Shown in pieces: positions 1-64,000 of a DNA stretch of 64,000 nt (the stretch's first letter is position 1; each line of letters begins with the position of its first letter). A model generated the notes under the pieces. It saw only the letters and a program-made list of their open reading frames with translations. It was not told where the DNA came from and searched no databases. The position numbers and the translations under genes were made by a program. Source of the DNA: Moniliella sp. 'wahieum' (taxonomy: Eukaryota); the NCBI GenBank assembly GCA_003971905.1, contig RSEE01000004.1, positions 1,054,001 to 1,118,000 of the forward strand, in the 5' to 3' direction.

Positions 1-784
1 TAAAACGGGCACGGTTCAACATGCCGATGGGGGCAGCCACTTTAGGGAACATCTGAATAAGAAGAGACCCAGTGCATGGGGAATGGAATGCGGGTTAGCT
101 GAGCGCAAACAAGCATATTCTCTTCTCATGCCACTGCTGAGCACACTATAATGTGTACGCACCATCGATGCACCCGTCAGTGCTGCGGGCAAGCTGGCGG
201 ACAAGATTACCGGATATCATGGACGAGGAAAAAAGACAAGGCGGCTGTGGTGTAGGGTGGGTGTGTTGTGGGTGGTGATGGGTCTGGTGAAGGGTTTTGC
301 CCAGAGGATAAAACGTGCATCTTAAGCAAAGCCGGTGGACCGAGACGGCATTCGAGGGCGCAGCTGGAGTGCGCCACCGCATGGCGCCAGTGTACGGCGT
401 TGCCTGTCTTGCTTGCGCCGCTGCTATTGCATCTCAATCAAGGTTTTGCTATAGCCCGTCTTGCGGCTGCTCAGAGCTCTCTATGACACCCGTTGCCCGC
501 TCAATAAATGACACGGCCGCCACCTCTGAAGCTAATACACAAAATGGATTGTCTCGTCGTACAGCATCCTCACCAGGACCACACATGTGCCCCATGCAGA
601 TGCTTCCAGACATGAACTCGAAAAATAGATAAGGAGAAAGACGATCATCATAGTGGGACGCTCAAGAACTCCTTCACAGAGGAAGCCACACGTATCAACA
701 GATATCCCACCAAAGTCGCCATCAGAGGGACAAAAGGAAACATGACAATTGAAGTTTTTTGTAACGGCCCATTCTACCGTATAG

Positions 785-3447
785 TTATTCCTTGCGTTTG
801 GGTGAGACCGACAGACCCGTCCGTGGGGCGGAAGAGGATGAGGCGTCATTCGTGCGGCGAGTCAATCTGCGTCCAACCGACCTGGTGGAATGGAAAAACG
901 AGCTTGGCTCGCCACCCTGGCTAGGGGAAGAATTGACATGGGCTGCCGGAGGGCTGTTGAATCGGTTCAAGGCAAGGTCGCGGACCGAGGAAGAACCTGG
1001 GCGGGGAAGAGTAGACAGGGCCATCTGGGAGCGGTGCACCACCATCTTCTCCAGGCCAAACGACGGACGCTCGGTTCGGAAACTTTTGCTGCGCTGCACT
1101 TCCAGAGCCTTGCCCGACACCACTTTCTTCAGTTCGAGATGGGCCTCGTACAGCTCCCCCATGCAGGCTTTCAGACGGCCCAGCTCATAATGAGCAAAAT
1201 ACAGAATCCCACATCCTCTCCACGCAAACGAGAGCCAACCGAGAAGACTTTGTGGAAACAATCAACGGCCTCGTTGGCCAGATCAGTGGCGACGGCATCT
1301 GGTCATCCGGCGGCATACGAGGGAGAGTATACTCAATTGGAACGCTGAGAAGCGAAGGATGACGCTCGAAGAAAGTAGGCAAGGGCATAGGCGCCTGCCA
1401 CTCCGAATCGTCCGATGGATTGTACGCCGAGGCAGTGGTCGATTCAAGCAAGGCAATTTCCCGCGTCACCACCGCCCCAGCTGCCTCGTACAGCAAAAAG
1501 ACGGGGTGTGGGGGAGGGTGTGCCAAATGTAGGCAAACTCAAGTCCAGGAAGAGTGAGGCGGCCGTTCTGGATAAACTTCTTGGCTCGTCCGATGGCAAA
1601 GCGCTCGGCTCCAATCGACTGTCCAGCAACTCGCTGGCTCAACAGAGGCACGGTCGCCATAATCGTCTTGGCCCGCTGAATCGTCGCCTCGTCTTGTTGC
1701 CCCGACTTTGTCTGGTTCTTGGCCGAGTATAGAGACAAGGCTTTAGTACTGGAATAACGCCTTCGTGAACGACGATTGGCGCGAGAGAGCATCGAAACAC
1801 TCAAACGCTCGCTCGTGATCAGCTAGGGTAAGATATGCCAAGGCCAAGTCCCAATACACAAGGTGGCTCAGCTCGCGGTACTGGTGTTGACACGTAATGG
1901 CGTTGCGGTACGACTCCATGGCTCGTTCAGGAAGGGCCAGCATACTGAGCATGCGACCTTGGAAAAAGTGGAAAAAGAAGCCTTGTGGGAAACGTTGAGG
2001 TGAATTGCAAAACCTTGTCGGCCAGCTCAAGGTTAACCGTCGGGATGGCCACGTAGGAACTGACAAATAGATTGTAGGTCAGAATGGTGAGGTCACACAA
2101 CGGTCGGCGGAGTCCCTCTTGCGCGATATCAATCCCCGGAGCGGTCGAGGCAGATGTCCAGCCTCCAGCTTGACTCAAAATGTCCATCGCCCGCTCCCGA
2201 TCCGTCGAGTAGCCGATCCGTCCCAGCACTTTACCTGCCACTGCCGGTAATAAAGAGAGGACAAGGGTACAGATACCGTAAGACAGTTGCATCCCGCACC
2301 GTAGATCCACGTCTACGGCAAAATCCTCCGGTTTCGGACCGCCATGCTTGCCTTGAGCCAGTTGTTCCCGCGCCTGTGCAGCCTCAGCGTCTTGGCGGCG
2401 GCAAAACTGCTCCAGCTGACGAATGATGAGGTACGCTTTCCGCAGGTTGATCACATGGCGGCCAGCTTGGCTGCATCGCGCGACATGAAGATGCCAACAA
2501 TCGAGACAATCAAGCACGACTCGGCGTAGATGAGCTCGGCTTGCTGCTGAACAAAGGTCATTGACGCCAAAAAGCTGCTGTCCGACCGGCCTGGCACAGG
2601 GATCGTGGGCCGTTTCTTCCGCAACAGCTTGGCGATTCCTTGCATGTTGGGCACACAGGACCCCGGTCTGGAGGTGAGCTTGCTCAAAGGTCATGATGGC
2701 TTTGACTCCATTGATCAACGCCATGGCAATTGCCATGTACATCCGTGTCCCGGCCGTTTTGGGCTACGGCCTCACTCTCGGTCATCTTTGAATTCAAAAA
2801 TAAGTCCATGATCAGATGCGATGTGCGCACATCCTCGCGCATCTCGGCCTCGGTCTGCTCCACATGTGCCTTGGTCAATTTAAATCGAGGGATGTAGTCC
2901 GGCCAGACATAAGCTGGATGGGACACAGTCTCGTCCGACGCCAAGGAAACCCGTCGCCGTCATTTGTGCCCCACTCCAAGGAGCTGCGATCCGTGCCGGT
3001 CGAGACACTGAGTTCTGAACCCGGTCCGGTTACATGTCCCGAAGCCGGCTCGCCCAGGGAGAGTTCATCGACACTGCTTCCTGTGACATTGGTTCCATCC
3101 GTCGACATGGATGCCACCGAGGCAATGGCCGAGGAGGCCCGCATGGGCAGAGAGGAGGACACGGAAGTGGCGGTGGTGCGCCGTGATGTGACTGAAAATT
3201 CGGTTGCGCTGCCCGAATGGGAGGCGGAGCGTGGGCGGAAGCCAGACTGAGAGGCTCCAGTCGGTAGAACCGGCAGCTTGGATGTAGGTGGAGGAGAGAC
3301 AACGGATCCGCCTTGCGAGGAAGAGGACAAACGTGCGCCAGGCTGACGACCTCCTCGCGAGGGATCCGTCGCCGGCATAGGAGAGTTGAGCTGCAACGAG
3401 TTAGAACGATGGAGAGTGGTGCGAGGTGCTGGGGAAGCTAGATTCAT
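785..3447 (-). CDS. IML2: Iml2/TTC39 (DUF3808) TPR-like protein; frameshifted in assembly; possibly the C-terminal half of a CRAL-TRIO fusion
   Basis: Consecutive ORFs give Iml2-like segments: LIMDLFLNSKMTESE, ALINGVKAIMTFE, GMQLSYGICTLVLSLLP..LGRIGYSTDRERA..L.QAGGW..EGLRRPLCDL, FFHFFQGR, HLVYWDLA, FAHYELGRL..ELKKVVSGKALEV. Confidence 0.8.
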
Positions 3448-3524
3448 CGAAGCGCGCGATACGATTGGGTGAGAAGGACTGAACAGTTTTGGAGACGTAG
3501 GTGGGGCTCAATTCGGGAGGGCGT

Positions 3525-5249
3525 TCACTGCCACAGGCACCGAACCGTGACGAAGATGAATGTGTCATCAGGTCCCCCGTTTTGAGCAAGCCACGACAAG
3601 AGCGCCGGTATGGAGTGGGCAGTACCAACCAATACCGGGGCCAGATCGGTACCTGCGGGAGGGCAAACGTAGCTTCCATCCTCTTGCAGAATCCCAATCC
3701 TATGGTACACATTCGGTGCACGTGGTATGGCTGCGCTTGAAGAGCCTGAAGGCGAAGTTGGACCTGCTGCACTGACCGTGCGTGGAGCACGCTCTCCCAT
3801 GCTGCCGCAGGAGCTTGATCCATGGTAGAATTGTTCGCCGAGAGCACCAGGAAGCGGTGGTAGCCTCGAATTTTTGAAGTAATTCTTCGCGCTCAGTCCG
3901 AATCAGTTTGCGAGTATTGGCATGAACAGCGGATGCTGTTTCGCGGGAACCAGGTGGGGGGTAGATGACTTCTGCGCCTGCCCCCCAAGTGGGGAGGGAG
4001 GACGAGTTCGGGGGGGAAAGCAAGCCAGGGGGCCAAGTCGGCGAGGGTGGTGGAAAAGCGGATCTTGGCGAGGATGGGTTCGACCATGGGCTGGAGCATC
4101 TTCCATACATTGCTAAAGACCCAGGGCGAGGCATGGATCCAGATGCGCGCGACGCGCTCGGGGAACAAAACGGCCATATATCGGACGGCAAACAGGACCG
4201 CTTGCCAATCCATTGATTTTATAGTAAAGTTGACCAAGCTAAATAGGATCGACACCTTGCCGGCACCGCCGTTCGGAATGCTGGTGGCGCTGGGTTCGAG
4301 GGGAGCAGCGCCAGCGCAAGTGCAAGCCGACAGGAGGCAAAGCAGCATATGCCGTTGCATCGTTTCGGTCGACTGGGCTGTCGCGGAATGCTTGCCCACT
4401 CGGACCACCATGACCGGCGAGCCATCTTTGGCAACGGTTTCGACAACACCGAGCTGGTGGCGCCAGAGACGGAGGGCACCTGGAGCGGTTTGCAGTGAGG
4501 CTTCGCCATGGCGTAAGAGGGACGGTACGTCCAGTTCGTACCAATACGAAAGGGCTCCACACAAGCTGTGGGACGGATGCGAGTGAAGATAGCGAACACG
4601 AGCACGACAAGAAGTCACCAAAAGCAAAAGGCAGTGTGAAGAAAATCAGCGGATGTTCGGGCACAGGTGTGTAGGGTACGTTTTACTTACAGTCCTAAGG
4701 AACGGTCGACATGAAAGTCTCGTGCGCGAAGGAAGCGCACGAGGACGGCATCGGGGTAGTCAGTTTGGACGTACTCCCAAAATGCGGTGCGCAGAAGAGG
4801 TCCGCCGTAGCGGGAGAGAAAGAGAGAGGGAGCGGATTGTTCGGCTTGGAGAGTGGTCGCAGCACGTAGTTGGACCGTGGCATCTTCCGTGCGCGACAGC
4901 TGGCTCTGTGCCATGGCCTCCCGCTCGGCCGAGGGGTGGGCAGGCACAGCGCGAACCCCTCCATTGGCCAACACAGTCGCAGACACATCAGGCTTCTGCG
5001 AGAAGAGAGCCAGGAGGCGGGACCAGAGAAGCTGAAGCGCCTGTTCCTGGCTGGGGCTGAGCGGAAGGGACGCGTCGGGTGTGCGGGGATGGGGGGGACG
5101 GGGGGAGGGGGGGAGGAGGAGGCGGGAGGAGCGCCGTTGTCGGCGGCGAGGCTGGATCCTTGGGCGTGGGCCATAGCGAAGGCGGCAGCCAAGACGGGGA
5201 AAGGGGGGGATGGTGGCGAGGGGAAGAGGGCCTGCGCCTCAAGTGCCAT
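3525..5249 (-). CDS. CSR1: Sec14-family CRAL-TRIO lipid-transfer protein, Csr1/Sfh2-like
   Basis: TAFWEYVQTDYPDAVLVRFLRARDFHVD (CRAL_TRIO_N); MDWQAVLFAVRYMAVLFPERVARIWIHASPWVFSNVWKMLQP; C-terminal RAPNVYHRIGILQEDG; probable intron about 4600-4690. Confidence 0.8.
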
Positions 5250-6220
5250 GGGTGTGGGCTGCGGGCTGCTGTAGGCCACCCCACCCGCAGGGCCCACTTC
5301 TTGGGGTAGAAGTGAGTCAAATGAGCGATTTATACCAAGTGGCAGGGGCCAAGTGGGGTCAATTTGCACCGATGTATGTCGCATCATTAACAGCGCCCAG
5401 AACAGCCGTGGCGGATCCGCGGTGTCCCAGACGCTAATCTACACCACGTTGGTCGGCCTCGCTGCTCAGATTGAGCGTGGTGTGTGCTGACCCACTCACC
5501 TCGGCCATCATGATGCACATACCTACACAGGTCCAGCAAGAAGATGCCCCACTCACCGAAACTTCGGTCTTTGGCCATTCGCCACACAGACAAGATGCAT
5601 GACCTAGGGGAGATGGAGCGACGCGAGCGCTCTGCATGGACAAATTGCCCGTCTCCGTTACCGCAGACGCACACCATCGTAGCGTCCGACTTTGGGCTCA
5701 GCACAAATTTTGGGCAACACGAGCATGGCGGAGGTGAACCCTTCGTAAACCATTCCAGTCGTCAAGCCCTTCACATGAATGGACTGTCATTGATCATCTT
5801 CGTATGCTGCGTCTCGGGACAGGTTCGCCACATGCCTTCAACAATAGCAAGAAAAATATTGTCGATGGCGGAGGTATGTTGCAAGGCGGACAGGAGGGGG
5901 AGGGGAATACACGTGAGGATAATACAAGGGAAAAGACTCGAAGCGCTTGGTTCAGACGCAGCGGTAGGAGAAAGGAGGGAACACCAGACAAGATCGCACT
6001 GGGCCTTGGCTCCCCTTCTCGGCCATGTGCATGCTTCTTGCACGAATGCGACGAGCGTAGCGGAGTAGAATTAGTGCTGCGGGCAAAACAGTAGCGGAGA
6101 TGTGACAGAGACAGGGACAAACAATAGGGGTGGTACACTGCCCCATGCTCAGCGACGGTCCTACAAGAGAGAGCAGCAGGATGCTGTTTCGATCTCGGGC
6201 GTTGGCAAAGGCGAGTGGGG

Positions 6221-6720
6221 TCAGTTGGCCGCATCGTACCGCGCCTTAGATTGGGCAAAGAGCATTTCCTGGTGCTTCAGCAGCTCTTCGGGGCTCATGC
6301 CCGTGTCCTTCATCTTACGAGACTTGGATTCACGTTCCTTGGTAATGGTCTTATGGCTCTGCAGTGTCGGCCACGGCGGGAGCGAACTGGTCAAAGCCAG
6401 GTCCTTGAGGGCCTGCAGCACATGTTCAGGTGCAATGGTCTTTTTTGCGTCGCGTTCACAGATCTCGTTGGACTCGCTCGAGACGAGGTGGATGAACTCG
6501 ACGCAGCACTCGATGAATAGGTCGCGTGTGTCGCGGGCGCACGAGAGCTCGGGCGGGAGGGCGGCTGAGAGAGAAGGGTGGCGTGTGAGATCGAGAGCAC
6601 ATATGAGGCAACGAGAGGCAACAGGAACGCACCTTGAATGATCTTCTGGATAGTTGCCTTGGGCAGCGAGAGTTCATCTTCGGTTGAGCCTGATGCGGCA
6701 AAGGCCTCGTCGTCCGACAT
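6221..6720 (-). CDS. NCB2: Negative cofactor 2 beta subunit (Dr1), histone fold
   Basis: MSDDE..EDELSLPKATIQKIIQ, intron 6565-6632, then LPPELSCARDTRDLFIECCVEFIHLVSSESNEICERDAKKTIAPEHVLQALKDL..GMSPEELLKHQEMLFAQSKARY. Confidence 0.95.
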
Positions 6721-7275
6721 GGGCGCGAGCGCAGCAGCAAAAGCACAAGGAACGGCGGGCGTAGGCGGGCGTAGGCGTAGGCGGAGCGTCAAGGAAAACG
6801 CGCCAAAAAGAAAAAAATCGGGGACAATCACCTGACCAGGCCAAGAGGAGGAGTAGGGTTACGCCCAAGCGCGGCTGGACAAGCGGCTGAAGGCAGGGGT
6901 GGGGGTGGGCTGGAGGTGGGGCCGAGCCAGCGGCGGCGGCTCGTCTAAATATAAGCAGTCCACGCAGCGCATGTGCTGCCGCAGCCTGCCGCCAGAGCGC
7001 GCTCCCGGCAGCTGCGCTCAGGCGCTCCGTTGACGTTCAGAACGCTGAGCTCAGCCGCAAAATTCAGCTGAATGCCCCCGTACCTGGTGCCCGCTCAGCC
7101 GATGATGCGTGATGCATGATAGGTGTTCACTGTGCTGCCGTGCTGACCCTCGCCCGTTCGCCCCGTGCCTGGCGACCGAGCTGTGTGCGGCCGTACAGCG
7201 CCAGTCTTTGCCTTGTTATTTTTCCCACCTCGGCCTGGTCTGCTCTCTGCCCCCCCGCGCGGGCTGGAAGCACGC

Positions 7276-7306
7276 CATGCATGATGCATGATGCATGATT
7301 AATGAT
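7276..7306. repeat. Tandem self-complementary heptamer array (CATGATG)n
   Basis: CATGATG at 7280 and 7287, CATGATT at 7294; nearby 12-bp palindromes GCTGAGCTCAGC (7044) and ATTCAGCTGAAT (7062). Confidence 0.9.
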
Positions 7307-7967
7307 TGGTTGACCCGGAGGCTGCCCTGTGTCCGGTGACCCGGCCTGATCGAGCCCGCCAGCGGAATTTTTGGCGCCCAGGCTACTGCGGAGTCGGTGC
7401 GGAATGTGGACAGCGCAAGTGTCGTTTGGAATTTGAAATGTGGCCGCGCCTCAAGCTCTGTCCCCACTTCATCACCTGCCCCACTTGTCTCTCAGCGCAT
7501 GTGCCAACTACACTGCTCCACCTACTTCACCTCGGCTTCGCTCGGCGCTAAGCGCCGGCACTCGTGTCTGCCTGTATTCTCATATCCATCCATGCCCACC
7601 CATGAGAGAAATATTCAATCGTGAGGTCGGCATGGAAGGGGAACTTGGCCAGATGTGGGCGCGCCAATGCCGCTGTGTCCCGAGTATAGCCTCAGTTCCA
7701 ACGCCCTCCCCCTCTCCTCCACTGGCATCACCTCTGTCCCAAGCATGCACGGCGCGCGCGGTTCATCGTGGTATAGTTTAAAGCGGACGGAACAGGCTGT
7801 AGGCGCAGGGTGAAGGCGGCGCAGGGCAGAGAAAAGGGGGGTGCTAGGGCGGGTGGACGGCCGGCAAAAAATCAGGGGTATAGTGGAGCTGGTCGGCACA
7901 GGCGCGGGAGCGAGGGCGTGAAAGAAAGATGCCGGGGAGGGGCGGGATGAGGGGCACACCACTATTC

Positions 7968-9636
7968 TCAAGGCATCCACAGCTTCACTGTCAAGTCCAC
8001 CGACCCTGTCGCGACCACATTGACCGTCTTGCGCGTGTCAGTGGCGCGGGTTAGGACGCCATTCCCAATCCCATTTCCATTCCTTGTGTCCGCAGGTCCA
8101 TCGGACGACGCCCCCTCGACCCGGGCGCGGCCCCAGGCAACGGTAGTGACAAAGTGGTTGTGCGCTTCGAGGGTACGAGAGGTGCGGCCCGAGGCCAGGT
8201 CCCACACCTTGAGCGTCTTGTCATCCGACACGGACAGAAGAAATTTCCCGTTGGGCGCAAAGACCAGTCCTCGGACCCAATTGTCGTGCCCAACGAGCGT
8301 TTTGAGACAGGCGCCACTGCGCGTATCCCACAAACGGATCGTTGTGTCCCGACTGCCGGTAGCGGCGAACAGACCCGGTTGTCGCTCCTTGCTCTGTCGA
8401 TGGATTTGCGACGTTAGTATGCTGTTCCGCTCTCCCCCGAGCCGACTCGTTGGGAGGCAGGGGTACGTACCGAAGGGGAGCCAGTCAGTTCAAACAGCGC
8501 TGGGTACGCTGCCAGTGGTGCAAAGACGGCAACCTCGACCACATGCTCGTGGCCACGCAGCTCATTCTTGGTCTCGCCCGTATTGGGGTCCCAGGTCCGA
8601 GCGGTTTGGTCGTTGGAGGCACTGATCATCATCTTCCCGTCTTCGGATGGACTGATCCAGCGTACCCACTCCGCATGACCCGTCAAGGTGCGGACACAGA
8701 AGCCACTGGCCACTTCCCATATCCGAATCGTCCGATCTCGACTGGCACTGGCCAGGTACGTGTCCCCTGGTAAAAACTTCACACTGGAAATGCTGTGGTC
8801 GTGGCCATAGAGTGTCTTGACCGTCTTCCACTCGTTGGTCGTGTCCCAAAGGCGGATGGTCAGGTCAGAGGAACAAGATGCTGGAGCAGACAACAGAACA
8901 GCATCAGTCAGTCTCTCTCGTGTTGGGCCATGAGGAGGAAACGAAAAGAGTGTGTATGGGAGGTAGGCACTCACCTAGAAAGGTGCCCTTCGAATCAAAA
9001 TCAACGTCCTGCACAGCCTTGGTGTGACCCTTGAGCGTGCGCTCAAATTCGCCGGTTTCCCAATCCCATACTTTGATCGAAGAGTCCTCAGAGGCAGAAA
9101 CTAGGAGGCTAAAGACTGGGTGGAAGGTAACCGAGTCACTGGGTTGCGGTGGCTGGCCAGCGTGTACCTGGCCGGTATGCGGGGAGTCCAGTCCACTTGG
9201 GACGCGGAACGGCGCGTGCCAGCGGGGGTCGAGGCAAGCTCCTCGGTCAAGAGGCGTTCTTGGCTTCAGCTCCATGATCTGCGGACATACAGGATGCAAT
9301 GCGGTTAGAAGCAAGGCCGCAGAGGCGCATCCAGGCCCAAGCAGGCGCACGACGCACCTTCTTTTGCAGCCTAATCACACTTGTCCATTTCTTTTCGAGT
9401 AGGCCAGCGTACTTGGCTTTGGAGTCGACGACAAACTCTTCCTGCTCCGTCTCCTTGGCGAGGGCGTCAAAGGATGCGGTGAGGCCATTGGACTGGAAGT
9501 AGTCGAGGATGGAGTGGTTGCTGCGTGCCACAAGAGGAGTCAGATCTCAGAACGATGAGCGGGGAGGGAGGCGGACAAAGGCAGGCTTCACCCACAGTTC
9601 TTCTTTCTGCCGCTCGGAGAGCAGCGTTGGCGGCAT
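7968..9636 (-). CDS. PAC1: LIS1/NudF/Pac1 dynein regulator (LisH + WD40), multi-exon
   Basis: [14 protein letters not shown] / [24 protein letters not shown] / [40 protein letters not shown] / [27 protein letters not shown] / [28 protein letters not shown]. Confidence 0.97.
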
Positions 9637-10451
9637 GGCGGCGAGGTGAACGGAGAGGGAGTGCGCCACACTCGCTGGGAGGAGGGGTAGGGGAGGGGGG
9701 CTAGAGAGGGCGCGGCGGGTGCAGGTGACGGGAGGCAGCGGTGGGGCGTCGGTGCAGTTGGACTGTGATTGATTAATGATTGGCCAGCCCAGAGGAAACC
9801 AACACAATGCAACCTGCGCCGGCCACACACTGGCGCTGCCAGCCAGACCCCGCGCTGCGCCGCCTCTCCTGGCCCGCACACGCGAGTATGGCGCGCGTTG
9901 GGCAGGCGGGCGAGCCTCAGGCGCTCACCCCTGCCTGTCTGCCTTCGCCTGTCTGCCTCACCACTTTTTAGCCTGGGCGCTCCCTCCGGCCTCGGGCTTT
10001 CACGCAGGGTTCGTGCGCCATCCAGATGCTGGCTGGGCTGCCTACGCGCATCCGTCGCTGGCCTGCGTGCCTCCCCCGCCATGCCGTTCCCCCTGCGACG
10101 GTGCGGGGGCTGCTGGCTGCCTGGGGTTCTCTCCACCCCCGCCTCTGGATCTGGCCGACGGGACTACTAGTTCGTTCATGCTATCCCTGCTGTTTCTCCC
10201 CCATGGCCCCTGCAGCCGCGTGGTGACGTAATTCCGCCTGAAATCGGTTCCGTCCGGTTGGATTTCAATGGGCAGCTGGCCAGGTCGAAGCAAGCAAGCA
10301 GTAAAATTAAAACAGCTTCGCGGGCCACGCGTTGCTTGCGTCGGTGCTGGCTGGTGGTGCGTCTCTGTACTTAATCGTCTCTTCCCGCGCAGCCTCACCT
10401 CGCCCGCCGCCCGCCGCCCCTTCCCTTTCCCCCTTCCCCTTTCTATCCGCC

Positions 10452-11380
10452 ATGGCCCAGACCGCCTTTGCTCTCTGACCCCTCTCTCCCCTGCCTTGGC
10501 AGCCTCCTCCGCTCCCCACCCGTTCCAGGGCGACACGCTGCTGTTGCCGTGCGTGTCCATTGGCTCGGTGCCGCAACTGGCGTTTGACCTTTTGGTCCAC
10601 GCGCCCCACCTGGGCTTTGACCGAACAGCGCGCGTGCAAGCCAGTCGATGGTGTGTCCCATTCGCCGGTCCGCTCGATTCCTTGCCGCCCGCCTCGTCCA
10701 AGCTGCCTGCTACCTTTCCCACCGACATCTCCACCGCCCTCGAGCTCTACCGCTCGCCAAAGCGCCAGCTAACCCTGCTGCACCAGCGCAGTCCCGTGCT
10801 CAAGTCTCAAAAGACTGCCTTTCTCACCGCGCTGCTGGACTGGATCGAAGCCCAACGCTTTGCCCAAGTCATCCTGGTGGCCAGCTTGGACGCTGGCCTG
10901 CGCATTGATCCCGAACTGACAACGCCCGTGCTGCACTGGGTCCCGTCTCGCGCCGCCGCGGTGGGCGATGGGTTGCTCCATTTCATCACCACCACCACCC
11001 CCGTCTTCACCCCGACCCGCTCCCCGGATTGCCAGCGCGGCAACCCGACACACATACCGACGCGGTGCCACCCCTTCCGGGCGCCGGCCTCGCACGAAGC
11101 TTGCTCCGTGCAGCCGTCCAAAGGGCGGACATGCCCCCTTGCGCCGCCCTCCTCCTCTTTGCCGGCGAGGGGACAACCGGGGCGATGCTCATGCGCTAGC
11201 TGGGTTGTTGGCACGTGGCTTGGGCGTGACAGAAACCAAAGGTACGTGGCTTGCCTGCGCCAGCGTGCGGCCCGAGGGGAGCACTGACCAGTCCATGGGT
11301 GGGGCGGGACAGAGTTTGAAGAGCCACTGAGTTGGCAGAGCATGTTTGGGCCCAAGTACGACCAGACGTTGTATGGCTAA
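10452..11380 (+). CDS. Proteasome assembly chaperone 2 (PAC2/PSMG2/Add66 family)
   Basis: TLLLPCVSIGSVPQLAFDLLV, STALELY, LLHQRSPVLK, EGDNRGDAHALA; after an intron (GTACGT at about 11242) EEPLSWQSMFGPKYDQTLYG*. Confidence 0.88.
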
Positions 11381-11431
11381 TGCTGCGTCTCGAAACGAAA
11401 GGAGAACCAAGTTATCAAGACCAATTTCATT

Positions 11432-12521
11432 CTACAGATGTGATGCAGAAGAGGAGGGGTACGGAAAGGGGTGGTAGAGAGACAGTGAGAGTACCAGGTG
11501 GGGTGGGGTGGGAAGGGACTCAGGGAGAAAGCCCGCCTCATCCTCCTTGCGCCGGTCTTCCATGCGCGCCTCCATCTTGGCAAACTCATCCAGCGCCACC
11601 TGTTCCTCTGGATCCAGTACCGGCTCGACACCCAACACCTCGGGGATGTAGTGCATCAGCATCCGCTCCACCCCATTCTTGAGGGTAATCGTAGACGAGT
11701 CACAGCCGCGGCAGGAACCCTTCAATTTCAGCCGCACAATCCCGTCCCCGCCCTCGCCCTCGCCAAACGAGCGAACTCAACGTCGCCACCATCTTCTTGC
11801 AGCGCAGGACGCACCCGCGTGTCCAGCAGCTCCTTGACCATCGCCACCGTCTCTGAGTCCGTGTCGAGGATCTCCGTGTTGGCGGACGAGCCAGAGGGCT
11901 GGCCCTCGACAAACAGCGGGTGACCGGCAGTAAAGTATTCCATGATTTGAGCAAAGATTTCCGGCTTGAGTTCGGCCCAGGACGTTTCGGGCGTCTTGGA
12001 CACGGTAACAAAGTCGGGGCCATAGAAAACGGAGGCGACACCCGGGATTTGGAAGAGCTGCTTGGCCAGCGGCGAAGGGCTGTCGAATCAGAACCGCACA
12101 CACAAACAACAGCCAGTCAGTATTTGGTCGGCATGGTAAGGGGCAAAGGAGACAGTAAGCTTACCGAGCCGCCTTGATGTCGAGAAACTCGGCAAAGCCT
12201 TGGTCCATGACCGGCACGCCGGGCAAAAACTTGATCGAGTCTTGGTTCGGCGTCGCCTCAGTCTTGATGAAGATCGATCGAGCTGGGGAGAAGAACAGGG
12301 AGGTCAGCGGGATGCCATTGGCGTGCGCAGAGAGAAAACCAGGATACGACTTACTCTGGCTGGCCAGCCAAGGCACACGACGGGTAGGGGTTGGTGTTGG
12401 GCGGGCGGAAGGACGAAGGAGGTGGGTGGAGTAGGCGGCGACCAGCCGGGCGGAGGGGCGCGCGAGCGAGGCTGAGCGCCGGACGGAGTGCAGAGTGGCG
12501 AACGGCAGCAAGGCCAGTCAT
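11432..12521 (-). CDS. NFU1: Mitochondrial NifU-like Fe-S carrier Nfu1
   Basis: Arg/Ser-rich presequence; [93 protein letters not shown] (CxxC); 3' end uncertain. Confidence 0.95.
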
Positions 12522-12821
12522 AGTGGCGGGGAGCGGCATGGCAACAAAAGGGGGAGACAGGGCGGTGGTGCACGAGAAAGACCCAAGCCCAGCTGGCAAC
12601 GAAGGACGTCGGTGGCGTTCTTTCTAGCGACGTGATATGGGACAGGTTGCACACAAGATGTGATCCATGCCGTCACTGTAGTCGGTGATCACCGTGGCCT
12701 GGCGCCGACGGTGCGGAAGGATGCGCTTTCGGAGTTTAAAAAAAGGCGGTAATTGTGTTGGATAACCCTACTCGTCCACGCATGCTGAGTAGTTGCTGAG
12801 CGGTGACTCATCGATCATGGC

Positions 12822-13017
12822 TGACCGGTGACCGGTGACCGATTAATTTTAATTGCCTAGGCCCTCTTACACGCTTCCTTACGTAACAGTGTCGCGTTGT
12901 ACGATCTATGATGCATGATGCATGATGCATGATGCCTGGCGCACCCCCAAAGCAGGACGGGGCGTCACGCGTCACGCGTCACCATGTCACAAGTCACAGC
13001 GGCGTCACGCGTCACGT
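12822..13017. repeat. Cluster of different tandem self-complementary heptamers
   Basis: (GGTGACC)2 at 12827; (CATGATG)3 at 12914; (CGTCACG)2+ at 12963 and 13003. Confidence 0.9.
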
Positions 13018-13538
13018 GCACCAGCCAAGCCCGATGACGTCAGGGACGGTCCTAGTACCGGCGTCCCCGCACCAGTTTTCATCGTAGCCTCGACGTCCAA
13101 CGTCCTCAACCCTCAACACACTCGACGCCCAACCTCTTCAACCCACGCAGCACAGTGAGCGGGTGAGCAAACGCCCGTTCTTGGAATGGCCTACCCTCAT
13201 TCTCTGCCGTAGCGACGCGCGGCACGCTAGTCCACGAGATGATTCAAAATCTTCATGCCTGTGGGAGGGCGGGGGTAAGAAGGCTGGGCCAGGATGGTCC
13301 GGGGGGCCAGAACCGACCCAGCCGTTCCCAGCGAAATCGTAGGAAACAAAACTGAGCTTTGCTCCTGTAGGTGACATGAGGGCAAGGCTAAAAGATGAGG
13401 CGTTATGTACATGCAAAAAGAAGACCCCGGTGGGCGACAGGTCTGCTATAGAGGAGAAGGTGAGGCGAGAGGCAAGAGGATGCGGGCGTGGGCAAGCCAT
13501 AATACAAGTCAAAAGTCCAGAGGTGAAAAAAGGGCAAA

Positions 13539-15149
13539 TTAGAATCCACCTAATGCACCTTCGCCCTCATCTCCAAACGAAGCTACAGTCGGAAGGGAAT
13601 GGCGTCGCTTCTCGCCTTTCTTCTTCTTCTTCTTAATGGGAGGGGGCAGGAGGACCATGGGTGTCGACTCGGCGCGATGGCCACAGTGTCCCCAATCCAG
13701 CGGCCGTACAGAAGCACAAGGCCCAGAAGCGCACACTGGACCCCGTAAGCTCATTGCTTGCACGTCCAGTCCTGTAGGTAGAGGGTTGGGAATGCAGGGA
13801 AATGGTGAAGTGGTCATGGAGGAGGACAGTGCGCGCCATGATCCGTCATTACATCCACCATCGCCTTCGCCGCGGCCAAGCGACAAGGAATCCCGGCTGC
13901 TATGGGGAAGCAGCTGGTGGTGGTTGAAGTGAAGTCCGAACCCGAGCAATACGATCCATACGAGACATTGTCGCAGAATGTCAAGGAATCATGGGACGAA
14001 GAAGGGGAAACCGACGGGGCTGCAGGCTGGTCCGGCACCTGTAGAGGTAGGGGGCAGATTCATCGTGGGTCAAACACGAAGAAGCCAATAATGGGGCTTG
14101 GCCTGCGGTCGGAGTCCCGGTCCTGGTCGAATCGGGATCCGACTCGACCGATCCAGAGGTACTGGGAAGAGAGGTGGAGCGCAGGTGGAGCGCACACGAA
14201 GCCAAGTACCCCTCCAACTGGAGCCAGGAAGCGAAGGCGATGGGATAGGAGTCCTATCATCCCCACCTGCCATCGTGATTGTAGAGCCTTGTGACCCATC
14301 AGGGCCTGGCATGCCTTGCATCTGTTGAAGCGCAGGGGTGGCGAGCGCACCAAAGGAGCGAATGCATGGTGTCGGCCAGTGACAGTTTCGGTTCGTGTCT
14401 TCAGCCATGGGAAACAACATTGTTTCCAGTTCACGTTCGTCCGAACGCGGAAGAGGAGCATCGAGGGACAGATCGGCCAGTACCAATGGTTGCAGCCGCG
14501 TCGAAGTATCGAACCCCACTACCTGTCCAGCTTGTAGACGGGTAGACCAGGACGACCCAAAGTAATCGAGCTGCGTGCTCGCCTTGGCCACGCGGATGGC
14601 CAACGGGAAGGAAAAGGGGTTTCTTCTTCGTCCGACACGACATCGTCGCTACAGTAGGAACGGCAGCGGCGCATACTCAGGTCGAGCGAGGACCCACGGC
14701 CCTGTGTGGATTGGATGGGGGTCCGGTCGTACGCGGCGCGCGAGTAGGTCCATCCGGACGCAGGTGTATCGCTGTGGTCAAAGCGGACGAGTTGGATGCG
14801 GGGCCGGTCTACCGCATTGGAGTGGTTGGGGTAGTAGCGAAAGCTAGGGGGGAAGCGGGACTGCAAAGAAACACAGGCAGTGTGGCTGAGAACGAGTTGG
14901 CTGGCACGTGCCGAGATACCACCTTCTTGAGGCACGGAACGCACGTACGGGCATGGCGGTGACGCGGGACAGCACCAGGGGAGGGGAGGGAGAAATCGAG
15001 TGGGGCATCGGAAAGCCTTCAGTACTGCTGCAAAGTGGGTCGGGATCAGGCTCAGGCTCAGGTTCAAGCTCGAGCTCATCGTCGAGTGCATCCGCAGTAT
15101 CGACTCGCAGCAGGGGAGCTACCGTATCAGACACAACAGAGGCTGTCAT
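13539..15149 (-). CDS. Uncharacterised low-complexity protein with VRF..TYSxxxYDR motif (PP1-regulator-like) and C-terminal LGGF
   Basis: Overlapping minus-strand ORFs from MTASVVSDT..; RIQLVRFDHSDTPASGWTYSRAAYDRTPI; ends KKKKKK..DEGEGALGGF*. Confidence 0.55.
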
Positions 15150-16601
15150 GGAGTGAAGATACCAGGTGTCAGCCAGGCCAGTGCAAAAGCATACGCGCAT
15201 GCTGGATGGCCGGAGAAAGGAGCGACGCACAGGGCATGGCCACCAAGCGGGGGGCGTGCTGGAGGGCACACGGGCAGAGCAAAACACAGCGCGCGCACGC
15301 CAACCAGGCCGAGTGCCGATACGACGATGCGGCGATGGGGACTGGCGCGCGCGTGGGTGCTGGTGCCCCTGCTGATGCTGGTGGGAACGCTGGTGGGGGG
15401 CAAAAGAGGGGCAGGTGGAGCGGATCGTGTGGCCAAATGACAAGGGCACAAATACTGGCCCACGTACACGTACAGAAGGTCATGCATTAGCGTAGCGCCA
15501 TTAATGCCATTAGTACATTAGCCCAGTCCGAACCCAGCGAGCGCCTCGCACGCTCTCTGACCAAGACAGCCCCCAAGGCCAGCGTAGGAAGGAGAGACGC
15601 CGAAGCGCCCCGTGCGACCCCTGTCCTGCTGTCCCAGACACACAGCTGCACCGACCATCGATCATCGCTCGCCAGATGACGAGGGCGCTGGCGCTGGGCA
15701 GCCTCCAGGCTGCAAGGTCTCAAGCCTGCCCCAGCTCCCCCGGCCACGCAGGCGCCATGCGATGGGCTTGAAGCGTTAAGCGTGAGAAGCTCGAGGGCGT
15801 GCGGCTGCCGTGGAGCCGATCTGGGGCGCACGCACAGGCGCAGTGTGCGACTTTCCCAGCTACCCCCCCCCCCCGCCCTGGTTGCGGCGCACGGCGGCTG
15901 TGGCCTGGTGGGGCCTGGTGGGGCCCGGTGTGTGGCCCGGGCACCAGTCCCACTCGATTCGCCCTTTGCCCACGCGCCCTATCCATGCCATTCCACACGG
16001 CTGGTTGCTACGCCTAGGCCACACGCCTCTCTTGTCCCGCAATTTCTCCTTCAAAGCCTGCCGGGCCGCCCACCGACTCAGCAACATCATGCATCAGCGG
16101 GCCTGCAACTGCCGCGCTGGGACAGCAGCCGGCTGTACATCGGTAACCGGTAGCTCTTCTGCAATAGATGTGTTAGGGTTGGGTCCTTGGCCTTATCTCT
16201 CCTACTTCCATCCATGTGAGGCCCAGTGGAACGCCAAGCGGGCTCCTGCTGTGTCCCCTTGAAGAGTCCCCTCCAAAAACACAGTCCCGAAAGTTGTCAC
16301 TCTATCCCCTGTCGAGAGGGCTATATGCAATTGTACACCCTTACTATACGAGTCGTATGCGGGCACCAATGAGCCCGAGTAGAGGAGGGAAGAGGAAAGA
16401 CACGACAAGACGTATGCATGCGATTCGACATTACTGAAAGAGGACGGTCCGTCTCCGACGGGTTCTCAAGTATCCACAAAGAAAGGAGCCCATATAGAGA
16501 GGAAACTGGGACAAGGTGGGCGACAGATGTGGGAGGTACGAAAGAGAATGCACTTTCGCACCGTAGAACCTAGTATACGCGGAGGGGGGGGATTGAGAAC
16601 G

Positions 16602-19600
16602 TTAATGCAACGACAAGGCAAGGTTGTGTGGACTTCCGATCACCTGGACCAGCTCGCCCAGCTCATCCACACTGTATCGGCTCACGGAGGAGGAAGTGGG
16701 GGCATGGGCGCATCGACCAGCGGGGCCGGCGTCGTCAGCTCCAGTCCCGAATGAATGAGAGGGGGGTAGCGGCCTCGGGACCGAGGATCCGGTTGGCTGG
16801 GCGCCAGGTGCCGAGAAGGAGATTTTGGCCGGCGCTGCGAGCGGCACATCCCACTTCTTATTGCGTGGTCCGCCCGCACCCTGCGGCCCCGCAGGAGACA
16901 GTGACCCAACAGACAATGGGACAGGATACATCCCTGTCAAATCCCCGAGCCCCGTCAGAGGTGCACGCTGTTGTGAGGCGGAGAAGCGGGTCCCTGGACT
17001 GCGGAAAGATCGGCATGGGACAGAGACATGTCCCTCCCGTTGGGCGTGCCGGCAACAAGGAAGGCGCGGAGCGATGTTTGATGGCTGTGGGGGGTGGAAG
17101 GCCACGGCTCCTGCCGAATCTGCTCTGGAGGGGGTGGAGAAACCCGACAACGGGCCCTGTGTTGCGAGTGGTCCGATCGGGTGGATTTAAGCTGGTCGGT
17201 TCCGAGCCCTTCAACAGGTTAAACCCCAAGCCAGATGTCGGCTCGGGACCCAATCCAGAGCTCGTAGGGATGCGCCCAGAGAGTATGGGGGCACCGGACA
17301 GTAAACCAGCCTCACTTCTTGACGACTGTGGTGGCAGAAGAGTCGGGAGATTTGGCGACGTGACAGAGACAGAGGGTACTTGACCAGGCTGGCTCGAGGA
17401 CACGGGAGGTTGTGAAAGATTGGCTGTAGGTAGAGAACGAGGGGCAGCGCATGGGGACGAGGGAAGAACAGGATTCGAGTGAGAAGATGGTATAACTGTT
17501 GGGGTCTGTTTGGGAGAAAGTCTTGGTTGTGAGCGTGCGAACCTTGCGAAACATGGAGGCACTTCGTTTACGGGTCATCGCACGGATGCCTAGAGCACTT
17601 TGGGGGAGTGGAGGCGGAAGTTCCTGTTCAGAAGAGATCGCATTGTCCCCTCTGGACCCCTTGGAGGGTATAGTTGGAGCGGTAGTGAGACCAAGAGAGT
17701 TGGCCAACGCGGTAAATGCAGCTGGCGTCGGCATCGGCGCGGGTTTGGTCGTTCCTGGATTCTTGTCATCGACGACAATCTACACAGAGTCAGCAGTTGA
17801 AACGGTACCGGAGTGATGAAAAGCCTGATTCCAGACCGAGTAGAGCAAGAGCAGGCTAATCGATGTTTGGGGGGAGAGGGCAGCAGGGTTGAAACGTACC
17901 TGGGAGGCATGTGGTGCTGATTGTGCAAGAACGTGAGCCGAAGAGGGTGCCGATTGGGTCCGAGGTGGAATGGACACTGGCTCATCCACGGGTGTTCGCA
18001 TACAGGACGATCCAGCACCGTGCCCTCGACACCAAAGCCACGCCAACCGCGACGACTTGGTACGAGACGTTGGGCCTTCAGGGGGATGCTTGATGGCAGG
18101 AGGGGGCGCTGGAAGTGCGACCGGCGGCTGGTGAGTGGGGAGCGATGGTGTCAAAAGAAGACATGCCATTCGCGTCGACAAGGACGGGTTGAGGATGTAT
18201 CGTTGACGTGTGTGCAAACAATGATGGCGAAGGATTAGCCAAGCCGGGGATGGAGAAGTGTAACCCGCACTGAGGTTGGTGCGAATTGGGCCAAAGCTGC
18301 GGGGTCGGCGATGGCGTAGCCGTATTGGCCTTCTGGGTTCGGCATAACAGAGATGGACGGGTATTGTTCAGCCCAGTTTGGGACCGGAGGGGCAGGAAGG
18401 GGAGGCTGCCAAGTCGGGGGGCTGGGGAACCTTCGCTCTGGCTTCGTGTACGGGAAGTTGGGTGTTCAGAGGGCGCGCGAAGTACTCCCATCCGACTGGA
18501 AGACTTGGTCCCTCGAAGCGAGTCATGAGGGAGTGGGGTGTTGCTGCCGAGAGCAGAAGAAGGATTCAAGCTACACTTCCCCGACAAGGAGGATCGATGT
18601 CCATGTACGCCACGAGTAGTGGACGCACGCGAGACTGGGGGCCCTGAATGACCGGGTGAAGTCTCCCACATCTCATGGTCCTGTGTCCTTACCCGCTCCG
18701 GTCTGGTCGCAACCGGGGCCAACTTGCAGAATGAAACGAATCCCGAGCGGGATGCGGTAAGGATGGATGCCCCAGAGCCCGAGTCCCAGAAGAGAATAGC
18801 ATATCCTTCTCCCCAGAAGGGACGCGGAACCACTGCTTTAGGGGACCAATCTAGGCTGTCTATCCCGTGAGGGCGTGGACCAGGGGCACTCTTCCTGGTC
18901 GGACGGGACAGAGAGCAGCTTTGCGAATCTGTAGACCGGCACTGTGTATCTTCAGTTCGGCGGGAACCGCCTGTGGATCGGCGTGACCGGCAAATGCTTG
19001 AGACTTGGTCTGTGTCATGGCGCTGGGACCGAACGGGTAAATCCGGACGAAAGCCAGAATCGTCTTTGGCTCGAAGATCCAATGGGAAGGATGAGGATGA
19101 GATCGGGAATGGACAATGAAACTGTCGTCAGCGCGTTCGGTAGACCCTCGACCGCCGGCTCGTGAACCGGACCGGGATCGAAATGGCGCACGACGATGTA
19201 CCTCCAGATCCATTTCGTCCGAGCCCGACGCCGGAGAAAGAGACGAATGAAGGGCATCTTCGTACCGTTCTCTGCGCTTGGCACGTGAACTTTTCGGCCG
19301 AACTGACTCGGTCCTGCTTACTTTGCGACTTTCCAATGGCCGGAAAGGTCGATGGCTGGTACGGTTGCTCGATCTCGTCTCCTTGCATTGGTCAAACTCG
19401 CTGCGAGTGAGGCTGATAATGGTGCGGCGCAGATTCTTTTTTGACAGACTTAGCACGAGCACGTTTGGATATAGCAGAACAGATACGTACCTCGATCTCC
19501 TTACATTGGCGATCCAACAGTGCCCGTTGCCGTCTAATTTCGCCAGCCAGAAAACTGTCATGGGCGACGACACCGCTGTGGGAACCTGAGAGTCCACATC

Positions 19601-22136
19601 AACTGGGGGGCTCGGACGTTCTGATTGGAATCCGGTCCACCGGTTCGAAGTGGAAGAAGTCATGAACATCACATCTGGCTTAACATCTGGGACTGCTGAG
19701 GATTGCTGCCAAGAGCACCACCCTCAGGATGCGGATCGCGAGAGCTAGAAGGGTTGATCGACTGTGAGGGAGGAAAAGGCGGTATGACCCGATTGGACTG
19801 AGCTTTCCTCCGTCGTATCCCCTAATCCGTGACGCGCACAAGACGATTCGGGTGGCGAGGCAGTGGAGCTTTGCCCCATAGGGAGCTCGGACTGTTCCAC
19901 TGCTGTAGGGCAAGCATGCACCATGGAAGACGAATGAGGAGGCACAACCACCTTCGGCCACATAAGGCCCGGTCAGCAGCTGTTGGATTTCCTGAGGGAA
20001 GAGAGCGCAGTGAGGCAGTGTCGACCCTTTCTTTGTCCACCGCAGACAATGCTCTAGTCCTGGAGCTTGAGAAGCTGGGCCCAGCCAAGTCAACAATGGA
20101 TGTGGACTCGTGAAGAGGCCATCCAGCCTGCTCTCGGGAGCGACAAACGCATAAGATGATCCAAGGACACAACCATATCCGAAGGCGTGGTGGACGTCTG
20201 GGAAGGAAAGAGCTGGTGCTGGTCTAGCCCTGATGTATCCTCTTCGGATCTGGGGAAGGGGAACGGAAGAGGAAGACACAGACCTGGGAGGGCCAACTGG
20301 AGGGTGATCAGCCTTGGTTCCAGTATGGGGCATTTTCGCTTCAAGATCATTCACAGTAGTAGGGGAGGGCAGGCTATTGGGTGCATGCGACTCAAGAGAC
20401 CGGGTCGTTCCTTGGTGGTGCTGGGTGACACGAACTGGTGACCCCGCAAACGCCCCAACAGGAGAGCCAAGGAATAACGATTCGTCGTCCGCGTCTGCAT
20501 CGGACAGGGGCAACGCAGGGGGAGTAGAAGTATCAGACTGGTCACCGAGGTGGGTACGAAGGCCCGTTTTCAGCGACAGGTTAGAGGCAGCCAAGCCGAG
20601 AGCAAACTCGTGCTTCAGGTGTTCCAACGGTTCTTGCCGCTGGGCCCGACGAGTGTCCCGAGCAGTCGGGCGCAGAGGCGAGCTGGCATCGGGTTCGAGA
20701 GACGGGTACCCATGGGAGCCCCCGACAGCGAAATCCGAAGAGCGCAGTGCCTTTCGGATCTGGCGCGGCGTACACGAGTCGTCAGAAGGCTCGTCAAATT
20801 CGAATGTGCGGCGATACGGAGAAGGGAAGGGATCATTAGACAGGGCGGCGGTCCATGGCTCCGAGCGCAAGGGGGCGGTGTAGACTGCTGAGAACCGGGC
20901 TGGGACGATCTCCATCGGGGGTGAGCAGGGAACCGTGAGGGGGAGAATGGCGCTGCCGGTGACTCGATTGCGGAAACGGTTTGTGGTGAACGACCATCCA
21001 GTCCCTGCCAAACGGGGAGGGCCAACCGGGCTTGGATGCGGTCGAGGGGTACGAGGAGTAGATGGGGACACGGCATCGACGCTGAAATGGTCGAGGCAGG
21101 GGGCGATAGTAGGTGAAGACTTGTGAGGGAGTCCCGCCTCATCTATGGTGGATCCTGCGCTGCCTTCGGGCAGGCGGGGGAGGAAACCACTAGGAGGGGG
21201 ATGAAGGACGCCAGGGCCGTGGGGCAAAGGTATTTGAATCTGAGTATTGGGCAACACGGATCTGGGCTGGTCCAAGTAAGGCGAGGGGCTGCGGCCGAGG
21301 GCTGTATGCTTGGCCGAAACAAGAACCAGCCCTTTCAGCCCGGCACCGGGCCTTCGCTCAAGAATACGTGACGATGATGTGTGGGAGGCGGATGGAGACG
21401 GTGCCAAAGCTCCAGCACGATCCGAGGAAGGGGCCGAGCTCCCTGTCGAACCTGACGGGTCGCAGGCATGACCAACATCAACAGGATCCTGGATCCCTCT
21501 GGCGGAAGGCCATGTGGCGGAGAGGGGGTCGTGTCGTTGGGAAAGATAGGAACGGGAAAGGCATTCAAAAGGGGTGTCAGAGCATGCGCCGCCTGTTCCA
21601 ACACCGACGCCGAGTCGGGAGAGTGAAATGCGCGGCTGGACTGGTCGTCCCGCGTATTTCCGTCGGCCGGAGCAGCTCCGACCCTGGCCTGGCGCGCTCT
21701 GGCGGGGGTCAGAAGAAACATGCGGGGTTGAGTCAAGGGTGGGAAAAGTAGGAGAACGTGTGTGCTCTTCACCCAGACGACCCTGGGGGGGATGGGCAGG
21801 ACGCAGGGGCATCCATGCCGGGATGGGACGGAGGCGCGGAAGCAAGTTGGAGTGTACGGGTGGGAAAGAGGGCTGGCGGCGCCAGAAGCGGGGGCAAAGG
21901 CTACCCCCACGGCACCAGGGCCTCGGCCGCGACGCACAGAAGGAGGAAGAGCCATGCAGCTTACAGGGCGAGCAGCCACCACAGCGGCGCCCAGCCAGTG
22001 ACAGTCGCCCGCCGTGGGGGCAGTGGAGGAGGGGCCCAGTGGTCTGCCGCTCCCGAGTGTCGGCCAAGGTGACGGTGAGCAGCTGTGCGCCTGAGGCCCG
22101 AGGGCCTGACACCGGGTTAAGCACTGCCGAGGACAC
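16602..22136 (-). CDS. Very large Ser/Pro-rich protein of unknown function (frameshifted; may be more than one gene)
   Basis: 818-aa ORF 19680-22136 followed by abutting or overlapping long minus-strand ORFs down to 16602; no recognisable domain. Confidence 0.45.
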
Positions 22137-22315
22137 AGCGTGTCTAACACAGGTGCTTCACGCGACGGGCCCTGCCTGGGCCATCACGCGCCTTCATCTG
22201 CCCTGTCCAGCGCAAACCCAAGCACACCTGTCACTGTCACATCCACATCACCTGCACCGCTGCACCGCTGTTGGCGCTGTTGTGCCGCCTGTTGTGGGTG
22301 TGCGAATCGCTCAAT

Positions 22316-22500
22316 CGTCACGTCACGCGTCACGTCGCATATCCTGGATCGTGAAAACCTGTACGCCCTCGGGCCCTCTCATTCTCTCAGGCCTCAGGCT
22401 GAGGCCTCTCAGGCTTGCCTCCGGCCTCGGGCCTCAGCACCTCAGCGGCTGAGGCTCAGGATGAGCGCGCTGAACTCTACTGAGCCAGGCTGAGCCTCGT
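22316..22500. repeat. Dense CTNAG/GTNAC palindrome cluster
   Basis: (CGTCACG)2 at 22321; about ten CTCAG/CTGAG within 22386-22496 (CCTCAGG, GCTGAGG, CCTCAGC, GCTGAGC). Confidence 0.8.
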
Positions 22501-22680
22501 GCGCATCGCAAGAATCAAAACGGCAACACGCCCCCCTCCCCTCCGTGAAATCTGCAAATGCACCACTCTTCCATCGTCTGTAGCGCCTAGGTGATCGATC
22601 GCGCGATGGCGCGTGCGTACATGAAGCTGAAAGTAAAGTGGCGTGGTCAGAGGTCAGAACCACTTGATACTTGAAGCTCT

Positions 22681-22892
22681 TGTTGAGCCAGGTGGCTCGT
22701 GCTTTGGCCAATGACCTAGTTCCGCTGTTTTCCCTCTCTCCTGTTTTCCTCCTTGTCCCGCCGCTTAGTCCCTGATGGCGACTCGCTGCTTGAGGTTCTT
22801 CTGTAGGCATTGAACTGGTTGCTACACTACTACCACCACCAGTCCGATTGCATCGCCCTCGAGGACCATCAGGACTCCAGGTCTCTTCATCA
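22681..22892 (+). mobile_element. Solo LTR, family A (212 bp)
   Basis: Ends TGTTG..TCA; perfect 5-bp TSD GCTCT (22676-22680 and 22893-22897); colinear homolog at 32269-32504. Confidence 0.9.
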
Positions 22893-22930
22893 GCTCTTGA
22901 ACCCCTGATAATGCTTGAAACTTGACACTT

Positions 22931-23201
22931 GTACTAATAGCGACGTATACTAGTCTGGCAGACGGCGCGGTCTGAGCTACCAGAAGCAGATGAGCGAGAA
23001 CGAGATAACAAGTTGAGCGAAGAGATGGCGGTGATAGGGAAGAACAGAGTGGAATGCGCCAGTGGTGCCTACTATACGAGCGGCTTACAATTGGAACAAG
23101 GTGGAGGCGCCACGGATAGGACGCGCGGCGCAGGCTAAGCCTAAAACAAAACCTCTAACTAGTAGAGCAGTGCCACTCACAACAGCCACCACGGTACAAC
23201 A
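22931..23201 (-). mobile_element. Probable solo LTR (about 271 bp)
   Basis: Minus strand starts TGTTGTAC; flanked by CACTT on both sides; the far end reads TAC rather than TACA (one base short, in a T run). Confidence 0.5.
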
Positions 23202-24007
23202 CACTTCAAGCTTCAAACTTCCAGACCTTCAACTCGGCACTTTAGCTAGCGAAGAAATAGCTTCCTGTTGATACATGGCATTACTATAGGAACTCACACA
23301 CCAACAGATGGGCAGGTCGGTTTGGCGCATCATTTGTCCCAGCGCTTAAGCTCTGAATGATATGTGGCTATACAGAGTAGAATACGCATAGCGCCGTCGA
23401 TTATACCGAGAGTACGCGACCTCGGTGAATGCTTCCTTAACTTTATTCGCCTCAGATGCTGTCGTCATCATCTGCATTTGTTAGGTTTGTGGAGTTTTCA
23501 AGCTCGTGGAATTCACCGCCGATGTTGGCGGCGACAGATGGCATCTAAAGATCTAAAATGGAAACAATTTTGGCATCACGATAGTGACTGTGCGCCTAAA
23601 GTGGTCTGACCTATATGAGCAGGCCAGCACCCAACCTCGCCTTCATACGTCCGTCAAGAGCTTCAAGCGCGGGAGTGCCTTTGAAGCCTCACGGACTGCT
23701 GTTACGAATTCATCTCCATCCCCATCTCACCGAGTGGTAGCCTTGGTCCTCGGCTCCAGCGGCCATACACACTCAGCTCTGCTGACTCCAGACAAGCGGC
23801 CAACGCACTGTCAACGGCAGGGAGAATGAGGTGAGGTGCACAGAATACATGCACGGCACACGGTACAAAAGAGGAAGCACTGTAACACGAACGGAGAATC
23901 ACAGCGAGTTGTATTGAAAACTCCATCTAGGCCTTAAAAGACCAGGAAGGGGTGGATACAGATCCTGCACCATGATGGATGGGGGTACATAACCGCGCCA
24001 GGAAAAT

Positions 24008-24543
24008 TTACTCCTCCTTGACCTCCTTCTTGTTCTGTTTGGTGAAGAAAATCTCACGTCAGTTTCCACCGTAAAACACATTGGGCTACAACGACCGCCG
24101 GTAGAGGGCAAGCACGTACCAGAACCAAGTTGGGGAAGTTGAGGATAGTCAGGCCAGCCAGACTAAAGAACAGCACCTTCTTCGCCGCTGGATGAAGAGG
24201 AAACGGAAAGTCAGTTGGTGTACCAACAGCAGCATGGAAGGCGAAAGAAAGGGAGCAATGCTGCCCCGACCGCGAAAGTCATCGAGTCGGGATACCAGCC
24301 ACTACATTGGACAGAAGACAGGTCGTTCTTTCTGTCTTCGATACGGCATCCGACTCGGCGGGCTGGAAAAAGAATACGTACTGATGTGGAAGTTGGCGTG
24401 CGGGCCACGCTGGTAGACCGGCTTGAGGCTGGACTGCAGCATGCGCTGCTTGGCAATGATGTGGTTACTGCGTACGGAGGAACCCAAGGCGTCAGTAACA
24501 GTAGCTGGCACGGGAGCATGGAGACGTACGGGTTGTTGAACAT
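24008..24543 (-). CDS. COX7: Cytochrome c oxidase subunit 7 (Cox7/VIIa), 64 aa, 4 exons
   Basis: Exons 24530-24543, 24382-24467, 24120-24187 and 24008-24034; all introns GTACGT..CTGAC..CAG; spliced product MFNNPNHIIAKQRMLQSSLKPVYQRGPHANFHITAKKVLFFSLAGLTILNFPNLVLNKKEVKEE*. Confidence 0.88.
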
Positions 24544-24880
24544 AGTTGGTGAACAGGTGTGGAACCAAAGGTGGTGGGCAAAAGCAGAGGGCGAACGGCG
24601 CCAGAGACAGCGGATGGTGGAAACTGGCCTGATAGGTGGCCCACGCCCTGGCCTTCTGCACCCGGCCTTACCTCATCCAAAATTAATAATGGCGGTGACG
24701 AGCGGTAGGGTTAGTTATTACAAATCGAGCAGGAGCAAGCAAAGCGCTCCCGTGCCGCCCTCCGAGCGCCGGCTGGAGGAGAGGACCGGGGCTAGGGTTG
24801 GCATCGTGTTGGTAAGCAGCGCGGTCGTGGTCCCGGATTTTGCCTAAGGAAAGCTCTTCTCTAGCGACGACCACCTTTAA
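24544..24880. promoter_or_regulatory. Bidirectional COX7/CYT1 promoter with two TAGGGTT (AACCCTA) motifs
   Basis: Head-to-head genes; TAGGGTT at 24706 and 24793. Confidence 0.55.
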
Positions 24881-26236
24881 CTGGCGTTCCTCTGGCGTCG
24901 CTGCTTCGTAGGCTGTCAGCCGCGCTTCGCTGCCGCCGCAAGGGCGTAAGTTGATCTTCGTCTGTCTTCCCTGGGGCTGCACCTGTGCTCGGTGCTCTCT
25001 CTCGCTGCGGCCCACCTTTGTTCCCGTGTCGCTGTTAGCTTGGCCCTGGCACCCTCTTCTCCCCGTTCTCGGGCCTGTTCCTGGTTCCGAGTCGAGACCA
25101 GTGTGTCCCCATGTGGCTTGAACATTCACCGGGCTATGTCTTGTCAATTCTCTCGTTCCTTTTCCATGGTGAAGACGGCCTTGGCAGGAATTGGGTGGGA
25201 CCAAGATGGGACGTGGGCATTCGAACCCGTTTTTCCGGCTGTTCCGTGGAAAAGAGACCCCTCCTGGGTCCTCAGCTTGAGCATGGGCGATAGCTGATTG
25301 AACGTCAGTTTGGCTGACATTTACCTGTGTTGTCTTGCTCCCCAGACGCGGTACGTCTCGACGGCTAGCAATGCAGCTCAGGCAGAAGCGCCATTTTGGG
25401 CGTCGCGCACCGCTGCGTACGGCTCCACTGCAGCGGTGGGGTGGGGGATTGCGCTGTACGCCAGTGCGTTTTGAGGCACCTTTCCTTCCCGCTCTGAGCG
25501 CCAACGAGAAGGACGAGGGACTGCACCCGACCGCCTATCCCTGGCCGCACCTCGGTCACTTTGAGACGTACGACCACGCCTCTATCCGCCGTGGCTTCCA
25601 AGTGTACCGTGAAGTGTGCGCATCGTGCCATTCGTTGACGCGCATTGCGTGGCGCAACCTGGTGGGCGTATCGCACACGGTTGATGAGGTGAAGGAGATT
25701 GCGGCCGATTATGAGTACCAGGACGGGCCGAACGACGAGGGGGAGATGTTTACCCGCCCTGGCAAGTTGGCCGATTACATCCCTGCTCCTTACCCGAACG
25801 ACGAGGCGTCGCGTGCGGCCAACCAGGGTGCTCTTCCTCCCGACCTGTCGTTGATGGTAAAGGCGCGCCATTCGGGTGCCGACTACATCTTCTCCCTTTT
25901 GACTGGCTACGTTGACCCACCAGCTGGGGTGCACGTGCCAGAGGGAATGAACTTTAACCCTTACTTCCCCGGCACTCAGATTGGTATGGGCGTGTGCTGT
26001 TCGATGGGCTGGTGGAGTACGAAGATGGCACCCCAGCCACCACGTCGCAAATGGCCAAAGACGTGGTCACCTTCCTCAGTTGGGCCGCCTCGCCGGAGCA
26101 CGACGAGCGCAAGAAGATGGGGTTCCAGTACATGATCATTGCTTCCACCATGCTCGCCCTTTCCATTTGGGTCAAGAGGTACAAGTGGGCGTCGATCACC
26201 AACCGCAGACTGCAGTACAACCCGCCCAAACACTAA
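24881..26236 (+). CDS. CYT1: Cytochrome c1, mitochondrial complex III
   Basis: [31 protein letters not shown] (CxxCH), [44 protein letters not shown]; first intron about 24946-25345; start codon not resolved. Confidence 0.97.
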
Positions 26237-27383
26237 TGCAGTAAGATTTGTCCATCTTGTCCGTCCCCTTATCGCGGACGGGTGGGGCGAATTCATGCCC
26301 AAAACTTCCTCGCCGCCCAATATTACCCCCAGACTCTAGGTCCTCCGAAGGACATAGTGTTGAAAGCGTCCCATGTGCTGCGTATAGAAGGCAGGGCAGA
26401 ATCCGAGTCTCAGGCGTGGAGGGAATGTAAAGGGGCAGGGTAAACAACTCGCGTCGCAGGCTATTTTGCTTTTGCCGAGGAGTAACTCCCTCATGCGCTA
26501 GAAGTGACACAATCCACGGTAACATGAACACCGTGGACCGCCTATGTCAAGGGTGTCTCCATAAGCAGCGAGAGTGTGGTCAAGGGGGATCTACTGGCCT
26601 GGAACTGCCAGTGACTTTTCCTTTGTCGAGCTCAACCAACACCTGTAAGTCCAACACCCCACCGTAGGCTTATGGTATTTGGTATCATCATCCCTGCAGT
26701 AGCCTAGTATAGCTGCAGGTGTAGTGTCCAATAGACATACTATCGTGGCTGAACGCTTTGAGGTGTTTTGGCCACGCCCGAGTGCCCCAAAGGGCAGAAA
26801 ATGGTATTGCGTAGTTCGGACGCCACAGCGCCGAGACAAAGCACACCACCTCTTTCCTGCCACCGTAGGCATGTGCAGCAACGCCTGTTGGGCAAACTGA
26901 CCATACTAGCCTATGACGGCTGAATGGGGCTAGTCACACTGGGCTATCTTTAATCCAAGTACATCGGTGTTTTGGTTCCATCTGGTGGGAGGGGGAGGGA
27001 GTCGATCTGGGAACGGGGCCAAAGATTAGTAGTAGTAGAAGGCATCTATCACGGTTTCCACTACCATATATACAAGTACACAGCGGGCGCGAAAGATGAA
27101 GAGCGCCTGGGTGGTAGGGGAGGTAAGGGGGGGGGGGGGCAAGGGAGGTGTCGGAAGCATGGGGAAAAATACCAACAAACATTCACACCAATCTTGGCCA
27201 CTCTCACAAGACAAGCGTGACCATCTTTCTAGCAACTCCATGTACGTGGCGAGAAATCAAGCGGAGTATCTGTACTCTCTCTGCGCCGTCCGTCCAGCAC
27301 TAGCTCAGGATCGTCCACTACGCCGCCTGGACACATGGATTGCCATTGCATTTTCCTGGCAGCCTTGAAGGCCATCGGGGCAT

Positions 27384-29195
27384 CTACTTGAACTGGTTCT
27401 CCGTCGAGTCCGCCCCCATAGCCTGCGTCGCCGACGAGCCGGAGGAGATGGTGCTGAGGCAACGGTCAACGTACCCAGCCCCCGACCAAGCCTGGTGCTT
27501 GAGCACGTCGGTGCCCAGCTCGCGCTCGCGCTGTTGGACGTGACGGACGTAGGCCAGCATGCCCTCCTTCTCAAACGTCGACGCCAGCTCCTTGGTTGCC
27601 GCCGCGGTGGTGTGGATACCGGCAAGCGAGATGAGCTGCAGCACAAAGCCTGCCTTGCCCAGATCCCAGATGAAGGACTTGAGTGTTTCATCGGTAAAGC
27701 CCTGGGCAGACCAGTTGAAGGAAGGAGAGAGGTTGTAAACCAGCCACTTGCCCGGGTGGACCGAGTGAATGTCCTTAGCGAACGACGTGGCAAACTTCAC
27801 GTCTGGCGTCTTGGTCTCGAGCCAGAGCAGGTCCGCATACGGGCCAAACGCCTTGGCACGCTTAACCGCCGGCGCCATGCCGCCGGCAAAGTGGTAGTAT
27901 CCCTCCTTGGTTCGGGGCAGATCCCAGTTCCACTCCGGGACACCCTCGGGGCCGAACACCTCCTTCGCAGCGACACGGGCCTGTGAGTTACTCACCCCGG
28001 CCCGGACCTTGGAAAGGTAGGCTTGAATTTCAGCATCCTTGCCCGCATTGTGCTTGGCCACCGCCTCGTTGAACGTCAGCAGGTCGCACTTCCATCCATC
28101 TCAGCCTCGAGCTTGTCCAACTCGGACCCAGCAGCACCGCGCGCCTCGGCAGCGGCCAACACCTCCGCAAGCGAAGCATCGGTGTCCTTCGCTCCGTACG
28201 CACCCTTAATAAATTCGTGGTCGCGCACATCGATCGTCGACGAGATGAGCTTGGCCGACTCCGAATCGGTACGGGCGATGAGCAGATTGGCCGAACCGAG
28301 AATGTCCCATTGGAATCGGGCGGCAATCAGACGGTTGATGTGTTCCGACGTTGGCACCAGCACCTTGCCGGCTTGGTGGCCACACTTCTTGCCTCCGTGC
28401 AGCTGGTCTTCAAAGTGCACCCCAGCGGCACCGTTCATGGCAAATAGCTTGGCCAGGCGCATGACCGACGACAGGCCGCCATGCCCCGTGTCGCCATCGG
28501 CAACAATAGGGCGCAAGTAATCAACCGGCGGGGTCGAAGCACGCTGGGCGGCAGTCATCTGCCACCGGTTGTCCCACATCTTGCGGTCATGGTGCTGCTG
28601 AGCCTTGAATAGGCGCTCGACTTGGTTGGGCACGGTGGTGTAGGGGTCAGCCAGGTCAGGACCGACCTCATTGTCGCATGTCGTCAGCACGCTTGACGCG
28701 GCCCAGCCGGAGACATAAACAATCTCTTGGTGATACGCCATTTGGGACTGCTGCACCGGGTCAATGGCGCCCAAGTGTGCGTCTGCGTTCCCTCGGCTGC
28801 ATGCTTACTCAGGATGGCAAACAGCTTGTCGGCAGTCAACGAGGAGGGGGAGGGAGGTGGGTGCCACGCTTGGTAACAATGTCTGCCGCAGTGTAAGGAC
28901 GCTTGATGCCTTTGAACCGAGGCGAATCGAGCCAGGTCTGGGTGTCAGCCACGGCCTTGTCGAACACCTGTTGCTCCTCCACTGCGGACCAGGGCTGCAC
29001 CGGCAGCGGGGCGGGAGGCGGGATGAGCGACGTGGCCTTGGGGGCAGACGGGGAAGAGGAGCCAACGCGGGCAGACGCCGACATGGCGCGGCGCGGGACC
29101 ATGGAAGGGGCGAATGCGCGGGGGGCCGCCGAGCGCGCGAGCAAGGTCGAAGGGGTGCGGAGCGTGTGGGGGCGAACGGGCAGCATCGGCATCAT
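27384..29195 (-). CDS. ICL2: Mitochondrial methylisocitrate lyase (isocitrate lyase family, Icl2/MclA type)
   Basis: [60 protein letters not shown]; Arg/Ser/Ala-rich N-terminal presequence. Confidence 0.9.
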
Positions 29196-30089
29196 GGGCG
29201 GTGGGCCGTGGGCGCAGGACGGAAGATGGAGGTGGTGGTGGAGCGCAGGCAGTTTCCCGCGTCCAGGCCGCCGGCGCTCCTTTTGGGCGGCTGCCCCAAA
29301 GCGCGGGGCAGGCGGAGGAAGCGGGGGGCCGGAGCAGCGGGAGCGCGTGATAGTCGGCTGGCTTCGGGCGCTCGACACTGGCGCTGTGCAGGCCGGGGCC
29401 CCACATCCGGCGTTTACATGGCTGATGATTTGAACAGTTCACACTCACCACCGCCACACCACGAAGAAGGCAAGGCTTAGGCGGAATTAGGGCGGGTGGC
29501 GGGACGTTTGGCCTCGCCCGGGCCGCCAGAGCCGCTTCCCAGCTGAGTGCCAGCGCCCGGCGCAGCGTGTCGCACGCCGTGCAGGTGTCTGCGGCGGGCA
29601 GGGCGGGTGGGATGGCGCTGATGCCGTTGATGGGTCGGAGCAAGCGGATTTTGGCCTGCCACACCGACGATCCCAAGTACAGGCGGAAAGGGCGTGTGAG
29701 GCCATCGAAGGGGGAGAGGTCATGCACATGCCGTCATGGATGTGATCACAGGCGCATCCGCCTACGCCCTCCAAGCTCCGAGACTGAGCGGATAATAACT
29801 TCCCAACCAACGTCACCGAATGGCCGGTTACCGGTAACCGGCGAGCATGTCATTTAACGTTTCAAATGTGGGGCAGCCATGTGTGCATATAACCGGTAAC
29901 CCCGGGAATATATATCTGTTGTAAGAGTCGGGCGATACGAGTGAGACCAAGTACCAAGGGAAGCAAAGGATGCACTGGTAGGAGAAGGGAGAACAGGTTC
30001 GACGAAGAGCAGTGAGAAGATTTTCCTGATTAACTGAGAAGACCGTGACAGTGGTAAAGTTGGCCGGCGCTTGAAAAGCGTTTCATGTT

Positions 30090-30881
30090 GTGTATATAGC
30101 TCCACCATTCATGCCCATGCTCTCCACCACGCTGCTCCACCACGCTGCTCCACCGTGTTTCTGGCGCACGAAGAGAATTCGGAGCCCGTCAATATCGTCA
30201 ATCCCACTGCCACTTATCTCCATTGTTCGCACACAGCACGCAAGTCTATATAGACGAAGACGCGAGGAGGATACACTATGCCATTATTGTAACACCAAGA
30301 CAGCGATGACTAGCAAAAGATTTTGGTGGGCACTGGAAAAAACTAATACTGAGTATGGAGGAGACGTTCTGCACTGGGATGACTATCTTCATCTTACCTC
30401 GGATATGGGAATGGATGAGAACACTACAGAGTCTCGATCTTCTGTGGCGATTCCCATGTGGTCCCCTAAACGAGTGTGGTACCAAAACAAGCAACACACG
30501 CCGGATGAGCAGAGGTTGGTGTATGAGCAACATTTTTTTCTCAACCTTGCGCTCTGTCAACAATGATATATGGTTCCAATGTAGAGAAGGAGCTGCTTCG
30601 GCTGCTGGGACAGGCAGAATGCGACAAGAACGCCAAGTACCAGGGTACCCAAGAGCCGTTTTCCCTCTAGTTTTGACGACGCGAGGATACTACGCGGCAC
30701 CGAGACAGCAGGCAAGATGCTGCGGCACTGGAAGGATTTGACTACTACCTCTCAATGGAAATGGTTCCTTCCTCGGAAGTCTACCACGTTCATCCGTGTA
30801 CACACGCGCTACCTTGGGTTTGAGAACGGATGGCGGGCACCGGAGGGTCCTGATCTCCTGGCGATTCCACTGGTTCCTTAA
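30090..30881 (+). pseudogene. Coding-like orphan or relic inside the LTR island
   Basis: 158-aa ORF followed by shifted open stretches (EKELLRLLGQAEC.., FDDARILRG..GFENGWRAPEGPDLLAIPLVP*); no confident homology. Confidence 0.3.
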
Positions 30882-31376
30882 AAGCGGGGCCGGCGCTACC
30901 AAGCATTGCAGCACGTGCGAGATGAACAGGTCGGTTTAGGCGTAGCGTCTCCCTGTCCCAGCCTTAAGCTTTGCCAATGATATGGATGCAGTATAGAGAA
31001 GAAATCGAGAGGAGAGGCCCTGAAAGTTGCCCGGAGAGAGAGGCATAGATGATGGGAGCTCCTTCCCCACAGTGGATGAATAGTAAAAGGATAGTTTTTA
31101 TGCTTGAAAAGCTGTAGCTATACCCTGTCTAAACATTCAAGGACAACCACGGTTCTGACTTTCTCTCTCCTCTTCTACGGTGGGATAATATCAGTCATGT
31201 TGGTCTTTCCCTTGAATTTGGGGAGAATCGCTCGCCTCTCCACCCCGGTACTGAGGCAACAGTTTATTGCTGTTGATGGGTTTATAGGCACAGACGTATC
31301 GTCCATTTTTCCTACCAGTAGCCTATGATAAGAGACCAGGTTATATCTTTTTTGCGTTTATTTTTGATCTCGCTGA

Positions 31377-31557
31377 TGTCACAGTCGGGGCTAAGGCGAG
31401 GGAGACCAGGATCGGACTAGGCCAAGGGGTGTAGCAATCGTTCGTGGGGAAGAAGCAAGAACAGAGGACATGGTGCGAAGTGGAAGGAACAGGGAAGGAG
31501 CGAGACGCTCGAGACGAAGAAGTTGGAAATGGGAGCGAGATCAGCCAAACTATGACA
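31377..31557. mobile_element. Solo LTR, family B (181 bp)
   Basis: TGTCA..TGACA termini with perfect 5-bp TSD GCTGA (31372-31376 and 31558-31562); partial similarity to 29920-30050. Confidence 0.8.
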
Positions 31558-31826
31558 GCTGACACATCGCTTTTTGCGACAATCGCTGGACACAAGTGCT
31601 GATTCTTTTCCCACGCTTCGTCGATTATATCGATGATCCATTATCGAGCATCCTCCATTGCGGCCCTCGTCAACCCCATCAATGCACCCACTCGAGTAAT
31701 AGTCTGGAGGGGCGTCAGCATATATATATGGAAGAGGGTGCAAATGTGTGGTGCTTACGGGGGGTCCTCAGTACTGGCTCTGAATAGTCACTGTCGTAAC
31801 CGTGCGTAACGCGTAACTAGCATAGC

Positions 31827-32048
31827 TGTCACCAACCCCTGTGTTGTTGTGGCTGTGTACACTGTGCAGACGGGTCCAGTTACCTGGGCCCTCCTCTCTC
31901 TGGCATTTTGCTTCCAGCTAGCGGGTAACTTTCCTGTCACTATACCTATATTCTGTTTGCTGTGCTCTGCAGCTTGTTTCGGTTAGTGCCTGTACTCAGC
32001 GCTTTCTGCGCTGAGCCACCCAGCTAAGCTCCGACATGCTGACATGAC
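31827..32048. mobile_element. Probable solo LTR (222 bp)
   Basis: TGTCA..TGACA termini; flanks CATAGC / CAAGC (imperfect TSD). Confidence 0.45.
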
Positions 32049-32268
32049 ACAAGCCATCTGTAGAGATCCAAAGAAGGCGGTCGGAAACATAATACGGTAC
32101 GTTCAAAAGGTTCAACGTACTCCGCAATAACGTACTCTTCGACTTGTATCATATACTCAGTAGCCTCTGTAGCTCCCATATATGTGCAGAAATGCAATGC
32201 ACCATCATCAACTGCCTGCTCTCCGTGGTCTTCTATACAAGCACACGCAACGTATACGTTGAACGTAC

Positions 32269-32504
32269 TGTTGAGCCATCAGGTGGCTCGTGCTTTGGCC
32301 AATGTCCCTCCAGTTCCTCCTCAGGCCTAGGAGTTCCGTTGTTTTTCTCTCCTGTTTTTCCTTGTTCCGCAGCTTAGCCCCTGGTGGCGACTCGCTGCTT
32401 GATGTTCCTCTGTAGGCGTTGCTGGTTGGCTCAGACCACCACCACCACCACCACTAGTGCGATTGCATCACCCTCGAGGACCATCTGGACTCCAGGTCTC
32501 ATCA
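32269..32504 (+). mobile_element. Solo LTR, family A (236 bp)
   Basis: TGTTG..TCA; perfect TSD CGTAC (32264-32268 and 32505-32509); homologous to 22681-22892. Confidence 0.9.
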
Positions 32505-33062
32505 CGTACGTTGAACGTTGAACGTTGACTAATGACTAGCGACTAGTGACTAGTGACTAGCTTGACTGTCGAACGTTGAACGTTAAAGTTCTCAACGCTC
32601 CATGTTCAACCGCTGTTGTGAGGGTTGTTGGGCTTTTTTTGTTTACTTTTTCGACGTGGGACGTTGGAGCTATACCCTTCCAGCTTCCCCGTTTGTTTAC
32701 TCTGTTCCAATCGATGCTACACTTAAGTACGTTTAATCCGTGTAACGTTATGTTGTGTACTGTTTGCTGAGTACTGAGTCTTAGTGCTGAGTACGAGTGT
32801 GCCAAGTGTTCCGCCCGTTGTGCGTTTTGAAGCTTGAAGCGAAGCTTCAAGAAGATTGAAGGGTCCAGGTCTCAGGTTGTTAAATAGCAAGCAGCACTAG
32901 AGTACTAAAAGCTTTAAGTTTTAAGCTTTAAGCTTTAGGCTTCAAGGCCCCGAAATGCTACAGGGCTCTGATAGGCGCTAGACTCCGACTACAAGCATCA
33001 AGCATCATGCATCATGTATCATGCGTCAAGCTTCAAGCTTCAAGCTCTTCAAGCTCTTCAAG
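32505..33062. repeat. Densest cluster of period-7 TNA-centred arrays
   Basis: (GTTGAAC)2 at 32510; AGTGACT-type x4 at 32531; CTTTAAG-type x4 at 32912; in-register run CATCAAG/CATCATG/CTTCAAG at 32996-33044. Confidence 0.9.
32626..32874 (+). mobile_element. Possible degenerate solo LTR related to family A
   Basis: Starts TGTTGGG, ends TCCAGGTCTCA like family A, similar length; TSD imperfect. Confidence 0.4.
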
Positions 33063-33689
33063 CGCCAGAAATGCTTTAAAAGATACCCACGGCAGCCCAC
33101 AGCTTCGCGTTGAGTACGTCGACGACGCTGAACCGTGATGCAGATGCAGCGTTGACGTACAGTGGTGTGAGGCATTGTGGAGGACATTGAGGGTGCGGGG
33201 CGCAGTGTTTTGGCTGCTGCAAGACGTGTACCACGTGAGCGTCAGGCTCATAATGTATGGCAATAAGGCCTAAGGCCACAACAGGCCTAAGATCCAAGGT
33301 TGCCCGAGAGGATTGGACCCTGAGGCCTGAGGCCTTACACAGTCTACACGTAGTATTATATGCGGTCCTCCGTCTCACTGCCGACGACTTCTCATCGGCA
33401 TTTCGGCCTCCGGGAGTTCTCATAACACGTACGGGGTCCGAACTGGACTCCTGCACTGTGGGCTGTGGGACGGATGAGAAGGGTGTGGCGAGCAGTGGGT
33501 GCTGTCAGCAGCTACGAGGCTGTGGGAAGTTTTGGGCGGCATGATGCATGATGGCAATGGACAGGGATGTCGCAAAAAAAGCCCAAAATGCGGAATCCAT
33601 GATGCATTATAGTACTTGTATAGCTGCGTTCGTCCATGTCGAAGCATCAGGCCAAGCGAGCGCGCCGCGGGACAGTGTGATGTGGGACA

Positions 33690-33929
33690 TGTTGGGACCC
33701 GTGGTCCCGTACATAGGCCAAGGCGCCTAATAGATTATCACCCTTTGTCCCTTATTTGACGTCCGAAGCCTTCACCTGTATACTCAGGCTTGTTTGAACC
33801 CCTGTCTCCTCTAGTTGTAACGTAAGGCCTAAGGCTATCACCTGACCACCACCACCGCGACTGCATTGTTCCACATTTCCAGAGGGTCATCGGTCATCGC
33901 CCAACCCCTTGGGTTCCTCCGGTCTTACA
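33690..33929 (+). mobile_element. Solo LTR, diverged relative of family A (240 bp)
   Basis: TGTTG..TTACA; perfect TSD GGACA (33685-33689 and 33930-33934); shares GGCCAA, (ACC)n..GCGA(C/T)TGCAT and a TCC(A)GGTCT end motif with family A. Confidence 0.8.
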
Positions 33930-34727
33930 GGACATGTGCTAGTGACCCCGAATGATTTATGAACGGCCTGAGGCCTCAGGCTTCGGGTTGAGGGGTTGAA
34001 CGTTGAGGCCTCGCATGTCATAAGCCTCAGGCGGGGAATCCTTTCGGAAATCTCGACATCTGTTGTGGAACGGATGTGTATGTAGCCTGCGGAGGGGGAT
34101 GTCAATTGTTGTCAGCGCCATCATGCATGCCAGCTGATCATCACACACCACACATCGCGCTGCTCTATGCGACTCTCCCCCATGTTCTGCTCCTAACGGG
34201 CTCTCTCTTGGAATAGATACATCACCTGCTCTCTTTCTCTTTCTCTCTGTATAGACATTGTCCTCCTTTAAAATTGTCCAGTAGAAAGAAGGTCTATGTT
34301 CAATCCAATGGGCGCCAACAGGTGAGATGCAGAAGGCGATTAATGGACACTATACTTTTTTTCATGACGGAGGGGCCAGTATCCCTTTATAGACAAGTGT
34401 CAAGTAGCTATAGCTGGATTCAAGCTTCAAGGGGGGCAGCTGGGATGGCTGAACGAGCTGGGAGGAAGCGGAGGAAGCGGAGGAAGCGGAGGCTGAAGAC
34501 AGGTTGTTGATGGCGAAAGGTAATGGTGTGCGGGGGCATTTGAAGCGAGCTGTAACCATGTAACCGGTAACCTGGGATGTACCTACGTGGGGGCGTGCGA
34601 TCGTTACCGTTAGAGAAGAGCATGTGCATACTAGTGTGCTCAGAGACACTATAGTCAGCAGCTAGTCAGGTCAGCGGGTCATGACGCGGACGCGTGACGC
34701 GTGACGCGCCAGGCTGGGCGGCTGAGT

Positions 34728-34787
34728 GCGGAACGTCTGAATCTCAGCGGAACGTCTGAATCTCAGCGGAACGTCTGAATCTCAGCG
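34728..34787. repeat. Perfect 19-bp tandem repeat x3
   Basis: GCGGAACGTCTGAATCTCA at 34728, 34747 and 34766. Confidence 0.95.
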
Positions 34788-35539
34788 TGCAGCACGCACT
34801 GCTTCCGTTGCTGGAGGTCAGGAGGGCTAGTATGGGCGAGTGCAGAGTGCGGGCGAGTGCGGGAGAGTGCGGCTGCACGTGCGGTTGGTTCTCTGCGTCC
34901 AACGCGCGCGGCTGCGTATCCACCACCCACAACAACCTTGGGCAACTGCGATGCGGGCGTGCTGCACTACCCAGCACGAATAATGCCGGTCCACGGCGGC
35001 AGTGTAGGGGCAACATCTCACTGGCGTGCGCCCTCGTGCGTGCCAGGCATGCTGTGACGCTTCCGGAGCTATCCGTGGCGGTGCCGGGGAAACCCGTCTG
35101 GGTCATGCGTGATGGACTAGTCACTAGGGCCGAGAACGCGGAAGGGCAGGCGGGGCAGGGTGGGGCTTGGTGACTCATATTGCATGCGCTCCAGCAGGAG
35201 CCAGCACCCAGCAGGCTCCAGCCGTTCGCGGCGTCGGCGGTGGGCGGCAATTAAAATCGAGCATTTCATATTGCTGCTGCCTGCGCCCTGGCCTGGTGCT
35301 GCCCCCAGGAACGAGCAGGTCGGCACAGGTCGCACAATTCGGTGGCAGCTGCCCCTCTGCCCCTGCCCCTGTCTGCCCCCCAAACCCAAACGACAATTTC
35401 TTTTTTTTCCGCCGCCACCGCCCCGCCTCTGCATCAACACCTCAGACACCTCCACCTCCATCCCTACCCCCCCCCCCACCACCATCGCCATTGCTGCCTC
35501 CTCCCTCTCCCCCTCCTCCGGCCGCCTGCATGGCGCCCT

Positions 35540-36787
35540 ATGTTGCCAACGCCACCCATCGCCTCGGTCCTTAGCGTGCTGTGCGGGCCGTGCGTCCGCC
35601 GGCGCCAGCCACGCACCCAGACTTCCTCCCCCGACGCGGCCGACCATGACGAGCACACCCCGCTCTTGCCCACCACTGCCACCACCCCTTGTGCTCCCTC
35701 TATTGCCCCACCATCTCAGCTCCCCACCACCCAGGCCTTGGAATTTGCACCTACATCCCGCCCCTCCGAAGCCACCCCCCGTGTGACGCGCAACCCCTTT
35801 GCCCAGCCTCGCCCTCCGTCCCACCAGGAAGAGGAACTGGTACAGGGCATTCTTCACACCCTCAAAACGTACGCGTCCATCTTCCCCTCTCCCACTTGGT
35901 TCTCCTTGCTGACCCACTCCCCCACCCGCAGCCCTTTGCTCCCATTACCCGGATCGTCTCGCGACCGTCTGGTGCGCAGCGGCCACCTATCTGTCTTGAC
36001 CAGCCTCAGTGGTCAGCGAGAATACACGCGCAGCCGTCTGGGCCGCTCCCCTGCCGCATCCTCCCGCTCCCCTGCCCTGTCCAGCACATCCAGCTCCAAT
36101 GAGGAAACGCCTGCGCCCGCCAAACTTGTCCGGTCCACACGCTCGGCCTCCCCTTCGCGGGTACGCGAGTCGGCCCGGACCTTGTCCCCTCGCACTTCGA
36201 TGAGCCGTCTGAATGGGGTCAACAGCCGCCTTGCCGTTGCCGCGCGTCCTTCGCCCGCAATAAACGAGCCGCGCGGCCTAGTGCCCGTGCGGGCATTTAA
36301 GATGACTTCCGTCGCGGGCGGGGCAAGTGGTTCCGCGTCGCCAGCACTGATGGGCTTTGGATCCGGTTCGAGCACGTTACCATCGCACCGTAGCCTCTCT
36401 CGCCCGCGGAACCCGAGCGATAGCTTGAGTCTATCTTCGGCCCAAGCGGCCCGCGCATCGCTCTTTGTTTCGGACCAGCGACCTGAAAAGTTGGTGCAGC
36501 TCTGGCCCGAATCTTCCCACCTGCCCAGCCCCGCCGACAGCTCTCCGGCCAGTCGCCGACCCTCGTTCGACCCCATCCCCGAACCTTCGTCGCCTACTAC
36601 GCCCAATGGCCCGTCGCGTCCTCGCAGTGGCACTGCCTCCCCGCACTCGTCCCCACCCCCTGCCACGCCTGTCCCGGACCAAGAAAAGGAAGCAGAGGAG
36701 GAATGGACTACGTCCTCCCGCGCCGGAGAGGCAAAGCGTCGCGCAAGCCCATCAATGCATAGCAATCCCCCCCCCCAAAAGGTTTAA
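35540..36787 (+). CDS. Uncharacterised Ser/Pro/Arg-rich protein with N-terminal Cys pair and acidic dileucine motif
   Basis: Single long ORF (481 codons open from 35342); SVLSVLCGPCVRRR, DHDEHTPLL, HQEEELVQGIL; CT-rich leader upstream. Confidence 0.6.
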   Translation: MLPTPPIASVLSVLCGPCVRRRQPRTQTSSPDAADHDEHTPLLPTTATTPCAPSIAPPSQLPTTQALEFAPTSRPSEATPRVTRNPFAQPRPPSHQEEELVQGILHTLKTYASIFPSPTWFSLLTHSPTRSPLLPLPGSSRDRLVRSGHLSVLTSLSGQREYTRSRLGRSPAASSRSPALSSTSSSNEETPAPAKLVRSTRSASPSRVRESARTLSPRTSMSRLNGVNSRLAVAARPSPAINEPRGLVPVRAFKMTSVAGGASGSASPALMGFGSGSSTLPSHRSLSRPRNPSDSLSLSSAQAARASLFVSDQRPEKLVQLWPESSHLPSPADSSPASRRPSFDPIPEPSSPTTPNGPSRPRSGTASPHSSPPPATPVPDQEKEAEEEWTTSSRAGEAKRRASPSMHSNPPPQKV

Positions 36788-37582
36788 CCGATCGGCTGAA
36801 AACAAACCACCCGTTTTGCTCCGAAATGGAGCCTAGCGTGAGCGGCGCGCCGCTCGTCCCTTACGACCTTCTCTTTTCCTCGTTCTTTCAACCTTGTCGC
36901 ACAAACATGGTGCACTGCACCCTCCTATTTCCAATCCTCAACGTTCGTTCCCCTGGAAAATCGCACTACTATGCATAAAGTTCCCTATCCTCCCCATCTC
37001 TCCCCTGTGCGGCAGCTGCATGTCAGCTTCGTGTGCTGATACTGGACTTTGTCAAGTCGTCTTGGGCAAAACTATAGTAACTAGGTGGTAGCGGTATCAG
37101 TGAGCAAGCGGGGGCCCAGGGTGTCGGGGACCGAGGGCCGCACATCAAACGCTGTATCACTGCTGGAGAAGGTGAGCCTGAGGCTTGACGACCTGCAAGG
37201 TGTTGGTGCGTGCGGCGTGTTGCATATGGTGTGGCGCGGAACCCTAGTCCCTCTTGCTAACCCAGCCTCAGCCGCCTTGAGCGCGTTCAGCCGCTCAGCT
37301 TCCGCCTTGAAATGTTTCCATTTACGCGTCGAGAAACTCATCGAAGCGTCTGGCAGGCGCCTTTGTGGCAGCCGACGAAGGATTCGGGGTGGATGGTTGA
37401 CGTCAGTCAGAACTCAGTCTCAGCGACGCTCGTGGAGGCTGGGGACGGGGGCCGCACGCCTGTCACATGTCAAACATCTTCAACCCGGTCCCGTTGCTGG
37501 TGTTTCCCCCCAGCGCACCGCCATCGTCGCCACCACCACCACCTAGACCACCTTCACCAGCCCTTCATTCACGCCCCCCGCC

Positions 37583-38391
37583 ATGTTCGCTGTTGTTGTC
37601 GCAGGACGCTTGCCACAGGCCCAGCCAGTCCAAGTCGACCCAACCCACATCATTTCCCCGTCGATGCTGCGGAGACGGTGAATCATCTAGTAGTGTTTAT
37701 GGATGGATCCCAGGCCTTCCACCCGGTTACGCTGCCACGGTCCACTTCCTTTGGCCTGGGCAAGAGCCCCGCTGGATGCTCTTGGTTGGTATGGGTGCTC
37801 TTCTTGTTACGATCGGGGAACTGGTTGCTGACTGCAGGTTGTCTTTCTCGAACTCAGCTTGACCAACGACAAGCCCTCGGCCATCTTCAAGCTTCGTGGT
37901 CCTAGCACTGCATCTGCCGGCGGCGCTGTAGTGGTGGATCCCGCTTTACTGGTACGGGGGATGCCATCAACTTGCAAGGGGGTGTGACGGCCGGGATTGG
38001 TATCTCCATCGAGCCCGCGCAGCAGGTGGAACAACAAATCGCCCAGCTTCCCCGGCCGGGCACCCAGTCGACCGCGCCTGGTGCGGCCACTTCCACTTCG
38101 CTCATTCGACCTGGCAATGAGCAACAGCGCTTGATGGACGCATCTGCCATGGCACCTAAAATTGTTTAGTAGTCGTGTTGTTGGCTGTTTTGCCCCCGCA
38201 TCCTCTTATTTGTCCTACTGACTCCTGCATCCTCTGCTCTTTTTTCTTTGTTCAGCTGAGAACGCTTACAATTACCTGACGTCGTTCGCACCCGACTCGG
38301 CCCCCCAGGCCCTTCCAATCCTGTCCAAATGGCTTGAGCAGTTCCAACAAAAGCTCAAGGCCCGGGGAATGGTTTTCTCACAGAACAATGA
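37583..38391 (+). CDS. OPI10: Opi10/Hikeshi (DUF775) protein
   Basis: MFAVVVAGR, NHLVVFM, PPGYAATVHFLWP, KPSAIFKLR, IGISIEP, ENAYNYLTSF..KWLEQFQQKLK; two introns. Confidence 0.9.
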
Positions 38392-38751
38392 CGTGTCTGA
38401 CGAATATCTCAAGGGTCGGGGTGGTGGATGGCATTGACACTCTGAGCCTCATGCAGCTTCCCTTCACACTGTTTTCTGGGCTTTTACCTGAAGCAGATAT
38501 TTGTGTCACGCTAAATCCAGGAGTGGCAATACATGAAGGCAATACATGAAGGGTGCCCGATTGTTTTGGGCTCAGGACCCAGGCCTGAACACTCAGCCTG
38601 AGTATAGTGCCGTCAAAAATGCAGATCTGTGCTACCTTGAGTTCTCCCACACGACACCGATGGAAGAACTTGGTTGGATCGATTGTCGATAGCCCCCACA
38701 TAAAAGATCACCGGCCAGGCCAGGTCAGGGTCACATGACAAAATACAGCAT

Positions 38752-38793
38752 CACGTGACCTCGTGCACGTCCCACGTGACCTCGTGCACGTCC
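38752..38793. repeat. 21-bp direct duplication containing a CACGTG E-box
   Basis: CACGTGACCTCGTGCACGTCC x2, about 125 bp upstream of ATG 38918. Confidence 0.9.
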
Positions 38794-38917
38794 CATGCGC
38801 GCCGATTGCATGACATTCTAGTGGCTTTTTGGACCAGCGCGTCATCAGTTGGAACATCACTACCCCCACCGCCAGCCCCACCTCCATTTCCATTCCCACG
38901 CTAGCGGCGACACAGCC

Positions 38918-41900
38918 ATGCTCAACCCGAGACCGACTCGACAGCATTCACTCCACGCAAGGCGGCTTCTACCAGGTCGCATATCGACGAGCGCGCCCCG
39001 CCTCCGTGCCTCCCAAGCCAGCACGCCGCTCCATCCACCTGCCAGCCGCTCAGCGGGCTTGCCCAACTTGGCCCCGCAAACGCCAGTGCCGTCTGTGGGT
39101 CGAACAAGACACCCTCTGTTGATATCGTGGCCTCTGGTTTGGGGGCCTCGATGTTAATTCCCAACTTCCTCGCTCTGTGCCCCCCGTGCCCAGCCGACGC
39201 ATGAAGCTCCCTCGGCCTCTCTGTCCCCGCTGCGCCAACGTTCCTATACGCATCATTCCTCGGGTCACGACCAGCAGGATGGGACTTCTTCCATAAAAAC
39301 AGAGTCTCTATCACTTCAGGTTGAAGTCGCTGGCCCGAAAGGGAGGAAAAGGGCCCATATCCCCTGCCAAGCTTCCACGCAAGAGCACTCCGCGGAGCAT
39401 TAAATCGACCTGCTCGGATGGGTCCGACGCTTCCTTCGTGGAGGAGGCCAAAAAGAATGGGTGGGATCGCCCGATCAAAACATCTGCAGTGGAGGAAGTG
39501 TGGATTGATCCTCCTGTCACACCTCGTCGGCGACCTTCGCAACGGTCCAGTTTGCCTCGCTCGAGCTCGCCCAGCAAGGTTCACACCCCTCGCCGCTCCC
39601 CCGTCAAGCAGGGTTCCACGCCTCTGGTTCGGGTTCCCCGACGCCGTTCCTCCCTTCTTGGGCACGGCACGCCAAGACGATCGCTTTTGCCTGACATACC
39701 ACGCCCGCTGAGTCCGAGCGATGATCCCTTGCTCCTCAAGCCCTCCAAAAGCCAACAAGATGTTTCTTGCCTTCTCCAACCAACCTCACCAGAAGGCAGT
39801 ATCGAGACTGTTTCTGGCTTGCATTCTTGGTTGAACCAGGCACAGGCTTCCCCGTTGCCCCCCACCAATAGCTTTCTGTCCTCGTGTACAACAGCAGAAT
39901 CCGACAGATGGGACGAGGAGACCTATGCCTCCGCGCCTGACAATGCTGGCGATGACTTGCCCTCCATGGAACAACTTTCTCTTTCGATGCACTCTGACGC
40001 CAACGATTCCCTTTCTTCGTCCGATACCCGGGTGGACAACGAATCTACCTCGACCTTAAAGGCCTACACTTCCCCCGCTGGTGACCTTGCTCCTAAACAC
40101 AGCAGGGAGGTGACGAAAGTTCGGTCCGACACTGTTGCACTCTTTTGCGACAACCTGCGTTCGACCAACGTTATTGGGGGTTCTGCTGACCTGTCGTCCA
40201 GTTTGGATGCCGAGGTGACTGCGTTGGAAGCGCAGCTGACTACGCAACTCACGTTGGATTCGGTTGACGACTGGGACGATGCCCCTTCTGCCCTATCTTG
40301 TGCTGTAGATGATCCCGAGGGATCCGATTCCGAGGCGCAGATTACTGCCCAACTCACGTGTTGGATGCAACCGACAATTGGGACGACGCACCTTCTGCTT
40401 TGGAGTCGGAGGTATCAACGTCAGAGGCGGAGGTTACTGCCCTGCCCAGCTCACGCTGAGCTCAACCGTCGATTGGGACGAGGCTCCCTCCACTTTGTCT
40501 GAGACCGAGATATCAGCTTTGGAGGCACAGACAACTGCGGAGAACACGTTGGACTTGACCGCCAAATGGGACGACGCGCCTTCTGCTTTGGAGTCTGAGG
40601 CAACAACATCAGAGGCGCAGCTTACTGCCCAGCTCAGCTCGACCGTCGATTGGGACGATGCTCCCTCCACTTTGTCTGAGACCGAGATCTCAGCTTTGGA
40701 GGCGCAGACAACTGCGGAGGACACGTTGGACTTGACCACCACATGGGACGACGCACCTTCTGCATTGCAACCCACAGAAGCGAAGTGGATCGGGATGCGA
40801 CTCTACTTGGGCAGCCGCGCACCAATCACGATACCATCCTTCCTTCCGCCCAACTGTCCCGTACATCCCAAACGATGCGCACGTACGCGTTTATTCCCCC
40901 CACTTCGGCCGTCTCGTCTGGGCCTGTTGGCCCAGACTTGGAACGGGACGGATCGTTTTGTACAGCGAGCACTACCTCAATGTCTTTCGCCTCGGCTGTG
41001 ACGCCAACTCAACCGACGCAGACTTCTTCGGCTGTCAACCTGGCCGTCTGGTCCCGCTCAGACTGGGCTAAATTGGAGTCTGTCCTTATTGCTGAGGTGG
41101 AGGAAAGGGAAGCATGGCGGTGTGCTCGCACGCCTGCCGAGCGGGGTGATGTGGTGGAGACGGCCAGTGTCAGCAAAGTCATCGATCGCTTCCTGGATGC
41201 GCGGGGGGTCGATGCCAGTCAACTGCCTCAGGACGAGGGAGAAGCGGCTTCAGATGGGCAAGGGCAAAAACTCAGTTGGACACCACGGGCGCTCGAGGCA
41301 CGTACCAAATCTCTTCGCATCGGGCTCGCCAAGATGGCCCGGTTGGATGTTGTACAACCTGGCTCGGTCCAAGCGGATGTGAAGCGGTACCGGAGACGGT
41401 TCAAGTCCCCAATAGATCGGCCCTCGGGTCGAGCAGCGGTACCCCCCTTCCACAGCACCCCCATTTCTTCGGGTGGTGCGGCTGGCCGTCGTACGGTGGC
41501 GCCGCCCATCCGACCTGTCGTGGTGCAGCAACCCATCCGACCCGCTGTGGTGGCGGACAAGGCCGAATCGTCTTGCAGGATTGAGTCCGTTCCAGACGAT
41601 CCTTTGCTTCGCACCAAGTCCGACCCCCCAATCCCTCGCCCCAGCCAGGCCGAGATCCAACACCCGCCACCTCCAATACCGTCTCGGATCCCACAGGCCC
41701 GAGCTCGGCCACCTCGTCAACCCGCTTTCATTTGCCCTTTGACGCCTGACCCCCCTCCTAAGCAGGTTCGGGCAGCTTTGGAACCCGCCCGGCCCATGGA
41801 GGAGACGGGGCCACGGTTCCCTTTACACTTGAGGCAGGTGCAGCGTGACGAGCGTGGGGCCCGGAACGCTGGTGCTCACATGGTCGAGGTCCCAGCCATT

Positions 41901-42032
41901 GGTTTACAGCCTCTGAAACCCGCCGTGTTGGCCAGGGCGGGCCTGAGCGAGGTGACCCAGGAGAATGTCACGCCGACGCCCGCGTCTGGGACCGTTTTAA
42001 TGGGGCCTGTGGGGCTCATCTTTGATCCATGA
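38918..42032 (+). CDS. Large uncharacterised protein with internal WD(D/E)AP repeats; frameshifted
   Basis: Chained ORFs of 393, 230 and 429 aa; ordered-looking segment WSRSDWAKLESVL..VIDRFL..WTPRALEARTKSL. Confidence 0.65.
40200..40770 (+). repeat. Coding tandem repeat, six WD(D/E)APS units with 177-nt higher-order duplication
   Basis: TGGGACGA at 40272, 40379, 40474, 40567, 40651 and 40744. Confidence 0.9.
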
Positions 42033-42162
42033 TGCATGTCATACGATGGGTGTATTCCCATTCCATCTCTTGCTCCATATGTACCTTCTGCCCTCTATGA
42101 ATGTGGTTTGGTGTTGCCCTTCACCCTGGGGTGAAGTATGTGATGGGATAGATAGTCGACAG

Positions 42163-42849
42163 TCATCCATCATCCCGGCTCCTTGTGAGTTGCCGCAACT
42201 CTCGAGCGAGATAAGGGAAACCCACACCGTTTCCCCCACCCAGTTGGCGACGATATGATAGCATGGTGAGCTGCCCGGTCTTCAAGCCACAGCACTGGCA
42301 GGTCAACGAACACCAGTACCAGGCAACAGGCAACATACAAGAGGAAATTCGGACTGGGAGATCGAGACGCGTCGCTCGCCAGCAAGCCAGAGTCAAGACG
42401 GCGAAGGGAAGACCACAAAACTTCTAGGAGGGGGGCGGCAAGCGGCAGTCGGGACGCCCCGGGTCCAGCATGAGTTCCAAAATGCCAAGCGTATTGTACT
42501 GATTCGCCATGCCATGGCGGAGCAGTGGTTGTGGCAGGGGATACGCGTGATGGAGACGCAAAACACAGAGATAAACACACCAGGCAGGCTGAAGCGACGT
42601 TCTGATCCACCCGGCCATGGAGAGCGCAAGAATAGATGCTGAGAACCGTATACTTAGGACAGCTAAGTAGTAGCGTAGGCGATCGATTGCGGGCGAACGA
42701 TAGGCGTTTGTGGTGGGAGGAAGCAGGACAAAGTCAACGGGAGAACTGGCTACTAGTGGCCGGCTTGCGTGGCTACGCGCACACCACCAGCCTCGTTGGG
42801 AGGGAGCCCGCGGTGGGATGGGGCTCGTCAGGCCGGAAGTGCTCCACAA
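42163..42849 (-). CDS. Possible small membrane protein
   Basis: Hydrophobic stretches in successive minus frames (YYLAVLSIRFSASILALSMAGW, VFISVFCVSI, FLLYVACCLVLVFVDLPVLW); no homology recognised. Confidence 0.25.
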
Positions 42850-43151
42850 ACGGTGAAGCCAGTTCCCGCCGCAACAAAAAGGCTGTGGCGTTCGAGGCCA
42901 CGAAAATTAAGTGAGCGCTGCGTGGCCGCAACCTGCCTGGTGCCACGTTGGTTGATGCGCCAAGCCGTGTGCGCAGAGTCAGGAACGGTGACTAGTTGGG
43001 CAAGTGGACGCCGCTGTTCTATTCCCCTTCCCCCCCCTCCCAACTTCCCCGCGCCCACCCTCAGTTGCTGCGAGCCGATGCGCGATCCTACTGCCAACCT
43101 GGCCCATGAGCGGCGGTACAACGGCACGAAATCTTCCGCCTCCGGGCAGAG

Positions 43152-44262
43152 ATGATGCTGGTGGGCACGCCGTGTGCGTTAGAGAGTTGCCAGCGGGAGG
43201 ACTTTCTGCCGCTGTGCTGTGGCCAGTGCCACCAGGCCTTTTGCGCGCCCCATGCCCCGGCCAATTTGCATGCCTGCCCGGCGATGGGGGAGGAAGAGAA
43301 GGACTTTTATGTCCCCGTTTGCCCCGTCTGCCTCGACGTCTTTCCAGGCTGGCAGCGCGCGGCGGACGAGTCGCCCCGAGCCCAGGCTCAGGCCCAAGCG
43401 GCCACTGACCAAGCATTGGCACGCCACCTGGCCCAGTGCCCCTCGATGGCGCGCCTCGCTCACTCTCATCCCGGACAGCATATCGACCTGGCCCAAGTTC
43501 GAGACAAGAAAACCAAAACGGCTGCTGGCCAGCCGGTTTGCCAGGCCAAAGCATGCCACAAGACCTTAATCACCCCCATCGTCGTATGTCTCCTCTCATT
43601 CCCCGAAGCGGACAGGGCGGCTTCCGTTTTTGATGCTGACTTCCGCGACCATCTCGTCCCATCCCATTGCATTGCATTGCATTGCATTCCATCCTAACTC
43701 CTTCTGTTTCTTCTCCTACTTCTGCCGCCCAGTGCCCTGCGGCCATGCCGCATTCTGCCCTTCGCACCGCATGCCGATCAACACGCCTGTTCGGCCCAGC
43801 AGGCCCGGCCTTCTGGCCCCCACTCACTGCAGCCCAGGCCGCGCGAGCCCATTGGGCGCGGCTAGGACCCACCAACCGGGCCAAGGATCCCAAGCCCCGT
43901 CCATCCACGCTGCCCCGCCCCGAGCCTGCCCCTAAGGCCCCGCCAACGAATGCGACGTGGTCGTTTGGTGAGTGGCGGCGTAAGCTCGCGGCTGCGAGTC
44001 CGAGCGTGGGAAAGTCCGATTCGTATGTACCCAATCTCCTGGGGATCGAAGGTCGAGAGCGGGATGCTAACGTGTAGGAATTTGCAGAGAAAAACCGAGC
44101 GGAGAGCGAGCGGGCGTCCCAGATTCGGGCCATGGCCGCTCGTCATGCTCGTGGCTTGTTGAGTGCCAAGGAGGAGGTGACGTTTGCGGAGCTATGTGCT
44201 CAGAATCCCGACCTGGCCAAGCGCCTCAAGCTAAGCGACAAGAAACGGTGACCATTGCGTAA
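43152..44262 (+). CDS. AN1-type zinc-finger protein (Cuz1/ZFAND2-like)
   Basis: VGTPCALESCQREDFLPLCCGQCHQAFCAPH..HAC; PVCPVC; second AN1 finger CQAKACHK..C..FCPSHR split by an intron at about 43584-43732. Confidence 0.9.
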
Positions 44263-44600
44263 CCCTCTAAAAGGACTGGCAGACACAGAATGTTGAACGT
44301 GGGAGAAAGAAGAACGATATCCTAACCCAAGTGGTCATACACGCCCCTTGCTTCCTTCTCTTCCCAAGCAACACTCACGAGCCAATGGCGCGAGATACAT
44401 GATGCATGATGCATTGCCCAGTCGTTTCAAGCGAGCGAGATCCAGGCTGGGTATTAAAGATGTGAGCAGGAGACGGAAGTAGAGAAAGGTGTGACAGAGT
44501 AGGATGGACAGTATCAGGATGGATATCATCAGCATGGACGGCATCAGGACGAGCAACATCGATCCTTGAGAAACTCAGGTCCTAGTGATGGCACCCAATC

Positions 44601-45921
44601 CTACTGAGAAGCAGGCTTAATCATGGCTTGCACCCATTCGTACACCCCGAATGATACGCCGATGGACGGGGCAACTTTAAGTAAGTTGGGCCAGAGACCA
44701 CGATACAAACCACGGATGCCATCGTTGCGGATAATGGTAGCAAACACGTCGTACGACGTCTTGTCATTGTACCCCAACTTGGCTTTGCTATCGGGCATAC
44801 CAGCAACTTGCATTCTTCTCCGAAGCACGTCAAGCGGGTATGTGAGCGTCTGGGAAATGCTACCAGCGACCGCACCAGCAACCAGCTTCTCTATCCCGGT
44901 CACACCTTCGTTGGGGGATGCCAAGGCAGCCCACGTTTGGATTACTGAGCCAGCCCATCCGGTTGTTTGCATGGGCGCGCACCGAGTCGCGCACACGCAC
45001 AACCCGCCCTCGAAGGTATTCATAGATGAAGAAGTTGCCTGCAACGTAAGGCGCCACTCCCTGAAAAATGGGTCAGTACCAACATGGGGGAAGAATGACG
45101 AGAAGGGCGGGTGTGGAGAGGTGGAAATACACAAAACGTACCAAACTGACAGGGATGCAGCCGCGGTAGAGGCCGCGCATACCCCCTCTTCACGATACAC
45201 TTTGGCTGTCATGGCCCAGATGCCAGGGATTTTGGGAAGGGGAGCGGCAGAGGTAGCTGCGGTGCCGCCGGCAGCAGCTGCTTGCGACTTTCGTACCATC
45301 AGGTCGGCCGTGGCGATGGAGATGCGAGCACGAACAAGATCTAACGGGTACGTGGACACGACGCTAGCAATGCCAGCCAAGGCGCCTGCGCTGAAGCGAG
45401 CAGTAGGAGAAAGCTGTGTTTGTCCTGGTCGTTGAGGGTCTGGCGTGGCCAAACTGGTTTTGAGTACTTCGTATGTTGCAAATTGGACCGCACTGTAGGG
45501 CGCGATGCGGAGGCAGTTGATCCCGTTGCCCCGGAAGAGGCCTGGGACCCTCTTGCTGGACCATCTTTTTGAGCCCTTGCCACACACCCGAGTAGGAGCC
45601 CTTGGATCGGGCCCCCGTGGCGGGGTTGTGGGGCTGGACCTGCATGATGATCTTGAGGCGCTCCAGGGGGAAACCACGGTGCGACTCGCGGCACCGGCCC
45701 GCCGCACCGCCGGCAATGAAGTAGGACATCAGCTTGTCCTGGTCGAAAGAAGACGTCGGGGGCGAGAAGGTGGTCGGGGCGAAGGCGAGGAGGGAGGGGA
45801 GGCGGAGCGGAAGCGAGGGGGAGGCGACGCGGGGGTCAGTGGGCACCGCCTCAGCGGCGGCGACGCTGACCGGCTGGTCGTGCCACTGGCGCCGGGGCGT
45901 CGTCTCCGTCTCCGGAGGCAT
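44601..45921 (-). CDS. Mitochondrial carrier (SLC25; YPR011C/Leu5-like nucleotide/CoA subgroup)
   Basis: Three Px[DE]xx[KR] repeats: PLERLK, YPLDLVRAR, YPLDVLRRRMQ; GNGINCLRIAPYSAVQF; GLYRGLWPNLLKVAPS. Confidence 0.93.
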
Positions 45922-46856
45922 GGGGGCGGGCGCGAGAAGGAGGGGGTGGAAGAGGCAGAGGAGACACCCCACAGCCGGCCTCTCTGCTCCGGCGGACCGA
46001 GCGGATCGGGTACCCACAGCACCGCGCGAAGAGTATTTTCCGGCTGGCTGGCAGAAGACCCGAGGCGAAAGTTTCAAGTGTCTAGCCTAGGGCCTAGAAG
46101 CCCCAGGGCTGGAGACCGGTGACTGCTGATCGATGATCTCGTGAGTCTCGAGAGCAGCTCAGAGCAGTCACCGGTCCATCACCGATGCTGGCTCCGACGC
46201 CCCGAGCGCCTTCGGGGAGCGCCGGAGCGGACCGGGGAAACGAATACCCGAGTGCCGCGTGCCCATCGCCCCCAGGCACAGCGCCAGTCGCTGGACGCTC
46301 CAGGCGATCTCCTGCCGCCGCTGCGTTCCCATGCTCCCACTGGGTCGGCCGAGCCGATCAATGCGCAGCTTCAGCGCTTAGCCTCAGCGCCAGCGCAGCC
46401 CCATCGCGTGCTTGGCAGGCAGCACGAGGACCAACGCGTTGTAATGTGGAACGCGTACCGCGTATCCCCGTCTCGTACGCCACCAAGTTGGTTGGCCTGC
46501 GCGCTATAAGCGCTCTGTGGAGCCTCAGGGCGTCCACACACATCGACACCCTGTCCATGCGTCAAGCGCCGTCACATGTCACACCATTTGTATCGTCCAG
46601 GCTTGATCATCAATCCATTAGTCCATGCACTGCACCATCATCTGGCAAGGCGGCGCCCAGCCAGGTCGGGCGAATTGTGTTTGTTTCTGCCACCGGCTTC
46701 GGACCGGCCGCTTCTGCCGCTGCGAATGAATGCACCGCGCCTCCATCATTATGAGCACGAGTGACATTGGCTAGTCAGTTCGTCAAGCTCCAACCAACCA
46801 GTCCACCTGCGCTTTCCAACGCAGTCGGTCTTCCCACCCACGTCTCCAGCAGCATT

Positions 46857-48099
46857 CTAGTCCTCACGAATCGACGAGGAACGCGACGAAGATAATGGCA
46901 CGCCTGGTCTAATGGGAGGGCTGCCGGTACGCTCGTCCAGCCAGGCATGATGGCCCAAGCGAGAGCGTTGGGACGAAGGACGGGGAAGGTTCGGCGGCCG
47001 CGGGGGAACTGGCGGCACCGATTCCGCCGAGGTATTCACCACGTTCGTTTCGCTCGCCACGCGTGACAAGAGGTGCACCCCCTCCTCTGTCGCACCGTCA
47101 TCGTCTTCCTCTTCTGCCAGAATACGATTGACTGGGCCATGAGGTAGTACCCCAGCACGGCAGCCAACAGGGCTCCTCCCACGGCGCTTCCGCCTTCAAT
47201 CCACTTGATCCCGCTGGCTTGGTCGTGTCCGTGTCCATCAGCTCGTACAATACTTTGCCCGAGTATACTAGATGAGCAGGCGCGGAGAAGCAAGAAAGGT
47301 AGCCAGGGCGAATTCAGGCAGACGCACACTTGGCATGGCGGCAAAGAAGAGGTTAAAGTCTAACAACTCAGCAGTCAGTTCTCTGTCGCGCGAAGAGGGG
47401 GGAGGGGGGGGGAGGGTGCGACAAGAAATGAAACGTACAACCATAAGAAATGGGACAAAGACGGATCAGAATGAGCATCCCGAACCCACGTTCACGGATA
47501 GCCCGTCCATGGCTCGACAGCGACGGTCCTCCCGCACTTGGTGAAGAGGGCGCACCACGGCAGTGATCCAGGAATTTGAGTGGCTTCGGGTCCCTCGCCA
47601 CGTGGGAAGTGTCTCATCCTCGGCTCGAGCCACCATATCGAGCATTCGGCGGATCAGGAGGAAGGCCAGACAAGCCCCAATGACACTAGCAGTAATGGCA
47701 AGGGAAGCGCCGTACCAAAAACTGGACTCGGTGGTGCCTGCTGCGTTAGAGCTAAAGGCCAGTCCACACAAGGTAACCGACATGGAAAAGCCTGGCAGGG
47801 GGGGAAACTGGCCACTGCAATTAGTGACATGGAGATGAGAGGACCCCAAGGGCGCGACGCTAACCACTGGGCGGCTGCGATCAAAACTGAAGGGACGGTC
47901 AGACGGTTGCGCAGATACGCCCAAGAAATTGCAAAGACATACACTCAAAGTACCGTTTGGGGCCATAGTAGACACCCACACAAACGACAGCGGCGTAGAG
48001 CAGGCCGACAATTGCGATGGCCACCTGGGCGGGCCGCTCCAGCGCATGCCAACGCGCATGCAGCGCTGCAACGTGCGAGCGGATAGAAGAAAGCGTCAT
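46857..48099 (-). CDS. TVP38: Golgi membrane protein Tvp38 (SNARE-associated/VTT-DedA family)
   Basis: VASFPPLPGFSMSVTLCGLAF, ASVIGACLAFLLIR, RAIRERGFGMLILIRLCPI; multiple TM segments; introns. Confidence 0.85.
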
Positions 48100-48724
48100 G
48101 AAGAAAAACAATTCAGACGCTAGTGGCTGGAGGGGACATCCTGCTACGCCGGAGGCGGGTGGAGATGGACGAAGATGGTTGGGGTAGATGCCGGTGGGGA
48201 TCCACTGCAACAGCCTACCGCTTGGGTGCGTGGGTCTTCAACAAAACCGCCACTGCGCAGTCCCTGATAGTCCGTGGCGGAAACAGCGAGGCAACGTGGA
48301 GCTAAGCGCAGCCAGCTGGCGGAACGTGGTTGAGCGTTGTCAGCACGTTCAGTTGAACGTCGTGTTGAAGTTCAACATTGCAACAATGCAACCTGTGTTC
48401 CTTCCCTGTCGTTGCTTCCTAACGCTCACAACTGCTGTCGCTCTCACATCAGGACCTGCTGACATCTTATCCAACGCAGCCGACAGAAAGATGCATCCTA
48501 CATAGATCGAGACAAACGGGTGGGACGATCAGGGGGGCATACCGCAGTATGGATTTTGGGGTGCGGTTTGACCAGCAGCCTCAACGGCAATCCAGCGCAT
48601 GGCCAGATAGAAAGGGGTTATCTGGCAAGCCTGAGCCCAGCGTTTACAGTCACGCTCTGAAATAGCGAGGCAGTCATAATTTGGGCAAGATCAGAGGGGG
48701 CGAGTGCGGTGGCAGGGGGCCGAT

Positions 48725-49301
48725 TTACTCGTCGTCCTCCTCCTCCTCGTCGCCGCCCTCGGCCGCGGCCTTGGCACGCTTGCGCTTCACGCGACCCTCG
48801 CGACCACCGCCGTAAGGCGAGTTGAGAGCAAAGTCAATGTGCTTCTGGCTGTCGAGACGGACAACGAACGAAGGAACGTTGACAATCTGCTTGCCGACGC
48901 GAATGTGGCGCTGGCGGATGAGCACACGAGCGTGGTGGATCGACTTGGCCAGACCCGTCTTGAAGACCTGGGTTTGCAAGCGGCGCTCGAGGAAGTCCTC
49001 AACGTGAGGGACAGCACGTAGTCAAGGCGCATGCGCGTCTCGTCCAGACGCCAATGCGCACCAGACGACGAATGATGGCGTTGCCCTCAAACAGGCGCTT
49101 GGGGTCCTTCTCGTCCAGCTTCAGCAGCTCACGGGCGGCACGACGGATCTTGGAGAGGGTGAGCGAGATGCGCCAGATCTCCGTCTTGTTACGAAGACCG
49201 TATTCACCGGCCAGCTTGAGCTCCGAGTCGAGACGCGAGGCCTCAAAGGGGCGACGGGGAACCTTGTAGGTCTTCGACTGCTTCCGCGGGGCCAGAGGCA
49301 T
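48725..49301 (-). CDS. RPS9: 40S ribosomal protein S9 (uS4)
   Basis: [63 protein letters not shown]; 5'UTR intron 49307-49389. Confidence 0.99.
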
Positions 49302-49812
49302 CTTTACTGAACAGATTAGCCCAGGTCAGTCCATGCGTCCGACATGCATAGGAGCGGACAGCATCCCAAGCCTGGACAACAATCCTCACCTTGACGTTGA
49401 GTGTCGAGTTGGCGGACGTCTGGGTCAACTGGTCCAACCCCAAAATCCAAGCAAGGCCTGCGAACGGAAAGCAAAAGGCGGAAACGGCGCAGCGGCAGTG
49501 TAGGATTCCAAAAATGAATTGAGCACACTGGCCCAGTACGGCGTTGATGCCGCAGTAAATTTAATAGGGTTGCCCCTTGGCCCCTCAGAGTCGCTCAAGC
49601 TTGGCCAGCATCCTGCTGGACAACCACACAAGGCCAAGCTTTGACCTCGTAAGTTGGCCAACCTCCTTGGGGTTGTGTGCTGTGAATGGTACGGTGGGGT
49701 TTCCATGGAAGCCGATGCGTCAGACCCCCAATGCCCCTCACGCACGCCGACGAAGAGCCGCCTGAGTATGCAAAACTGACCTTCCTTGTGCTGTTGCCCG
49801 TTCAGTCCAGCC

Positions 49813-50295
49813 ATGCCTCACTCCTTCGGTTACCGGGCGCGCACGCGTGACCTTTTCAAGCGTGGCTTCCGCCAGCACGGCCAGATCCCGCTGTCGACCT
49901 ACCTGCGGCCTTACCATGTTGGTGACATTGTCGACATCAAGGCCAACGGTGCGATCCAGAAGGGTATGCCCCACAAGTACTACCACGGCCGCACTGGTGT
50001 GGTGTACAACGTGGCCCCTCGCGCGGTGGGTGTGATCATCTACAAGATCGTTGGTGGGCGCTACATGGAGAAGCGGGTGAACGTGCGCGTTGAGCACGTC
50101 AAGCACTCCAAGTGCCGTGACGACTTCCTTGCGCGTGTCAAGTCGAACGCGGAGAAGAAGCGCATTGCCAAGGAGGCTGGTGAAACGTTTGACCTTAAGC
50201 GCCGCCCTGCTCTCCCCCGCGATGCTCGCGTCATCAAGACGGAGGACAACCTCCCCGAGACGCTCGCGCCCATTGCGTACGACACCTACATCTAA
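49813..50295 (+). CDS. RPL21: 60S ribosomal protein L21 (eL21)
   Basis: MPHSFGYRARTRDLF..QKGMPHKYYHGRTG..KRVNVRVEHVKHSKCR; 5'UTR intron 49649-49805. Confidence 0.99.
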   Translation: MPHSFGYRARTRDLFKRGFRQHGQIPLSTYLRPYHVGDIVDIKANGAIQKGMPHKYYHGRTGVVYNVAPRAVGVIIYKIVGGRYMEKRVNVRVEHVKHSKCRDDFLARVKSNAEKKRIAKEAGETFDLKRRPALPRDARVIKTEDNLPETLAPIAYDTYI

Positions 50296-50940
50296 TGGTG
50301 TTCACCTCCCGCCACCCACTGGGCCGTCGCCCCCCCAAAACCTTTCTGGTTAGCATGGGCGCGGTTCCTTGCTTTCCGATTGGAGCTGATTATGCATCCG
50401 ATTCATATGTGCTCTTGACCCTTCAGGCTGCACTCAGCCAAATCCATGCCAAAACCCACCCTGTGGAATTGGGAACTCTGGGTCGATAGTCTGAGCAGGT
50501 TTCTCGCGTCACCGGCTAGCACTAGCACAGAAAGACAGACAGGTCAGTGCGTTCGGCTTCCACGTTCAACGTTGACTATTCATTCAATGAAATGTCCCTG
50601 TCGCGCCCGCTACCTTCCATGCACTGAGCTGCTGGTTCGGGTGGGCAGCTCGATCCCCAATAGCCTGCGCTGTGACCAGCCCTTGGACCTGTCGCTCGCT
50701 CCGGAGGCGTGGCAAGCCGAAGATGGAACCCTGGGATGGCCGGATGCAGTGTGTCGGCGCAATAATCCGTTTGTATAGAATGAACACAGATGCAGTGCCT
50801 GCACAGTGACGAACATCTTGCCAAACAGCTCCACTGCTGGGAAGTGTATAACCCTAGCATAGCTCCCCGACGGCGGGCGTTGCCCAACACCAGCGTTTGC
50901 ACCATCGAGACGAAGCGCTAGACCATTGGCTCTGTCAACA

Positions 50941-51295
50941 ATGCCCTCGAACAAGACCTTCCGCACCAAGGTGGCGCTGGCCAAGGCCGGAAAGACCAAC
51001 CGGTATGTAGCCCGACTCGTGGCAAGTTGTCTTGGCAAAGAAGACGGGAGTGGGACGGAGACACCCTTGGTGCCTGCCAAGGTTGGAGCGCCAGCTAGCA
51101 GCCCAGAGTTGTACCTACTCCTCGTCTTCCCCGAGCAACGCACCCCTTTGCCCCTTCCCTGCAGCATGAGGCATGGCTGACGCTTTCGTTTTTGCATCCC
51201 AGTCCATCCCCCAGTGGTTCCGCATGAAGACGGACAACAAGATCCAGTACAATAAGTTCCGTCGCAACTGGCGTCGCACCAAGCTCAACCTTTAA
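50941..51295 (+). CDS. RPL39: 60S ribosomal protein L39 (eL39), 2 exons
   Basis: [21 protein letters not shown], intron 51003-51202, then [29 protein letters not shown]. Confidence 0.97.
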
Positions 51296-52172
51296 AGAGG
51301 GATGTGCTGGCTCCGTGCCAAGGGAGGGCTTTGTATTGTATGCACGCAACTCGAAAGGTTTATGCATGTTTTCCACCACGCCTATCCCTGGCCCCGTCGA
51401 TCGCTCTTTGTCGCGGCCTGTCCGGTCGCACCTTGCGAAAGACAGCTGTGTGTACGGCCTCGCCGAGCGAGAGTAGAGATAGTCCCTCCCTCCTGCGAGA
51501 ACAACGGCGGGGATGGGGAGTGTGAGAACCTGGTACATGTTTCATCAAGCTGGGCATCTCCTCGGCTCATCTCTCTCCCCTCGTACAATGATCCCATTCA
51601 GCACCATGGTAGCTACGGATGGAGAGCTCAACGAGGGGGTAGCTTAACGCGCACCCTTTGTATTCTCACAGGCATGCAGGGTCCTACAGGAGACTTGCCT
51701 CTGAAAGCAAAGATGAGTCAAGTGAGACGTACTGATGGGATTCGAATGCCTGGTATCAAACACTCGCGCCACACCCAGTACTCTCACCTCTCATCCTTGA
51801 CGGATATAGCTTTTTCGAAAGAGTTGTCAGAAGAAAAGGGGTGGGGAAAGGCAACAGAGTGCAGGCAAAGGGGCCATGCATGGGGGTACAATGCGCAGAG
51901 GGGAGTGTGTGTGTATGGAGAGGGAAGGAAGGGGCTGCATAGAGTCGAACAGTAGCCAGAATACGATGAAATGTGAGAATAGCAGGAGCTGGAGGGGGGA
52001 CAGGCAATCCTGCATGTGTTGGGAGGTAGGGGGGAGACGGACGTCGGCAATGCACAGCATAGCAGGCAGAATCTTTCCCCACATATTCAGCCCATTTTCT
52101 TTTATGTGTGTGTGGAGAAAGCATACAACACTTGAGAAAAGGGGAGTGCACGCGTTGCGGCAGGGGCTTGTT

Positions 52173-52264
52173 GGAGAGGAGAGAGAAGAGAGGAGAGAGA
52201 GAGGAGAGGAGGAGAGGAGAGGAGAGAGGAGAGGAAGAGGAGAGGAGGAGGAGAGAGGAGAGGA
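52173..52264. repeat. Pure polypurine (GA/GGA) tract
   Basis: About 90 nt composed only of G and A. Confidence 0.95.
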
Positions 52265-52287
52265 AAATGTTTCCATGAGTGCCGAAA

Positions 52288-54380
52288 GTTACTGCAGACT
52301 GCAGACACTCGGATCGATATTCTTCGTAGTACATTTGGGTCGTCTCCTTATACTCCTACCCAATCGACAACCAATTTAGTGGGGCGGGGAAAGAGGGTCA
52401 GCGCAGAGTCTTCCATGTCAAAACGTTGAGGCAAATGATAACAAAACGTACGTCGATAGCGTGCAAGAGCAGGTTGGAGCGCAGTTGCCTAAAGTCGCAG
52501 TGCTCGGGATTCAGCACGTCCAACGCGCCCCATTTGAACCGGCGCTGAAAGTGCAAGGTCGTAGCGTCGCTGAATTTGAGAGCAGGTTGGTTCGTCCGAG
52601 AGGCAAGTTCATCTTCATCTTGGTCGTCATCAGTTGGGATGGGGTTACTAGGGGAGAAAAACGGCTTAGCTCTCGGGCAAGGCCAATGCGTATGGCCACT
52701 CCAGGTCGGGTCAAAATGGCAGTGGTGCTTGCTTGGACTCCAGGGGGTACTTGGGTCCTCCTCCTCCTCCGACTCTTGCTCCGACTCTTTTCCTCCCCAT
52801 CGAACTCTTCCTCTATGGAAGTCAGAGCAGCCCATCTCTTCAAAGGAAGTCCGGATTCCCATCCGAGCGCGGGCCGTCTGGGCACCCGTCAACTGGTCCG
52901 CCTTGGCAAGAATAGGAATCACGTTGGACCGCGCAGCCAGGCGCTCGATCATCCGCACATCGCTGGCACAGAGGCACACGCCAATATCCAGATCGGCGGT
53001 AACCGCTTGTCTTGTTGTTTTGGTCTTGGGAGCAGGCGAGCGGGAACGAGGGATTGTGGGTCGATAAAGTAAAGAAGGGCGTGAATGTGATTGTCCTCAT
53101 TTTGCTTGGTCCGGGTCACCTTACCTCTTCTCTGAGAGAAGAAGAGAAACGGCCCTGGATAATCTCAAGCAACGGCCGCACCGCCAACTCCACTGCCAAC
53201 TCGTCCGCCGCAGACATCGTTCCCCCCTGCATGCGAGGCAGGTCGAACCCGGGGCAGTCAATGATCGAGAGCTGAAGCATGCGCGACTGCCCCACGGCGC
53301 GAAATTGATTGCATGCTGGTTGTCGAAGGAACGTCGGAGCTCTTGCGTAACCGACTGTCGTTCTTTTCTGTGGCTGATCCACTGGCACGTACGACATGCT
53401 CGGACTGGGCTTGGTGTTGAAGGCTCTTATGGGCTTGGAGAACAGCATCCAAGTCTTCGAGACTGTCCCCAGCCTTTATCTATCCCCGAGAGCGTCACAG
53501 GCATTTGACTTTGAGCATCGCGCGCCCGACGTGCCTTTCCCATTAAGGGAGTGTTGACCGTGGAACAAAACGCGGCCACATCTGTACAGATGATAAAGCA
53601 ATTGTCAGTCTGCAACAGTTACTTCACATGGTGCTTTAGTGCCGACAACAGGGAGAGGCATCCAACCCACCTCGCCGAACCAACTCATCACAGAAGGACA
53701 AGTCGCACGTTTCCAGCAAGGTCTTGGCAAACGTCGACTTTCCCACACCCTTGGCCCCTGCCAATACAATGTTGAGCACGGTGGGGGCCTTGACCTTGCG
53801 TCGGATCACCTTGCGCCCCGCATCCATGGCAGAAGGGTTGTTTTGAGCGAGAAATGCAGAGGAAGAGATAGGGGGGTGGGAACGTGTGGCGGGGGAAGGG
53901 ACCGTCCGGCGGGGTTCACTAATGGCAGAGGAGCTGGTGGGCTGATGGTTACTGGGGAGAAGCCAATATCAAATCCGTTGGTGCTGGGTGCCGAGGAAGG
54001 AGCACAAGGCGTAAATGCGTCCTGGATGGACGTGCGTTTGGTAATGGTGCTTGCCGCCTCGAAGGGCAGGGAGAATGAGGTGTGGTGTGGGAGCAAACTG
54101 ACTGCGCTGGGGGTCGTAATGGGTGTTCGGATTGTGGAAGGTTCAGGAGAGGGGGAGGGAGGCCAAAGGTCGTGGCCGCAGTCCCATTCGGCTGGCCGCC
54201 TGGGCCGTAGGCGAAGGAAGACTGGAGGGGAGGCCACTGGGGAAGGCCTTGGACAGATGCTCGTGGCTCATGGAGGGTGCAGAGCGGGGTGGGAGCGATC
54301 AGGGGTGCTCGTTACGCTGTCAGGACGCGAGCGGGTGCGGGGCGGGGACGGGGACGGAAGAAGGAGCGGGCCTTGGTCAT
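52288..54380 (-). CDS. Divergent septin-family GTPase
   Basis: Polybasic RKVIRRKVK; G1 GAKGVGKST; G3 IIDCPGF; G4 NVIPILAKAD; septin unique element RRFKWGALDVLNPEHCDFRQLR; YYEEYRSECL; ends approximate. Confidence 0.88.
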
Positions 54381-54486
54381 GGCTGGGTCTGTCCGGGAGT
54401 GGTGCATGTGGCGGGAGAGAGGGGGGCGAGAGAGGTGGTGGTGGGGGTGCATTCAGGTGTGCTTGGTGGGGCAGGGGTGGTGGTGC

Positions 54487-54495
54487 CTATATAAT
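54487..54495 (-). promoter_or_regulatory. Candidate TATA element upstream of the septin
   Basis: TTATATAG on the minus strand in GC-rich context, about 110 bp above the ATG, followed by a C-rich leader. Confidence 0.4.
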
Positions 54496-57003
54496 AGTAC
54501 GGTGTTGCGGTGCATACACACGCAGTAATACGGGCAAAAATGTGGCTCGCACTACGGCGCTGCGCTCTGTGTTGTATATGCTGGTGGCTGCGATGGCGCT
54601 GCTGGGCGGCGGCTACCGTTCTGCCGCCAGAGGGTGGACCCATGAACACGTTGGCCAGTCCATGAAATGCATGGGGGCTCACATGTGGGCTGAGAGCGCG
54701 CTCAGCCTTCGGAGTACTGAGTAGCACTGCTGGCGGATGCCTGTGGGAGGCATACGCATGCTCCAGTATCGTGGCTCCACCTGCCATCGGAGCCATGCGC
54801 GCTCACTGCCCCGTGCCCTGTCTCTTCGCCCCCCCCACCATCTCCCTCCTGCGGCTGTCGCGCGCTGTTGTGGGCAGCGCCACATACCCACACACTTTAT
54901 GTCCTCTCCCCCCTCCACCCCCCAAGGGAAGGATCCGTCGCCTTTCGCTCTTTTTACCGCACCCTGCGGTGCTCCCTTCATAACGTTGTGTATCCTTCCG
55001 GTCGGCAGACGCATTAATGCCATGCGCTAACTCCTCTCCAATAAGCTTCACACTCCTCTCTAACAGAAAATCAGTATGATCTCGTGTGCGCAGCGTGATG
55101 GACGTGATTGGTGTGCTCTCAGATCTCACAGTTGTATGCTCAGAACTCTCGTGATTGATCGAGGAGCGACAAGGGATCTGCAACCCGGGTAGTGTTCACC
55201 GCTGAAGACACGTTGAAGTCTCCGCAATGCCACAGCTGCCACACGGCTACTGAACCTTATCTTTTTATTGCACGTACGAGAGGGGGGCAGAAGTACCTAG
55301 CGTGTGGCAGAGGTCGTTAAGCGTTTGGTTACTGTCCTTGCCCCTGCGCCCAGGCCCCCCCGTATCTGCGCAATACAGACCAGCCTTTTATGACACGTGT
55401 GATCCCATCAGGCGTCCACAACATCCATCAATCCATCAGCACATGCATCTGAATGCCGTCGATGAAGTCGATGATGAGGTTATACTACCCATCAACATGG
55501 CTCTCCAGAATGGAAAAACAAAAGGGACCAGCGCTTCAGGATATAATACGCCAGAGGCTGTGCGCATAGGGCGATATCCAACACCCTGTTCGACCACACA
55601 CAGTTAATAGCCCCGCTCTTCTAGGTCAGAGGCACACATGCACATGTGTGGCTGGTATACCCCACGAACCATCCTGGCGAAACTTTTGAAGTATTGAGCA
55701 GCAGTATATCGCGGAGGTGGCAACTTTTCTCCACGTACTTTCGCAAGTGACAGTACCACCATTGCAGCACGAGAGATTGAGAATATTAAGACGCAGCACA
55801 AAAGCAATCCAAGCCAGCACGTGGCTGCCGCTGTGTAGGTACGCGCTTCGGCAAAATCGGGCTTATACTGGGCTGACGACCTCAAAAGAACTGGAGAGAG
55901 GCAGTGGGGCATCTAAAACACGTCAAAAGGGATTGCAGCGAAGTACAGCGGAGAAAGAGTATATAGGTGTGGGTGAGGCGTAGTTGAGCACTAAGTGTGT
56001 GGTTGTCAGCAGCGCGCTCGAGACGGGCATTGGATGACAAATGGCGTGTATATGCAGATCGGCGGGTGCGCTTTCAGGGCGCGAAGGCGAGGGGGTGGCA
56101 AGTGGGGGGGGTAGTAACGGGCAAGGGGCAATCGATACGCAAGGCGTGTTGGCAAAACACGAGAGCAAGGGAGCGAGCAAATGAATGTTGCCCGGCTGGG
56201 GGCTGGCACCCTTGGCGATGACGGATCCCGCGTGACTAGACTGCCCAACACTCGCCCCCTGTCGGGCGGGGTGGCGCGCACGAGGCAGTGAGGGATTAGG
56301 AGTGGGTGGATGCGCAGGGGGCAAGACAGTGGCGCGGTGGGACACGGTGGGCCGGGCTTTGGCTTGCCGGCTGGTGCCTGTTCGCGTTGCCGCCGCCTCA
56401 CCGGCTCACCGGTAGGTCACCGCCCGTGTTTGGACGGGAGATGCTCGGAGAAGGCGCTCGCACGCGGACCTGGGAGGGAGGGGAAGGGGAGGGCCGGTGG
56501 AGTCGGGGGGCGGGGGGGGGGCGGAGAGGGGGTTCATGTTACAGCCCAGACGACGACCACCATCGCTCGGAATGGGGGCGGGAGGCATGCTGGGCGTGCT
56601 GGGGCTCGGCGCATAGCGCTGCACCTGCTCTCTGGCGGGCGCACACGCTGGGCCAGGCTGGCGAGGCGCGGGCGGGGCTGACTAAGGGACCGTGCACAGG
56701 GCCAGTGTGCTGTGGCCGGCGCGGCGGCGGGCAGGGGTGGCGGGGGCGAGGGCGGGTGGCAGCGGCGTCTCTTTCACCTCTCCGTCGAGTCGGACGCGCC
56801 TGCTTGCTCGCCTGGGCTGGAGAACCTACGCATCGGCGTCTGCGTGTCTGCCCCGCACCGCCCGCATCCCCGATCCCCGCGCCGCAGCCGCCGCCGCCGA
56901 CGGTGTTGTTGTGCTGTGCTGTGCTGTGCTGCTGCCTGCCCCTCGGCTGCACGCTCTCGGCTGCCTCGCCCCCCGCCCGCCCCTGCATCGCTGCGTGCCT
57001 GCC

Positions 57004-60000
57004 ATGCCGGCTGCGGCGCGCCCCGCCGCGCTGGGCTCGGCTGTGCCCGTGCTGAGCCTGGCGCAGCAGGACACCCTCCGCGCCCAGCTCGCCGCCTTCC
57101 GCCACGCGGCCCCCCACCCCGACCAGCCCCTCCCGCCCGCCCTCCTCCACGCCGCCCACGCGCCCCCCGACCGCGTCTTCGTCGAGGCCAGCATCGCCCT
57201 CGCCAGCCTCCTGCCCCCCGCCCGCCCCCTCCGCCCCTCCATCCGCACCGACACCTGCACCTGCACTGCATCTGTGCCTGCGTCTGTGCCAGCATCTGTA
57301 CCTGCTCCCTGCACCCGCATCCGCCCCCGCACCACCCATCCCCCCCGCGGCCTCCCCCTCCGCCCGCCCCCGCCCCCTCCCCCGCTGCACCCTCCGCCAC
57401 CCCCCCCGCCCGGCGCTCGCCACGCTCCTCAAGGCTAACCCCCGCGTCGCGCCGTACAACTCCTATGTCCATCCCGACGCGCTTTTCCGCGATCGCATCG
57501 CCTCTGCCCTCCCCGACAACTACGTGGCAAAGGATGTGCAACGCATCCTTCTTCCCTCGCTCTGGCCTACGGGGCTCGACGCCGATGCAGGGTGCCCACG
57601 CCCAACCCGCACGCCGCCGTGCTGCCCGATGGCATGACTGGCTTCAACGGAAGTTCCCTCGTTGCTGCCCACTCGGCCCAACTGAGGCGCGTCGTCGCCC
57701 AGCGTCTTGCCGAGCTCGATGCCCAGCTGTCTGCGTTGGATTCAGACCATCCGGGCCGCATCCCCTTGCTCGTGGACAGAACGCGTTGCAGCTGGTTCCG
57801 GTCCAGCGTCAGGCCGTGCTCAGATGGTAGGTACCTTCGGCCAGATGGCGTCCCAGCCTGCCGACCGTTTCGCCTTCCGCAGCTTCTTCCGCCCCACCCT
57901 GTCCGACACGCGGCAGCTGGACCGACTGGAGCGGGCCCAGCGCGCCGAGCGGCAACTCAAGGCCCAAGCACGGCAACAAGCGTCCCTGGAGCGTCTTTGC
58001 GCCCATGGTCGCGACTTGCTCTGGCCATCGTACAGCCCAGTTGAGCCAAGGCCGACAGTCCAAGAACCGGTTCGCTCCATGCCGATGCGGAACGGGAAGA
58101 GCAGAAGCGGATCGAGCGAATCAGCCGGGAGCGTCTGCAGGCCCTGCGTGCCGACGATGAAGAAGCGTACCTCAAGCTCATCGACACGGCCAAGGACACG
58201 CGTATTGCTCATTTGCTCAAGCAGACAGACAAGTACTTGGATCGCTGGCCAAGGCTGTGCCGCAACAACAGAACGACAGCATGGACCCTCGGAGCAATCG
58301 CTGGGCGGTGCCGAGGCTACGACGACCGGTGGGCCGGTGGATGAGTCGACGTTTGGGGCTTCACGTCCGGCAGACGAGGCGGACGATACGAGCAAGCTCG
58401 ACTTTTTCTCCATCGCGCATCGGATTCAAAGAGCCCATTCTGCGCCAGCCTGAGATTCTGTGGGCGGGCAGTTGAAGGAATATCAGATCAAGGGGCTGCA
58501 GTGGATGGTGTCCTGTACAACAACCGTCTCAATGGCATTCGCATGATGAGATGGGGTTGGGCAAGACGATTCAAACTATCAGCTTGATTACCTATTTGAT
58601 CGAGACCAAGCAGCAACAGGCGCCCTATATTGGTGATTGTACCCCTCTCGACCTTGACCAACTGGGTCAAGAGTTCCGCAAATGGGCGCCGAGCGTGAAT
58701 GGTCGTTTACAATGGCTCCCCTCCCGCGCGCAAGCACTGGCCCAGACTGTTCTAAGCAGGCAACTGGCAGGTCCTCCTGACAACTATGAGTTTATCATCA
58801 AGGACAAGAATCTGCGGTAAATCGCTGGTTCACATGATCATTGATGAGGGGCATCGCATGCATGAAGAACGCTTCCCCAAGTGTCCGTCACGCTTACCCA
58901 ACATTACACCAGCCGTTATCGGTTGCTTTGAACGGGTACGCCGACTGCAAAATAGTTTGCCCGAGCTGTGGGCTCTGCTTAACTTGTCCTGCCGCATCTT
59001 CAACTCAGTTCAAAGCTTCGACGAGTGGTTCAACACACCCTTTGCCAATGCCGGTGGACACGATGGGAATGACATCCACCTGAATGAGGAGGAGCAACTG
59101 CTAATCATCAAGCGTTTGCACAAGGTGCTCAGACCCTTCCTGCTCCGGCGTCTCAAGAAGGATGTTGCATCTGAACTTCCAGCAAGGTGGAGAAGGTGAT
59201 CAGGTGTCGCAAATCGGTGCTGCAAGCGAGGTTGTACAACCAGATGACCAAGCACAAGACCCTCTTTATCAACGGAGCCCATGATAGCAGCAGTAAGGCC
59301 GGTCACGGCTTGGCGGGCCTTCAAAATGCGTTGATGCAGCTACGCAAGATCTGCAACCACCCCTACATGTTTCCTGAAGTTGAAGACGCCATCAACCCGA
59401 CCCATGAGACGGGTCCGGACATTTACCGTGTGGCTGGCAAATTTGAGCTGTTGGATCGGGTTTTGCCCAAACTAAAAGCAACAGTCATCGGGTAGGTGCC
59501 CTCTCTCTTTCTCCCTGTTGGCTGAACTGTATATTAACTGATTTCCATTCTTCTTCAGGTGCTGGTATTCTTCAGATGACTCGTGCATGGATATTATCGA
59601 GGACTTTTTGCGATTGCGAGCCTGACTTCCCTCGTCTCGACGGTACCGTACCACCCGACCCGAAGACGATCTCGTCTTCTGACTGAGTTTAAACCAGCCC
59701 AACTCACCATACTTTATGTTCATTCTCTCCACTCGTGCGGAGGGTTGGGTCTTACTTGCAATCCGCTGACCGTGATCATCTTTGATTCGGATTGGAACCC
59801 GCATCAGATTTGCAAGCGCAAGACCGTGCGCATCGGATTGGGCAGACGCTCGAGGTACGCATTTTGCGCTTAATCACCGAGAAGAGTGTGGAGGAGAAGA
59901 TCTTGGAGATTGCCCATCGCAAGCTCGACATGGATGGCAAGGTGATCCAGGGGTAAGTTTGACAACAATGCCAGCAACGAAGAGCGGGACACGTTGTTGC

Positions 60001-61213
60001 GTGCCATGCTCGAGTCGGCCGAGATGAGGACGACGCTGGAGACGCGACGATTGGCGACGAAGAGTTGAATCAGATCATTGCGCGGTCGGAGGAGGAAAAA
60101 GGGATCTTTGCCAAATGGACGCTGAGCGGCGTGAAGCGGACCAGGCGTGGTGGCAAGCGACGGAGCACAAGGGTAGCTTCCCTGCGGACCGGCATGATCA
60201 CCGAGCCCGAGCTGCCCGATATGTTCCAGACCTGGTACGAAGAGAAGGCGCTTGCGGCACAGGAAGCGGAAAAGACGCGAGTCTTGGACGAGGCGCCAGC
60301 GTCGCGACGAACGCGCAACACTACCATCCGCTACAATGACGATCTGACCGAGGACCAATTTTGAATGCGATTGAGAACGACCAAGATCCCGAGGAGTTGG
60401 CCGCCGCAAAGAGGGCACGAAGCGAAAAGCGGCGTGCCAACGCTGCGGCTCGTGCTGCTCTTGCGACCAGCGACGACGAAGTTCAGTGGCGCCGGTCAAG
60501 CGCGGCCGAGGCCGTCCGCCCAAGACGGCACGTACCACGCCCGAGCCCCGGCGTAGGACCTCGGGACGAGAGGACGATGACGAGATGCCGCACGCAAACG
60601 CCGGCGAGCGTCTCCCTCGGACTCGTTGGCTTCCCCTGCGGCCACGACGAGTGGCGGGGGAGGCGGCGGCACATCGCAAAAAGGCGGCCAGGCAGCCGAG
60701 CTGGCACGGCGGGACGCGTGGCGCAAGTGCTGGCCCCCTGCTACAAGGCAGTGGAACAGCTGACAGAACCCGAGACGGGCCGAAAACGGTGTTGCTATTC
60801 ATTGATTTGCCCAACAAACACGAGTATCCCGACTACCGGGTTCTGATCCGCCAACCGATCTGTCTCAAGACAATCAAGCGTCGGCTGGATCGAAGGACGT
60901 ACCGCAATGCGGCCACGTGCCGCGCCGAGATTCGGTTGATGTGCGACAATGCGCGCACGTACAACCAAGAAGGTCCTTTGTGTGGGTGGATGCCAACGAG
61001 ATTGAACACGCGTTCAACGAGGTGTATGAGAAGACGGTGCCGCTCGACTTGAGGGGGGACGAGCCGGTGCCAGCGCCGATTTTAAATCCGGCCCGGGACC
61101 CCGTCACGCCGGCCTCGCCCATGTGGAGGGGGAGGCAGACGGATCGGCTTCCTTGCCCCCCCCCAAACTGTCCCCCGGTATGGACCTGCCGCCCTTGCCC
61201 AGCGCAACGCTGA
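57004..61213 (+). CDS. SNF2/STH1(Snf21)-family chromatin remodeling ATPase (QLQ, HSA, ATPase, SnAC, bromodomain); heavily frameshifted
   Basis: [129 protein letters not shown]. Confidence 0.95.
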
Positions 61214-61879
61214 CGAGGTGAGCCTGGGGCCGCCACCCACTGGAGATGCAGGTGCTAGAACCCGAGGATGACACGGCGGTGTTGTAACCTGCTTCGTCTG
61301 CCGTTTTTGCATCGCGTCTGGCGTCCTCCGTACCCTTGGTCCCCTCCCCCCGTGACAAGACGGGTGGCCCCAAGGGGCCCCGCCCCTTTCGATGGAGGTG
61401 GGGGGTGGGGGAGAGCTGGTAGAGGCGTTCCGTTGCGCATTACTGTACTGGTCACCCTGTGTAGGATCTCTTGCTATTCCACTTTTGTTCCCTCTGATCC
61501 ACATCCGTTGATCTTCGTCTCGGTTGTCTCGGTTATCCGTCAGGATCCGCGCATGTCGAGGTCAGATTCCGTCCCGTACGCGAGTGTTTGTAGTGCTTTT
61601 GTCCCGTGCCTGCCCCGCGGCGCCCCTACCGAAAAAAAAAGCTCATGCCGCAGGGATGCGGAACGATGCGCCTGTCGGTCTCGGAGCTTGGGAGCTTCGG
61701 TTGAAGCGCGCCTGTGGTCGCAAAGCCAGAACAAACCGCCCAGCGCAAGGAGCCATCGAGTGATCGTGCAGCCCATACAGGGCAAAGTGCGTAATCGCAG
61801 CTTGCGGTGAGTACTGTGAGTCATGTGAGTATGGCACGGTGGAGCAGGGTGGAGCATGGTGGGGCACTGGTGGAACGTA

Positions 61880-62960
61880 AGGCTGAGTGAGGCTCAGCGC
61901 TATAGGACTTGTAACCCTAAGGTGACTAGATGACTCTTCCCTGCCCTAGGGACTTTCCTAGTGATCTAGTGATAGGGACGAGGGCCTGAAGAGTACGTGA
62001 GTGATACTGGTGATGTGTGGCCAGCGGGGTAGCAGCCGGTAGAGGGGGGAAGCTAGAGAAGGAGGGCCAGGCCCCAGGGTGCCTTACGTTACGTTACGCC
62101 ACTGCATGTGACGCGTGACGCCTCTGCTGTCTGGTGTTCGGGGCACACTAGGGCACGTTTCCAGCGATCGACCGGGTACAGATATTCATACACTGGCCCT
62201 GCGCCGTCTACGCGTTGCGCTTGAAGCTCGCGTGAAGCTTGAAGCTGGCTTGAAGATCCACTCGACCAATCTCTTTCCCAGGAGCATCATGCATCATTAT
62301 GCCGGTGGGGCGTTCGGTGGAAATGACCCTCTGTAGCAGAGTGGGGGCCCACATCCATCACATGCATCACACACGTCAGATCATCGATTGCTTGTTACAT
62401 GTTACATGTCGCTCTCCCCGCACAGCTGCCAGTCGCTCGTCGCTCGCTCGTCGGGCCTGCACAGGCACCTAATGCCTAACCCTGTCTAACCTAGGGCCTA
62501 ATATCGCGGCAAGCAAGCATTGCAGTAGGATCGACCAGGATCGACCCCTCCGACCCACCCAGTACCCAGTCCTCACCAGCTCGCCCCAGCCACTCTGTAT
62601 CCAATCCCGCAGTACTTCTCCAACGGCGTACTCAGCGTAATACACTCAGCGTTAACCTCACAGCGACTCAGCATTCGGATCTCAGATCTCAAATCGGGCG
62701 AATGTGTCTCATGTCCACATGCCCCCCACTGGAGCCCTATGCGAGCCATAAAATAGGACAGGCGCCCCATGCCGTGCCATTTGCTAGCTGCCAGACTATA
62801 GCCGAACCTATTAGCACGGAGCCAGTTTGCTCCCGACGCCGTCGAATGATTAAGGAGGGTGCTTGCACAGCAGTATACAGAGCATCCCAGTCGCTGATTG
62901 GGTCGAATGATTATCGATTATCTCGATTCATCGATTAATGGGCTCCACAGAGGCCCCTGA
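61880..62960. repeat. Intergenic cluster of TNA-centred heptamers
   Basis: TGTGACG-CGTGACG at about 62107; CTTGAAG-type run 62220-62256; CATCATG at 62285; (TGTTACA)2 at 62393; (GATTATC)2 at 62909. Confidence 0.8.
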
Positions 62961-63414
62961 GGCTCAGGTGCTCGGGGCTGTCCAGGCCTGCCTGCGCGAG
63001 CGTCGAACCCGGACCTAAGCCTCCCCGGGACGTTTGTTGTTCTCCAGGTTCACAAGACCCCACACTATCGGGCTGCCTCTGTTGTCCCAATCTCCAACAG
63101 GCAGGCCCACCCCGACACAGCCGTGTCCTGAGTTTCTCTATAGCTGCCACCAACGCACTCTTACTTCCTCCCCTCATCGGCCTCATCCCTCCGGCCAGTT
63201 CGCCAATCCTGGCTCATTATTCTTTGCTCAGCGCTCGGCGCTCGACCTCAGCCGTTCGTCCCCCCGCCCGCTCTCTCGGTGTCAACGCCCTGCGACCCTG
63301 TGTGCGCGCCCCTTGCGCATCCACGGCCCCTCCGCCCCACTTCGTTTTGTAAATCCGCTGAGTGCCCCCCCGCCAACATCCGCCCCTGAGTGCAAGCCAC
63401 GCTTCCCCCGTGCG

Positions 63415-64000
63415 ATGGCCCACAAGCTTATTCCCCCGCCGCAAGCTCCGCCGCGTCCCGGCCGACTCGAAGGTGGCTGACCTGCCTGCTGAGTCTCAGC
63501 AACATGGCACTGCCCCGTCCCCGTCGGAACAACACTCTCTTGCTCCTTCTAGCCCTCGATTTCTGCATCACACGAACCGACCACTGGACTGATGAGTACA
63601 TCCCAGGATCTCCTGCCCCCTGCCCGTGCCCAGCCCTCTCCGGCCGGGCATCCTTCTCCCCGGAGACTGTCGAATCTGCAACGGGAGCAGCGAGAGCGGC
63701 GAGAGCAGCTGATGCTCTTCCGCAATGCAGCGCTCCATCCCTCCCTCACCGGAAACAGCGAGGAGATGGGCGCGGTGGGACCATGCACTCTCTCAACGTG
63801 CTCAACTATCGGGACCCCCTGTTGAAGAGCAGATGTGTGCGTCTCACTCTGGTGCCTTTGAGTGGAGCGAGTGGGCGGCTGCACGCCTCAACCTCCCGCT
63901 TCCAGCGCCTCACCGACACATCAATCCTCCCATTCCAATTTGCTCGCCTCCCTCGACGCGCACCAGGATCCAGGGCGGAAGCCGCGGCGCCACGGCCGTT
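63415..64000 (+). CDS. Probable 5' part of an unidentified gene running off the window
   Basis: CT-rich leader, then ATG 63415 and overlapping Pro/Ser-rich ORFs; no domain recognised. Confidence 0.3.

Follow-up and report, generated by a model that had tools for sequence, protein, structure and literature searches.

The DNA analysed here is a 64,000-nt stretch of the genome of Moniliella sp. 'wahieum' (GCA_003971905.1, contig RSEE01000004.1, positions 1,054,001–1,118,000 of the forward strand). This whole 64-kb stretch is called the window below, its first letter being position 1. It contains, among others, genes for isocitrate lyase, an Nfu-like protein, a mitochondrial carrier and a Snf2-like protein, an 825-codon frame, and small minus-strand and small paralogous genes. 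Around these genes lie tandem units of seven nucleotides, x-y-T-N-A-y'-x', with a central TNA and complementary outer bases. An earlier note on this DNA had listed examples of such heptamers, and every one of them was found again at its position or within a few bases of it. The sites and their variants are as follows.

7102..7307: two arrays; that at 7277–7307 reads CATGATG (twice), CATGATT, AATGATT, a non-palindromic unit between its two palindromised derivatives
9540..9781: two single putative footprints in the minimal 12-nt form, 9540–9551 and 9770–9781
12808..13016: cluster upstream of the Nfu-like gene, with a GGTGACC array (12822–12841), four copies of CATGATG (12908–12935), CGTCACG arrays (12962–12982 and 13002–13016) and a variant with a 5-nt filler (12979)
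16085..16096: single putative footprint in the 12-nt form, CATCATG CATCA
22321..22399: two copies of CGTCACG and putative footprints of CCTCAGG type, flanked by a small minus-strand gene and the 825-codon frame
23204..23557: single putative period-7 footprint (23204–23216) and period-8 variant TCTAAA-GA-TCTAAA (23544–23557)
29826..29901: GGTTACC GGTAACC with complementary N (29826–29839) and a single putative footprint (29890–29901), upstream of the isocitrate lyase gene
30187..30202: complete 7 + 2 + 7 structure, CGTCAAT-AT-CGTCAAT
31804..31817: putative footprint of CGTAACG type
32508..32590: heterogeneous array of GTTGAAC (twice), GTTGACT, AATGACT, AGCGACT, AGTGACT (twice) ... GTTGAAC; a small minus-strand gene has its putative ATG 5 nt from the start of the array
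32767..32946: arrays of ACTGAGT, CTTGAAG and CTTTAAG
32992..33063: heterogeneous array of CATCAAG, CATCATG (twice), TATCATG, CGTCAAG and CTTCAAG (twice), ending in a period-9 form, CTTCAAG-CT-CTTCAAG-CT-CTTCAAG
33264..34006: six sites, CCTAAGG (33264 and 33823), CCTGAGG (33319), CATGATG (33539), GTTGAAC (33995) and CCTGAGG CCTCAGG (33967, a pair with complementary N)
34419..34708: CTTCAAG (34419), period-8 variant TGTAAC-CA-TGTAAC (34551) directly adjoining GGTAACC (34560), and a CGTGACG array that has lost 1 nt (34682–34708)
37461..37472: single putative footprint, TGTCACA TGTCA
44398..44414: 2.4 copies of CATGATG in a gap between convergent genes, with the mitochondrial carrier gene some 200 bp upstream
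46127..46583: two single putative footprints, 46127–46138 and 46571–46583
55117..55128: single putative footprint, TCTCAGA TCTCA
56397..56410: period-8 variant CTCACC-GG-CTCACC
61815..61973: complete 7 + 2 + 7 structure TGTGAGT-CA-TGTGAGT (61815–61830) and period-8 variant AGTGAT-CT-AGTGAT (61960–61973)
62108..62922: cluster downstream of the Snf2-like gene, with CGTGACG (62108), CTTGAAG (62233), CATCATG (62284), TGTTACA (62393), TCTCAGA (62678) and GATTATC (62909), together with CTTGAAG-CT-CG-CGTGAAG (62220), which carries dinucleotides from both sides, and CATCACA-TG-CATCACA (62356)
63172..63187: complete 7 + 2 + 7 structure, CCTCATC-GG-CCTCATC

Stop-free frames of at least 138 codons cover 72% of the window, and only 10 of the 40 clusters lie inside them. 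Pfam-supported frames cover 25%, and none of the 38 period-7 loci falls inside a Pfam-matched coding segment; a single locus touches a Pfam-supported frame, by 7 bases at the frame's upstream edge. The impression, formed earlier by eye, that these units are confined to intergenic DNA is thus borne out by the counts.

Specificity of the heptamer rule

Perfect period-7 tandem duplications (at least 14 bp, with a primitive unit) occur 47 times in the window, and 27 of these have a quasi-palindromic rotation. The centre is TNA in 26 of the 27 and GNC in one, ANT and CNG being absent. In 200 dinucleotide-preserving shuffles of 1-kb blocks, the means were 4.4 duplications, 0.37 quasi-palindromic duplications and 0.045 TNA-centred ones (maximum 1), so that 26 observed cases stand against an expectation of 0.045; the enrichment of TNA over shuffled DNA and over other centres, as proposed in the earlier note, is therefore clear. 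Within the window there is no excess of palindromes at periods other than 7 (23/94 at period 5, 0/53 at period 6, 0/7 at period 8 and 0/4 at period 9), and no excess, at any period but 7, of repeats joined by a palindromic filler.

The same rule emerges when pairs of TNA are considered directly. The 10-mer TNA-NNNN-TNA is found 163 times, with a palindromic 4-mer in 59 cases (36%), as against 1–7% for the other 15 X-N-Y frames. The central N of these 59 pairs is the same in both copies in 50 cases, complementary in three and otherwise different in six, and it is G or C in 49; the predominance of an identical N speaks for direct copying. Of the 16 possible 4-bp palindromes, 13 are represented at junctions. 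Pairs of TNA with the same N are enriched at filler lengths of 4 (93 vs 31) and 6 (59 vs 31), and the longest arrays reach four to five perfect copies. The heptamer pattern is confirmed as real and far beyond chance.

Anatomy of the junctions

The smallest form seen is [xyTNA][y'x'][xyTNA], and the bare TNA-4-TNA core never occurs. Among 42 runs of period-7 identity around palindromic cores, none is 10 nt long, two are 11 nt, eight 12 nt, seven 13 nt and ten 14 nt, and all eight 12-nt runs have the phase (2,0) or (0,2). Random extension of a 3-bp duplication does not fit these lengths, since it would make 10 nt the commonest. Where neighbouring in-phase units differ at one position, the difference lies in the outer two positions in 25 cases, in the inner junction in four and in TNA in six; the 4-bp junction palindrome is almost always intact, and it is the outer two bases that vary. 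Simple decay of perfect duplications predicts equal numbers of inner and outer differences, and the counts therefore indicate that the junction is made.

The filler is the exact reverse complement of the adjacent two bases in 29 of 39 structures of the form [xyTNA]NN[xyTNA] and in 36 of 47 of the form [TNAcd]NN[TNAcd] (chance, 1 in 16 in both cases), giving the predicted dinucleotide in 65 of 86 period-7 fillers. Five loci carry two complete TNA-centred 7-bp direct repeats with a dinucleotide between them, and in all six such structures this dinucleotide is the reverse complement of the end of the repeat itself, as against 3 of 41 with other centres; shuffled DNA yields 0.015. This order reads as target-site duplication, P nucleotides, target-site duplication. 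The structures form a trimming series, with 65 positions keeping 5 nt (0.31 in shuffles), four keeping 6 nt (0.075) and six keeping 7 nt (0.015), and the picture is similar when both strands are counted. Remnants of 5 or 6 nt occur at about 40 loci beyond the five with complete repeats; period 7 is fixed, and periods 8 and 9 are rare. A class with a P nucleotide of 1 nt shows no enrichment in the window (2/9).

Both mirror forms are present (12 and 19 of 31), as expected with a symmetric target. The heterogeneous arrays at 7277, 32510 and 33003 all run in the same order: copies of the left-half palindrome, a hybrid unit, and copies of the right-half palindrome. In short, the duplication is 7 bp long, T and A occupy positions 3 and 5 of the repeat, the palindrome at the junction is even and N does not change.

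Probable transposon excision and competing explanations

From this anatomy and these statistics, which are read directly from the DNA, we infer a transposon, hairpins and a repair route: the heptamer arrays are probably the excision footprints of one cut-and-paste DNA transposon, or of a few related ones, with a 7-bp target duplication (NNTNANN) and flank-hairpin chemistry, the element itself lying outside the window. Integration would involve a 7-bp staggered cut at NNTNANN, with T and A at positions 3 and 5 and N mostly G or C, and duplication of these 7 bp; the cuts would fall 2 nt either side of TNA, and not at TNA itself, resulting in the 7-bp stagger. On excision, both flanks would be closed into hairpins, as in Transib/RAG and Mutator-like elements, and opening by the host about 2 nt off the tip would leave a 4-nt self-complementary overhang consisting of two original bases and two P nucleotides. 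Usual repair would lose one overhang and retain the other, giving [xyTNA][y'x'][xyTNAcd] or its mirror image. The site would become 7 bp longer, with a newly formed 4-bp palindrome at the joint and N equal on both sides; rarer repair, retaining 6 or 7 bases of the trimmed copy, would give periods 8 and 9. The palindromised unit xyTNAy'x' would be a fixed point, re-insertion and excision yielding a perfect tandem copy, so that repeated visits (possibly with later slippage) would build arrays. A gain of 7 bp is a frameshift, and scars would thus survive only outside coding sequence.

The model has its costs. With about 45 sites but no resident element copy in 64 kb, the density is high for footprints, which counts against the model. 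The hairpin-forming family studied best, hAT, leaves odd-centred palindromes, unlike those seen here. Hairpin opening is required to occur nearly always at one distance, and the bias at unit edges (G precedes the palindromised unit in 18 of 31 sites, and the unit's first base is C in 17 of 31) is explained only by assuming an extended target preference. The excess of single-filler sites with 14 nt of identity (10/33, as against about three predicted by random extension from 12 nt) is not accounted for. No terminal inverted repeats enclosed by paired 7-bp or TNA repeats were found in the window, except for array-to-array matches, and no transposase domain, KDZ and hAT domains included, is present in any of its 401 stop-free frames of 85 codons or more; the earlier note had likewise seen no responsible enzyme gene here. 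Metagenome loci with a matching array are not orthologous.

The earlier note's central idea, that a process writes these units and that neither a single binding site nor an ordinary microsatellite would explain them, is upheld. Among the processes it suggested, hairpin-opening repair combined with repeated insertion and excision of a transposon fits best, with corrections: the breaks would lie 2 nt either side of TNA and not at it, and neither the 3-bp TNA duplication of PIF/Harbinger-like elements nor the classical hAT footprint fits. A less likely alternative is that no ordinary resident transposon is at work and that a still-unknown enzyme system keeps writing the scars, the palindromised unit being both product and improved symmetric target, so that palindromic heptamer microsatellites would seed themselves and grow; the enzyme could be a transposase with flank-hairpin chemistry, of KDZ type or of another undescribed kind, or a domesticated one without a mobile element.

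Element-free break repair, in which NNTNANN sites are cut with a 7-bp stagger by a nuclease of the host or a domesticated transposase, and both the duplication and the palindrome at the junction arise through fill-in combined with fold-back or hairpin processing, would give products identical to those of excision, and suits both the very high density and the absence of an element or transposase in 64 kb. This explanation is nevertheless doubtful, given that transposase integration is the ordinary source of a fixed-length duplication and that no candidate gene was found in the window; we know of no host process that joins a fixed 7-bp duplication with P nucleotides. Replication slippage favoured by hairpins, in which quasi-palindromic heptamers form mini-hairpins in slipped strands and expand more readily as palindromic microsatellites, is consistent with arrays of up to four or five perfect copies and with one such unit, (ATGCATS)n, which forms arrays in more than 118 metagenome contigs of widely differing G+C content. 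It seems unlikely, however, as it predicts a minimum of two full copies in palindromic phase, seen at only 2 of 33 single-filler sites (17 have 11–13 nt of identity), and predicts neither a junction that stays intact while the outer bases vary (25 vs 4) nor 7 + 2 + 7 structures with non-palindromic repeats; hairpin stability would, moreover, favour GNC and CNG centres, which account for one and none of the 27. An ordinary slippage microsatellite, with free unit composition and uniform decay, is rejected by the counts of centre, length and position. Slippage may still lengthen existing arrays.

Many clusters lie upstream of genes, for instance beside the isocitrate lyase, Nfu-like and small paralogous genes, and some hexamers resemble known fungal motifs such as ACGCGT, as would suit promoter arrays under selection for the binding of dimeric proteins or of some other protein that reads DNA structure. 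Such selection is very improbable: 13 of the 16 possible 4-bp palindromes share one fixed geometry, sites also occur in a 3'-3' gap between convergent genes (44398), no protein can recognise self-complementarity as such in duplex DNA when the sequence is arbitrary, and the 12-nt minimal form and the 7 + 2 + 7 forms are left unexplained. A structure-reading protein selecting palindromes, as the earlier note had considered, is not needed, because the flank is the source of the palindrome. Nothing in the analysis favoured an assembly or base-calling artefact, which is hardly credible for a sequence-specific pattern that avoids coding DNA and obeys exact complementarity rules foreign to sequencing errors; weaker examples of these structures are present in independently assembled metagenome contigs.

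Relation to known transposons

The target duplication of hAT elements is 8 bp long (nTnnnnAn, T and A being at positions 2 and 7), that of Transib 5 bp and that of MULEs about 9 bp; PIF/Harbinger elements duplicate a 3-bp TWA, and the excision of mPing is precise as a rule. Artemis opens hairpins about 2 nt off the tip. To our knowledge, neither Transib/RAG nor Muta1 leaves tandem heptamers. PIF/Harbinger and IS5-type elements resemble the system described here in the symmetric T-N-A at the centre of the target (TNA/TWA). A 3-bp TNA duplication is rejected, given that 0 of 42 runs end at 3 bp and identity extends to 5–7 bp (the full 7 bp at five loci), and so is TWA, N being G or C in 49 of 59 cases, the opposite of TWA. 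The classical 8-bp hAT duplication is also rejected, none of the 7 period-8 duplications being palindromic and T and A lying at positions 3 and 5 of a 7-bp repeat.

In hAT, Transib, RAG and the MULE Muta1, flank hairpins are opened by host enzymes and end joining leaves footprints, according to the accessible text of PMC5499845. As in hAT elements (Ac/Ds, Hermes), target duplications would be retained here at the empty donor site, with short palindromic P-nucleotide insertions derived from hairpins (PMC5873905, PMC5499845, both in part). Ac/Ds footprints in yeasts contain P-nucleotide palindromes, and classical hAT footprints, in the portion of the source available, have odd palindromes with the complement of the base beside the element at their centre (PMC5873905). 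On that description, classical hAT footprints are rejected, since the junction palindromes here are even and N is the same in 50 cases and complementary in three; the hAT-like inverted-duplication footprints invoked in the earlier note are thus not supported. Transib/RAG and Muta1 would share with the present case their flank hairpins and even P-nucleotide palindromes, the hairpins of Muta1 having strands of equal length (43 + 43 nt) and its excision in yeast being mostly precise, as far as the excerpted text goes (PMC5499845). The duplication lengths of Transib and MULEs differ from the 7 bp found here.

Duplications of 7 bp are described, in the main text of one source, for two groups of basidiomycete transposons: hAT7 in Pucciniales and Kyakuja, of the KDZ group, in Agaricomycotina, the latter having 5'-CA..TG-3' ends and, in that account, no inverted repeats (PMC12730594). 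Compared on duplication length and host phylum, both match the present case (PMC12730594, in part). hAT7 would be expected to leave odd-centred joints, in contrast to the even ones seen here, and neither a Kyakuja/KDZ or hAT7 transposase gene nor element ends at the sites were found within the window. Cryptococcus KDZ elements have 8-bp duplications in the accessible text of 10.1101/2024.08.15.608186. Heptamer-armed hairpin repeats of bacteria, such as those of GGGAATC type in Xanthomonas (PMC4692102), are also intergenic 7-nt tandem units with fold-back potential; they differ in being bacterial and in consisting of an array of one word followed by its inverted array, with no TNA rule or self-complementary unit. 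The TNA-heptamer rule is not described in the literature searched.

If the excision model is true, the arrays record the activity of an unseen transposon, and three of its properties can be read from the scars alone: it duplicates 7 bp, its target is NNTNANN with G or C at N in most cases, and its flank hairpins are even and are opened about 2 nt off the tip. For those basidiomycete elements that make 7-bp duplications, which are poorly characterised, this is a concrete prediction. Footprints could then become as dense as roughly one every few hundred bases between genes and expand into tandem repeats of palindromic units, providing a birth mechanism for one class of microsatellite and a source of turnover in promoter regions. 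Should the scars instead be written continuously, footprint-driven repeat genesis would be a general and overlooked source of intergenic sequence in basidiomycetes, and perhaps in other eukaryotes.

Genes of the window and the placing of the heptamer sites

The window is nuclear DNA of a basidiomycete fungus, and its genes are housekeeping genes interrupted by short introns. They include those for Iml2/TTC39, a Sec14-like protein, NF-YB, a LisH-WD40 protein, PAC2, Nfu and COX7a, together with cytochrome c1, isocitrate lyase, an AN1 zinc-finger protein, the ribosomal proteins S9 and L21, a septin and a Snf2-type remodeller. The best named relatives of a single-exon mitochondrial carrier gene belong to the Ustilaginomycotina (Tilletiaria, Kalmanozyma, Acaromyces, Ustilago, Jaminaea), with 40–45% identity. 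Rfam and tRNA scans of the window gave zero matches. The analysis is based on the 64-kb window, on 118 metagenome loci (among the matches listed) and on the literature; a codon-usage gene map discriminated poorly and was left out.

Carrier gene and other features
44604–45728, minus strand: single-exon mitochondrial carrier gene
46114–46176: inverted repeat of 31 nt (spacer 1 nt, 77% complementary), adjoining the candidate footprint at 46127, just upstream of the carrier gene
22680–22889 and 32270–32504: paralogous segments, 83–89% identical, resembling the 5' ends of small minus-strand genes, in both of which a hydrophobic VVVVV stretch comes after an ATG; the heptamer array of copy B starts 5 nt upstream of the putative ATG, and the matching place in copy A has only irregularly spaced TGA
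40360–40767: two tandem units of about 180 bp, 84–93% identical, within a long plus-strand frame that matches no Pfam family, probably encoding a repeat-containing protein
56300–57500: 71% G+C, with C-rich and G-rich low-complexity repeats, directly upstream of HSA/SNF2/SnAC/bromodomain frames; probably the low-complexity N-terminal region of the Snf2-type gene
34728–34787 (19 bp), 38752–38795 (21 bp), 30122–30154 and 38525–38552 (both 13 bp): perfect tandem repeats of 2.1–3.2 copies, outside the heptamer rule

Stop-free frames of at least 138 codons, in any frame, cover 72% of the window and hold only 10 of the 40 clusters of heptamers, and Pfam-supported frames are touched by only one of 38 loci, through a 7-base overlap at the upstream edge. 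These figures bear out the confinement to intergenic DNA proposed in the earlier note. The sites lie on the 5' as well as the 3' side of genes, one of them (44398) between convergent genes, a distribution that is not promoter-specific in appearance. Their absence from coding sequence is attributed to the frameshift that a gain of 7 bp causes.

Sequence rule and anatomy of the heptamer unit

All the units listed in the earlier note are present. There are 47 perfect period-7 tandem duplications in the window, 27 of which have a quasi-palindromic rotation, centred on TNA in 26 cases and on GNC in one (ANT and CNG, none). In 200 dinucleotide-preserving shuffles of the window, used as the control, the corresponding means were 4.4 period-7 duplications, 0.37 quasi-palindromic and 0.045 TNA-centred, so both the proposed enrichment over shuffled DNA and the proposed preference for TNA over other centres hold. 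Among the tandem duplications of the window, no excess of palindromes was found at periods other than 7.

The rule can be restated as the 6-bp palindrome ANNNNT with one more base after it. The four central bases are palindromic in 59 of the 163 TNA-NNNN-TNA 10-mers, as against 1–7% in the 15 other frames; 13 of the 16 possible 4-bp palindromes are used, most commonly TGCA, AGCT, CGCG and GGCC. In these 59 sites, the N of the two TNA copies is identical in 50, complementary in three and otherwise related in six, and is G (27) or C (22) far more often than T or A (five each). In an unbiased 11-mer scan, 74 of 84 matches had A as the second base, and in 65 of these 74 it was preceded by T; in the cases with no T ahead of N-A, the base is C in six of nine. 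In arrays at 32538, 32568, 34688 and elsewhere, TGA, where it varies, is most often CGA; CpG deamination or its reverse could account for this TpG/CpG difference.

Run length, the position of differences and the identity of the filler show that the unit is made rather than merely copied, which decides in favour of the earlier note's general inference that a process writes these heptamers. Period-7 identity around each core (TNA, palindromic 4-mer, TNA) extends over 10 nt in none of 42 cases, 11 nt in two, 12 nt in eight, 13 nt in seven and 14 nt in 10, and all eight 12-nt runs have the form [xyTNA][y'x'][xyTNA] or its mirror image. Slippage of a pre-existing palindromic heptamer predicts at least 14 nt of identity in the palindromic phase, which is seen at only two of the 33 single-filler sites. 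Where in-phase neighbours differ at one position, the difference falls on the outer two positions in 25 cases, on the inner junction in four and on TNA in six; the junction palindrome is thus nearly always perfect and the outer dinucleotide free, whereas decay of perfect duplications predicts equal inner and outer differences.

The filler is the reverse complement of the adjoining dinucleotide in 29 of 39 [xyTNA]NN[xyTNA] and 36 of 47 [TNAcd]NN[TNAcd] structures (chance, 1 in 16), amounting to 38 loci. The two mirror forms are both represented, by 12 and 19 of 31 sites, as a symmetric target requires. An unbiased scan for a repeat of k bases plus a filler of f (k = 3–9, f = 1–4) gave an excess at period 7 only. 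Pairs of TNA with the same N are enriched with 4-nt fillers (93 vs 31) and with 6-nt fillers (59 vs 31).

At each of five loci, a 7-bp direct repeat with T third and A fifth is complete in both copies, and the copies are separated by a 2-base spacer that is the reverse complement of the dinucleotide at one or other end of the repeat.

Complete 7+2+7 structures
30187: CGTCAAT-AT-CGTCAAT
33038 and 33047: CTTCAAG-CT-CTTCAAG
61815: TGTGAGT-CA-TGTGAGT
62356: CATCACA-TG-CATCACA
63172: CCTCATC-GG-CCTCATC

The predicted filler is present in six of six TNA-centred structures of this kind, as against three of 41 with other centres and 0.015 in shuffles. Four further sites have one copy trimmed to 6 nt (0.075 in shuffles). 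At 62220, the joint contains dinucleotides derived from the left and the right side alike. Sorted by how much of the trimmed copy survives, 65 positions retain five bases, four retain six and six retain seven; a class with a single P nucleotide is not enriched in the window. Direct duplication of fixed length with a flank-templated palindromic joint is what characterises a transposon donor site that has been repaired, after excision, via flank hairpins.

Proposed excision footprints and competing explanations

From these features we infer a transposon, flank hairpins and a repair route: the heptamers are probably, though by no means certainly, accumulated excision footprints of an element that duplicates a 7-bp, TNA-centred target and forms even flank hairpins. 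Integration would involve a 7-bp staggered cut at NNTNANN, duplicating 7 bp, and on excision each flank would be sealed into a hairpin. When opened about 2 nt from its tip, such a hairpin would leave a 4-nt self-complementary overhang; with one overhang removed and the other kept, one copy would lose 2 nt and the other gain two P nucleotides. The joint, 5+2+7 = 14 nt, would have a strict period of 7 and a new 4-bp palindrome, and keeping more of the trimmed copy would give periods 8 and 9. A longer, 4-nt P stretch would turn N into its complement, as in GGTTACC GGTAACC (29826) and CCTGAGG CCTCAGG (33967). The palindromised unit would be a fixed point, because a further cycle of insertion and excision yields a perfect tandem copy. 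A non-palindromic target, xyTNAcd, would have two possible products, xyTNAy'x' on the left and d'c'TNAcd on the right, and this order is present in three arrays.

Arrays with the predicted order of left and right products
7277: CATGATG twice, then CATGATT, then AATGATT
32510: GTTGAAC twice, then GTTGACT, then AATGACT ... AGTGACT
33003: CATCATG, then CGTCAAG, then CTTCAAG

Of the sources suggested in the earlier note, PIF/Harbinger (3 bp, TWA) is unlike the scars, and classical hAT elements do not fit, since hAT-type odd-centred hairpins predict a complementary N, contrary to the 50 identical and three complementary cases. Excerpts of PMC5873905 describe Ac/Ds footprints in Candida albicans and budding yeast as P-nucleotide palindromes centred on the complement of the element-adjacent base; the mostly identical N of the window differs from this pattern. 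A Tc1-like 3-bp TNA duplication with a 4-nt filler from the transposon ends needs 13 different end dinucleotides and predicts minimal runs of 10 nt, seen in none of 42. A 5-bp duplication with two P nucleotides would require the target to be asymmetric, and the repeat at the 7+2+7 sites is 7 bp long; fold-back priming with return at a self-complementary dinucleotide leaves the strict period of 7 unpredicted.

The main rival is host break repair with no mobile element, from which the same products are expected. Several observations weigh against excision footprints. The window contains no resident element with 7-bp, 8-bp or TNA duplications and inverted ends, its repeat pairs being chance-level or array-array matches, and none of its 401 frames of at least 85 codons has a transposase domain. 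About 45 putative scars in 64 kb is a high density for DNA with no resident copy. Identity of exactly 14 nt, at 10 of 33 sites, is commoner than random extension from 12 predicts. At the palindromised edge G|C is preferred, with G before the edge (position −1) in 18 of 31 sites and C after it (+1) in 17 of 31, matched by a GC junction centre in 34 of 59 fillers; this can be explained only by assuming an extended target or repair preference.

Occurrence elsewhere and possible relatives

Three-copy arrays of the commonest unit, ATGCAT+G/C, occur in at least 118 metagenome contigs of 32–66% G+C. Among the matches listed, ATGCAT+G/C is the only palindromic heptamer in most of these contigs, and it may thus represent an independent, widespread microsatellite. 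Arrays exceed 10 copies at loci L028, L041 and L059, and L024, L037 and L042 share the array but not its flanks. The 570 kb of metagenome loci, among the matches listed, hold 14 non-seed period-7 clusters, seven period-8 and three period-9 forms, a rate above that of the window shuffles and far below that of the window. L055 and L069 have the largest numbers of these forms; together with L080, they are eukaryote-like contigs with introns, several other TNA-centred units, and MCM and DUF6593 matches. L069 and L080 have a eukaryotic and fungal appearance. The frame density of L006 and L050 suggests prokaryotic DNA.

No description of TNA-centred palindromic heptamers was found in the literature searched; the mitochondrial palindromic repeats in excerpts of PMC7218506 are not comparable. 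Opening of flank hairpins by host enzymes, followed by end joining that leaves footprints, is reported for hAT, Transib, RAG and the Mutator-like Muta1 (PMC5499845, in excerpt). Cryptococcus KDZ elements make 8-bp duplications (10.1101/2024.08.15.608186, in excerpt); the KDZ transposase is cited there as PF18758. Duplications of 7 bp are described in basidiomycetes for hAT7 in Pucciniales and for Kyakuja across Agaricomycotina, the latter belonging to the KDZ group and having CA..TG ends and no inverted repeats (PMC12730594, in excerpt). A connection of the putative Moniliella scars to hAT7 or Kyakuja is a lead rather than a finding.
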